64,000 nt of DNA, from positions 364,994,001-365,058,000 of the forward strand of contig OZ024740.1 in the NCBI GenBank assembly GCA_964016885.1, written 5' to 3'. Position numbers and translations under genes: made by a program. This document shows, one piece after another, positions 1-64,000 of this stretch. The notes under the pieces are model-generated. The model was not told the DNA's origin, searched no databases, and saw only the letters and a program-made list of their open reading frames with translations. How positions within the stretch are numbered: the stretch's first letter is position 1; each line of letters opens with the position of its first letter. The stretch is from Eledone cirrhosa. Taxonomy: Eukaryota.

Positions 1-1133
1 GTGAGCAGGCAACGTAGAATTGTCCATGCGAAAAGCAAGGTTCATACAAGTGAATTCCAGCGACGGACAGAGTTTGACCTTGCGACTTGTTTATGGACAT
101 CGCAAAGGCAACACGAAGGGGAAATTGGGTTCGGCGAAAGGAGAAGGGAGTATCCACGCCTGATGTAGTCAGGCTAATTTTTGTTATTATCACATCCTCG
201 CCTTTTCCACATCCGGTTAGAATGGTAGCGTCAATACTAAGTGGAGACACTTTTTTAACCACAAGGCGTGTACCATTGCATAGTTTTGGAGGAGTGATAT
301 TTCTCAGCAAAATAACTGGTGTTCCCTCTTTCAGAACCAATGTATTAGGAGGTAAACCAGGAGGATTTAAAGAATTTAGAAATTCAACTGGATAATTGAC
401 CGCATCCTCTGGATCACATACAGTATCAATAGATTTATATATCCGTGGACATCCAGGAAGAAGCTGAAGAAGCTGATCGTTAATACAGCTAACCGTGATA
501 TTTTTGGGTGCAAGAATGGCTCTTTCGCATAGCCAATCAAGATTCGTATAGTTATCACGCAAGTTCGGGAATACACTCGCCTTGAGATCATCGCCAGTTT
601 CAACTACATTGCCGATGTGATCAATTGCTATGTGTCCATCTGTATCCGGAGGTAGTTATTGTAAGAATGTCTCCAGAAAATGTTGATGACAGAGGGTCCC
701 CATGCAACCTTGCACGCATGTTGGTAGTTAGTCTTAATGATGTCACTTGTCGCCACAATAGTGAAGACTTAAGTGTTTTTTTAACTTTGAAAGTGCAACA
801 AAGAATAAACAAGAAACAAACGATAATATTAGTGATTTATCTTCAAATGAATGTGATGTTTATATTTCTGAAAAGTTGGTTATCTCCTTTTTTATAAGGA
901 TTGTCAATAAAGTTGGTTATCTCCCTTACATCAATTTTGCTACCGATAATTTTGATACAGATTTTTTATTGCTCAACGTGGGTCGATTTGAAAAATGTTT
1001 GTGATGTGACAATCTTAGCGACCCGTGCAACGTGCACAGAAAATTTGGTCAAATTCAGTTGGTAATTGTAAATGCCTTAAGTATGCAAAGTTGTACAGAG
1101 ACACACACATCCTCGCTTTTATATATATAAAGA
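1..1133 (-). mobile_element. Non-autonomous Helitron with decayed PIF1-type helicase C-terminus; runs off the left edge of the window
   Basis: Minus strand ~400-1 reads PVEFLNSLNPPGLPPNTLVLKEGTPVILLRNITPPKLCNGTRL...FRRTQFPLRVAFAMSINKSQGQTL...CFSHGQFYVACS (PIF1 helicase motifs). A Helitron-style 5' end a|TCTTTATATATATAAAAG lies at 1133. Confidence 0.85.
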
Positions 1134-1232
1134 TTTTTAAATGATTTTCTATTTTCTTAAAAAATCTAGACTATACGACAAAATAAGTTAACTAATTTCT
1201 CTCTCCGTTATTTTCTCTGATTATTTCTCTCT

Positions 1233-1607
1233 CTCAATTCCGCTTATAATCATTTAAGATAGGTATTAAATCAAAAGTATATATTATATCAAAGAAAAAA
1301 ATATTCTAAGACAGAAATAATATTACGAAAATATAATGATAAACGGGGAAAGAATTTGGATTATAGAATTTGTAGGTAAGCTATTTTTGTTTATGTCTAT
1401 TTAGATACTGAAATTATTGAGTAGAAATGTATTTAATAATTGATATGGTTCTTTTTATATATATTTTTTTTTAATATATAGTTGAGTATGCTTTAATATT
1501 ATGTGATAAATTATTTATTTTAAAAGAAGAAAGATAATTATCTATGTTAAAAATTATATATATGCTTATTTAATACCTATCTTAAATGATTATAAGCGGA
1601 ATTGAGA
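1233..1607. repeat. Inverted repeat (~39-bp arms at 1233-1271 and 1569-1607)
   Basis: ctcaattccgcttataatcatttaagataggtattaaat is the exact reverse complement of atttaatacctatcttaaatgattataagcggaattgag. Confidence 0.85.
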
Positions 1608-1785
1608 CTGAATAACGGTCGATTTTTGTTTTGTTTTTTTTACCAATCTAATTATGCTATATTTTAAATAATTTATGAAACGTTTAAACCAACTGTAATG
1701 TTTTCTCCCAGTAACATAACCTCCTGTGTTGAGTTTTTTCTAGTCATATACTTGGTGGTCATGAAAAAATTATACATTTTCTATG

Positions 1786-1842
1786 TATTTTATCTGGAGA
1801 GGACATAAAACTTTACATCTTCGAAATATATATAATGAAATA
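1786..1842 (+). ncRNA. Degenerate type I hammerhead ribozyme
   Basis: tattttat-CTGGAGA-stem II-GAAA-tatata-TA-atgaaata. One core substitution; same layout as the motifs at 31326 and 36404. Confidence 0.6.
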
Positions 1843-1877
1843 GATATGATATAAAGTATTTATCTTTGGTTTATAAC

Positions 1878-1923
<46 letters not shown>

Positions 1924-1929
1924 TATATG

Positions 1930-2094
1930 TTTATCCTGGGTTCAATTGGGGGTTACCACAGTAGGTAAGGTACTCAATACATAGCAGAGTATAAATATTT
2001 AATATAGAAATGGCTTCTACAGGACTAAAACTGTTTCATTCGGGAGAAATCATTTTTTCCCAAATGAAACAGTTCTAGTCATATAGAAGCCATT

Positions 2095-2097
<3 letters not shown>
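1930..2097. mobile_element. Penelope-like pLTR end with fold-back hairpin (2006-2097); related copies at ~3241-3350 and ~59601-59712
   Basis: agaaatggcttctacaggactaaaactgtttcatt pairs with aatgaaacagttctagtcatatagaagccatttct. The block GAAAC-agttcta-GTC-ctgtagaag (a hammerhead 3' half) recurs at ~3270 and ~59609. Confidence 0.65.
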
Positions 2098-2163
<66 letters not shown>

Positions 2164-2167
<4 letters not shown>

Positions 2168-2700
2168 TTTTACGAGGTTTTTTATATGAAATCGTGTGTC
2201 GAAACAAATATTGTTATACTTGAGAAAGACCCACTTAAAAATAAAGGTGGTAGAAAAGCCAGGAACCACCATAAAATCCCTGATCAGCAAAACCTACCCT
2301 TTTAAGAAAACCCACTGTACCAATAGGAAATATATCATATGTAAGGTGAACCCCCGGATAAACTGTAAAACTAGAAACGTAGTCTATAGCATAAGATGTA
2401 CAGAGGGTACCTGCAGAAACATGACAACAACATACATAGGTGAGACAGCTCGTAGCATAGGTGAAAGGATAGACCAACACTGGGGGGAACTAAAAGGACG
2501 AAAAAACGGGTCAGTACTATACGAACATGCTAGACAACAACATGACGGTAACATAGACAACATAGAAATTAGAATAATATCTAAACATAGAAATGACCCA
2601 GCAGATAGGTAAATCAGAGAGGCCAGTGAAATAGAAATTAGAAGACCAAGGCTAAACAGAAAGAATGAATGGAATAACAACACCCAAACAAACAACACTG
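2164..2700 (+). pseudogene. Penelope-like element 3' fragment encoding a GIY-YIG endonuclease
   Basis: ORF 2196-2612 contains NVVYSIRC...YIGETARSIGERIDQH. After the stop the frame continues IREASEIEIRRPRLNRKNEW, a typical PLE endonuclease C-terminus. Confidence 0.85.
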
Positions 2701-2963
2701 ACCTAAGAGAAGTATAAATAAGTAAATAAAATAAAATAAATAAATAAATAAATAAATACATACACAAGCACAATAACAACAAGCACATAAACACACACTA
2801 GTCACCCATCACACAGCAAACAAAACACTATACACATACGCAAACGCATGCGCAAAGAAGACAAAATAAAATAAAATAAACAAACAAGCAAATAAATAAA
2901 TAAATATATAGACAGACTGAATAAAAATGGCGTAGACATACAATACAACAGGAGGATAATATA

Positions 2964-3026
2964 ACACCACTGACGATGTTGCAGATGTGCAACGAAAGAT
3001 TTATGATAAACTATATATATGTGTTT
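2964..3026 (+). ncRNA. Hammerhead-like motif downstream of the Penelope GIY-YIG fragment
   Basis: CTGACGA(2970)-t-gttgca-gatg-tgcaac-GAAA(2994). Stem II is perfect; stems I and III are imperfect. Confidence 0.55.
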
Positions 3027-3208
3027 GTGTCTATATTGTATCTGTATTAGTTTTGACCGTCGGTCAGTCAATGGCAACATTGAGGACCGAGTAAGTTAGA
3101 TTACCGATATAAAAGACACAGAAGCAAGAAGCGAAAACCAACCAAACAGTGAGTGTGTTCTGTTATTAATTCTGGCAATATTACACAAATATGACCCTCC
3201 CCAAGTAT

Positions 3209-3243
<35 letters not shown>

Positions 3244-3760
3244 GACTTTCCAGATGATTGCTTATGAATGAAACAGCTCTAGTCCTGTAGAAGACATTTC
3301 TATAATATAACGATACCTTTACTTTACTAACTGTGGTCACCTCCCGATATACATCAGTAATCCACCTATTATCTATAGATAATATAAAAGAGAGATGTTT
3401 GTTGGTTGGTTGGTTCCTTTGCACATCACACAAAAACAAAAATTGACAATCGAAAAGTAAGTACAGCAATGGAATAAGGGTATATCCAGGAAGGTTTATT
3501 GATACTAATTTTATAAAATAAAAGAAGAAAAAACATCCTGAGTATGCTAACCAACCTGACTGCTATTTCTAGCAAGTTGGGAGACAAGCATAAGGGATTC
3601 TCTCTGCTTGTTTATTGTCAGAGATGCTTGTGTTTCATGGCCAGTGTCTCCGATTCAAACACCCCACACACACATACACGCACATACACATACACACACA
3701 TGTACACACACACACACATTTGTATATAGTTATCTATATCTATATATCATTATCTATATC

Positions 3761-3948
3761 TGCGGTGGATTGGCAGTATCAATAGTGAGTCGGACGCCAT
3801 GCTTTCCAGCATAGTTACGTCCCTTTACGGTCTGAGTTCAAATCCCGCCGAGGTTAACTTTGCCCTTCATCCTTACGGGGTCGATACAATAAAGTACCAG
3901 TAATGTACTGGGTAATTGCTGGCCTTGTGCCAAAAGTAGAAACAATTA
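3761..3948 (+). mobile_element. tRNA-derived SINE family A
   Basis: A/B-box-like head (tggcagtatc...gttcaaatccc), central gcccttcatccttacggggtcgata...gtaccag block and (att) tail. Flanked by the attatctatatct duplication. Multiple copies in the window. Confidence 0.85.
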
Positions 3949-4517
3949 TCTATATCTATATATGACATAAAAGATTGGAACTCCCATCATCCTTTTGAGA
4001 ATCATGGACCAATGGCGTCTCTGCAATGTCACACACTTAACTCTCAGGCAGAAAATGAACCATCTCCTAGAGGTCACTTGAAGGCAATCATCAAGGAGAA
4101 AATGCATTTATTCTCAAGATTCCCTACATCCGTTTCTCTACAGAGCTACCCTTCAAATTCTCAAGACTTCAGTTCCCTGTTTCAGCCAGATTTGCTATGA
4201 CTGTACATAAAGCTCAGGATCAGTGTCTCAAAGTTGTAGGATTGAATACGAGAGAATCAGTTCTTACCCAAGGACAGTTATATGTAGGTTGTTCATGAGT
4301 GGGAACACCTAGAAATCTTCATATACTATGCACGAACGGTAAAACGAAGAATCTGGTGTATCTGAAAGATTTTTTACTGTTTTTTTTTTGTTTTTTTTTT
4401 GTCACACACCATGGTCTTGCCTCATACTGTAAACCAGATAAACATCCAATGTAGTCGTTTTCTCTTCTATCTGTCTACTCTTATGTTTACCTGGGCGAAG
4501 CTGAGTGTGTCAGCTAG
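3949..4517 (+). mobile_element. Second Helitron relic: PIF1 helicase C-terminus plus canonical 3' end
   Basis: Decayed KIGTPIILLR...RLQFPVSARFAMTVHKAQDQCLKVVGL...QGQLYVGCS*VG...TKNLVY. Ends cctgggcgaagctgagtgtgtcagCTAG|t (4514-4517), i.e. a subterminal hairpin relic plus CTRR. Confidence 0.85.
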
Positions 4518-4542
4518 TATATATATAATATATATATATATA

Positions 4543-4731
4543 ATTGTTTCTATTTTTGGCACAAGGTCAGCAATTACTCAGTACATTACTGGTACTTTAT
4601 TTTATCGACCCCTTAAGGATGAAAGGCAAAGTTAACCTCGGCGGGATTTGAACTCAGATCATAAAGAGACGTAACTCTATGCTTCAAAGCATGGTGTCCG
4701 ACTCTCTATCGATACTGCCAATCCACCGCCC
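4543..4731 (-). mobile_element. SINE family A copy
   Basis: Reverse complement of 3761-3948. Confidence 0.85.
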
Positions 4732-4791
4732 TTATATTATATTATATATATATATATATATAATATATTATATATATTATATATATATTAT

Positions 4792-4836
<45 letters not shown>

Positions 4837-4838
4837 TA

Positions 4839-4878
<40 letters not shown>

Positions 4879-6493
4879 ATATTATATATATATATATAAT
4901 ATATGTAATATATATATAATATATAACATATATATGTATATATATATATATATGATAAACATACACACAGATACAGACACAGACAGACTCACATTTCTGA
5001 TTCCACCCTGCCAGTCCCTTCAATCTTTCTAATTTCTCATTCTTTCTTCTGATAAAGGACTAGCGTCCGGAATATTAAAACCCTCTTCCTGCTATTTCAA
5101 GTGTTAAACTAATATATTCCTTCCATATACTGTACCGATTGTGTTGTTATTTCTGTATTCCTTTTATACACACACACACACATATATATATATATATGTA
5201 TGTATATATGTATGTATATATGTATGTATATATGTATGTATATATGTATATAATGAAGTTGTGCTGGTGTCACAACAAAAGCACCCAGTCCACTCTGTAA
5301 AATGATAGTGCTGATGTCCCGATAAAAAGGACACAGTCCACCCTGTAAATATTTGTTTATATTTTACGATCTTTGTGCCATTTTTTCCATAAAATATCAT
5401 CATCATCATCATCATTCATTTAACATCATCATCATCTCATTTAACATCATCATCATTTAATATCATCATCATCATCTCATTTAACATCCACTTTGCCTGC
5501 TGGCATGTGTTTTACAGGTTGTCATAATCAGAGATTAGATGGGTCAAGGAATCATATCTTGGTCATACATTCCATATTTTGTTAAATTTGTGTATAATAG
5601 ACATACATTTACTGAGTATTTCAAGCTGTGATCATATCACAGCTGCCTTGGTATATACATATTGTCTACTAGTCCATATATTCCTTTATGCTGGATCACA
5701 CTGTGTTAGTACTGTTGTTAATTAATACAAGTCCATCAAGCCTGGACTATATATATAAATAAGCTTTGAACAAGAATAGTTTGTTTACAAAATTTATATG
5801 ACTTCATATGTCTTTTAGATTTCAGTGTCTTGGATTAAGTAAGCAACTGCTGATGATGAGTAACAACTCTGAAGTACATTTATATACCCCTTTTGCACCA
5901 ATATTAAAGGGGCTATGATATGATCACATCTTAAAATTCTTTCAGCAAAGCTATACATATATTTATTATACATAAACATATATATTAGACAATATATGTC
6001 TTTACCCTATATTTTTGTATATTTTAAAACAAAGGGAATAGACTAGTTGAAAATAACTAGTCCACAGTTACATTGCTATTGTTTACCCCCAGTTCAGATT
6101 TATCGAATTGAACTATGATCAAAGACTTTCTAACCAGTCTTCCTCTCACCCAAATATAGGGCATAAATATCATATTATCTAATGTGTTCTTCATTCTTTA
6201 TGACTGTAAGTGCAATTTTGATGGAGATATAACTAGTCCATGATGTTCAAATATCATCATTCCTGTATTTCTTTGTTTATAATATTATTCCTATCTGAAG
6301 CTTAAGTAAAACAAGAATTAATTATATTTTTGTCTATAGAATGATCCCATAGTACAACTATTTCCAGTGTGTCTCCCTTACCATCCTCCGAGGAAACGTC
6401 TTCTCTATTCTGTCCGCCGGGGCTGTGGGGAGGCCAGAGCTAGTGGAGATGGGGAAAGCGGGAGAGACGGAAGCAGTGACTTATATGTATATG

Positions 6494-6650
6494 CAGGTAA
6501 AATTCCCTTATAACGAATTTTTCCATGTAACAACATTTTTTCAATCCCCAACACTCGATTTGTTTCAGTCGATCTCGTTATAAAGAATATTCCGTTACAA
6601 CAAAATTTTTTTTATTCCCCCGTGAATTTCATTATAACAGAATTTCACTG
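6494..6650. mobile_element. Tc1/pogo-type MITE; second copy at 46754-46941
   Basis: TIRs caggtaaaattcccttataacgaa and ttcattataacagaatttcactg|ta. A homologous copy lies at 46754. Confidence 0.75.
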
Positions 6651-7619
6651 TATTTATTTACCCCACATTAATGCTTCACTATATCCATGTAAAATATTTT
6701 GTAAACTTGTACTGTGTTATCCAAATCTTACTGTTTTCATATTTGAATCTATTTGTTTGTTTGTTTCTTAAATTGCTAAGTATGTTTAATCCAAGAAGTT
6801 CACACAAATAGTTTTCTCTGTACTATAGTATTTTGCAGTTTAAATTTAGAGCAAAAATTCCTGAAAACATGTACTCATGTAAAATATGAATCTACCCTTA
6901 ATTTCAGTTCAAAATTTCTTGTGTTATACATGAGAAAATACAGTGTATAAATTAGCTACTTCATGTAGACAGGATGTTATCACAGTAGGATGTGTTGTGA
7001 AAATGTCAGTCATAGACATACTTCTCTCTACTGTTTTATCTATATATTTCTTTAGAATCTTTTACTATTGATTCAGTCATGGTATAGAATTTATGGTGAA
7101 GGAGCCTAGATTTCTATAATTTCATCTCTTCTACCCTTGTTTCTTCCTCCCTCTTACTATTACCTCAACACTGAACAGAGTATTTCTTTACTTTAGCTGG
7201 GAACATCAACAATCTAACTAACATCTTTTCAAACTGTGTTAATGTGTCTACAAGTTACTACTTCCTTATTTATACACCAAGAATGAGAACAGATCTTTTT
7301 GAACTAAATGACCATACAAAGAAGTTTATTTTGATTTCACCCTAAAATGTTACTTTGATTATAACAGTGACAGATGTCCAAACAGTTGTGGTGCTGGTTT
7401 ACCAGCAGAAATTTCAATAGTTTAGCCATGAAACATGGCACATCTACTAATGATGTGCCATGTTTCCTGGCAGCAAAGACCCTCTTGATACTAAACTGCC
7501 TGAAACTAGCCTTGTTTCATGATACAAAAATTGTCCAATTTTAATCCTTTTGACACTAACACACCTGAAATCACACCTTTTCCATGATACAAAACTGTCC
7601 ATTTTAAAATGTTTATATT

Positions 7620-8255
7620 TACCGTATATAAGCCAAGAAATATTAGACCCCAAAAAATCAATGGTAAAATAGGGGGTTGGCTTACATTCAGGGTCAATAT
7701 TTTGATGATTTCCACGTTCAAATTCTATGTAAATAAGGTGCTAAAATATCTGGAGTAATTATTTTACAACGAAACATTGGTTTTCTACATTTACATCACC
7801 GTTGGTGTTATTTATGCATTCCCTTGAAAATATTTCCAATAGATTTTTATAATTTGAACTTTTTAATCCATAAATATCCCATACACATACACTCATGCAC
7901 ACATGTATGCACACATACATGTTTTTCTCTGACTTGATATTACTTTTTCTTTCAATCTCAGAAGTAATCAAAAATTCAAGAAATTTGTTGAAACTTAACC
8001 TGATAGAAACTCATTACATTCATAATGAAGTTGTGAAACAAAAACTATACTCTAAAACATTTTAAACATCAAAATATTAAAACTTCAAAAATATATTTTG
8101 TACTCATAAGAATTTCAAAACTGCACTATTTAAACATAATGTGTTGATTAGCTGCCTCAGATTATAAATAAGGTTTGGATGTTTTTCTATTTCTCAGACA
8201 TAAAATAAGGGGTCATCTTATATTCGAATTGGCTTATATTTGAGTCTATACGGTA
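7620..8255. mobile_element. Non-autonomous Tc1/pogo-type DNA transposon
   Basis: Termini taccgtatataagcc... and ...ggcttatatttgagtctatacggta (TA-flanked CCGTA TIRs). Related end sequences lie at ~8400-8560 and ~28380-28535. Confidence 0.6.
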
Positions 8256-8554
8256 TATTAAAACCTTACATTATAATTTTATTTAAGACATTTCTGTTTA
8301 GTTTCAAATATCAACTTACTGGTTGTAAGAAATGTGTTCTGATACATAGAAATATCAGTATTTATACTGTAATTCCTTGTTTTTTTAAATATTCATTTTG
8401 AGTCCATTTGGGCTTCTGTTTATTGATAGATTATTTTAGATTACAGTGTGAAGTTCAGCCCCTCAAAAATAGTATCTATATAATAGCCGAGCCTATAAGT
8501 TTAACCTAAAAACATAGTCTAAGAAATTCAACTTCTACCTGAGTATATGTGGCA

Positions 8555-8992
8555 TATGTTTATACATGAGGACATATGGTATGATTGTCTATATATGGGT
8601 ATATATGGTATATGTCCATACATAAGTATGTCTGGTACATGTATCTATACATAGGGATAAACAGTATGTGCCTATACATAATTATATATAGTATATGTTT
8701 ATACATAAGTATATATGGTATATGTCTATACATTTGTATATATGGTATATGTCTATACATTAGTATATATGGTGTATATCTATACATAAGTATATATGGT
8801 ATATGTCTATACATAAGTATATATGGTATATCTCTATACATAAGTATGTATGGTATATGTTGTTACATAAGTATATATGGTATATGTCTATACATTAGTA
8901 TATATGGTATATGTCTATACATAAATATATATGGTATATCTCTATACATAAGTATGTATGGTATATGTTGGTTCATAAGTATATGTGGTATA
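8555..8992. repeat. 27-bp minisatellite (tatatggtatatgtctatacataagta)
   Basis: Direct tandem repeat; explains the 9-aa periodic ORFs 8585-9055 and 8560-8841. Confidence 0.9.
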
Positions 8993-9446
8993 TCATTTGT
9001 GAAAGATCTTATTAAGAAATTTCAGTCAAGTTTAATAATGCTTGTTCTAATCTAATCTCAATTATGTTTAGACAAATTATTGCAAAAGCTACAGAAATAT
9101 AAATTTCACTTACAAACTGTGTACAGTTTATTTGTAATTAGTTGAAGTTTAATTAGATATTAATGAAGTTAAGTTAGGTTTCCAATGAAAGCTGCTGAGA
9201 TGTTAGGTCCTGCTAGATGTAAATTAACTCTCTGTATGTTTCAACATGAATTTCTTGGATTTCATAATTAGATTTTTAGACTTTAAATTTCCCTTACTTG
9301 AATGTTGAATTCCCAGTAGATTCCAAAAGTCGTTTATCTCTCAGTAAATTCTCATTAGATTTCAAGAAGGCTTATGAAAATCTAAAACCTGTGGAGTGAG
9401 GTCATGGTAATTTTTTTTTCTTTGTTAACAGTAACTTTGAATACAA

Positions 9447-12400
9447 TCATCATCATCATCATCATCATCATCGTTTAACGTCCATCTTCCATGCTTGCAT
9501 GGGTTTGGACGGGAGTTTTCCCACTTGAAGCAAGATTGGTTGTCCTGCTCGTATAGGACTGTCTGGCAGGTTTTCTACGGCTGGATGCCCTTCCTAACAC
9601 CAACCACGTTTACAGTGTGGACTGGGAGGTTTTTACCGTGTTACCTACACGGCCACATTACAGCGTGGACTGTGTGTTTTTTGTTGTGACACCTACACGT
9701 CTGGCGGGTTTTCTACGGTTGGATGCCCTTCCTAACACCAACCACGTTTACAGTGTGGACTGGGAGGTTTTTACTGTGTTACCTACACGGCCACATTACA
9801 GCGTGGACTGTGTGTTTTTTTGCCGTGACACCTACACGACCTCATTTGTTTCGGACTGGATGTTCTGGTACCAACCTAACTTCACAATGAAGGGGGTGGT
9901 GTGGATGGGGTGGGCGTAGTCGGACAGGGGTGTATTTTTGTTAGAGGTGCCTACTGACTGTAGGTTTCGCTTTGTACTTAGGCAAGGCGGGTCTTCTGTA
10001 TTACTGTGTAGCGCCAAAGATCTTGGTCCAGTGACATTGTCTTGGAGAGGTGTAAGTGTGTGAGGTCGGAATTTATCAAGTCGTCCCAGGTTTTTCTGGG
10101 TCTGCCTACTCCATGGCTACCGTCTATTTTTATCGCCCTGCACTTTTTTATACAGCTGTCCTCTTTCATGCGCATCATGTGACCGTACCAATGTAGTCTT
10201 CTCTCAAGTAAACAACATCTGATCCCTCTTATTCATAATTTCTCCCTTAGTTCGTTTATGCTTTGCCGTTCACGTTTATTACTATTACACATCCAGCGGA
10301 GCATGCAGGCTTCATTCCTCTCCAGTCTGCGTATATCCTCTGCACACAATGCCCAGGTCTCACTGCCATGTAACATTGCTGTTCGTATGCAGACATCATA
10401 CAGCCTGCCTCTCATTTTCAGAGAGAACCCTTTAGCGGCCAATAGTGGTATAAGCTCTCTGAACTTTTTCCATCCCGTTCTGACTCTAGCTACTGTACTT
10501 TCAGAGCACCCTCCCCCACTGCTGATTTTGTCACCCAGGTAACGGAAGATGTCCACTATTTCTATAGAACCATCTGTGCAATGGAATGAGCTAGTATTCT
10601 GTGGCAACTTGCTGCAACTTATTGCACCAGAGCACCGGCCACATATAAAATCTATATTCTTAGTTAGCTTACCTGTGATCCCACTACATCTTTTATGTAC
10701 CCATACTTTGCATTTGGTACATAAAATGGAGTTTCTGCCTACTCCTTTCCTACACACTGAGCATGGCCATTTCCCAGATGGGACCGGTGCCCTATTTTCC
10801 TTCCTACAAACTAGAACTTTAGTCTTAGACAAGTTAACTTTAAGGCCTTTTGATTCTAGGCCATGCTTCCATGTTTGGAATTTCTTCTCTAGTTCAGCCA
10901 TTGATTCAGCTATGAGCGTTAGATCATCTGCATATATGAGTTCCCATGGGCAGCCAGTCTTGAACTCCTCTGTTATAGCCTGAAGGGCAATAATAAATAG
11001 TAGGGGGCTAAGAACGGAGCCCTGATGAACACCAACTTTTACGCTAAACTCTTCACTATATTCCTTGTTAATTCTAACCTTGCTGACTCTTTCTTTATAC
11101 ATGGCTTGTATAGCTCTCACAAGCCATTCATCTACACCTAGTTTTCTAAGAGCCCACCAGATAATGGACTGGGGGACTCTGTCAAAGGCTTTCTCCAGGT
11201 CTACAAAAGCTAAGTATAGGGGTTTACTTTTAGCTAGGTACTTCTCCTGTAGTTGTCGTATAATGAAAAGAGCGTCTGTGGTACTTTTACCTGACACAAA
11301 TCCGAACTGTATTTCATCTAGATCAATTCATTCTCTGATTAATTGTGCTATTACTTTTTCTGTGGCCTTCATGACCTGGTCGATTATTTTAAAGCCTCTA
11401 TAGTTACCCCTATCTAGGGCATCTCCCTTACCCTAGTAGCAGTTAATGATGATGCTGCTACGCCAGTCCTTCGGAACGGCCCCATTCTGTATGACTTGGT
11501 TTACTATTCGGGTGACGATAGTGTGTCCCACCGTTCCAGATGTTTTCAGCATTTCAGCAACTATTTCCGAAGGCCCAGCCGCCTTACCCGTCTTCATATC
11601 TTTGATTGCCTTACCTATTATACTACCTTCAACTAGCACTGCTGGCCCCTCTATTGGATTGATGTGGGGGATACTGTCTTTCTCCCATTTATTCTCCTCA
11701 TTTAGTAGCCTTTCGTAGTGACACTTCCAAGCTACCTTCTTATCAGCGTCAGTGATGGCAAGTACACCATCATCATTAAGGACACACTTCTCCCCAACAA
11801 TATGATGGTTTTCCTTGACACATTGCCTAGCAATCCTGAACACCTCACGTTTTTGGTCCTCGCGTTGTAGAACATGCTTGAACTTTCTTTCCTCTGCTTC
11901 CCTTCTTGTGAAGTACACTTGTCTCCTAGCTTCCCTCCTGGCCACTTGATAGTCTTCTCTACTTCCCCCATCCCGCCATACTTTCCAAGCCTGCTCTTTG
12001 GCCTTGATTGACTCCTCCACCTTACTGTTTCACCACCACGTTACTCTCCTCCTGCCTATAGGCCTGCTCCAGCCACAGACTTCATCTGCCACCTTCAGCA
12101 TGTTAGCTTTCAGGAATTTCCACTGTTCCTCTATATTGTACGACTCTAATTGCTCTTCCTTACTGTCAAAAGCATCAAGTAATATGCTTTTAAATTTATT
12201 ACTGGCTGTGGGGTCCTTTAGCGTCCATATTTTTCTCCTGAGGATAATCCTCCTCTGTTGTCGAGTACGTCTTGTCCTGACTATGAGGTCGCTGACTATG
12301 AGTCTATGTTGGGAGGTGCATTCTTTATGGGGAGGGATTTAGTGTTTAGAACAGACACTCTATCACGTCTTCTGGTAAGGATATAATCTATCTGACTGGC

Positions 12401-13490
12401 GTGTTCCCCTGATCTATAGGTGATCAAGTGATTGTCTCATTTTTTGAAGTTCGTGTTACAGATAGTTAGGTTATTTGCATCACAGAATTCCAGGATTCTG
12501 GAGCCTTCCTCATTTCTAGTACCAAACCCATAGCCTCCATGGATTCCGTCATAGCCCTCACAATGTTGTCCAACGTGACCATTTAGGTTGCCAGCAATAA
12601 TTATGTAGTCACTGTCGGTTATTTGGGAGGTAGTGAGCATCAATGTCTCATAGAATCTGTCTTTTATAGCACCAGGCAGTCCGGATTGGGGTGAATACGC
12701 AGATATTACTGTCACAGTAGTTCTATTTAGGACAAGTCTTATTTTAATTATTCTGTCGTTCACTCTATTTACGTCTATTATCTTATCTACCCATTTTTCT
12801 GCTAACATGATTCCTACCCCACCCAGCCCATTGTCATTTCCCACCCAGAAACGCTTATAGCATCGTTTTTTACCCACAATGAATCTAACAGACACACCCC
12901 TCCACCTGGTCTCTTGGATACAGCAAACATCAACCTCCTTACGTTCAAGCACTTCTACAACCTCATTAGAGCGACCTTTTAAGGTGCCTACATTCATGGT
13001 ACCAACTCTGAAGTTTTGGAATGCGTTTGGTGGGTGTGAATGGTGGGGCGTGGGAAGGGGTGAGGGGGATGGCGTTGGGGTTATGTTGGCCATCCGCGGC
13101 CGAAACAAAGAGGGGGGAGTCCTTGCCTTTTCGTCTGGCAGCATGAGGCAAATTGGTCTTTATCTTTGGCATTGTCACTGAGTTTCCAGATTTTTCAGAC
13201 TCTCCAGATTCCTTAGTCCATCCATCATATCGAAAAGCAACCAGGAGTGATAGCATAGGCTGCTGACTTATGATTGGTCTAAATAATAATGGTGGAGAGT
13301 GGGGGCGGGTGGGAGGGGTATGGGGTAGTTAGCGAGAGGGTTTAAATAAAATCTTCGAATTTTGGACATAATTGGACAAGCATATAACAGTAATAAGCGA
13401 ATAATGGGATTTTAAAATACAAGAAGATTATTTAGAACAACCAGACAGAATTATAGAATAGCATTGAGAGAGAGTAAAAGACATATAATC
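9447..13490 (-). mobile_element. Near full-length RTE-clade LINE, inactivated (APE endonuclease, RT, PHD-type finger, (CAT)n tail)
   Basis: ORF pieces: 12437-13144 (GTMNVGTL, CCIQETRW = APE); 11433-12020; 10233-11297 (FVDLEKAFDRV, GVHQGSVLSPLLF, YADD, C4HC3 finger); 9978-10178 (GRPRKTW). Broken by stops and frameshifts; 5' boundary approximate. Confidence 0.95.
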
Positions 13491-13707
13491 CTATAAGTAC
13501 ACTATTTTTAACACATCATAATCCACAGGTACATAGAAATCATTACCTTTTTTTAAACATAACTTATAATCACTCTATTTATAACCAGTGATTTACTGTG
13601 AGCTCTTTTTGCTGAGGGAAAAGGGTGAAAGTGCTTATCTTTTGAGAAACAGTCAATAAACTGTGAAATATGTAAAGGCAATCTCTATTTTTCTATATAC
13701 AAAAAGA

Positions 13708-13870
13708 ATAACTGTTTCTACTTTTGGCACAAGACCAGCAATTTCCCCAGTGCATTACTGGTACTTTATTTTATTGACCTTGTAAGGATGAAAGGCAAAG
13801 TTTACCTCTATGATTTGAACTCTATTATGTTGCAAAGCATGGTGTCCGACTCTCTACCGAAACTGCCAAA
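13708..13870 (-). mobile_element. SINE family A copy (diverged)
   Basis: Contains ctggtactttattttattgaccttgtaaggatgaaaggcaaag, the reverse complement of the family core. Confidence 0.75.
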
Positions 13871-14544
13871 TAACAAAGTGTTATCACATTTGTTTATGTT
13901 TCCACAGAGAGGCTTATAATTTAAAAACATTAATTACACCTATATTAAATTTAAATTAGATTTTATATCCATTCATCAAACATACAACAGCTTCTGATTC
14001 TCTGAATTGGCAAGCTGTGTGAACCACTTGTGAAACCCAGCTGGTGCATATGTCATTTTTCTTTTTCATGCCACTGTGTCTACTCATAAAACCATGCCAC
14101 TAAACACTTTTTATTGCTAAACATTCTTCCCTTGACTGCATCCTCTGCAATTCCCCCCAACCTCACAAAGTTCAAGCTGACCTTCAACTACATTAACTTC
14201 ACCAATCTGAGACAACCTGCAAAGATCTTTCAAAACTAAATAAAAACAAACAAACAATATGTGAAATAGTTGATTAAACTTCCCTTTAACACCATTTATA
14301 GATACACACAAATGTAGATTTGTTCAAATTCTTAACAAAGTCATCCAGTTTTTATAATTATTTCAAATTATGTGTTTTCTATCAACAAAATGTTGACACT
14401 TGTTTTACTATCAACATATTTAACCTTTTCATTACCATATTTCTAATGAAAGACACTGTCATTCCTGTAATTCCTTTATGCAACTTTCATCTTTCATGCA
14501 CATCATATTCTAAAAGTGTAAATTCATATATATATTTACAGTAG

Positions 14545-14961
14545 TTGAGAAGACCCGCCTTACCTAAGTACAAAGTGAAACCTACTACAGTCAGTAGGCA
14601 CCTCTAACAAAATACACCCCCTGTCCCACTACCCCCAGCCCATCCACACCACCCCTTTCAATGTAAAGTTATGTTGGTACCACAACATCCAGCCCGAAAC
14701 AAATGAGGTCGTGTAGGTGTCACAACAAAAAAACAGACAGTCCACGCTGTAATGTGGCCGTGTAGGTAATACGGTAAAAACCTCCCAGTCCACACTGTAA
14801 ATATGGTTGGTGTTAGGAAGGGCATCCAGCCGTAGAAAACCCGCCAGACAGTCCTATGCGAGCAAGACAACCACTCTTGCCTCAAGTGAGAAAACTCCTG
14901 TCCAAACCCATGCAAGCGTGGAATATGGACGTTAAACGATGATGATGATGATGATGATGAT
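14545..14961 (+). mobile_element. RTE 3' end (5'-truncated) with (GAT)n tail
   Basis: Reverse complement of the 9447-10000 3' UTR. Confidence 0.9.
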
Positions 14962-15006
14962 TTACACAGTTTCAATTATTTTTGTACTGTATATATATAT
15001 ATATAT

Positions 15007-15516
15007 CGACCTTACACACTTGCACCTCTCTAAGACAATGTTACTGGACTGAGATCTTTGGCGCTACGCAGTAATACTGAAGACCCGCCTTGCCTATGTA
15101 CAAAGCAAAACCTACAGTCAGTAGGCACCTCTTAACCAAATATACACCCCAATCCACTACCCTACCTTATCCTCCCACTCCCACCAACACCACCCTCTCT
15201 CTATAAAGTTGGTACCACAACATTCATTCCAAATAAATGAGATAAATGAGATTGAGATCGTGTAGGTGTCACGAGAAAAAACACACAGTCCACGCTGTAA
15301 TGTGGCCGTGTAGGTAACACGGTAAAAAGTTCCCAGTTCCACACTGTAAATGTGGTTGGTGTTAGGAAGGGCATCCAGCCATAGAAAACCTGCCAGATAG
15401 TCCTATATGAGCGAGACACGGTCACCCGACCAGCCTTGCCTCAAGTGGGACAACTCCCGTCTAACCCATGCTAGCGTGGAAAGTGGACGTTAAATGAAGA
15501 TGATGATGATGATGAT
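15007..15516 (+). mobile_element. RTE 3' end (5'-truncated) with (GAT)n tail
   Basis: Starts after (TA)n with DLTHLHLSKTMLLD coding remnant; its UTR matches 51131-51600. Confidence 0.9.
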
Positions 15517-15689
15517 ATAAATATACAAATATAATTTTATCATGCACTTCATCTGCTTAGCTCTTGACTTATTATATAGCTTAATTAACTACCAACACAA
15601 ACACTAATAATATGTAAATGAGTACATCCATTTCAGGATACTGTATACTTGATTGTGTATGTCTTTGCAGTTGTATGGATGATTTACAT

Positions 15690-15732
15690 ACCTTCTGATG
15701 AACCCAACCAGGTTTGAAAATTGATTAAAGAT
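15690..15732 (+). ncRNA. Minimal type I hammerhead motif; related, partly deleted copy at ~20523-20565
   Basis: acctt-CTGATGA-acccaaccaggttt-GAAA-attgat-TA-aagat. Confidence 0.55.
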
Positions 15733-15867
15733 ATTTATTGTTTCTTTCTATTTAAAAGAAAATACCTATATTTTGCAGGCTTACATGCTTATAAGCTAAA
15801 AATGTATAAATGTATACATACATTTATGTAGGCCTGATTAACTCTCTACTGTATATATATATATGGA

Positions 15868-18085
15868 TATCATCATCATCATCATCATCGCAAGATTGGT
15901 TGTCCTGCTCGTATAGGACTGTCTGTCTGGTTTTCTACGGCTGGATGCCCTTCCTAACACCAACCACGTTTACAGTGTGGACTGGGAGGTTTTTACCGTG
16001 TTACCTACACGGCCACATTACAGCGTGGACTGTGTGTTTTTTTGTCGTGACACCTACATGTCTGGCGGGTTTTCTATGGCTGGGTGCCCTTCCCAACACC
16101 AACCACGTTTACAGTGTGGACTGGGAGGTTTTTTGTTGTGACATCTACACCACCTCATTTGTTTCGGACTGGATGTTATGGTACCAACATAACTTCACAT
16201 TTAAGGGGGTGGTGTGGATGGGGTGGGGGTAGTGGGACGGGGCGTATTTTGTTAGAGGTGCCTACTGACTGTAGGTTTCGCTTTGTACTTAGGCAATGCG
16301 GGTCTTCTGTATAACTGTGTAGCGCCAAAGATCTCGGTCCAGTGACATTGTTTTGGAGAGGTGTAAGTGTGTGAGGTCGGAATTTATCAAGTCGTCCCAG
16401 GTTTTTCTGGGTCTGCCTATTCCGTGGCTACCGTCTATTTTTATCACCCTGCACTTTTTTATACAGCTGTCGTCTTTCATGTGCATCGCGTGACTGTATC
16501 AACATAGTCTTCTCTCAAGTAAACAACATCTGATTCCTCTTATTCCTAATTTCTCCCTTAGTTCGTTTATGCTTTGCCGTTCACGTATATTACTATTACA
16601 CATCCAGCGGAGCATGCAGGCTTCATTCCTCTCCAGTCTGCGTATATCCTCTGCACACAATGCCCAGGTCTCACTGCCATGTAACATTGCTGTTCGTATG
16701 CAGGCATCATACAGCCTGCCTTTCATTTTTAGAGAGAACCCTTTAGCGGCCAATAGTGGTATAAGCTCTCTGAACTTTTTCCATCCCGTTCTGACTCTAG
16801 CTACTGTACTTTCAGAGCACCCTCTCCCACTGCTGATTTTGTCACCCAGGTAACAGAAGCTGTCCACTATTTCTATAGAACCATCTGTGCAATGGAATGA
16901 GCTAGTATTCTGTGGGCACTTGCTGCTACTTATTGCACCAGAGCACCGGCCACATATAAAATCTATATTCTTAGTTAGCTTACCTGTGATCCCACTACAT
17001 CTTTTATGCACCCATACTTTGCATTTGGGACATAAAATGGAGTTTCTGCCTACTCCTTTCCTACACACTGAGCATGGCAATTTCCCAGATGGGACCGGTG
17101 CCCTATTTTCCTTCCTACAAACTAGAACTTTAGTCTTAGACAAGTTAACTTTAAGGCCTTTTGATTCTAGGCATACATACATGTTTGGAATTTCTTCTCT
17201 AGTTCAGCCATTGATTCAGCTATGAGCGTTAGATCATCTGCATATAGGAGTTCCCATGGGCAGCCGGTCTTGAACTCCTCTGTTATAGCCTGAATGGTAA
17301 TAATAAATAGTAGGGGGCTAAGAACGGAGCCCTGATGAACACCAACTTTTACGATAAACTCTTCACTATATTCCTTGTTAATTCTAACCTTGCTGACTCT
17401 TTCTTTATACATGGCTTGTATAGCTCTCACAAGCCATTCATCAACACCTAGTTTTCTAAGGGCCCACCAGATAATCGAGGGGGGTACTCTGTCAAAGGCT
17501 TTCTCCAAGTCAACAAAAGCTAAGTACAGGGGTTTACTTTTAGCTAGGTACTTCTCCTGTAGTTGTCGTACAATGAAAAGAGCGTCTGTTGTACTTTTAC
17601 CTGACACAAATCCGAACTGCATTTCGTCTAGATCAATTCGCTCTCTGATTTTTTGCGCTATTAGTTTTTCTGTGACCTTCATGACCTGGCCAATTAATTT
17701 AATGCCTCTATAGTTTCCCCTATCTAGGGCATCACCTTTACCAATGTAGCAGTTAATGATGATGCTGCTGCGCCAGTCCTTCGGAACGACCCCATTCTGT
17801 ATGACTTGGTTTACTATCCGTGTAACCATAGTGTGTCCCACCGCTCCAGATGCTTTCAGCATTTCAGCAACTATTTCCGAAGGCCCGGCCGCCTTACCCG
17901 TTTTCATGTCTTTAATCGCCTGACTTATTATACTACCTTCAACTTGCACTGCTGGTCCCTCTATTGGGTCGATGTGGGGGAGACTGTCTTTCTCCCAATT
18001 ATTCTCCTCATTTAGTAGCCTTTCATAGTGACACTTCCAAGCTACCTTCTTATCAGCGTCAGTGATGGCAAATACACCATATCAC
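15868..18085 (-). mobile_element. 5'-truncated RTE LINE
   Basis: ORFs 17167-17949 (RT, YADD), 16499-17182 (PHD finger) and 16289-16486. Highly similar to the 9.4-13.5 kb copy. Confidence 0.95.
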
Positions 18086-18289
18086 TTTACCATATAAATA
18101 TATATATATATATAAATTTATATATATGAAAAGAGTTAGGACCCCAATGGCTGAGCTCCGGCCATTTCGACAGCTAGATCCGGATTTTCCTATTACCCAC
18201 TCTACTACCCTAAGTATTGAATACTCTGGTGCGTTATGGCCCACCTGATATCTTACCACACCTTCTTTGTTATATATATATATATACAT

Positions 18290-18663
18290 CGAAAGGTTGT
18301 GGGTTCAATTCTCAGACCGGCTGATGTGTTGTTTCCTTGAGCAAGACACTTTATTTCTTGTTGCTCCAGTTTATTCAGCTGTAGAAATGAGATGATAGGC
18401 TAGGGTCCTATCATTCCACTGCAAAGTGGTCGTGGAGGTGCCATAGCAAAAAAGCACCCAGCCCACACTGCAAAGTGGACGTGTAGGCGCCACGGAAAAA
18501 AAAAGCACCCAGCACTCACTGTAAATGAGGTTGGTGTTAGGAAGGGCATCCAGCTGTAGAATCAGTTCCCGTATGAGCAAGAAAAGGTCAGCAGACTGGA
18601 CACTGCCCGCAACAGGACAACCAGTCTAACCCATGCTAGCGTGGAAGAACGGATGTAAAACGG

Positions 18664-18700
<37 letters not shown>
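18290..18700 (+). mobile_element. SINE family B (tRNA head, CORE-like block, RTE-type 3' tail), 5'-truncated
   Basis: gttcaattctcagaccgg...ttccttgagcaagacactt...gttaggaagggcatccagc...(GAT)n. Confidence 0.8.
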
Positions 18701-18867
18701 ACATATATATATATGCCAGTTCCCTTTTATTTTGCGTCTCCACAGTTACACAGACAAACATAGATCTTGATTATATGAATTTCCAGCTAACATTATTCAA
18801 AACATTTGTAAAGTATTAAAAATGATTTAAAAGCTAATTTTTCCATCTACATATTTGATTATATACA

Positions 18868-18966
18868 CAGGGTGTCCCCCAACAATGTATACACACTTTA
18901 ACAGCATTCTAATAATCATTGCCTGTGCAGGTAATCAAAGTGTGTATACATTTTTAGGAGACAACT

Positions 18967-18968
<2 letters not shown>
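18868..18968. mobile_element. Small Tc1/mariner-type MITE
   Basis: TIRs cagggtgtcccccaacaatgtatacacacttt and aaagtgtgtatacatttttaggagacaacttg|ta. Confidence 0.65.
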
Positions 18969-19017
<49 letters not shown>

Positions 19018-19899
19018 TTGTGTGTGTGTGTGTGTGAGAGAGATTGTATGTGTTTCTGTATATCAGACTGCCTGTATATCTTGCTAATTTGTACGTTTTG
19101 ACATTTACCAAGTATGTGGTTGCAAACCAGAAGTCATGAAATTCTCTGGGTTTCTGATTAGGGCCCTTGCCAATTCTACACCCATTAACCTAGTGATGGT
19201 ATTGGGTTTCCTTCCCTTCCATCCTTATTTGCTTACTGCCTCCCCACCACCCAGGAATAGCTCTTTGGCACCACAGATGAGAAATCCATCTGTTTCTTGC
19301 TGTTTCGCTTTATTTGTGTGTATATGTATGTATGTATGAATGTATGCATGTATGGATGGATGTATATGTGTATGTATATGTATGAATTTATGTGTGTGTG
19401 TATGTATGTATGAATGTACGTGTGTATTTGTGTGTATGTATGTGTATATATGTATGTATGTATATGTGTGTGTTATTAAAGGCAGCAAATGAAAATACAC
19501 TGAGTGACATTTGGTAGAACCAGAAAATATTTGCAAGATATTACTTCAACATTTCCTCAAAGAATATGTTTTGTAAAGATTTCATTCATATATTGCATTA
19601 GATGAAGAATGTTGGCATTGGTTAATTAGAGAACTTTAATAGGACCAATCACAGGCTCTGGTGGCAAGAAGGACAAGGGAGTGTCTCCAACTTAGTGTAG
19701 AAAAAATATCATAATGGACTTCACTCAAAGAGCACTGATGTTTTGGTTTTGTCGCAGGACAGGTTGCAGGCCCATCGACAGTTTTTGTGGCATGAAATGG
19801 AGACTGCCATATATTTTTTGAACAGCCCCTCTCTACCTAAGGCCTGAATGTGTCCCTTCTTAACCCGTGTGAAGGATGATGCTGTATTCTTTTTTTTTT

Positions 19900-20888
19900 T
19901 TTGGTGGTCTTATTCACGTAAGTCACCAATCTGGTACTTTGTCAAACCCGCAAAGACTAGGCTTTTTTTAGAGGCAACCTTTACTTGCCTCATCATAGCT
20001 ACATCACTGGTTAATGAGAGTTTTCTTGGGAGCTACAGGTGTCATCCATTGATCCATCTCCCCTATTAGTTTATTGCTGTTGGTCTGGGGTTGCTTATTC
20101 ATTCTACAGCTACCCGTTTATATTGCATCCAACCATCACCTCTGTCTAGTGCATCGCTTTTACCCTTGTAGCAATTGACGATGCTGCTGCTATGCCATTC
20201 ATTGGGTATAGTACCATTTTGTATTACTTGGTTTACAATGTGGGTGGTAATGGTGTGGCCTACCATCCCAGATGCTTTCAGTATCTTGCTTCGACAGGAC
20301 TGTAAATTTGATCGGAGATGTTAGAGCTGAATGCCCTTCCTAACACCAACCACGTATAAATTTATACATTTCTTTTTATAAGCATGCCAAATATAGGTAT
20401 TTCCTTGTGAAGAGAAAAAATGATAAATACCTTTGAGCTATTTGGTATTGCACTCTATTTCCTCCATTTTCCAATACAGTTAATTGATTTTCAAACCTTG
20501 TGCTTGTTTAGATGAAATACACACCTTCTGATGAGGAGGCAACTAAGTTTGAAAATCAAGATATTTATCTTTTTTATCTTTTTCTTTTGTAATTTACAGA
20601 AAAATACGTATATTTAGCATATCTACATGTCTATCTTCTTTCAGCATCTCGGCAACTATTCCTGGTGGCCCAGCTGCTTTGCTTGTCTTCATAAACTTAT
20701 TTACTATGCTGTCACTGACTTCTACTGCTGGTCACTCTGTTGGGTCAACTTGGGGTAGGCTATCTTCATCCTACACATTCTCCCTATTCATCAGTTTCTT
20801 TTCTGCATCAGTGAGGGAAAGTGTACCATTGTCATCTTAGACACACTTCTACCCAACAACATCACAATTTTTCCTGACACACTGCCTC
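19900..20888 (-). pseudogene. Old, fragmented RTE RT-region remnants
   Basis: Minus strand gives SSIVNCYKGKSDALDRG, KAAGPPGIVAEML and QCVRKNCDVVGRSV-like segments, homologous to the intact RTE ORF. Confidence 0.7.
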
Positions 20889-20909
20889 ATATATATATAT
20901 ATATTTTTT

Positions 20910-21335
20910 TTTCTTCTTCTTTACCCACTTAATCTTGAGAAAGTAATGGGGGCAGAGTCCCCATACACTAATTCCAGTGGGTCCTGTCAGAAGCAACCAT
21001 CTCTAACTGATCTGGTTGGATCCCCAAGTGAGACCAGCCAAGCTCATGGATGTTATTTAACTATCTTGCTTGGGGTCTACCCATGGGTCTCCTGCTGGGT
21101 TGGTTTTGCCCATAAAACCTGTCCAGCGATTCTTTCCTGAGATATTCTAACCACATACCCATAGTATCAGAGCTGTGATCTCTCAATTTGGAGAAGTAGT
21201 GGGTCTACCTGGAGTGACTCTCTTATCTCCTAGCTATGTACTCTATTAAGTTATGTTACTCCAAAGACCCTTTGGAGGAACCCTTTTTTGGCCGCTTGTA
21301 TTTACAATCATATTCGGTCATTACACAAGATTCTT
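20910..21335 (-). mobile_element. 3' end of a different RTE-like LINE with (GAA)n tail; homolog at 50276-50720
   Basis: Decayed RPMGRPQAR C-terminal motif; strong similarity to 50330-50690. Confidence 0.65.
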
Positions 21336-21667
21336 GAGAAGTACAAAACAATAGTATGACTGTATCATATGAACAATGAAGTCTTTACACTAATAGTGCA
21401 AATTTTCACAAGGATTTATTCACCAGTAGCAAACCCATTCTCAGATATTTTCTGCTAAATAGGATGTTAAGAGTTAATGATGTGAAAACTGGATATAAGT
21501 AAGAAACAGTATTAGAGGTCTTTATAGCTTTTAAAAGGGTTAACTAACCAAAAATGTTTAATTACCACAGTCTAAAGAATAAATATCATTTAGCTTGATA
21601 AAGAAAAGAAAGAAGGTGATAAAATTGAAAATTCCAAGAATCCCAAAGTGACATTTTCCTCTTCAGA

Positions 21668-22517
21668 TAACTGCAGCTGTTTAAATGACCCACGTAGAAT
21701 CAAGAATATGGGAATAGTTCCTGTGAATAATACTAAAGAAGGCAACCCAGTTTTGAAGGTTGACAAACAAGTATATGTAGCAGACAACAAGTGCAAATGT
21801 AGAATGCAGCCTCCACCACTTTCACCAGCTTCACCACTTCTACAATCTCCACTATCTATACAATCCCCATCCCCACCACTTCTACAATCTCCACCACCTC
21901 CACCATCTATACAATCACCATCCCCACCACCTCTACAATCTCCACCACCTCCACCATCTATACAATCCCCATCCCCACCACTTCTACAATCTCCACCACC
22001 TCCACCATCTATACAATCACCATCCCCACCACTTCTACAATCTCAACCACCTCCACCATCTATACAATCACCATCCCCACCACTTCTACAATCTCCACCA
22101 CCTCCACCATCTATACAATCCCCATCCCCACCACTTCTACAATCTCCACCACCTCCACCATCTATACAATCCCCATCCCCACCACCTCTACAATCTCCAC
22201 CACCTCCACCATCTATACAATCACCATCCCAACCACTTCTACAATCTCCACCACCTCCACCATCTATACAATCACCATCCCCACCACCTCTACAATCTCA
22301 ACCACCTCCACCATCTATACAATCACCATCCCCACCACTTCTACAATCTCCACCACCTCCACCATCTATACAATCACCATCCCCACCACCTCTACAATCT
22401 CCACCACCTCCACCACCTCCACCATCTATACAATCACCATCCCCACCACTTCTACAATCTCCACCACCTACACCACCTCCACCATCTATACAATCACCAT
22501 CCCCACCACCTCTATAA
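21668..22517 (+). CDS. Candidate exon: short Cys-rich segment followed by Ser-Pro repeats (uncertain, may be a pseudo-exon)
   Basis: Acceptor-like ttttcctcttcag at 21667, then DNCSCLNDPRRIKNMGIVPVNNTKEGNPVLKVDKQVYVADNKCKCR and (SIQSPSPPLLQSPPPPP)n. The frame ends at a CAA>TAA change inside a repeat unit. Confidence 0.35.
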
Positions 22518-23521
22518 TCTCCACCACCTCCACCATCTATACAACCACCATCCCCACCACCTTCACCACCTCCACCATCTATACAACCCCCATCCTCCCA
22601 CCTTCACCACCTCCACCATCTATACAACCACCATCCCCACCACCTTCACCACCTCCACCATCTATACAACCACCATCCCACCACCTCCACCATCTATACA
22701 ACACCATCCCCCCCACCTTCACCACCTCCACCATCTATACAACCACCATCCCCACCACCTTCACCACCTCCACCATCTATACAACCACCATCCCCACCAC
22801 CTCCACCACCTCTACCACCTCCACCATCTATACAACCCCATCCCCCCACCTTCACCACCTCCACCATCTATACAACCACCATCCCCACCACATCCACCAC
22901 CTCCACCATCTATACAACCACCATCCCCACCACCTTCACCACCTCCACCATCTATACAACCCCATCCTCCCACCTTCACCACCTCCACCATCTATACAAC
23001 CACCACCCCCACCACCTTCACCACCTCCACCATCTATACAACCACCATCCCCACCACCTCCACCATCTATACAACCCCATCCCCCCACCTTCACCACCCC
23101 CACCATCTATACAACCACCATCCCCACCACCTCCACCACCTCCACCACCTCCACCAACTCCACCATCTATACAACCACCATCCTCACCACCTTCACCACC
23201 TCCACCATCTATACAACCCCCCCCCACCTTCACCACCTCCACCATCTATACAACCACCATCCCCACCACCTTCACCACCTCCACCATCTATACAACCCCC
23301 ATCCTCCCCACCTTCACCACCTCCACCATCTATACAACCACCATACCCACCACCTTCACCACCTCCACCATCTATACAACCACCATCCCCACCACCTTCA
23401 CACCTCCACCATCTATACAACCACCATCCCCACCACCTCCACCACCTCCACCATCTATACAATCACCATACCCACCACCTCTACAATCTCCACCACCTCC
23501 ACCACCTCTACAATCTCCACC
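21810..23521. repeat. CCA-rich minisatellite: ~51-bp units, then ~39-bp units
   Basis: Tandem ccatctatacaatcaccatccccaccacttctacaatctccaccacctcca, then ccatctatacaaccaccatccccaccaccttcaccacctcca-like units with indels. Confidence 0.95.
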
Positions 23522-23589
23522 ATACAAGAAACAGACATGTGGTATAAATGTAAAGCAAAAGTGACACATGACAATAGAATTACCAAGAT

Positions 23590-25030
23590 CATGTGAGACA
23601 TGTAGGAAATGTGGTACATGACAGCAACCAAACATCTGGGACATGTAGCAAGTGTGATTCATGACAACAACACTACCATGATCATCTGAGACATGTAGGA
23701 AATGTGGTACATGGCAACAACACTACCATGATTATCTGAGACATGTAGGAAATGTGGTACATGACAACAACCAAACATCTGGAACATGTAGCAAATGTGA
23801 TTCATGACGAACCAAACTTCTGAGACAGGTAGCAAATGTGATACTTGACACCAACCAAACTTCTGAGACATGTAGCAAATGTGATACTTGACAACAACCA
23901 AACACCTGAGACATGTAGCAAATGTGATACTTGTCAACAACCAAACACCTGAGACATGTAGGAAATGTGATACTTGACAACAACCAAACACCTGAGACAT
24001 GTAACAAATGTGATACTTGACAACAACCAAACACCTGAGACATGTAGCAAATGTGATACTTGACAACAACCAAACACCTGAGACATGTAAGAAACGTGAT
24101 ACTTGACAACAACCAAACACCTGAGACATGTAACAAATGTGATACTTGACAACAACCAAACACCTGAGACATGTAAGAAACGTGATACTTGACAACAACC
24201 AAACACCTGAGACATGTAGCAAATGTGATACTTGACAACAACCAAACACCTGAGACATGTAGGAAATGTGATACTTGACAACAACCAAACACCTGAGACA
24301 TGTAACAAATGTGATACTTGACAACAACCAAACACCTGAGACATGTAAGAAACGTGATACTTGACAACAACCAAACACCTGAGACATGTAGCAAATGTGA
24401 TACTTGACAACAACCAAACACCTGAGACATGTAGCAAATGTGATACTTGACAACAACCAAACACCTGAGACATGTAGCAAATGTGATACTTGACAACAAC
24501 CAAACACCTGAGACATGTAACAAATGTGATACTTGACAACAACCAAACACCTGAGACATGTAGCAAATGTGATACTTGTCAACAACCAAACATCTGAGAC
24601 ATGTAGGAAATGTGATACTTGACAACAACCAAACACCTGAGACATGTAGCAAATGTGATACTTGACAACAACCAAACACCTGAGACATGTAGCAAATGTG
24701 ATACTTGACAACAACCAAATACCTGAGACATGTAGGAAATGTGGTACTTAACAACAACCAAACACCTGAGACATGTAGCAAATGTGATACTTGACAACAA
24801 CCAAACACCTGAGACATGTAGCAAATGTGATACTTGACAACAACCAAACACCTGAGACATGTAACAAATGTGATACTTGACAACAACCAAACACCTGAGA
24901 CATGTAGCAAATGTGATACTTGTCAACAACCAAACATCTGAGACATGTAGGAAATGTGATACTTGACAACAACCAAACACCTGAGACATGTAGCAAATGT
25001 GATACTTGACAACAACCAAACACCTGAAAC
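23590..25030. repeat. 43-bp minisatellite, roughly 30 copies
   Basis: Unit gagacatgtagcaaatgtgatacttgacaacaaccaaacacct. Homogeneous from ~23820, more diverged at 23590-23820. Confidence 0.95.
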
Positions 25031-25206
25031 ATGCCTATCCAGACCAAAGAGATCAAAGCAAACCATTCAGGTAAAATAAACAAGGAGTGGAACAAAAAAC
25101 TTCTGTATGTTGACAGACATTACAATCGTTTCAGAGGTTTAGGGTTCAGAAAAATAGGGTTCTATATGTTATAAGGTTCTATATATATAAAATGGTTCTA
25201 TATATA

Positions 25207-25420
25207 TGAGGATTGACTGAAAAGTTCTTAGGCTGACTATGAAGGTTTTATACTAGAGTTGTGAAATCTTGCAGGCATTAATTTCAACTCTTCTTATTAA
25301 TAACTGCATTGTTTCTTTCCAGGGACTATGTTGAAAAATAAACCTCATTTGGTCATTCTATGTGAGTGTCTTGGTCAGCCTATGAATTTTTCAGTCTATG
25401 AACTTTTCATCCGACCCTTG
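25207..25420. mobile_element. Mariner-type MITE
   Basis: ta|tgaggattgactgaaaagttcttaggctgac ... gtctatgaacttttcatccgacccttg|ta. Confidence 0.7.
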
Positions 25421-25816
25421 TATAATAGAGTTCTGTATATAAAACAGGGTTTTGTATGCTATATATATACTACATGAGCAATTGGAAATGCTTAGAGTCA
25501 GAGTTAGAATGGTAAATATCTAATAATCTAAAAGCAAGTGTTAAAATAGTTTTAAAATTCATATGCATTTTATTATTAGATTAATTTGTATTACTTTCTT
25601 TTGGATTTCCTAGGAGACTTAACTACTTATTTCTAATCAACAATTATCTCCCTTCCACTGTACTATGTTTTATTTTATTGAATTGAACAAATTTGATGTA
25701 ATAAATGATTTCACCCATGGTGGGTAACTATAACCTACTTTTCTTCCAGACAGAAAGCAATAATATATTATTTAAAAGAGTGGTATGGTAAATTCGAAAA
25801 AAAAGATGACAAATTC

Positions 25817-25886
25817 TAATCTGATGAGCCTAGAGTCACTGATAAACTTAGAACATGCAATTCACATGGTGAAACTTGAAGTAGAT
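25817..25886 (+). ncRNA. Degenerate hammerhead motif
   Basis: CTGATGA(25821)-gcc...ggt-GAAA(25871)-cttgaag-TA-gat. Stem I is weak. Confidence 0.4.
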
Positions 25887-25919
25887 GTCTAATTGCTATC
25901 TAATATACCATAATAATAA

Positions 25920-25962
<43 letters not shown>

Positions 25963-26233
25963 TGTATATATATATATACATACACAGCTGGTGAGTAATA
26001 ACATATTACTACTGGTGGCACCTATAATTTTACCTGTTATAAGTGATTACAAATAAAATATGTTAAACTGAAACTTTGATCTTTTTTTCTTAATATATAT
26101 ATATATATAATTCAAATATATATTTATATGTATATATATATATAGAGAGAGAGACAGGGCAATATATCTTATGAGAAAAACAGTATTATATATCTATTGT
26201 AACAGCACATATATCTATGAAGGATACGTACTT

Positions 26234-26363
26234 ATTTCCTTGTGACCATTTCATGATTCTAGGAGGACCATAACTTAAAATTTATCTAAGCAATCGATCA
26301 TCTATCACCAACTACCGATTTTGGTTAAGCTATGGGGGATGCAAATCAATCATCAGAGAAATT
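26234..26363 (-). ncRNA. Degenerate hammerhead with long stem II insertion
   Basis: Minus strand: atttct-CTGATGA-t-tgatt...aatca-t-GAAA-tggtca-CA-aggaaat. Confidence 0.4.
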
Positions 26364-26374
26364 ACGTCAATTAA

Positions 26375-26510
26375 ATATATTTGCAATCTATTGAGAAACT
26401 AGGTTTCACAGAACCAGAAAGAGAACATCTAATTAGGAAGTTGCAAGAACAGTCGATTAATGAAACTGTAAAAATATGTAAACATTTAAGAAATTCAGCA
26501 TGTGACAACT
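26375..26510 (+). pseudogene. Possible C-terminal tip of an RLE-type non-LTR retrotransposon ORF
   Basis: IEKLGFTEPEREHLIRKLQEQSINETVKICKHL resembles the LQ..SI.GTVKICK ending of restriction-like-endonuclease elements (recalled pattern, not searched). Confidence 0.35.
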
Positions 26511-26977
26511 GCATATACATATGTATATATATACAGAAACATATGCATATGTACACATATAACATATAACTTAAAACATACAGATCCACACATGTAATAA
26601 CCTCCATAGCTGTATACACACACACACACACAAACATACAGACATATATATAGATATTTACCTAGTTAATGTCGTCAAGTTCCAATGAATGAGTCTTATT
26701 TCTATGTTAGAAACTGGATCTCTCTTTTTTTGTTAATATTTATAAAATAATAAAGCCAGAAGATGCTTGCATACATGCATATATATATAAATATATACAT
26801 AAATAGGCACACACACATACTGACATACATACACACACACACACACACATACACATGTGCACAGACACCTCTGTCACTAAAGAATTGGTTTGTATAAATG
26901 AGAAGATTTACCAACTGCCTGTCTAAGTTCTGTTGTGTGAAGCCCCAGAGCCCCCTGGCGTTTTATGCAACCCTGTA

Positions 26978-27172
26978 CTTCTCTCTCTCAGTCTCTCTCC
27001 CAGTATCTCTCTGTGTCTCTCTCTCAGTCTCTCCCTCAGTCTCTCTCTCAGTCTCTCCCTCAGTCTCTCTCTCAGTCTCTCTCTCTCAGTCTCTCTCTCA
27101 GTCTCTCCCCCAGTCTCTCTCTCAGTCTCTCTCTCAGTCTCTCTCTCTCAGTCTCTCCTCCAGTCTCTCTCT

Positions 27173-27236
<64 letters not shown>

Positions 27237-27890
27237 CTCTCTCTCTCTCTCTCTCTCTCACTCAGTCTCTCTCTCAGTCTCTCCCCCAGTCTCTCTGTCA
27301 GTCTCTCCCCCAGTCTCTCTCTCAGTCTTTCCCCCAGTCTCTCTCTCTCAGTCTCTCTCTCAGTCTTTCTCTCAGTCTCTCTCTCTTAGTCTCTCTCTCA
27401 GTCTCTCTCTCAGTTTCTTCCCCAGTCTCTCTCTCAGTCTCTCCCCCATCTCTCTCTCAGTCTCTCCCCCAGTCTCTCTCTCAGTCTCTCTCTCAGTCTC
27501 TCCCCCAGTCTCTCCCCCAGTCTCTCTCCCATTCTCTCTCTCTCAGTCTCTCCCCCAGTCTCTCTCTCAGTCTCTCTCCCAGTCTCTCTCTCTCAGTCTC
27601 TCCCCCAGTCTCTCTCTCAGTCTCTCTCCCAGTCTCTCTCTCTCAGTCTCTCTGTCAGTCTCTCCCCCAGTCTCTCTCTCAGTCTCTCCCCCAGTCTCTC
27701 TGTCAGTCTCTCCCCCAGTCTCTCTCTCAGTCTCTCTCTCAGTCTCTCTCTCAGTTTCTTCCCCAGTCTCTCTCTCAGTCTCTCCCCCAGTCTCTCTCTC
27801 AGTCTCTCCCCCAGTCTCTCTCTCAGTCTCTCCCCCAGTCTCTCTCTCAGTCTCTATCTCAGTCTCTCCACCCCATCACTGTCTCTCTCA
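26978..27890. repeat. ~900-bp CT-rich compound microsatellite ((CT)n punctuated by CAGT)
   Basis: Directly visible; produces the S/L/V/Q low-complexity ORFs. Confidence 0.95.
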
Positions 27891-29100
27891 TTTAAAATAA
27901 TGTCACAAATTGATTACAGATTGTCACATTTGTGGTGATGTGGTAGGTAGAGTTGAACATATTGTAGCTAAAAAAATATTTTAACCATCTTAATTATCAA
28001 TGTTAGGTAGATGTTGACACCTTATCTTTTGCCAAAAAAATTGCACTTTTCAATGCATATGTATCCCATGTAAAAATTGACACCCCTTCCTTTTGCTTAA
28101 AAAAATTAGGAATTCTCACGTAAAAGTTGTCTGATCCTAATTCTTCCAAGACAACAGATCAACATTTGTGAATCAAGGTGTTATCCTAAGCATAAATATT
28201 ATAATGATGTACTTAATTTTACTCTACCATTACTCATATGTTCTGATGTACAGGAGTAGAATTATATATAAGAGCTATGTGGCCTTCTTTATGTGTTTTA
28301 GTAATTGAAATTGTATTTGGATGTGTAAAAATATCAGTATTATTATTTCTGTCATTTATTGTTTTACTTTTATTAATTTAAAGTCCATTTGGGCTTCTAC
28401 TTAGTGATACAGCATTTTGGATTGTCATGTGAATTTTAGCAACTCAAAGGTAGTATCGGTGTAATAGTCAGCCCCATAAATTTAACCTAAAAAAAATAGC
28501 CTAAAAAATTCGAATTTTACAGGAGTATACATGATATGTGTCTGTGTACTTTGTGGAAAAAATAATTAGATATATAAAAAATAAGAAACTAATTTTTTTT
28601 CTCAATTTAACTTCAATTTTGATTAATGCCATCTGGTTGTCATGGTAATATGTCAAGATTCTTCTCATCCATTCTATTGGAAATTTCTTTCTATTCTTGC
28701 CTTCTTCATTGCTATTCTTTCTTTGTCACTTCAATTTTCTTCTCCCAGGTGTCGCTTCTGTCATGCTGTTAGTCTAGTCTTTCTTTCTTTTCACAAATAT
28801 GACAGAGTGTTCACTGTATTCTGCTAAAGAAACTTTTTTTTTCAACAGTCTGTGAATTGTTGTACAGTTCCCAAAGTTATTAGTCTTTCAAATTGGTTTT
28901 GGCACATATATATGTATATATCTATAAATACACATATACATATACATATACACATATACATATACACATATACATATACACATATACATATACACATATA
29001 CATATACACATACATACTCATATAATCATACATATTTACATATATTCATACAAATATAAATACATGTGTACATCTACTCATACATACATATATGTGTGGG

Positions 29101-29300
29101 TTGGAACTCCATTGATTCTGATGATGAGTTTCTAGTTGTTGATTAACAGAACAGCCTGCTAGTGACATTAAATCGAAAGTGGCTGAGCATTCCACAGATA
29201 TGTGTACCTTTAATATAATTCTCAGGGAGATTTAACATGACACAGTGTGTAACAAGGTTGACTCTTTCAATTTCTGGAACAACTAATTTTTTTCTGCATG
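29101..29300 (-). mobile_element. SINE family C fragment; others at ~46970-47208 (+) and ~61560-61872 (-)
   Basis: The block gaacagcctgct...gtggctgagcattccacaga...ttctcagggagatt recurs in these copies. Confidence 0.65.
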
Positions 29301-31179
29301 GAATCACCATGGATAAGATTATTCAATATAATTCCTAATGTTGGTACAACAATAAAATGTACTCAATACACTCTGTAAATTGTTGGAATGTAATATAAGG
29401 GAGATGCAGGAATCCTACTCATTTGAAAGGTCAGTGTCTTTGATTAAGTACTGACTTGATGACGATGACGATGATGATGATGATGATGATAAAAGAATGC
29501 AGCAAATAAACACTTGTGGGAAGCTATATCATTAGAGGAGGTAATACAGATGTAATAAATAAAACAAAACAAACAATTGAGAGGCATCAGGAAATGATAA
29601 GATCTCATACTTCTGATTAAAATATTTACAGAGTCATCATCATCATTATAATCCTCATCAGTACTTAATTCAATACAGACATTAAGTCAGTATTTAATCA
29701 GGTACCATGCAGTGGGATCAAACCCCAAACCACAACCATCATAATCATGCAACCATGCTTGGCTCTATAACAATATTTATACCATTACCTGGATATAAAT
29801 TATTGAAATATTAATAATTCTGCAACAAATATCAGCTATTATAATTGTTTGCATGCAATGTTGTTGAGAATCCTAAAGCTCATTGAAGCTTTCAAGTTTG
29901 TCATTTTCTTCCCATAAGAGTGTAGTATTTAAAACATCAAGAATTAATGCCAATAGGTATTACAAAGTTAAGAATCTATGTTGCATCAGTTTGGCTTTTA
30001 ATGAACCACAATTATATAACTGCCTTTCAAAAAGGCAAAGAAATTTGAGCAAAGTTTCCCCTGTGATTTTTTAAAGGATATATTGATGCATAACATTCTA
30101 ATATCAAAGACCTGCTATCTGCAGCTCCTACTAACTCACTGATTCACCAACTAGAAATGTTAAACATGGCTTCAGAATATACATTAGAGACAACAATCAA
30201 TAATAAAGAACAGTCTAATGTTAACCCTTGCCCTAACGAAATGTAGTCATCATTGAAATTGGCACTCCAATATAGCTTTATTTGCAATGACTGAAGTGAA
30301 CTAAAGAGAACCCCGTGAGACCCTGTTACAATCTATTAACTGATTTAGATGTAATCTCCTGCAGAAATGAGTGAATATGCCACAGAAGTTTCAAACGGTC
30401 AATTCCTTACATGCTGGGCTCATATATTTATTCTTTGTTCATCTGCTTTTATTGTCATTGTCTTCAATGTGACACTAGAATTGTCCACAGATATATTTTG
30501 GTTTGGAGTTTCAGTAAATGTACTACACAAATCTGTCTATTTTCAATGAAACAATGAGGGAACATTCTTATGGTCACTTACTCCACCAGAAATAGCAGCC
30601 AAATTATCTCAAACCACAAAACTACACCCTGCAGGTTAAAAAGACAGTGTACATCAAACAATATTGTCCTAAAAATACAAAATGATGAGATGATCACAAC
30701 AGGAACACCAATGATCATATATCTGCTACACCAGAGCTGGGGGTTCAACAAAAACAACTGCTCTCTCTCAACTTAATCCATGTTATATATATATGAGAGT
30801 GTGCACACACACACACACATGCGCGTGCATGCACACAAACACACACACACACACACACACACATATGGAAAATAAGACACGGAGGACATAATTTCAATGG
30901 TATATAGAAATATGTGAAAAAAATATGTATCCATCACAAATCAAAATGAAACGTTGAAAAAATATTTATTGAAACTGGTTTGTGCAAAAACTATCTAGGT
31001 AATCATGACTTTAAATAAGTAATTTTTATGAATTAATTTCATTTTTACTGTGTATTGTAAATGTTGAACGTGTATAAACAAAAACATTAGCTGTATCTTC
31101 AAATCTATATTATTCATCATCATCATCATCATCATCATCGTTTAACATCCATTTTCCATGTTACCATGATATATATATA

Positions 31180-31530
31180 CAATATATTAATAAATGGAAA
31201 CTATATTTATAAAACCATATTTATTTTATTATATATATTTCAAGGGCGGAATTATCCAGCGAATTTCAACTGTTGAGGTTGTCTTTTTTTCGGGTATGTC
31301 AATATTTATTTATAAAACAAATCTGTATTTTATCTGATGAAAGCGCACCATAATTTACCTTCATCGCCCTTGAAATATATATAATAAAATAAATATGGTT
31401 TTATAAATATAGTTTCCATTTATTAATATATTGTGTATTTACTCCACTAACTTGTTGAGTGCTTTATATCAGTTATAAAAATGTTTAAGCTTGTTGAATC
31501 CCAACAAATTAAATATAACTTCTGCATGTA
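31180..31530 (+). mobile_element. Small non-coding Penelope-like end: hammerhead, 69-bp inverted repeat and terminal hairpin
   Basis: Arms 31180-31248 and 31365-31433 are reverse complements. Hammerhead at 31326-31391; tail tactccac...gagtgct at 31440-31463; (TA)n on both sides. Confidence 0.75.
31326..31391 (+). ncRNA. Type I hammerhead ribozyme
   Basis: tattttat-CTGATGA-aagcg...cgccctt-GAAA-tatata-TA-ataaaata. Perfect 8-bp stem I and palindromic stem III. Confidence 0.75.
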
Positions 31531-31644
31531 TATATATATATACATTATTCAGTTGATGAAAGTTGGTTGATGAAAAATCTGCTGACTTTTTTATAAATAG
31601 ATGTGAAGCACTCTACAATTTATATTCCTTAGAATTTTCTCTGT

Positions 31645-31703
31645 AAGGTATTACCTGGAGTTTTAGTAAAATAAATAAGAGAGGCGGTTTTATTATTATA
31701 TAT

Positions 31704-31781
<78 letters not shown>

Positions 31782-31842
31782 ATATATATAATAATAAAAC
31801 CGCCTCTCTTATTTATTATACTAAAAATCCAGGTTATACCTT
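31645..31842. repeat. ~55-bp inverted repeat centred on a (TA)n tract
   Basis: aaggtattacctggagttttagtaaaataaataagagaggcggttttattatta pairs with taataataaaaccgcctctcttatttattatactaaaaatccaggttatacctt. Confidence 0.85.
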
Positions 31843-31846
31843 CCAA

Positions 31847-31883
<37 letters not shown>

Positions 31884-31913
31884 AGATCAAAAGATGGTTA
31901 AAAGAGTTCCAAG

Positions 31914-31984
31914 TATTTTATTATGCTCATTTCAAAAACAAATATCATCATGGGATGATATTTGCGTTCTCATCAGATAAAATA
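31914..31984 (-). ncRNA. Type I hammerhead ribozyme in the PLE 3' UTR
   Basis: Minus strand: tattttat-CTGATGA-gaacgcaaatatcat...atgatatttgttttt-GAAA-tgagca-TA-ataaaata. Confidence 0.8.
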
Positions 31985-32995
31985 GGGAAACATGATATGA
32001 AGCTTTAAAAACACTTGTGAGCAGTGAAGTTTTAAATCAACATATGAAAAATAAAGTAAGATGGATATATGAGATTGGGAAAAAAGGGAGAGGGGGGAGG
32101 TAGGGAAATGTAAGGAAGAGGAAGAAAGAAAATAAAGGATGATGGGGGGAGGAGTATAAGAAGGAAGGATGAGAGAGGAGGAGAAATGGGTGATAGAGAG
32201 AGAGAAATATCCTTTACAACTGAGAAAACATTGTCTCACAGAGAGAAATTAAAAAACCGTTGGAAGATAATAGATAATTTAAAAAGATTTTGAAATTAAA
32301 AGTTAATGAGGTTTATGGATGTTGATATTTATGATTAAAGAAAAAGGAATTAAGAATAGTATTAATTTAAGGTTTATATATTGAAGGGTTTAATAATATG
32401 TGCGAAAAAAAGAATTTATTAATATGTATTATTAAAATTAAAATAATAATGATATAAAGGATATAATGTGAAAGAAGGAGAAGAATAAATGAATTATGAA
32501 CTTAGAGGAATTAGTTAGAGTTTAAGTTTGTTTTTATGTATTGTAATATGTAACAGTAAATAATAGGTTTAAAACGAACACGGAAGGAGAGAAGAAAAAG
32601 GAGAATTTAAGGAAGAAAAAATATCTAACGTCAAAAGGTATATATGTTTACAAAACTTTTCTAATGGTAATATTATTATATATTAAAAAATATAGTTTCT
32701 ATGGCCAATAATATGAGGAAAAATGGGAAAATGGAAAATGCTGTAGTGAGTAATACTATGAATTGAGAAGTAATTGGGAAGTAAAAGTTACAGATTAAAG
32801 ATTAGAAATTAAAAAAGAAAAAAGGGAAGAAAGGTAAAAGGATAAAAGAAGAAAGATAGGGGACCTCTAACGACATAGAATGAGTAAATTGTATAATATA
32901 ATATACTGAAATAAGGTAGAAAGATGGGTATATTTGTAATAGATATAAAAGCCTTTGAGAAAAAGAATATTTTAAACTAATTAGGTATTGAGATA

Positions 32996-35153
32996 TTAGC
33001 TGTATACTTTATGGAAAGTTCTATGGGATTTATGCAAGCAGAGCGAAAATAAATCCGTACGTCTGTTTATTATAGAATTAAAATTAGATATAATGGTAAA
33101 TTTCTCGGCTAGACAGAGATTACATGTTCTGGATAGGGAAGAATTTCGGTAAGGAAAGGCGTTGCAAACCTTCCTCCAAGAGATGTTGTGGTTAATATTC
33201 TTTTAAGGACCATATGAGTTCCGAGAGTGCCGTGTTAGTTCTTTTAAGTTGGTATTTAAAAGACGATTTGTGATTATAAAATCTTGCTTTAAAGGAGGTG
33301 GAAGTGGAACCGAAATAGGTAAAAGAATTAGTACCAGTTTTAACCTTACATTCATACACTAAGTTTTTATCAAGACATTGGTTATTAAGAGGACATTTAG
33401 TTCTAACAGGTCAATTACAATTACGATTAGAGAAATTAACAGAGTTATTAACAAGTGACCTATTATTATTTATAGAAGGAATTGGATTGAGGAAGTTATT
33501 TACGATAGGAACTATAGTTTCCTGATTTAGATTGGTATTATGAACATTCAACGAAGTTACGTTTGACGTCGTATTTAAATTTACTGAATCTAGCCTAGAG
33601 TTAACATTGACGTCGGGTATGCTACTGCTATTATTATGACGCTCAATGTTGGATGGATGTAATTTATTATTTAATATTTTATTATTGTGTTTAGAGATAA
33701 TGTTAGAGATGTTGGAAGTGGTGGAATAAGAGAATTTGATTGTATGTTTGTTAAAGATTTTACTATAGATATGCGAGGAAGGGAAGCATTTATCTAAGGC
33801 CCTAAAGAATAGTTTAGGAGTATTATTAGTAATAGATAAAGAAAAAGGAGCATTATACCAAATCATATTTTTGTATCTAGGTCTTTTATTTAAGTTATTG
33901 GAATGTTCATAATTAACTATTTTACTATAAGTCCTTCGATGATTGGTTTCTTTACTGTATTTAATTTTATCAGGATAACCGGCTTTGGAAAGCGCATTAT
34001 TATAGTAATTGGCATTAGCGTCGAAGATAACTTTATTAGAGGATAGATTTGAGATTCTTTTTTCAATATTACTGACTATAGCATTTTTAACGTTAGTGGG
34101 GTGTTTAGATTTAAAATGAACATAATTTAGATTCTCATTGTTTTTACGGTAAGGGTAATATAGGCCAGTGTCAAGATTAAGGGATATATCCAAGAAGTTA
34201 GCTAGTTTGACGTTGTTATCAAATTCAATTTTACGGTTATGGTGCTTAAATAGATCAAGTATATTGTTCTTAATAATATTAAGGTTAACTAAGTTACAGT
34301 TTAAGACAGTAAAAAGTGCATCGTCACGATAAATTCCACCGCGAAGTTGAGGAATTTTCCGATTTAAAGAATTCAAAATAAAGATACCAATCAAGTCCGT
34401 CAATTGCGATGAATCGGAAGCACCCATTGTGATATCAAAATTATTGGCAGTATCAGCTCTAGTCCAATATTCATTGTTGAATTCCAAGATAGTTTTTCTT
34501 GCGGTGAGAATGATGTAAAGTTCATCTGTGGTAATGTCAGAATATTTAAATGCGAAAGATAGAGCGTTGTTGAGGAGTGAAGGCGAAATAGAAGAATAGT
34601 AACTGGCAATGTCAAACTGAATAAATTGTTGTTTGTTTTTATTATTCAGGTCATTGAACCAGCCAATTACTTCAGATGTACCAATCCATAAATTTAAGTT
34701 AGAAATAGAGCAATTAGAACGAACCTGTGGGATAATTCTATCCAAGATGGATTTACTAACAACCTCCAGATCTGATTTAGAGGGGGCGATTAGTCTAACA
34801 GGCAGTTCCGTTCGAAAGTTACTTTTATGATCCTTGAGATTTATCCTCGGAGTTCTTGGGAAGAATGGTTCGGTCTTTTTCTCGGTGCCAAGTTTAGACA
34901 TAATCTCAGAAGCTTCCAAGTTTATAGATTCCAAATTGTCATGGTTAGTTTTACGATAATTCTTCCTTAGTTCCTTAAGGATAAGGTTATTATACTTATC
35001 TTTAGATACGTCATATAAATTATTAGTTTTGTCGGAGTGGACTAAGACATTTTTAGAGGAATTAAGGTCCAAAATCGTATTCCTGAGATTTATAAGGTGC
35101 TCCTGTCCTCTATAAGGGTTTCTCTTGAATTTAAGACCTCTTATAATATTAGT
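32996..35153 (-). pseudogene. PLE reverse transcriptase-GIY-YIG polyprotein (in-frame TGA at 33411, frameshift at ~33193)
   Basis: RT motifs QFDIASYYSSI, ITMGASDS, GIYRDD, NFLDI and YRK...YVH.KS.HP. Beyond the TGA the same frame reads PVRTKCPLNNQCLDKNLVYECKV...TYFGSTSTSFKARFYNHKSSF...TALSELIWSLKEY. After the shift: ISWRKV...CNLCLAEK...NRRTDLFSLCLH...stop. Confidence 0.9.
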
Positions 35154-35329
35154 TAAAGTAAATAATAGGTTTAAAACGAGCACGGAAGGAGAGAAGAAAA
35201 AAGAGAATTTAAGGAAGAAAAAATATCTAACGTCAAAAGGTAGATATGTTTACAAAAGTTTTCTAATGGTAATATTATTATATATTAAAAAATATAGTTT
35301 CTATGGCCAATTATATTTTTTTATATATA

Positions 35330-35513
35330 ATAATTGTTTCTACTTTAGGCACAAGGCCAACAATTATTCAGTGCATTACTGGTACTTTATTTTATCGACC
35401 CCGTAAGGATGAAAGGCAAAGTCAACCTCGGCGGGATTTGAACTCAGATCGTAAAGGGACGTAACTATGCTGGAAAGCATGGCGTCCGACCCTCTACCGA
35501 TACTGCCAATCCA
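35330..35513 (-). mobile_element. SINE family A copy at the PLE inversion junction
   Basis: Reverse complement of the family A sequence. Confidence 0.85.
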
Positions 35514-35814
35514 CAATAATATTACCATTAGAAAATTTTTGTAAACATATATACCTTTTGACGTTAGATATTTTTTCTTCCTTAAATTCTCTTTTTTCTT
35601 CTCTCCTTCCGTGTTCGTTTTAAACCTATTATTTACTTTTACATATTACAATACGTAAAAACAAACTTAAACTCTAACTAATTCCTCTAAGTTCATAATT
35701 CATTTATTCTTCTCCTTCTTTCACATTATATCCTTTATATCATTAATATTTTAATTTTAATAATACATATTAATAAATTCTTTTTTTCGCACATATTATT
35801 AAACCCTTCAATAA

Positions 35815-36000
35815 GGCGGTGGATTGGCAGTATCGGTAGAGGGTCCGACGCCATGCTTTGACGCATAGAGTTACGTCCCTTGCCATTCTGATTTCAAATC
35901 CCGCCGAGGTTAACTTTGCCTTTCATCCTTACGGGGTCGATAAAATAAAGTACCAGTAATGCACTGGGTAATTGCTGGCCTTGTGCCAAAAGTAGAAACA
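35815..36000 (+). mobile_element. SINE family A copy with 19-bp target-site duplication
   Basis: TSD attattaaacccttcaata at 35795-35813 and 36001-36019; the empty site is present in the other arm (~32380-32398). Confidence 0.9.
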
Positions 36001-36403
36001 ATTATTAAACCCTTCAATATATAAACCTTAAATTAATACTATTCTTAATTCCTTTTTCTTTAATCATAAATATCAACATCCATAAACCTCATTAACTTTT
36101 AATTTCAAAATCTTTTTAAATTATCTATTATCTTCCAACGGTTTTTTAATTTCTCTCTGTGAGACAATGTTTTCTCAGTTGTAAAGGCTATTTCTCTCTC
36201 TCTATCACCCATTTCTCCTCCTCTCTCATCCTTCCTTCTTATACTCCTCCCCCCATCATCCTTTATTTTCTTTCTTCCTCTTCCTTACATTCCCCCCCTC
36301 CCTTTTTCCTCAATCTCATATATCCATCTTACTTTATTTTTCATATGTTGATTTAAAACTTCACTATTCACAAGTGTTTTTAAAGCTTCATATCATATTT
36401 CCC

Positions 36404-36474
36404 TATTTTATCTGATGAGAACGCAAATATCATCCCATGATGATATTTGTTTTTGAAATGCGCATAATAAAATA
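36404..36474 (+). ncRNA. Type I hammerhead ribozyme in the inverted pLTR
   Basis: tattttat-CTGATGA(36412)-long stem II-GAAA(36455)-tgcgca-TA-ataaaata. Intact core and palindromic stem III. Confidence 0.85.
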
Positions 36475-36610
36475 CTTGGAACTCTTTTAACCATCTTTTG
36501 ATCTTATATTATTTATACTCCAGTCCTATAAACTGTGGAGTGCTACTTATGCGATATTTGCATTGCTTTATTGTGCTACAATAAAACTCACCTCCTACAC
36601 ATATATATAC

Positions 36611-37570
36611 GATTCCAACCGTGACCATCCCCATTGAAAGTTTCGTGAAATCGTCTTTTTAAGACTATACAGAGCTTTTGTAGTTTTTCCAAATTGAAGG
36701 ATGAGTATTTAAACTTTATTTTATTCTGAGTTAAGGCTCTATTGATTTTTCTCTGGATTTCACAAAATTCTGTGGATAAATCTATGTCTTGATTTTTTTT
36801 TTTAAATTGAGTTTGAATTATTTTCCCACATCTTACGTTAACTATTTTTCCATGTTGACGTTATAGTCACTTATATATTATGAAATACTGTTGGCTTCAT
36901 GCTCACAATAATTTCTATACTTTCATTTATATTTATACTCGGAATTTTCATAGAGTGCTTAAAATTATTTGTGACTAATCCCGGTCTTAAAAAAAAAAAA
37001 AATGCGATAATATTGCTATTTTGCTGGACTCCTTACATTTGTAGAGTTTTTTCGGAATGTTTTTTTACTGCTGTTTCCTGTAAACAAACATTCGTCTCAT
37101 TCTGACGTCACCAGCTATGTCTCTCCATGGGCGTTTATTTTCATAATTACGCATGATGTGAACTAGCCTGCTTTTAAATTCCCTTTTTGGCATATTCTAA
37201 ACAGTGGTACTAGGGTTGTCGTGTTTTGAGCTCTGCTGACGATCGACTTCAACCGTGACGATCCCCACTGAAAGTTTCGTGAAATAGTCTTTTTAAGACT
37301 ATACAGAGCATTTGTAGTATTTCCAAATTGAAGGATGAGTATTTAAACTTTATATTATTCTGAGTTAAGGCTCTATTGATTTTTCCCTGGATTTCACAAA
37401 AATTCTGTGGATAAATCTATGTCTTGATGTTTTTTTTAATTGAGTTTGAATTATTTTCCCATATTTTACGTTAACTATTTTTCCATTTTGACGTTATAGT
37501 CACTTATATATTATGAAATACTGTTGGCTTCATGCTCACAATAATTTCTATAATTTCATTTATATTTATA
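36611..37570 (+). mobile_element. Retrozyme-like non-coding element: 634-bp unit present as a ~1.5-mer
   Basis: 36615-36935 repeats at 37249-37570 (offset 634). No credible ORF, complete hammerhead at 37230-37309, flanked by (TA)n. Confidence 0.75.
37230..37309 (+). ncRNA. Complete type I hammerhead ribozyme
   Basis: gctctg-CTGACGA-tcga...ttcgt-GAAA-tagtctt-ttt-aagacta-TA-cagagc. 6-bp stem I, 7-bp stem III, predicted cleavage after 37303. Confidence 0.85.
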
Positions 37571-37577
37571 TATATAT

Positions 37578-38803
37578 ATCATCATCATCAACGTTTAACG
37601 TCCGTGTTCCACGCTTGCATGGGTTTGGACGGGGGTAGTCCCACTTGAGGCAAGAGTGATTGTCTTGCTCGCATAGGACTGTCTGGCAGGTTTTCTACAG
37701 TTGGATGCCCTTCCTAACACCAACCACATTTACAGTGTGGGTCTGGGAGGTTTTTACCGTGTTGCCTACACGGCCACATTACAGCGTGGACTGTGTGTTT
37801 TTTTGTCGTGACACCTACACGATCTCATTTGTTTTGGCCTGGATGGCGCGGCACCAACATAACTTTACATAGAACGGGGTGGTGTGGATGGGGTGGGGGT
37901 GGTGGCGGGACGGGGTGTATTTTGTTAGAGATGCCTACTGGCAAGGCGGGTCTTCTCTGTTACTGAGTACCGCCAAAGGTCTCGGTCCAGTGACATTGTC
38001 TTGGAGAGGTGTAAGTGTGTGAGGTCGGAGTTTATCAGCTCATCCCATGTTTTTCTAGGTCTGCCTATTCCGTGGCTACCGTCTATCTTTATTGCCCTGC
38101 ACTTTGTTATACAGCTATCGACTTTCATGCGCATCACGTGTCCATACCAACGCAGCCTTCTCTCGAGTAAACAACATCTGATCCCTCTTATCTCTAATTT
38201 TTTCCTTAGTTCGTTTATGCTTTGCCGTTCACGTATATTACTGTTACACATCCAGCGGAGCATGCAAGCTTCGTTCCTCTCTAGTCTGCGTATATCCTCT
38301 GCACACAATGCCCAGGTCTCACTACCATGCAACATTGCTGTTCGTATGCAGGCATCGTACAACCTGCTTTTCATTTTTAGGGAGAACCCTTTAGCAGCTA
38401 ATAGTGGTATAAGCTCTCTGAACTTTTTCCAACCAGTTCTGACTCTAGCTACAGTACTTTCAGAGCACCCTCCCCCACTGCTGATTTTATCGCCCAGGTA
38501 ACAGAAGCTGTCCACTATTTCTATAGAACCCTCTGCGCAATTGAAAGAGCTAGTATTTTGTGGGCACTTGCTGCTACTTATTGCACCAGAACACCGGCCA
38601 CATGTAAAATCTATGTTCTTAGTTAGCTTACCTGTGATCCCACTACATCTTTTATGCACCCATACTTTGCATTTAGGACATAAAATGAAGTTTCTACCTA
38701 CGCCTTTCCTACACACCGAGCACGACCATTTCCCAGAAGGGACCGCCGCCTTGTTTTCTTTCCTACAAACTAGAACTTTGGTCTTAGCCAGGTTAATTTT
38801 AAG
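37578..38803 (-). mobile_element. 5'-truncated RTE LINE
   Basis: ORF 37925-38716 (PHD finger to GRPRKTW C-terminus), 3' UTR and (CAT)n tail. Confidence 0.95.
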
Positions 38804-39109
38804 TCATATATATATATATATATTTATATATAGTGTGTGTGTGTAGGGACTGAAACTCAGTACTTACTGCAACCAGTGAAAACACAATGAGGCAACAGGA
38901 TCTTTATCAGGCTGAGAATGGAGCTAAACTGCACATTGTAATATGTAAAGTGGTTGGTGCCATGATAAAATGCTTCTAGTCCACACTGTAAAGTGGTAAT
39001 GCTATTGTCATGATATAATGCACCCTCTCCAATAGAGTACTATTGCTAGTAATACAATAAAAAACACCCAGTCCGCACTATAAAGTAGTGGTGCTGATAC
39101 CATGATAAA

Positions 39110-39420
39110 CAGTGTGCCGTTTGAGCACTCGATGCTCCGCAGAGCAGAGTATAATATAGATAACGAGGAATCAGTAATAACGAGGAATCAGTGATGCATC
39201 AAAACACAGTTTATTAACATATTATATATGTCTTTCCGACGATCAGCTCAAGGCAGGATCTGTTACAGATCGAACCTGACTCTGCATTCGCAAGTTCCTC
39301 AAGAATCTGAAACAGATGGATCTGTAACAGATCCTGCTTTGAGCTGATCGTTGGAGAAACATATGTAATATGTTAATAAACTGTGTTTTGATGCATCACT
39401 GATTCCTTGTTATCTATAAT
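39110..39420. mobile_element. Fold-back PLE-type end with ~100-bp inverted arms and hammerhead 3' half
   Basis: ~39175-39271 pairs with ~39319-39415. GAAA-catatg-TA at 39356-39367; terminal hairpin tactc-tgctc-tgcg-gagca-tc-gagtgct on the minus strand at 39124-39151. Confidence 0.7.
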
Positions 39421-40267
39421 TATATATATATATATATCATCTTCATGGTTAGTCATAGGAAGGGCATCCAGCCATAGAAAACTTGCCAAACACAGGGTCA
39501 GGAGGACCCTTCAGTTATGTCAATGCATAACAGCTTCGCTTTGTGTTTGGGGATCTGCACAATAAACACACCCAGTATATGCTGTAAAGTGGTTGGTGAT
39601 AGGAAGGGCATCTAACTGTAGAAAGCTTGCCAAACAAAAGGTTGAGAGAACCTCAAGTTGCGTCAAAGACATGACAACCTCTCCTGTGCACGACCATACA
39701 CAAGTGAGATGACAGATCCCTGTCTGGGAGATCAGTAGCCACCGCATCAGTAATGACTTGGCCTAGATAGACCTCTCCAACCCTTACTAGCAGGGAAAAC
39801 GGATGTTAAAACGATGATGACGATGATGATAATGATGATGATATATATAGAATAAATGTTTCATAAATGAGTGGCCTTGCTTTGCTGTCGTACAAACTTG
39901 AACTATCCCTTCAGTGAAATCTTTAAGGACAATATTTTTTCTCCGATGAGTCTTATAAGTACATTTCTACTGTAGTACATATACACACATATATGTCTAC
40001 CTGTTATATCATAAATGTACTTGAAGATAAAACACAGTATAAGAATTAAATTTTGTTTTTATATGTCTTGCTTTCTTCTCCATATATTTCTGATTATATA
40101 TACACATACACACACACACATATATATATATTAGTTTGTCTAACTTATATCCCCCAATCAAGAATTTGGCTTCAGTTTAATGTTTAATTGCTTCTCTGAG
40201 TTGATATTTTATCTTTTCATTGAGATGTCTAAATATATTACAGACAAATAACTTTTTGATATATATA

Positions 40268-40590
40268 TCATCATCATCATCATCATCACCGCTTTACGTC
40301 CATTCTTCTGCGCTAGCATGGGTTAGACGGATTGTCCTGTTGTGGGCGATGTTAGGCCGGGTGACCTTTTCTTGCTCATACGGGAACTGATTTTGGCTTG
40401 ATTTCTACAGTTGGATGCCCTTCCTAACACCAGCCTCATTTACAGTGAGTGCTGGGTGCTTCTTTTTCGTGGCACCTACATGACCACTTTACAGTGTGGG
40501 CTGGGTGCTTTTTTGTCATGACACCTCTACGACAACTTTGCAGTGGGAGGGGATGAGGGCATATTGTCTATATACTTCAGCTTTGGCTTG
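40268..40590 (-). mobile_element. RTE 3' UTR fragment with (CAT)n tail
   Basis: Reverse complement of 57810-58137. Confidence 0.8.
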
Positions 40591-40632
40591 ATATATATAT
40601 ATATATATATCATCATCATCATCATCATGATA

Positions 40633-41106
40633 TATCATCATCATTTTACGTCCGCTTTTCCCTGCTTGCAAGGGTGGGACGGGTCTTATTCAGCACAGCA
40701 TCTCTCCACTCGTCACGGTCCCTCGTCATCTCCACCGTGAGCTTCAATGATCTGAGGTCTGTTCTCACCACCTCCGCCCATGTTTTTCGTGGTCTACCTC
40801 TACCACGTCTTCCCTCAACTGGCATTTCCTGGCACTTCTTCACCCATCGGTCATCCTCCATGCGCATCACATGTCCATACCACCTCAGTCTCCTCTCCCG
40901 TACACTACATTCTATCCCTCTCAGACACAGTTTCTCTCTCAACACATTTATGCTGGGTCGTTCACGCACATTTACACTGCACATCCAACGGAGCATGCTT
41001 GCCTCATTTCTCTCCAGCCGTCGCATATCTTCTGCGGTAGCTGCCCATGTCTCACTACCATGCAGCATCGCGCTCCTCACACAGGCATCATACAACGGCC
41101 TTTCGT
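40633..41106 (-). mobile_element. 3' end of a second RTE family (ORF runs almost to the tail)
   Basis: LYDACVRSAMLHGSETW...RRLRWYGHVMRM...RGRGRPRKTW; the N-terminus of the listed ORF is microsatellite. Confidence 0.9.
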
Positions 41107-41126
41107 ATATATATATATATACACAT

Positions 41127-41158
<32 letters not shown>

Positions 41159-41866
41159 TACACACACATACATATATATATATGAATACATATATATGTA
41201 TATATGTGTGTGTATGCATGTATGAGATGCCTATATAGAGATTGAATAATATTTTCACAGATTCAAGAACATATTTTCAACAAATAAAAAATACATTTGG
41301 TAAATGAGAGATTATATATTTGCATCTTAAAGAATGAATTTGTTGGTTAAATAGTGTATTAATGCTTAGATAAAAGAACATATTCAGATACCAAACTGAC
41401 ATTCCTAGATTGAAGAATATAGTCTTGGATTAAAGACACAGGCACAACAATAAAGAAGGCATATACGTATCTCAACCATCCAGTAAAATGATAAATGTGA
41501 TTATATTATTTAAATAAACATTCACTGTTTATATAAACACTGTATGTTTACATAAACAATAACGTATTCTTAACTGTTTATTAAGAAATTCTTTTACAGC
41601 CATTTTACCATATTAGTGTCAGTGGGTTGGTTTTCACAAATTTTGTTAACTGTATAATGTTTGAGCAGTTGGTTGTTTTGTTTTATTCTTGGATATTTTC
41701 CCTCCCACTATCCATGAAAACACCAAACTGACAGAGTTGTTAGGGTATCATATTAACTGTGTTGTTATTTGTTTCAGTTCACTGTACTAACCATGGTCAA
41801 CTTTGCTTTTAATCCTTTCAAGATCGATAAATAGATTACCAGCTAAGCACTAGGGTCGATTCTCTC

Positions 41867-41935
<69 letters not shown>

Positions 41936-43778
41936 TGCACACTCTCTCTCTCTCTTTCTAAGAAATCAGCTATATTCAGACCTAGTGGGTTAGATTTCTC
42001 CCAGATTAAAATGCCTAAGACATCTGTGTGTCATGAAGTCACCTTGCAACTCCATCATGAGGACTATCTTCTAATCTTGAGAGGGAATGGAATCCACCAA
42101 GTTTTAAAAGCTCAAAACACTCTATGTGACATGCCGGTAACCCTACGTTACCATCAAGAGTTAAGAACCCTTTTTTTTCCTTTGTATTCTTTATCCAGGA
42201 AAACTAAAGTAAGCAGACTTACATTCTCATGTTACCAGTGGTTGAACACAATGGCAGTTGCAAAATTTGAAATCTTAATCTTGTAGTCAGTAGACAAGCA
42301 TTTTAACCTCAAAACCACCACCATGCTTCATTGAAAGACATCATAAGATTATGTAAATGCGTTTTTTTTAGCTTTCAATATTTTCCTTTTCTCTTTTTTT
42401 TTTTTCCCTAAGTCAGGCTTCATACTCCAAATTTATCAGAAAAGGAAAATGTAAAATTGATCTGTCAATGTCATTTCAGAAAAAAAAAAAAAAAGGTTGG
42501 GGGAGAAATGAAAGAAAACACATTAGTAACAATTCTAAGAATCGAAACACTGCATCATTCATATAATTTAAAAAAATATTTTCTGCTATATCATCATCAT
42601 CATTCATGCCAATCACTTTGTCTCATTTTATCTTTTCTTTCTTTTTACAAAATATGGAAATCTTTAAGAGCATCACTCATTAAGGTTGAATGAAAAATAT
42701 TAAATATATGCATGTTCAGGAATCTAAAAATGGATTTCCCTTAATTTTTTTCTCCTCTATACTTTGAATTTCATGTCACCTAAGAATTTCCATGATTATC
42801 TATTCAGTTTTTCTGTTTGAGTTGGCAGTAATGCAGACATACATGCATGCATGTGCCCTTAACTCTGGATTGAGTCAAAGGGGTGGCATAATGATATACA
42901 GAATGTCTTGGACATTTAAACCTGGCAGATTCTATTCTACTCCAGGTTTGAACACAGATGATTTCTTCCAGAGAGAGCAGAGAGAGGAGAGAGAGGAAGA
43001 GAGAGAGAGAGAGTGAGGGAGAGAGTATGTGTATATATACATGAAGAGAGAGAGTATGTGTATATATATATACATGAAGACTCCCTTCGGTCATGAATGA
43101 TTTGCACCTGAAAAGTTCCACTCCAAGGCACAAGACCAGGCAAGATGTTTTTGTGGAAGACCATGGATATCAGTCTCCCCTCTCCACACCACTGATGTTG
43201 TCCAAGGGAAGGCAAAGGTCAATACAGTTTGGCACCGGTGACATCACAACTCATTTCTACAGCTGAGTGAACTGGAGCAATGAGAAATAAAGTGACTTGC
43301 TCCCAATCTGGAAATCAAATTCACAACAACATGATTGTAGGCCCAACACTCTAACCACTAAGCCATGTACCTCTGTCATTATCATCATCATCATTTTACG
43401 TCCATTGTTCCATGCTTGCATGGGATGGACATGTCTTTCTCAGTACAGCATCTCTTCACTTTTTGCGTTCCATTATCATTTACTCTGTAAGTTTTATCAA
43501 TCTAAAATCAGCTCTCACCACTTCTATCCAGGTCATCCTCTACTCTGGCTCCCTTTCACTGGGATTACTTGGCACTTCTTCACCCAGCAATCATCATCCA
43601 TATATATATATGTATATATATATAAGCACACGCCTGTTTTTTTTTCAATATAGATAGTTGAGATGCTTCATGGCTTCAGAGGAGCTATTTTTAGCACCCC
43701 CCTGTCTTCTACTGTTCAAGACCATAGCAGTTCGCCCAACATATATACATACACACACACACATATATATATATATAA

Positions 43779-44420
43779 CATTTGTATCAGTGCCCCAACA
43801 TAGCATTATACACAGAAATGTACGTATTGTATATTGAATAATATGCAGGATGTTTATGAAAAACATTTGAGACCCTTTTACAATAAATTTTTAAGGTTGT
43901 AACGAACGTCACACATCTAACCTCAGCAAAAGCAAGGGGAAGTAATCAACAAAGCATTGTTTCTTGCTCTTTTGCATTTATCAAGACTACATATCTCCCT
44001 ATTTCTGTTGAGATTAAAATAAAGATTCTGTATGTTATTCAATATACAATACATACATTCAAGTGTATAACACTATGCTGGAACACCAATACAAATTCTT
44101 TTATTTAAGCCTAGCCAGCTGCTGCCCTGTATGCAAATGAGCTCCCTCAGCTCATATACATGAGCAGAAATCTGTAAGATTCTTGCTTATTTTAACCTCA
44201 ACAGAAGTAGGGAAATATTTAGTCTTGATAAACACTAAAGAGTGAGAAACTATGCATTGATGATTACTTCCCTTTGTTTTTGCTGAGGTTAGATGTGTGA
44301 CGTTGGTTATAACCTTAAAAATTTATAGTAAAAACCCATAAGCATCCCATATATTATTCAATATAAAATACGTACATTTATGTATATAATGTTATGTTGG
44401 AGTACCAATACAAATTTTTA
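43779..44420. mobile_element. Old fold-back element with ~250-bp arms, each carrying a decayed hammerhead
   Basis: 43779-44030 is the diverged reverse complement of ~44180-44420, and 44032-44100 repeats 44352-44420. tagtc-TTGATAA-stem-GAAA-caa...ttg-TT-gatta at 43943-43989 (-), counterpart at 44220-44266 (+). Confidence 0.7.
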
Positions 44421-44884
44421 TGTATATGTGTATGTGTGTGTGCACGTATTTGTGAATGTGTGTGTATATGCAAGTATATATGTTTGTATATGATGATGAT
44501 GATGATTTATATATATATATATATATATATATAGATGATGATGATATATATATATATATAGAGAGAGAGAGAAGGTGGTAGACAAATTGATATATCATAG
44601 GTCTCCATTGATCTTCTAAGTAATCATAACTTAACTTGCTTTCTTTTTATTTTCCAGAATCTTCCTAAATATGATTTCATTTTTTTTTGGGGGGGGAGGG
44701 GGGGGTTCAAAGTGTCAGTTTGATAAAATGATCTGAAAAATCTAAATCCACCATTGAATGTTATTTTCCTCCAAGATGTTTTTAATGAACAAAAGCTTGC
44801 ATTTTTTTTATATCTGAGAATTATTGCTTTTGTTCTAGGTGTGATCGGCATTATTGACACATGTCATAGTTATCTATGACATCA

Positions 44885-45203
44885 TCATTTCATCATTTCA
44901 TTTTATGTCCGCTTCTTCCTGCTTACAAGGGTGGGACGGGAACTGATTCTGGCTTGATTTCTACAGCTGGATGCCCTTCCTAACACCAACCTCATTTACA
45001 GTGAGTGCTGGGTGCTTTTTTGCCATGGCACCTCCACAACCACTTTGCAGTGGAATGATAGGGACACCACAGCTGAGTAAACTGGAGCGATGTGAAATAA
45101 AGTGTCTTGCTCAAGGAAACAACACATCACCCGGTCTGAGAATTGAACTCACAACCTTTCGATTGAAAGGCCAATGCTCTAACCACTAAGCCATGTGCCT
45201 CCA
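44885..45203 (-). mobile_element. SINE family B copy
   Basis: Reverse complement of 54385-54720 with an internal deletion. Confidence 0.85.
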
Positions 45204-45286
45204 TGTGTAATATTATATTTCTGTGCTATCATTAAGAACTTAAGTCATATTTATCTGTGAGATATCTTTATGGCTTTTGATTTTAA

Positions 45287-45501
45287 CCCTTTAGCATTTA
45301 CATTACTCTATATTTACTATTATATTTTTATGGTAAAGGCTTTACCTCACATAATTATCTCACATAATATTGAAGCTACAAGATTTTGATATTATTTATT
45401 TTGAGAACCATACCTTAACATCAGTGACTGGTTATGATCGATTTGAACAGAAAGAGGTGAGAGAATTCTGACCAGATATGGCTGGTTTAAATGCTAAAGG
45501 G
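45287..45501. mobile_element. piggyBac-type MITE; diverged copy at 48060-48281
   Basis: TTAA|ccctttagcattta ... taaatgctaaaggg|TTAA. Confidence 0.8.
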
Positions 45502-46753
45502 TTAAACCATCTTAAACTGCCCTGGTTCTATGATAAAAGACCGCTTGTTTTAAAGTGTTTATATTCATTCAAAAACTTCCATCATGATTTCATATTTGTT
45601 AAGTTATACCCTAAACATCAGCTTAATAATGAGAAAGTTAGTTATATTGCTAAATATATCTAGGGTGCAGCACCTTTACCACCACGCCCTAGGCCCAGAG
45701 CCCAATCACCCTCACCCTCCCCTCCCCATTCTTCTATGACACTAGATTCCTTGCTATACCCACCCACCCCCTTTTCCGTTTTTATTTTATATTATCCTAT
45801 TTTACATTCCATTCCTTCTTCTCAATCTAAATTTTCAAAAGGACTTGAAAATCATTAGGAATAAAGTAATTGTTTCTTTAAGTGTTAAAGTGTTAATATT
45901 TATTTTAAAATTTTCCATCATAAATTTACTTTAGAACCTTTGACATCACTGAAGCTGCATCTGTTTCTATGCTACTCGACCTTCTGTTTTTAAGATGTTC
46001 ATATTCAAATGAAAACATTTCAACATAAATTCATGTAAGAACCTTTTAATAAGTTCTAAATATGAAATAAATAATTAGAAAGTTATCTTACTAAATGCCA
46101 CCAAATTCTTGAGTTTTTCAAAACAAATTTCTCATTAGGAATATACAATAGTAAAATGATTATTATGCCTCAAACAATTAAAATATATATACTGTACAAT
46201 CGTGAAATGGTTATTATGCCTCAAACAATTAAGATATATATACTGTACAATTGTGAAATGGTTATTATGCTTCAAACACCAGCTTAATAATTGTTGATTA
46301 TTTTCAAAATGATTTGAAAATCATAAGCAATGTTTTTTTATTAGAAAAACCAACCCTGTTTATTTTGGAGTGTTTATATTCATATAAAAACTTTTCATCA
46401 TAATGTCATATAAGAATATTTGTTAAGATATGTTCCAAACACCAGTTTAATAATGAGAAAGTTGGTTATATTACTAAATTCCTCCAAATCATTAACTATT
46501 TTCACAATGATTTGAAAACCATAAGCAGTGTCAGTTTTTCTTTTTTTAGAAATATGGTAAATAAAGGGTTACTGGCACCACCTGGCCCTTGTGTGCCTTT
46601 TTTAGAGTCTACTCTGTTTCAAGGGGTCTGGTCAGACCTCTGCAGACAGACAATAACACCCTCATTTCCTTCCCATCTGTCACAGAGGACATGAAAAGGC
46701 CATTGGTTTTGACCTTCATCCTCTTTTAAACCTTAATGGGTTTTTCTTTTATA

Positions 46754-46941
46754 CAGGTAAAATTCTGTTATAACGAATACTATTATTACAAATTTTTCAG
46801 TATAACAAATTATTTTTCAATCCCCGAGGTAATAACAAACAAACGCTCAATTTGTTTTGGTTGATCTCGTTAGAAAGAATTTTTCGTTACAACAAATTTA
46901 TTTTTATACTTTGTGAATTTTGTTATAACGAAATTTCACTG
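46754..46941. mobile_element. Tc1/pogo-type MITE (same family as 6494-6650)
   Basis: ta|caggtaaaattctgttataacgaa ... ttgttataacgaaatttcactg. Confidence 0.75.
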
Positions 46942-47208
46942 AATATATGTTACATAAAATATTACTTTGTGATGGTGTAGGGCTAAGTGGTTGGTGTATT
47001 TAGCTTAGGATTGAAAGCTTGTGAGATCGATTCCTGGTAGAATGTTATGTCCTTGAGCAAGGCATCTTATTTCATGATGCACCAGTCTACTCAGTTGGTA
47101 AAAATGAGTTCTACCTGTAATCCAAAAGGACAGTTTTGTCCACACACTGTATCATGCTGTCTCTCCCTGAGAAATATGTTAAAGATGAATGAGTCTATGG
47201 AATGCTCA

Positions 47209-47560
47209 GCTTCTTCTTCTTCTTCTTCTTCTTCTTCTTCTTCTTCTTCTTGCTCTTGCTTGATGAGACTAGGGTGATCCTAAGCCACTGATCCCAGAAG
47301 CATCATAGAGCCAACCAGGCCCACCACCTCTGGCAGTCCTGTGCCAGCTCGCCTGCATCCTCCAAGGTGATGTCGAGCCTCCAGAGATCTTCCCTGATGA
47401 CATCGAGCCACCTGGTGTTGGGCCTGCCGCATGGCTTGTTCCAGCTTGCAACCACTGCATTGAATGAGAGTAAGACTCTGGTAGGATGATCTGGTGGAAA
47501 GTGGAGGACATGTCCGTACCAGTACATGCAGCAGATAGCTATGTGGCGGGAAGCTGTGGG
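47209..47560 (-). mobile_element. RTE-like LINE 3' end with (GAA)n tail
   Basis: YWYGHVL...KPCGRPNTRWLDVIREDL...AQDCQRW in ORF 47303-47584. Confidence 0.75.
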
Positions 47561-48402
47561 CTGATATGTGCGCGCATGCAACACTTTGTTGGAAACTTGC
47601 TACTTGCATGTTCATTTCTTGAGCAGGTGGTTCTATAGTTTGAGCAACTGAAACATTCATGGTTGGAACTGACAGAGGTCCAACAAACAAGATATCTCTT
47701 TAATTTTAAACTGGAGTTCTAAGATTTCTATTATAAATTTTAGTTATATCTGAAAAGTCTTTACATTTATCCTTGCTTCTTGCAAAATCAGCCATATAAA
47801 TAAATAAATAAATAAATACAGTTTAAACAATATTTGATTTGTTTAAGAAGCAATGGAGAAATTTGTACTTGGAAAATATATTCACTTTTTAAGGAAGCTG
47901 CCACAATGCAGATAACTATAAATAACAGGTGAACGAATTTGGTAAAGTTCTGTGGAGAGAGGAAAAAATGAAATTGACTGAAATACATGTGGTTGTCCAG
48001 TATATAACGTGTGTGATTCGATTCCTGTTCCATTTTTTTCATCTCCAGAAGTACTTTAACTCTTGAGCATTTACTTTACTCTATATATATTATTGTATTT
48101 TCATGGTAAAAACTCTATCTCACATAATTATCTGACATGATATCGAATTTACGAGATTTTGATATTATTTATTTTGAGAAAAATACCTTAATGTCAGTAT
48201 GTGAGGCCAGTTACAGCTGGTTTGAACAGAAAGTGGTGATAGAATTCTCGTTGAATATGGCCAGTTTTAATGCTAAAGAAGTAAAATGCAAATATGTTTT
48301 CAAATTTCAAATTTCCCCATCGTCATCATCATCATCATCATTATCATCATAATCATCATTTTACATTCGTTCTTACATGCTTGCATTCATCAAATATTGT
48401 TT

Positions 48403-48670
48403 ACACCCAGCCCGAAACAAATGAGGTCGTGTAGGTGTCACGACAAAAAAACACACAGTCCATGCTGTAATGTGGCCGTGTAGGTAACATGGTAAAAACC
48501 TCCCAGTTCCACACTGTAAATGTGGTTGGTGGTAGGAAGGGCATCCAGCCGTAGAAAACCCGCCAGACAGTCCTATGCGAGCAAGACAACCACTCTTGTC
48601 TCAAGTGGGAAAACTCCCGTACAAACCCATGCAAGCGTGGAATATGGACGTTAAATGATGATGATGATGA
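48403..48670 (+). mobile_element. RTE 3' UTR fragment
   Basis: Near-identical to 14690-14961. Confidence 0.85.
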
Positions 48671-49309
48671 TTCTATCATAACATTGAAAGCTTCTAAATG
48701 ACAGTAATTCATAACTAGATGTGGTTTGGTGTAATAATTAAATGCAGTTGTCCAGTACAGAGGTGTGAGGGTCAATTCCAGCAGGAATTTCTGTCCACTT
48801 CTTTCCATCTCCAGTGATACTTTACCTCACTTATTCAACTATTATTTATAGTTGTCTGCATCATTGGCAGCATCTCAAAAAACACAACCATATTTTTAAA
48901 TTCTAGGATCAAATATTTGTTTCTGGAACTTACTAATTTAGTGTCAGAAAAAAATGTTTTTGTGACACTGTCATTGTTTTTCTTTAAGTAACACCTATGT
49001 ATAAAAACAACAATAACAACAACAGCACACCCAAATCACAACTTTGGTAGTTATAACTTTTAATGTCAGAAAGAAGTGTTTTTTGACACCATGTCATTGG
49101 TTTCTCAAATAAAACCCTTGAATAACAAGAACAACATGCCCAAACAATGAATGGTAGTTTTTAGAAAGCTGTGCTACCTCACCAAAGGATTTCATAACCA
49201 TTTGTTCTGTCATGTTTTCTACTAAGCCTTACTTACACTTCCAAACATTCAGTTTCCTTAGAATGACAGAGATATGACAGAAATACACACAATGGAAGAT
49301 TCTACAACA

Positions 49310-49760
49310 ATTTGATTACATCAGCATATGTACAGGTGTGTAAATGTATACATCTGCATATGTACAGATGTGTAAATGTGTACATCTGTATATATGTGCA
49401 TCTGTGCAGGTGTATATGTGCACATATACATATATGCATATGTGCACATATGGTGAAGTGCAATGGGCATGTGGACACATGTGAATGTGTGTAGGTATGT
49501 ATGGATATGTACAAGTGTGTATGTGTGCGCATGTACATATGGGCACATGTAAAATGTGTGCAGGTATGCATGTAAGTGTACATGTGTATATGTGTGCATG
49601 TGGGTATGTGCATGCATGTGCATATGTGTATGTATACATGTGGATATGTGAGCATATGTGCTTGTGTGCATATATATATGTGTGTGTGAACATATGTATC
49701 TAGGGGTGTATGTATTAATGTATGTATAAATCTACATGTGTATACTTCTACATACGTATG
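49310..49760. repeat. Degenerate alternating purine-pyrimidine (TG/CA/TA) tract
   Basis: Visible low complexity; similar tracts at 19315-19475, 28905-29095 and 62830-63140. Confidence 0.85.
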
Positions 49761-50275
49761 CATTGACCCACCACCAAAAACAAGAACCACCCCATTACTA
49801 TCATCCCATATCCACCACCACCACCAACAACAACACCAAACACAGTGACAACAACATTAACAACAACAACAACAAAAACAACAACAACTATATCAATAAT
49901 AGCAACAACAACAATAAGAGAGTATTATGTTGGAGCTGTCTAGAGACAAAAGGGAAGAGAATCTGTACATCACAAGATAATGGAAGAGAAATAAGGGTAC
50001 TTTGTGTCTCTCTTTCCAACAAGCTTTGGTAGGTTGAAATTTCATTGAAACCTGAACTTGAATAATGTCATGAGAGATAAATACTCCAGTATTGCATCTC
50101 AAAATAATTGTATGTGTATGTGCGTATGGTGTGTGCGTGTGTGTATGTGTGTGAGTGTATGCGTGTGCGTGCATGAGTATAAATTCAGTTTGGATGAGCA
50201 TGTGAGTACCTCTCTAGTACCTCTCTAGCTGGTGCCATGACAAAAGGCCCACAACAAACTCTGTAAAGTAGGAGT

Positions 50276-50720
50276 CTTCTTCTTCTTCTTCTTCTTCTTC
50301 TTCTTCTTCTTCTTCTTCTTGTGGGTCATATCAGAATCAACCGTCTCCAACTGATCTGGCTGGATCTCCAAGCATGACCAGCCAATCTCATGGATGTTTT
50401 CCAATCATCTTGCTCGGGGTCTACCCCTGGGCCTCCTGCCTGTTGGTTTGGCATGTAAAATCTGTCCAGCGATTCTTTCCTGAGACATTGTAACCACATG
50501 CTCTTAGTATCGGAGCTGTGATCTCTCAATTCAAACAAGTAGTGGCTCTACCTGGAGTGACTCTCTCATCTCCTAGCAATGCATTCTATTGAGTAATGTT
50601 ACTCCAAAGACCCTTCGGAGGAACCCGATTTTGGCCACTTGTATTCTCAATCTCATTCTTTCAGTCATTATCCAAGATTCATGACCATAGGTAAGGGTTG
50701 GCATGAAAAGGGAGACAAGA
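50276..50720 (-). mobile_element. RTE-like LINE 3' end with (GAA)n tail
   Basis: (TTC)n at 50276-50320 on the plus strand; homologous to 20910-21335. Confidence 0.7.
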
Positions 50721-50865
50721 GAGGGATCTCCTGATTAAGCCTCCCTGGTAAAGTTTATGCTAAGTATCTGGCTAAGTGATGCAGGGAGATTGTTGAGTCC
50801 AAGCAGATTTCATCCCGGACACACACACACGTGTGTGTGTCTGTGTGTGTATATGTATGTATACA

Positions 50866-51088
50866 TCTATCTTCCGTGCTAGCATGGGTTGGACAGGTTT
50901 GTCCCATTTAGAGACAAGTTGGGTTGGGTGACCGTATCTCACTCATATAGGAGTATTTCTGGCTGGTTTTCATCCAGCTGTAGAAAAGCAGCCAGAAACA
51001 CTCCTATATTAGTGAGATACGGTCACCCAACCCAACTTGTCTCTAAATGGGACAAACCTGTCCAACCCATGCTAGCACGGAAGATAGA
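50866..51088. repeat. Near-perfect ~105-bp-arm hairpin made of RTE/SINE 3'-end sequence
   Basis: 50866-50971 is the reverse complement of 50983-51088 with few mismatches. Confidence 0.9.
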
Positions 51089-51130
51089 CGTTAATCGATG
51101 ATGATGTATGTATATGTATGTATGTATGTA

Positions 51131-53842
51131 TCATCATCATCATCATCTTCGTTTAACGTCCATTTTCCACGCTAGCATGGGTTAGACGGGAGTTGTCCCA
51201 CTTGAGGCAAGGCTGGTCGGGTGACCGTGTCTTGCTCATATAGGACTATCTGGCAGGTTTTCTACGGCTGGATGCCCTTCCTAACACCAACCACATTTAC
51301 AGTGTGGAACTGGGAATTTTTTACCGTGTTACCTACACGGCCACATTACAGCGTCGACTGTGTTTTTTTCTCGTGACACCTACTTGATCTCGATCTCATT
51401 ATCTCATTTATTTGGACTGGATGTTGTGGTACCAACTTTATAGAGAGGGGGTGGTGTTAGTGGGAGTGGGAGGATAGGGTAGGGGTAGTGGATTGGGGTG
51501 TATATTTGGTTAAGAGGTGCCTACTGACTATAGGTTTCGCTTTGTACATAGGCAAAGCGGGTCTTCTGTATTACTGCGTAGCGCCAAAGATCTCAGTCCA
51601 GTGACATTGTCTTAGAGAGGTGCAAGTGTGTAAGGTCGGAATTTATCAAATCGTCCCAGGTTTTTCTGGGTCTACCTACTCCGTAACTTCCATCAATTTT
51701 GATCGCCCTGCACTTTTTTATACAGCTGTCGTCTTTCATGCGCATCACGTGGCCATACCAACGTAGTCTTCTCTCAAGTAAACAGCATCTGATCCCTCTT
51801 ATTCCTAATTTCTCACTTAGTTCATTTATGCTTTGCCGTTCACATATATTACTATTACACATCCAACGGAGCATGCATGCTTCGTTCCTTTCCAGTCTGC
51901 ACAGGTCCTCTGCACGTAATGCCCATGTCTCACTGCCATGTAGCATTGCTGTTCGTATACAAGCATCATACAATCTGCCTTTCATTTTTAGAGAGAAACC
52001 TTTTGTGGCCAACAGCTCTCTGAACTTTTTCCATCCCGTTCTGACTCTGGCTACTGTACTTTCAGAACACCCTCCACCACTGCTGATTTTGATACCCAGG
52101 TAACGGAAAGTGTCTACTATTTCTATAGAACCATCTGGGCAATAGAAGGAGCTAGTATCCTGTGGACACTTGCTACCTATTGCACCTGAGCATCGGCCCC
52201 ATATAAAGTCTACGTTCTTAGATAGTTTACCTATGATCCCACTACATCTTTTATGTACCCATACTTTGCATTTGGAACATAAAATTGAATTTCTGCCTAC
52301 TCCTTCCCTACACACTGAGCATGGCCATTTCCCTGAGGGTACCTGTGCCTTATTTTCCTTTCTACAAACTAGGACTTTAGCCTTAGACAAGTTAACTTTA
52401 AGGCCTTTTGATTCTAGGCCATGCTTCCATGTTTGGAATTTCTTCTCTAGTTCAGCCATTGCTATGAGCGTTAGATCATCTGCGTATAGGAGTTCCCATG
52501 GGCAGCCGGTCTTGAACACCTCTGTTATAGTCTGAAGGGCAATAAAAAATAGGAGGGGGATAAGGACAGAGCCTTGAGGGACACCTACTTTTACACTAAA
52601 TTGTTCACAATATTCATTGTTAATTCTAACCTTACTGACTGTTTCATTATACATAGCTTGTATAGCTCTCACAAGCCATTCATCAACACCTAGTTTTCTA
52701 AGAGCCCACCAGATAATGGAGCGGGGAACTCTGTCAAGGGCTTTCTCCAGGTCTACAAAAGCTACGTAGAGGGGTTTACTTTTAGCTAGGTACTTCTCTT
52801 GTAGTTGTCGTATAAGGAAAAGAGCGTCTGTGGTACTTTTACCTAACACAAACCCAAACTGCATTTCATCTAGATCAATTCGCTCTCTGATTAGTTGCGC
52901 TATAACTCTTTCTGTGACCTCCATGACCTGGTCAACTAACTTAATGCCTCTATAGTTTCCTCTATCTAGAGCATCTCCTTTACCCTTGTAGCAGTTAATG
53001 ATGTTGCTGCTACGCCAGTCTTTTGGTATGACCCCATTCTGTATTACTTGGTTAACTATATGGGTGACCATAGTATGTCCCACCATTCCAGATGCCTTCA
53101 ACAACTCAGCAACTATCTCCGAAGGCCCAGCTGCCTTGCCTGTCTTCATATATGTTTGATTGCCTTACTTATTATACTACCTTTAACTTGCACTGCTGGT
53201 CCTTCTATTGGATTGATTTGGGGCAGACTATCTTTTTCCCATTTATTCTCCTCATTTAGTAGCCTCTCGTAGTGACACTTCCAAGCTACCTTCTTATCAG
53301 TATCAGTGATGGCAAGTATACCATCATCATTTAGGACACACTTCTCCCTGACAATATCACGATTTTCCTTGACACATTGTCTAGCAATCCTGAACACCTC
53401 ACGTTTTTGGTCTTCATGTTGTAGAACATGCTTGAACTTTCTTTCCCCTGCTTCCCTTTTTGCAAGGTACACTTGTCTCCTAGCTTCTCTACTGGCCACT
53501 TGATAGTGCTCTTTACTTCCCCCATCCTGCCATACTTTCCAAGCCTGCTTTTTGGATTTGATTGTCTCTTCTACCTTACTGTTCCACCACCAAGTTACTC
53601 TCCTCCTGCCAATAGGTCTGCTCCAGCCACAGATTTCATCCGCTGCTATCAGCAGATTCATTTTCAAGAATTGCCACTGTTCCTCTCTATCGCATGTCTG
53701 TAATTGCTCTTCCTTATTGTCAAAGCCATCAAGTAATAAGCTTTTAAATTTGTCACTGGCTATGGGGTCCTTCAACTCCCATATTCTTCTCCTCAAGGCA
53801 GGCCTCCTCTGTCGTCGAGTATGTCTATTCCTGACTATGAGG
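51131..53842 (-). mobile_element. 5'-truncated RTE LINE
   Basis: ORFs 51593-53149 (RT, YADD, PHD finger) and 53146-53796; (CAT)n tail. Confidence 0.95.
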
Positions 53843-54301
53843 ATATATATTATATGATATATTTTATTATATATATATATATATAATAAAAGTATGTGTC
53901 CTATATGTAATTAATACATACAGGGATACAAGTATAGTCCGTATGCCAGTGTGGTTCAATAGCAAGTTAATTGGAATTTAATTATAGATGTATAATTATT
54001 TATTATTATTTTTGAGGTTAACTTTGCCTTTCATCCTTATGGGGTCGATAAAATAAAATACCAGTAATGTACTTAGTAATTGCTGGCCTTGTGCCAAAAA
54101 GTAGAAACAATTATTTTTTAAGATCTTTTCTGTGTTTACACCCCCTTGGTTTTATATATATATATGTAGTAATAATTATCCTCACTTTTTTCTGTTCATA
54201 GCCAGGGAACGTCTTCACGAACTAAACTATCGTCTTCCTGTTTTCCTTCGGTTGCAACGTTTTTGAAATATTTACTTCTGCGACCATGGATTGATTTTTT
54301 T

Positions 54302-54352
54302 AGTTTCAGAAGATTCCATTAAGGACGAAAGCAGCGATTCTTTGCTTAAACT
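54302..54352 (+). ncRNA. Type I hammerhead with one core substitution
   Basis: agttt-CAGAAGA-ttccattaaggac-GAAA-gca...tgc-TT-aaact. All three stems form. Confidence 0.6.
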
Positions 54353-54384
54353 TTAATCTGTTATTTTAATAAATATATATATGT

Positions 54385-54721
54385 GGAGGCACATGGCTTA
54401 GTGGTTAGAGCATTGGCCTTGCAATCGAAAGGTTGTGAGTTCAATTCTCATACCGGGTGATGTGTTGTTTCCTTGAGCAAGACACTTTATTTCACATTGC
54501 TCCAGTTTACTCAGCTGTAGAAATGAGATGACAGGGACTGGGGTCCCTATCATTCCACTGCAAAGTGGTCGTGCAGGTGCCACAGCAAAAAAAGCACCCA
54601 GCACTCACTGTAAATGAGGTTGGTGTTAGGAAGGGCATCCAGCTGTAGAAATCAAGCCAGAATCAGTTCCCGTCCCACCCTTGCAAGCAGGGAAAAAGCG
54701 GACGTAAAATGAAATGAAATG
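54385..54721 (+). mobile_element. SINE family B, full length
   Basis: tRNA-like head ggaggcacatggcttagtggttag...gagttcaattctc, CORE-like ccttgagcaagacactt, RTE-type tail and (AATGA)n. Confidence 0.9.
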
Positions 54722-54744
54722 ATAATATATATATATATATATAT

Positions 54745-56092
54745 ATCATCCTCATTTTACGTCCGCTTTTCCATGCTTGCAAGGGTGGGATGGGTCCTAT
54801 TCAGCACAGCATCTCTCCACTTGTCACGGTCCTTTGTCATCTCCTCCGTGAGTTTCAGCGATCTGAGGTCTGCTCTCACCACCTCCGCCCATGTTTTTCA
54901 TGGACTTCCTTCAACTGGGATTTCTTGGCACTTCTTTACCCAGTGGTCATCCTCCATGCACATCACATGTCCATACCATTGCAGCCTTCTCTCCCGCACA
55001 CTACAACTTATCCCTCTTAAACACAGCTTCTCTCTCAACACATCCATGCTTGGTCATTCACGTACATTGACATTGTACATCCAACGGACCATGCTTGCTT
55101 CATTTCTCTCCAGCCATCACATATCCTCTGCAGTTGCTGCCCATGTCTCACTACCATGCAGCATCGCGCACCTCACACAGGCATCATATAACCGGCCTTT
55201 CGTATGCAGGGAGAAACCCTTCTTTGTCAGCAGATGAAGCAGCTCCCTAAACTTCCTCCAACCCGTCCTTATTCTAGATACTATGGCCTCGGAACACCCC
55301 CTACCATGCTAATCTGATCACCTAGGTACCGGAAGCTATCAACCACTTCTATAGAACCTACCTGCATTTGAAAAATGTGTCTATCAATGCGACTTCTACT
55401 GTCAAATTTCCCTGTACATCTACTGCATATGTATTTTTCACTACCTGTTAGTTTGCCTGCTATCCCACTACAACTCTTGTGTACCCAAGATCTGCATTGT
55501 GTACATTTCAGAATTTATGCCAGTTCCTTTTCTGCATATTGAACATGGCCATTTCCTTGATGGAATCAGAGTTTTGTCCTCTTTTCTACTCATCAACACT
55601 TTTGTCTTAGCTAGGTTCACTCTCAGTCCTCTTGCTTCCAACTGCTGTTTCCATAGCCAGAATTTATTCTCTAGCTCCTCTACTGATTCTGCTATAAGAA
55701 CCAGATCGTCAGCATAGAGAAGTTCCCATGGGCAGCCAGTCTTAAACTCCTCTGTTATGGCTTTGAGGACTATAATGAACAAGAGTGGGCTGAGGACCAA
55801 ACCCTGATGTATCTTGTATCTGGAATTCCTCACTAAACTCCATTCCTACCCTCACTTTACTGACAGCACCTCTGTACAAAGCTTGTACTGTCCTCACAAG
55901 CCATTCCTCAACACCTAGTTTCCTTAGGGACCACCAGATGACAGATCGAGGTACCCTATCAAAGGTCTTCTCTAGGTCAACAAAAGCTAAGTATAGTGGC
56001 TTATTCTTCTCTAAGAACCTCTCTTGTAGTTGTCTCATTAAGAAGAGGGCATCTGTTGTACTTTTCCCAGGCACAAAACTAAACTGCATCTC
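54745..56092 (-). mobile_element. 5'-truncated, decayed RTE LINE (second family)
   Basis: ORFs 55742-56143 (FVDLEKTFDRV) and 55468-55833 (YADD, KWPCSICRK); 3' end matches 40633-41106. Confidence 0.9.
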
Positions 56093-56110
56093 ATATATAT
56101 ATATATATAT

Positions 56111-57315
56111 TCGGTACACAAGGATGCAATTCACTTCTAGCACTCAACGCCATATTCCCAATGACAGGGGTGCCGGAGTATATTAATAAAGATGAAAATG
56201 CAAAGCTGAAGGTGTTAGAGTCCTTTATTATTTGAGCTGTTATATATATTTCAATGACGATAAACATTGTGATGTCTTCAGACAGCAAAAATCGATTAAA
56301 AGGTAACAGTTCTGAGGCAATTTTATTTGGAAGGGAGTGGACTAAAAAAAATGTGTTTTTGCTTTGGTTGTCCACCCCCTTCTGGTTTCACGCCATCCAG
56401 ATAGCTCTGCGCATGTCATGTGTGGGTGGCTGACCCCTTCACCTACACCCAGAATACTACCAACCTTGTATGTTCTCTCCCTCTAGTAATCTCCCACCTC
56501 CTTGGCCGACAACTCGATATCGTCAGTGGGAGTTCAAGCCAGCCCAAATTTACTGCTAGCTTTGGCAACCGGTAGGATTTCGATGCATTTGTACCCGCCA
56601 TCTGTTTATGGCGGGATAATCACCCCAAAGCAAGAAAGTTCCCTTCTGCTATGGTTAATATAACTTATCATAGATAATATTTAAAGTTTCCCAATCCGAA
56701 AAAATTTCTAAGTTTCAAACATTAATAGTTGAAAAATTAGGAGTCCAGACAACTAGGCAACAGTCAATTTGCTAAGGATAAGAAGATATCTGGCCACTTG
56801 TCGTGGATGACATGTAAAATTTAAAGTATTTAATTTAACAAGTGTTAAAATTAAAAATAAACGAATGTAAAAAATTAAACAAATGTAAAAATAAAAAATT
56901 AAACAATCCTACAGTTGGTATCCCAGTCAATCCGGTGGAGACAAAAAGATACATTTATGGTTTAAGTAAAAATGTACAAGTAAGGAAGAACGAGGGAAAA
57001 AACGAAGAAAAATACATAGAATAAAATAAAGGGGAGAAAAAATATATATGAATATAAGGTAAAAAGACCTATAGAGAGAATGAAGGAAACATAGAAGGAA
57101 AAATCCGTGATAAATGTATGAGTGGGGGCGAGTTATAGAGAGTCAGTTATATTCACAGTGCTTCGAGTATTTTGGTCCATGCAGTTGCAGCTGGGTGAAC
57201 CTCGCAGACTGTCCATGGCTATAAGAGATGGGGTGGAACCCAGCGGGAGATCCGCCTTCCAGGGTGTTGTATGGAGAATAAGAGGTAGTAGTTGCTTCTT
57301 TTTTTTTCATCTTTA
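56111..57315 (-). mobile_element. Putative non-autonomous PLE-type element between (TA)n tracts
   Basis: Hammerhead at 56236-56286 and terminal tactcc...gagtgct hairpin at 56139-56180. The upstream extent is inferred from the flanking (TA)n. Confidence 0.55.
56236..56286 (-). ncRNA. Type I hammerhead ribozyme
   Basis: Minus strand: gctgt-CTGAAGA-catcacaatgtttatcgtcatt-GAAA-tatata-TA-acagc. Confidence 0.8.
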
Positions 57316-57330
57316 TATATATATATATAT

Positions 57331-58137
57331 GCAAAAGGCTTTTCCCTCAAAATGAAAGGCAGACTGTATGATGCGTGTATACGAACAGCAATGTTACATG
57401 GTAGTGAGACCTGGATGCTGTCTGTAGAAGACTTGCGTAGATTAGAAAGAAACGAAGCCTGCATGCTCCAATAGATGTGTAATAGTAATATACGCGAAGA
57501 GCGAAGTATAAACGAATTAAGAGAGAGACTGAGCATAAGAGGAATCAAATGCTGTGTGCAGGAGAGGAGGTTGCGTTGGTATGGACATGAGATGCGTATG
57601 AAGTATGACAGCTGCATAAAAAGGTGCAGAGCTCTAGAAGTCGATGGAAGCTGCAGGGTGGGGAGACCCAAGAGCACCTGGGATGAGGGGATAAAAGCCG
57701 ACCTTACCCAACTGCACCTCTCAAGAGCAATGACACACGACTGTGACCTCTGGCGTCACGCAGTAACACAGAAGACCCCCCCCCCCCCCCCCACCACCAC
57801 CACCCACACGTGAACAAGCCAAAGCTGAAGCATATAGACAATATGCCCCCACACGCTCCCACTGCAAAGTGGTTATGGAGGTGCCACGGCAAAAAAGCAC
57901 CCAGCCCACACTGTAAAGGGAACGTTTAGGCGCCACGGAAAAAAGCACCCAGCACTCACTGTAAATGAGGTTGGTGTTCGGAAGGGCATCCAGCTGTAGA
58001 AATCAAGCCAGAATCAGTTCCCAAATGAGCAAAACAAGGTCAGCCGACTGGACACTGCTCACAACAGGACAACCCATCTAACCCATGCTAGCGTGGAAGA
58101 ACGGACGTAAAACGGTGATGATGATGATGATGATGAT
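57331..58137 (+). mobile_element. RTE LINE 3' end with (GAT)n tail
   Basis: AKGFSLKMKGRLYDACIRTAMLHGSETW...RRLRWYGH...GRPKSTW. Confidence 0.9.
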
Positions 58138-58147
58138 ATATATATAT

Positions 58148-58477
58148 GGAGGCACATGGCTTAGTGGTTAGAGCATTGGCCTTGCAATCAAAAGGTTGTG
58201 AGTTCAATTCTCAGACCGGGTGATGTGTTGTTTCCTTGAGCAAGACACTTTATTTCACATTGCTCCAGTTTACTCAGCTGTAGAAATGAGATGATAGGGA
58301 TTGGGGTCCATATCATTCCACTGCAAAGTGGTCGTGGAGGTGCCACGGCAAAAAAGCACCCAGCACTCACCGTAAATGAGGTTGGTGTTAGGAAGGGCAT
58401 CCAGCTGTAGAAATCAAGCCAGAATCAGTTCCCGTCCCACCCTTGCAAGCAGGGAAAAAGCGGACGTAAAATGATGA
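58148..58477 (+). mobile_element. SINE family B, full length
   Basis: Near-identical to 54385-54721. Confidence 0.9.
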
Positions 58478-58849
58478 TATATATATACACACACATATAT
58501 ATATATATATCATATATACTCGTGTATAAGTCATACCATTTAAAAAAAAAAAAAAATCAATTCTGTATGAGCAAGACATGGTCACTTGACCTGACATTAC
58601 CCACAACAGGACAACTTGTCTAACCCATGCTAGCATGGAAGAATGGACGTAAAACAGTGATGATGATGATGATGATCATGGTCATGATATACTCTTTTAC
58701 TCTTTTACCTGTTCCAGCCATTCAGCTGAGGCCATATATATAAGTGGATAGTATCACCCATTCACTTTTTCTATCTCTAGGGATTTACATGGCCAGCTTG
58801 TTTGACTGTTTTCCAAGTAAAAAAACTTATGTAGATGCAGCTTACTTCA

Positions 58850-59205
58850 AGCAATGATGATGTTGTTGATGATAGTGGTAATGATGGTAATACTGATACT
58901 GCTACTTCTGCTGCTGATGATGGTGACAATGATAATGGCTGCGATGATGATTGTGGTGATGGTGATGATGATGATGATAATGATGATGGTGAGGTTGATG
59001 ATGAAAATGATGATAAGGGAGTGATGATGATGAGGAAAATAGCAATAATGATTATAATTTGAAGTTGGATAAAGACAATAATAGTGGTAGTGATGGTATT
59101 GAGTATGGTGGTTATGATGATGATGATGATGATGATGATAATGAAGTTGATGATGATGATGATGATGAAGTTGATGATGATGATGATGGTAAAAATAAAT
59201 GATGA
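58850..59205. repeat. Degenerate (GAT)n-rich tract
   Basis: Visible low complexity. Confidence 0.85.
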
Positions 59206-59717
59206 CATTTTGAGGAAAGAAAGCTGACTTATAGTTGAAAAGATATGTTTTGATGGATGTAACACTTCTATTTACATAAAACTACAAAATAAAACATAAA
59301 AAAAAATAAAAGTCCATTTGTTTTTTTCAGTTCCATAATAGATATTATTGTAATTGTGAATATAAATATTTTATAGCTGAGACAAATTTTCTTTATGTTG
59401 ATGTTGAAAAATTTTCTTTCATAGCTTTGATATATCTAGTGAAAAATTCTTTTTAAAAAAATAAACAAAAACAACAGCAACAACAAAAAATTGACTACAA
59501 ACGTTCATAGAAGTATTTTGATAGTAATAATGTCCTAGCATTTGCTTGTAAACAAAGAGTTTTTTTTCTTCTCTCCATGCAAATCAAATAGTATATATAC
59601 ATTCGAATGAAACAGTTCTAGTCCTGTAGAAGTCATTTCTATATTAAAAATTTATACTCTGCTATGTATTAAGTACCTTACTTACTGTGGTTACCCCCAA
59701 TTGAACCTGGTATATAT

Positions 59718-59757
<40 letters not shown>

Positions 59758-59852
59758 TTATGTATATATATATATATATAAAGAAAAAGAGATGAAATCG
59801 AAAATGCAACTGAAGTCTTATTTTTTTTAAAAATATATATATTTATTTGGTT

Positions 59853-59887
59853 CCTTTACCGGTTTCGCAGTTCTGCTTTTCAAAAGG
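59853..59887 (-). ncRNA. Degenerate minimal hammerhead
   Basis: Minus strand: cctt-TTGAAAA-gcag-aa-ctgc-GAAA-ccgg-TA-aagg. Two core transitions, all stems intact. Confidence 0.6.
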
Positions 59888-60106
59888 TGAGTTGAGATGG
59901 AGGGTCTGTGGTTTTTCTCACATATATGTATACAGACGTACAGTAGTATGTATATACATACATACATGCACACATATATATATGTACGTATGGGTTTACC
60001 GAACATTTATTATAATGTTCGGTTTGTTTGTAAACACACAGCTCGAATTAAGCCATACAGTGTTCGGCAATCATCGTTGCCCTTTTGTTCAACACTGACA
60101 AAGGAA

Positions 60107-60147
60107 CGATGAACTAGTTTCTAGCTTCTTAGCTGTCATCAGCACCG
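60107..60147 (-). ncRNA. Minimal type I hammerhead ribozyme
   Basis: Minus strand: cggtg-CTGATGA-cagct-aaga-agcta-GAAA-ctag-TT-catcg. Stem I extends via tgacaggaagg/ttcctttgtca. Confidence 0.75.
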
Positions 60148-60237
60148 TATACCTTCCTGTCAATCGATTGAACATTTGAAAGTATATACTTTCCTTATGC
60201 ATATTAACGGCTGAGTAGCCTAATTTGCATATCGAGT

Positions 60238-60428
60238 GAGTCAATTCTCAGACCGGGTGATGTGTTGTTGACACTTTATTTCACATTGCTCCAGTTTACT
60301 CAGCTGTAGAAATGAGATGATAGGACATGGTGTTAGGAAGGGCATCCAGCTGTAGAAATCAAGCCAGAATCAGTTCCCGTCCCACCCTTGGAAGCAGGGA
60401 AAAGCGGACGTAAAATGAAATGAAATGA
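60238..60428 (+). mobile_element. SINE family B, deleted copy
   Basis: Matches the 54385-54721 head and tail with internal deletions. Confidence 0.8.
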
Positions 60429-61879
60429 TATAGCTTGTGTAACAAATTTCATGCTGCATGGTAATGTGGAGTACCTGTGGAGATTGGAGACACATGAATT
60501 GAATAACAGCTCTTTCAATGTGCAATTTTAACATACATGACAAACTTGCGAGATCAATGAGAATTATAATGCTTGTACCACGTGAAACCACATTAGCAAG
60601 AGATTCTTTTAAAGTACAAAATATTGCTATAACTGCATCATATTAAGTACTAAATTCTTTACTCTAATACTGCAAATTTTCACAATGAACTGTTTACTAT
60701 TAAAGATACTATAAACATTTAAATTAACAAGTGATAGTGCTGGTGTCATTTTAAAAAGCTTCCAGTTCACCATATAAAATTGTAGTGCTGGTGTTACAAC
60801 AGAAAGCACCCAGTCTACTCTTTAATTTGAAAGTGTCAGAGTCGCAAGAAAATGCTTCTACTACAGGCTATAAAATGGTTGGCATTAGGAAGGACATCCA
60901 GCCACAGAATCCAAGCCAAAATTGAAGCATACAAGAATGATGTGGTCACCTGACCTGTCTAGTCTCAGTGCAAGATAACCTAACACATGCAAGCATAGGA
61001 AATAGACATAAAACAATGATGGAGGTGACAATGATACTGCATTCTTGAAAAGTACAAAACAGCACTATGACTACATCACATTAAAAATTATGTCTTTCCT
61101 TTAGTTTATTGCAATTTTCAAAACAATCTCTCCATTAGTAAAGATACTCTAAACCTTTTAAATTAACAAACCAGCATGAAACTGCAGTCCTAAAACATTC
61201 CTGAAAAGTACAAAACTATGGCTGTATCACATTAAATATTACAGTCTTTACTTTAATATGGCAAATATTCACAACAATCTGTCCACTAGTAAAGAATCTA
61301 TAAACATTTGATTTAACCAACCTATTTTTAAACATTTTCTGCTAAATTCTTACTGGATGTCAGTGAGAATTGATTACATCAGCTGATGAATACAGGAAAG
61401 ATGATTGTACTTGTATGGTTATATGATGAGCTGTAGGTGTTGAAATGCTATATGTTAACTGTGGAAAGCCCATGTACTAAGAGATTGAGGAAGACAGAAG
61501 CAAAGTAAAAAGGTTAGATGCTTACAGACAAAATGTTTCAGTATTGAATATTCCAGTTATTTGGACAATGGAATAGGCTACTCATGAAATTAACATATAA
61601 GTGACTAAGTATTTCACAGATAAATATATTGTGGTGTTGGACCTACATCGATTTAATCAATGGAATAGCCTACTCATCAAATTAACATGTAAGTGGCCAA
61701 GCATTCCACAGACAGAGTAGTTCTCAGAGAGATTCAGCATAACACAATGTGTCAAAAAGCTGACCCTTTGAATTACAGGTACAACTCATTTTTTCCAGCT
61801 GAGTGGACTAGAAGTCAAACTTATGACCTTACAATTGTGAACTAAATAGCCTAACTACTAAGCCATACACTTTCATTTG

Positions 61880-62212
61880 TATCATCATCATCATCGTTTA
61901 ACGTCCATCTTCCACGCTAGCATGGGTTAGACGGTTTTGTTCCATTTGATGTGGGAATGGTCGGGAGATCATGTCTCACTCACACGGAAGCATCTCTGGC
62001 AGATTTTTTACAGCTGGATGCCCTTCCTCACCAACCACATTTACAGTGTGGACTGGGAGCCTTTTCACCATGTCTCCTACATGGCCACTTTACAGTATGG
62101 ACTGTTGTGTCATCGACACAGTGGACAGAACAGGAGAGAGAGGATGGGGCACGATGTGGGGGTGGGGTGTACATTGGGTTAAGAGGTGCCTACTGACTGT
62201 AGGTTTGTATCC
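61880..62212 (-). mobile_element. RTE 3' UTR fragment with (CAT)n tail
   Basis: Diverged match to 51131-51545. Confidence 0.75.
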
Positions 62213-62337
62213 TTAGTGTACATTGCAGCGACCTTCAGCATGACACAATGGGATTCTAAGCAGTTTCTGTCTATCAAATCTCTTTCACAAGGCAACAGTT
62301 AACCAAAGGTTATAGTTGAAGACTATAAAATGCTATG

Positions 62338-62618
62338 CAGAGGCGTAACTAAGGTATGGTAAGCATGGCACATGTCATGGACGCCACTTGGACTAGGAGC
62401 ACGTTCTACTAAAGTCTAATAAACCTCGTCGGAGAGTGAAAAAAGAAACTTCTTCAGATGTATGATTTGTCTCTGATTAACGTGGGGGAGAACACTATGG
62501 TGGCTGGATCATTAAACCATTTATATAAATTATTAGGCCCATAGGTAAAAATACAATGCTGTACGGGGGCAGAATTTCACTACTTGCCATAGGCAGTTTT
62601 TCCCTAGTAATGCCTCTG
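62338..62618. mobile_element. hAT-type MITE nested in an old SINE
   Basis: TIRs cagaggcgtaactaagg and ccctagtaatgcctctg; 8-bp TSD atgctatg/gtgctatg. Confidence 0.7.
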
Positions 62619-64000
62619 GTGCTATGCAACGGGACTGAATCTAAAATCACAAGTTGTTAAGTGAACTTCTTAATCACACAGCCATATCCGTACCTATGCA
62701 TTAAATATAAGTAACTTTAATGTTTAAATATATACATTTAATATAAGTACCTTTAATGTTTAAATATATAAATATGTTTTAACATTAAATTATGTCCCCA
62801 TATCAATCTATTTGTTTATTATCCTATATAGTATTGTGTACATGTGTGCATGTGTATGTTTTGCATACATGAAAATGTATGTGAAAATGTAGGAAGGTAG
62901 GAGTATGACGCACATGTGTATGTATTTGTGTATGTTAGAATGTAAGTAGGTAGTAGATGTACACATATGTGTGTGTGTTTGAATGCAAGAGTGTAGGTAT
63001 ATGGGTGCATGTGTTATGTAACAGTGGAGATTGGTAGGTGTGTGTGTATCTATGGTAGAGTGTAGGTTGGTGGGTAGGTTTATGTACATATGGTGTGTAT
63101 GTGAATGAGAATGTGTATGTATGTGAGTGTATGTATACCTGATCAAAAATGAATGTGAAACAAGCAAAAAATTCTTGATTTAAGAAACAAAGAAATAAAT
63201 GTTCATTTTTGTTCAAATGAAATTATTTATTTGATTAAGAATTTAAAAAATGATTAAAATTTTATTCATAATTAAAATGTTTATTCAACCCAAATTTAAT
63301 AATTAATGCTTCTGACATTTTAATCCTGTTTCTTTTTTTTTTTTTTAATGATACTGTCAGCAAGTTTTTTTACAAAAATAAAGTTTCTGATTTGTTCTCT
63401 TTCCCTACTGAACTGATGTAAATAAAGATTCTTTGCTTTGAAAAGTTCTTTTATTCATCTTTGACTTAATAATCTTCCAGTTTGGAAAATGTCCAAACCA
63501 AAACAAAGTAAAACATTTCATGATCTCTCAGAAACCTTTTGGGAAGAATTATTAGGAACATTACCATGTTGGTATATTTCTTACCAGTCTGACAATACAG
63601 CAATCAGTTTAATATGACTAGTAAACCATAACATTCAAAGATACTATATAGCTAATATAGACAGACTCTATTGTAGAATTACTGGCATTAATCTGATAAA
63701 TATATACAAAATAAAATCATTTGAAATGCCATGAACAATTTAAATACTGGGTTTTGACTGACTGTTTCCTTTTTGTGTCAGTTGCCATTCAGACATCCGG
63801 TGTCATTTTCCTCTGTAAAATCTGGAGATGGGCATCTGGCCTAAAGACAGAGTCCCATAAAATGGAATGGCTGATGCAGTGAATATTGCTGGCTGTTCTC
63901 CATGGCAATGCTTTCACCTTCATGTCCACAGGCCCAGCTAAGATGTACCACCCAGCCAAAGGAGTAAAATTTGTCCATTCTCCATTCCCCCCATTTATTT

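Follow-up and report, generated by a model that had tools for sequence, protein, structure and literature searches.

Paired bulged hairpins bound the "tail" of Hydra-clade PLEs and of their non-coding dependants

Hydra-clade PLEs and their non-coding dependants share a real bulged stem-loop motif, RCUC-[variable stem-loop]-UN-GAGY-RCU, with a core of 15 nt. Full-length elements carry it twice, as hairpins H1 and H2 lying ~60 nt apart upstream of the ATG (12–55 nt from H2 to ATG), and copies end in (TA)n mostly 5–8 nt before H1 (tail-less ends) or 6–11 nt before H2 (tailed ends). Since tail-less ends precede H1 and tailed ends precede H2, the PLE "tail" is the H1–H2 interval, independent of the distance to the hammerhead. 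The motif appears to be new: our literature search did not find a description of it, and it stands unannotated in published coral and sea-cucumber consensi.

The window, by which we mean the whole 64-kb stretch of DNA analysed, holds these hairpins and the remains of their carriers at the following places.

1969–1990, minus strand: H1 bulged hairpin of family G (a Hydra PLE; full-length references L329 and L331), in the tailed arm of a short inverted pair
18199–18225, plus strand: H1 whose 3' arm carries a G>A change; this copy runs out in (TA)n shortly ahead of the H2 place of its full-length relative L086/L241
31334–31383, plus strand: type I hammerhead of a truncated Hydra end
31441–31463, plus strand: H1, 57 nt past the cut site; a tailed end comes next
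31607–31661, minus strand: H1 with a long upper stem-loop, within a 5'-truncated tailed copy
31879–31976, minus strand: hammerhead (31922–31976) and tail-less 3' end of a large Hydra element, stopping in (TA)n 7 nt before the expected start of H1
33411–35249, minus strand: Hydra-clade PLE ORF with RT, DKT and YRDD motifs; the open frame ends at the CxCX5C linker and the endonuclease part is broken
36412–36466, plus strand: hammerhead of an inverted, outward-facing pLTR belonging to the same insertion as the large Hydra element
36517–36544, plus strand: H1, 50 nt past the cut site
36545–36606, plus strand: tail spacer and tailed end; the (CA/TA) run begins 11 nt before the H2 position of L056 and relatives
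36620–37575, plus strand: non-coding tandem element of ~635 bp, 1.5 units, with a hammerhead at 37236–37303; the second unit ends in (TA)n immediately ahead of its H1
36937–36959, plus strand: H1 of the non-coding unit, 268 nt past the cut site; absent from the first-pass annotation
37028–37050, plus strand: in the non-coding unit, a hairpin resembling H2 that retains its stem and bulge but has Us in place of the 3' RCU triplet
39124–39150, minus strand: H1 of family D; the hammerhead is decayed in this copy
56110–56281, minus strand: hammerhead (56241–56281), H1 (56139–56179) and a tailed end ~8 nt before the H2 position of L017/L239
59656–59677, plus strand: H1 of family G with G>A in the 3' arm

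In the copies at 1970 and 59655 the truncation falls within the hammerhead, and no hairpin lies within 300 nt of the window hammerheads at 15695 and 60112. The first-pass annotation had proposed a shared TACTC(C)...GAGT hairpin, and the motif is indeed present at every window place that it cited; strict structural matches in the 64 kb number 6 against 0–1 in each of 20 local shuffles, a version with one mismatch being no more frequent in the window than chance allows (15 against 6–16). A covariance model built from 37 hairpins with those of the window excluded (8 of them from elsewhere in the source genome and partly of the same families) ranked 8 of the 9 window hairpins as the top 8 of its 12 hits and missed 59656. 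Genome-wide, the pattern is matched 27,751 times and its reversed control 444 times; separate counts give 19,755 for the G–C form (control, 998) and just 4,301 for the form with an A–C mismatch (control, 1,953), and outside the source genome the G–C form is the commoner one. Across 78 metagenome loci, 52 of 58 read-through hammerheads carry the hairpin. Counts of the double hairpin in the source genome (3,960 against 1,040, and 982 against 222) are swamped by a 58-bp satellite and were set aside as support. The 81 Rfam matches (E up to 1) are repeat-driven miRNA-like and tRNA-like pieces only, none of them representing a comparable family at the hairpin positions. Read by eye, the consensus is without the bases that define an H/ACA box or a kink-turn, and both readings were rejected. 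The 3' arm also contains a degenerate palindrome, AGYRCT.

By motifs and architecture, we assign the elements to the Hydra-clade PLEs and their non-coding dependants, and all traceable carriers fall there, related by deep descent rather than "otherwise unrelated" as had been supposed. Intact 821-aa relatives of the window ORF exist in the source genome. DKG is modified to DKT in the window ORF and in most of 30 ORFs, and a CxCX5C linker precedes the C-terminal GIY-YIG domain in 28 of the 30, broken by a stop in the window copy. That copy is 5'-truncated, so the N-terminal RWK motif was judged on relatives (RLRW in the intact relative L055; R37 in 65/65, W38 in 63/65); the arginines before WFNPP (R-x-R) are likewise conserved (R483 in 68/68, R485 in 66/68). 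A predicted type I hammerhead, its core and stems I and III found by script, lies in the pLTR, and Rfam gave no hammerhead hit; (TA)n insertion, an inverted pLTR and a one-sided tail all occur. A Pfam search of the window ORF found no family and a viral contig collection (viral_contigs) no relative, and the best structural matches of a predicted model of the Hydra protein are TERTs. The hairpins are retained in non-coding units, i.e., the 635-bp unit, the L291 unit and the L061/L083 unit. Among the consensi available from PMC8557442 (File S7), Hydra-2_Amil and Hydra-2_Ajap contain the hairpin and Hydra-1_Ajap begins with both; read by eye, Hydra-1_Crog (sea louse) departs from the pattern by a purine bulge and altered pairs, and no canonical copy is seen in Hydra-1_Obim. 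The available Naiad and Chlamys consensi of that paper gave four 9-mer hits inside the sequences and none at their ends, in a search that could miss hits across line breaks.

The structure of the hairpin is conserved by covariation across families, though it is thermodynamically weak. In a set of 48 hairpins from 32 families (<70% identity), whose carriers have a median protein identity of 46%, the first upper pair is kept in 45 hairpins (C–G in 29, U–A in 15) and the second in 37, levels reached by 0 of 5,000 shuffles in either case, although such shuffles ignore the relatedness of the sequences. The register with a 2-nt bulge scores 0.78 against 0.26–0.40 for other registers, and the bulge U is present in 47 of 48. 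Four hairpins judged mis-assigned (H1 of L323 and L019, H2 of L170 and L197) were kept in this set and dropped from the energy, strand and 37-hairpin analyses, and alignment A4 leaves out 7 more with very short or long loops; in the 37-hairpin subset, 96.6% of cells are paired (84.7 when shuffled) and covariation is 0.296 (at most 0.165 when slid). Three lower pairs never vary and thus are evidence of sequence conservation only, and a fifth pair below the stem is unsupported (22/48 against a shuffle mean of 23.7). RNAalifold predicts the lower 4 pairs only. The upper stem is weak, with a median probability of 0.29 for its first pair and an energy no more stable than that of shuffles, and the lower stem exceeds a probability of 0.5 in 26 of 44 hairpins. 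Internal G–U pairs number 6 against 1 A–C (p = 0.125), with energies alike on both strands; the 12 nt preceding the hairpins are 79% A/T; and the H1–H2 spacers are slightly more alike than shuffles (−5.2 against −7.5). The fixed stem base described earlier is confirmed as a hairpin, in an account that had missed its fixed 2-nt 3' bulge, its G–C form and the second copy of the motif.

Mapped ends tie both classes of terminus to the hairpins. In a set that includes a small number of duplicates from overlapping loci and of internal TA runs taken for ends, 55 of 72 tail-less ends lie 5–9 nt before H1 (31–64 nt from cut to end), and 21 of the 23 mappable tailed ends lie 6–11 nt before H2, three more families agreeing; 37 of 60 tailed ends are without an H2-bearing reference. 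A hammerhead-free test placed 95 of 131 mapped (TA)n junctions at 5–8 nt, satellite loci L243–L285 being excluded from both analyses. Of the 38 terminal partial units of the non-coding element, 33 break off at query positions 312–318, the base of H1 and 268 nt from the cut; the end-to-hairpin distance is much the same for a hammerhead 27 nt away as for one at 268 nt. The 45–60 nt previously given from the cut to the hairpin is about right for three copies (50, 57 and 61 nt), and wrong for the 1970/59655 family (27 nt) and for 36937 (268 nt). Nor is the hairpin "terminal": it stands at the start of a tail that is optional, and of the first 100 hammerhead copies 58 stop just before it. Family G lacks a canonical H2: 9 nt past its end stands only a 4-bp hairpin with no bulge, and of its 11 tail-less ends 3 deviate (2, 17, and 17 nt). 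Inverted pairs have one end of each class in 20 of 21 (p = 1e-5) and in a further 9 of 9, i.e., 29 of 30, the exceptional pair having two short ends. At the junctions with (TA)n, the ends show microhomology of a few bases. Positional enrichment and covariation, the two checks that the first-pass annotation itself had named, were both found, and they lend support to its suggestion that the motif acts in cis within the PLE tail, for recognition by the RT or for priming.

Taken together, ends and structure suggest that each hairpin of the pair probably docks the reverse transcriptase and fixes the start of the cDNA ~7 nt 5' of itself. The ORF protein would bind the hairpin as RNA, the GIY-YIG domain would cut (TA)n, and the freed 3' end would anneal to a short run of U/A immediately 5' of the hairpin. 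A cDNA primed at H1 would then have no tail and one primed at H2 would include H1 and the spacer, i.e., the "tail"; the two cut strands could be primed in one event, at H1 and at H2, probably by two RT subunits on one RNA, and the two cDNAs joined head to head.

The same ends and structures bear on other explanations. If nothing but U/A-rich microhomology or hammerhead distance set the ends, and the hairpins were inherited or controlled translation near the ATG, an A/T-rich stretch before each hairpin, the closeness of H2 to the ATG and the descent shared by all elements would be accounted for; yet cut-to-end distances run from 31–64 nt up to ~260 nt while end-to-hairpin distances stay near 7, longer TA tracts nearby (e.g., in hammerhead stem III of several families) go unused, the non-coding dependants keep the hairpins, and the proteins are just ~46% identical, so that we regard this account as very improbable. 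Action at the DNA level, with the GIY-YIG domain recognising the hairpins in cDNA or an intermediate and cutting beside them to leave the end classes as resolution sites, is favored by the 3'-arm palindrome; the G–U and A–C counts and strand energies given above are compatible with either strand. A one-sided U–N bulge is an RNA-type feature, which counts against such action, as does the junctional microhomology, which priming would yield. The available text of PMC8557442 does ascribe the tail to EN-mediated resolution, and that of PMC11167929 recalls a D. virilis tail needed for EN recognition of plasmids, but the latter also reports Poseidon-Ac genomic ends equal to RT start sites on the RNA; overall, we consider a DNA-level role improbable.

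All positional data fit equally well a course in which the hairpins position priming but no dimer takes part, the ends arising either from two RNAs or sequentially from a single enzyme that starts the first strand at one hairpin and, after a second nick, primes again at the other. If two RNAs acted independently, only about one pair in two should have mixed ends, and the 29 of 30 seen therefore count against them; a sequential course would have to be supplemented by a rule that keeps the enzyme from using one hairpin twice, and Poseidon-Ac is, in the available text, modelled as a dimer that extends both strands (PMC11167929). We judge this alternative unlikely, though still worth serious attention.

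Paired priming by a dimer on one RNA can be taken further, and more speculatively: the invariant U-N-G-A-G/C-U-C core might fold into a U.A-U triple like that of TAR, to be read by arginines, for example those of the R-x-R before WFNPP. By this analogy, we tentatively propose, while leaning against the proposal as a whole, that an RT dimer of Hydra PLEs grips two TAR-like hairpins via invariant arginines, that each subunit primes one strand at the (TA)n break, starting 7 nt before the hairpin that it holds, so that the hairpin spacing becomes the tail, and that the 60-nt cassette, borrowed by retrozymes, could aim any RNA at TA repeats. The purine bulge and altered pairs of Hydra-1_Crog and the absence of a canonical hairpin from Hydra-1_Obim weaken the TAR analogy.

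PLEs are the sister group of telomerase, and the hairpins bear on how they choose their RNA and acquire a one-sided tail. The one in vitro study narrowed the signal to 172 nt; in Hydra elements it may be reduced to a 15-nt core, present twice, and a fixed 7-nt rule and a pairing rule would each predict the outcome of simple mutations. The hairpins offer a candidate cis signal for retrozyme mobilisation and a way to annotate Hydra ends, and the cassette might serve as a portable tag for inserting RNA-templated sequence at TA repeats.

Among known systems, UnaL2 and R2 are examples of stringent stem-loop recognition, and telomerase RNA elements place the template, with boundary elements stopping synthesis 5' of it. 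In stringent LINEs the signal sits 5' of where synthesis starts and becomes part of the copy, whereas the Hydra hairpin lies 3' of the start. The 3' stem-loops of stringent LINEs and their SINEs (PMC5135761) are alike in that an RT-recognised stem-loop is borrowed by non-autonomous partners, but theirs is a single copied signal upstream of the RNA 3' end, and Hydra elements would have two signals downstream of the start sites, the used one remaining uncopied. Hepadnavirus epsilon (PMC8903280) is a bulged stem-loop that fixes the RT start, as the Hydra hairpin may, but it templates protein priming from its bulge. HIV TAR, as far as depicted in the accessible part of PMC11885821, shares a bulged U, any second base and then G–C, A–U and G–C pairs, with the bulge on the other arm, a resemblance of local sequence geometry only, in which the three pairs were part of our search pattern.

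Closest are the Hydra-clade EN+ PLEs of Craig et al. (2021; PMC8557442), which, in the text available, agree with the window elements in the C-terminal EN, RWK, DKT, CxCX5C, a canonical hammerhead, (TA)n targets, an inverted 5'-truncated pLTR and a tail at one end; the tails differ (~55–90 nt or more here against 30–40), and the accessible main text does not contain "hairpin" and links the tail to no motif. The Poseidon-Ac RT in vitro (Frangieh et al., 2024; PMC11167929) uses two internal start sites that bound the tail and needs RNA 3' of them, extends both strands and is predicted to dimerise, hammerhead cleavage being dispensable. Poseidon-Ac belongs to a different clade, however; its binding signal is narrowed to 172 nt, its starts lie inside the ORF and its Fig. 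S1 RNA is without the hairpin motif. Non-LTR retrozymes (PMC7229834; bioRxiv 10.64898/2026.07.22.740005) likewise consist of non-coding units in tandem, bearing a type I hammerhead, for which mobilisation by PLEs has been proposed; the available text of those papers names no cis signal, whereas window-type units keep H1 and H2 and end beside them.

The motif proposed in the first-pass annotation is present at every window place it named, and an extra copy lies at 36937. The window yields 6 strict structural matches versus 0–1 in 20 shuffles, and across the whole 3.0-Gb genome—AT-rich animal DNA in which (TA)n is abundant throughout—the cited pattern matches 27,751 times versus 444 for the reversed control. 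In order, this small bulged stem-loop comprises RCUC, an upper stem-loop that varies, a bulge of 2 nt opening with U, GAGY and an unpaired RCU (G-C form, 19,755 matches vs. 998; A-C mismatch form, 4,301 vs. 1,953). One reading frame identifies its carrier in the window:

33411–35249, minus strand: Hydra-type ORF with DKT and YRDD motifs; frame stops at the CxCX5C linker

These marks characterize the Hydra clade of Penelope-like elements (PLEs; PMC8557442, section 11), to which we assign the element on sequence marks. Intact 821-aa relatives exist, and a structure model of one intact ORF (pLDDT 92.7) finds its best structural matches in telomerase RTs. The element has two outward-facing terminal repeats (pLTRs) that share one hammerhead. 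The left repeat stops in (TA)n, 7 nt short of the hairpin, and the right crosses the hairpin to end 51 nt further on. A hammerhead pattern characteristic of such families occurs 126,225 times vs. 5,230. An inverted short-interspersed-repeat pair (35306–35960) lies inside the element where its two arms meet. Other repeat families in the window carry hammerhead-like motifs without the hairpin (2970, 15695, 20528, 60112–60142), the 60112 family also ending in (TA/CA)n, ~125 nt past the cut. Several decayed retrotransposon frames (10233–13159, 16499–18081, 37925–38803, 51593–53910) we take to be RTE-like non-LTR retrotransposons.

The carriers had been described as unrelated, which is incorrect: every one that could be traced belongs to the Hydra-clade PLEs or to non-coding partners that depend on them, and ORFs are 34–99% identical (median 46%, 30 ORFs). 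Because the ORFs diverge to this extent, we infer that the hairpin, found in 32 families, was kept by selection over deep descent and does not reflect one young family. Among 78 Hydra-type metagenome loci fetched from the best 80 of 353 confirmed, 52/58 read-through hammerheads have the hairpin; of the six without it, three are tail-less ends (stopping before the first hairpin) and two look like false hammerheads. Of 48 hairpins drawn from the 32 families, 45 form the first upper pair (C-G 29, U-A 15), 37 the second and 31 the third; the bulge begins with U in 47, and pairing is found in the 2-nt bulge register alone (0.78 vs. 0.26–0.40). Covariation is borne out, with 96.6% of cells paired in 37 hairpins versus 84.7% in shuffles that ignore relatedness. 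Against this, thermodynamic calculation makes the upper stem weak, and RNAalifold recovered the lower stem alone. By eye, published coral and sea-cucumber consensi contain the motif, the sea-louse consensus has a variant, and a canonical copy is absent from the Hydra-1_Obim consensus.

Where copies continue into the ORF, a second hairpin (H2) follows the first (H1). H1 starts 36–67 nt past the hammerhead cut site in 31/32 families, H2 lies 44–90 nt after H1 (16 families with both), and 12–55 nt separate the H2 end from the ATG (14 families where H2 is placeable); the published Hydra-1_Ajap consensus opens with both. Some H1 or H2 upper domains reach 50–65 nt on an unchanged base (L299:1234–1312, L109–L113), and therefore the loop tolerates large inserts. 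In an autonomous Hydra family (L086/L241; window 18130–18280) both hairpins are intact, yet the hammerhead of the copies seen has a non-canonical core and its stems II and III are long.

Element ends track these hairpins. Among the first 100 hammerhead matches on contig 1, 58 end before H1 and 33 after; 5 cross H1 but show no TA run, and the remaining 4 fit none of these classes. The hairpin is thus not "terminal," as first labeled. Tail-less ends lie 5–9 nt before H1 in 55/72 mapped cases, whereas their distance from the cut site ranges over 31–64 nt. Tailed ends, which pass H1 (60 in total, 23 with an H2 reference), stop 6–11 nt before H2 in 21/23, and three further families agree. Independently of hammerheads, 1,190 (TA)n junctions and 347 hairpins gave 131 junctions mapped near a hairpin, 95 at 5–8 nt and 109 at 4–12 nt, which upholds the predicted positional enrichment. 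In family G, the Hydra family of the window copies at 1970 and 59655, 8/11 ends follow the H1 rule, but the one hairpin past the tailed end, at 9 nt, lacks the bulge. A tail often on one side only was already known (PMC8557442; PMC3846280). Of the outward-facing pairs, 20/21 combine a tail-less end with a tailed one (p = 1e-5 vs. one half), as do 9/9 in family G.

Non-coding units carry the hairpins too. In the window's 635-bp tandem unit H1 lies 268 nt from the cut site, and 33/38 terminal partial units genome-wide stop at the H1 base (counted by eye): this is a natural test in which H1, not the distant hammerhead, marks the end. Other non-coding units retain both hairpins. A ~200-bp tandem unit (L291:1100–1800, minus strand) has both, a remnant of the ORF start, a hammerhead-like fold with core CAGA in place of CUGA, and ends 5–6 nt before the hairpins. 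A ~580-bp family (L061, L079, L082, L083, L085) has H1 and what may be a long H2, whose stem foot holds a U-A pair; no canonical hammerhead core was found in the stretch inspected. A 58-bp tandem satellite spans ~18 kb of the same genome (G000:C1:14,234,975–14,252,855; L243–L285). Each unit consists of a single bulged hairpin and a spacer and equals an H1–H2 tail unit in size; the satellite may originate from repeated copying of the tail. Smaller hairpin-bearing arrays occur at C1:418,305,890 and C2:169,702,762.

The earlier proposal of a cis element for RT recognition or priming in the PLE tail is right at its core, as ends track hairpins and the stem pairs across families; that the hairpins position the ends, or starts, is strongly supported by these sequence comparisons. 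In vitro (PMC11167929), Poseidon-Ac RT initiates at two sites within the RNA that bound the tail. It requires RNA 3′ of these sites, works whether or not the hammerhead has cleaved, and extends both strands; it is modeled as a dimer. Combining the end data with the Poseidon-Ac results, the simplest reading is that each hairpin is an RT dock. Each would dock one RT with its active site ~7 nt upstream, at a short U/A tract to which a cut (TA)n end would pair. H1 would serve to prime one strand and H2 the other, and the resulting cDNAs would be joined head to head. Less probably, the hairpins act at the DNA level: internal G-U pairs number 6 against 1 A-C (p = 0.125), and folding energy does not differ between the strands. 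We lean slightly towards two RT subunits on one RNA. A base triple like that of HIV TAR (PMC11885821), read by the invariant R-x-R of Hydra ORFs (arginines in 68/68 and 66/68), is a tentative lead we rather doubt. By eye, the Poseidon-Ac RNA (PMC11167929, Fig. S1B) has two GAAAG words at a distance of ~35 nt, with an ACAAC tract behind each, a lead that other PLE clades may double their signal too.

The motif is undescribed in the consulted text of PMC8557442, PMC11167929, PMC4209133, PMC3846280, PMC7229834 and a 2026 retrozyme preprint (bioRxiv 10.64898/2026.07.22.740005). A full-text literature search, whose scope excluded subscription journals, Repbase/Dfam notes and some supplements, returned no description of it and no printed account of one motif setting each end through a separate copy. 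The hairpin would work much as do the stem-loops that the RT of stringent LINEs recognizes; it differs in lying 3′ of its start site and in being doubled.
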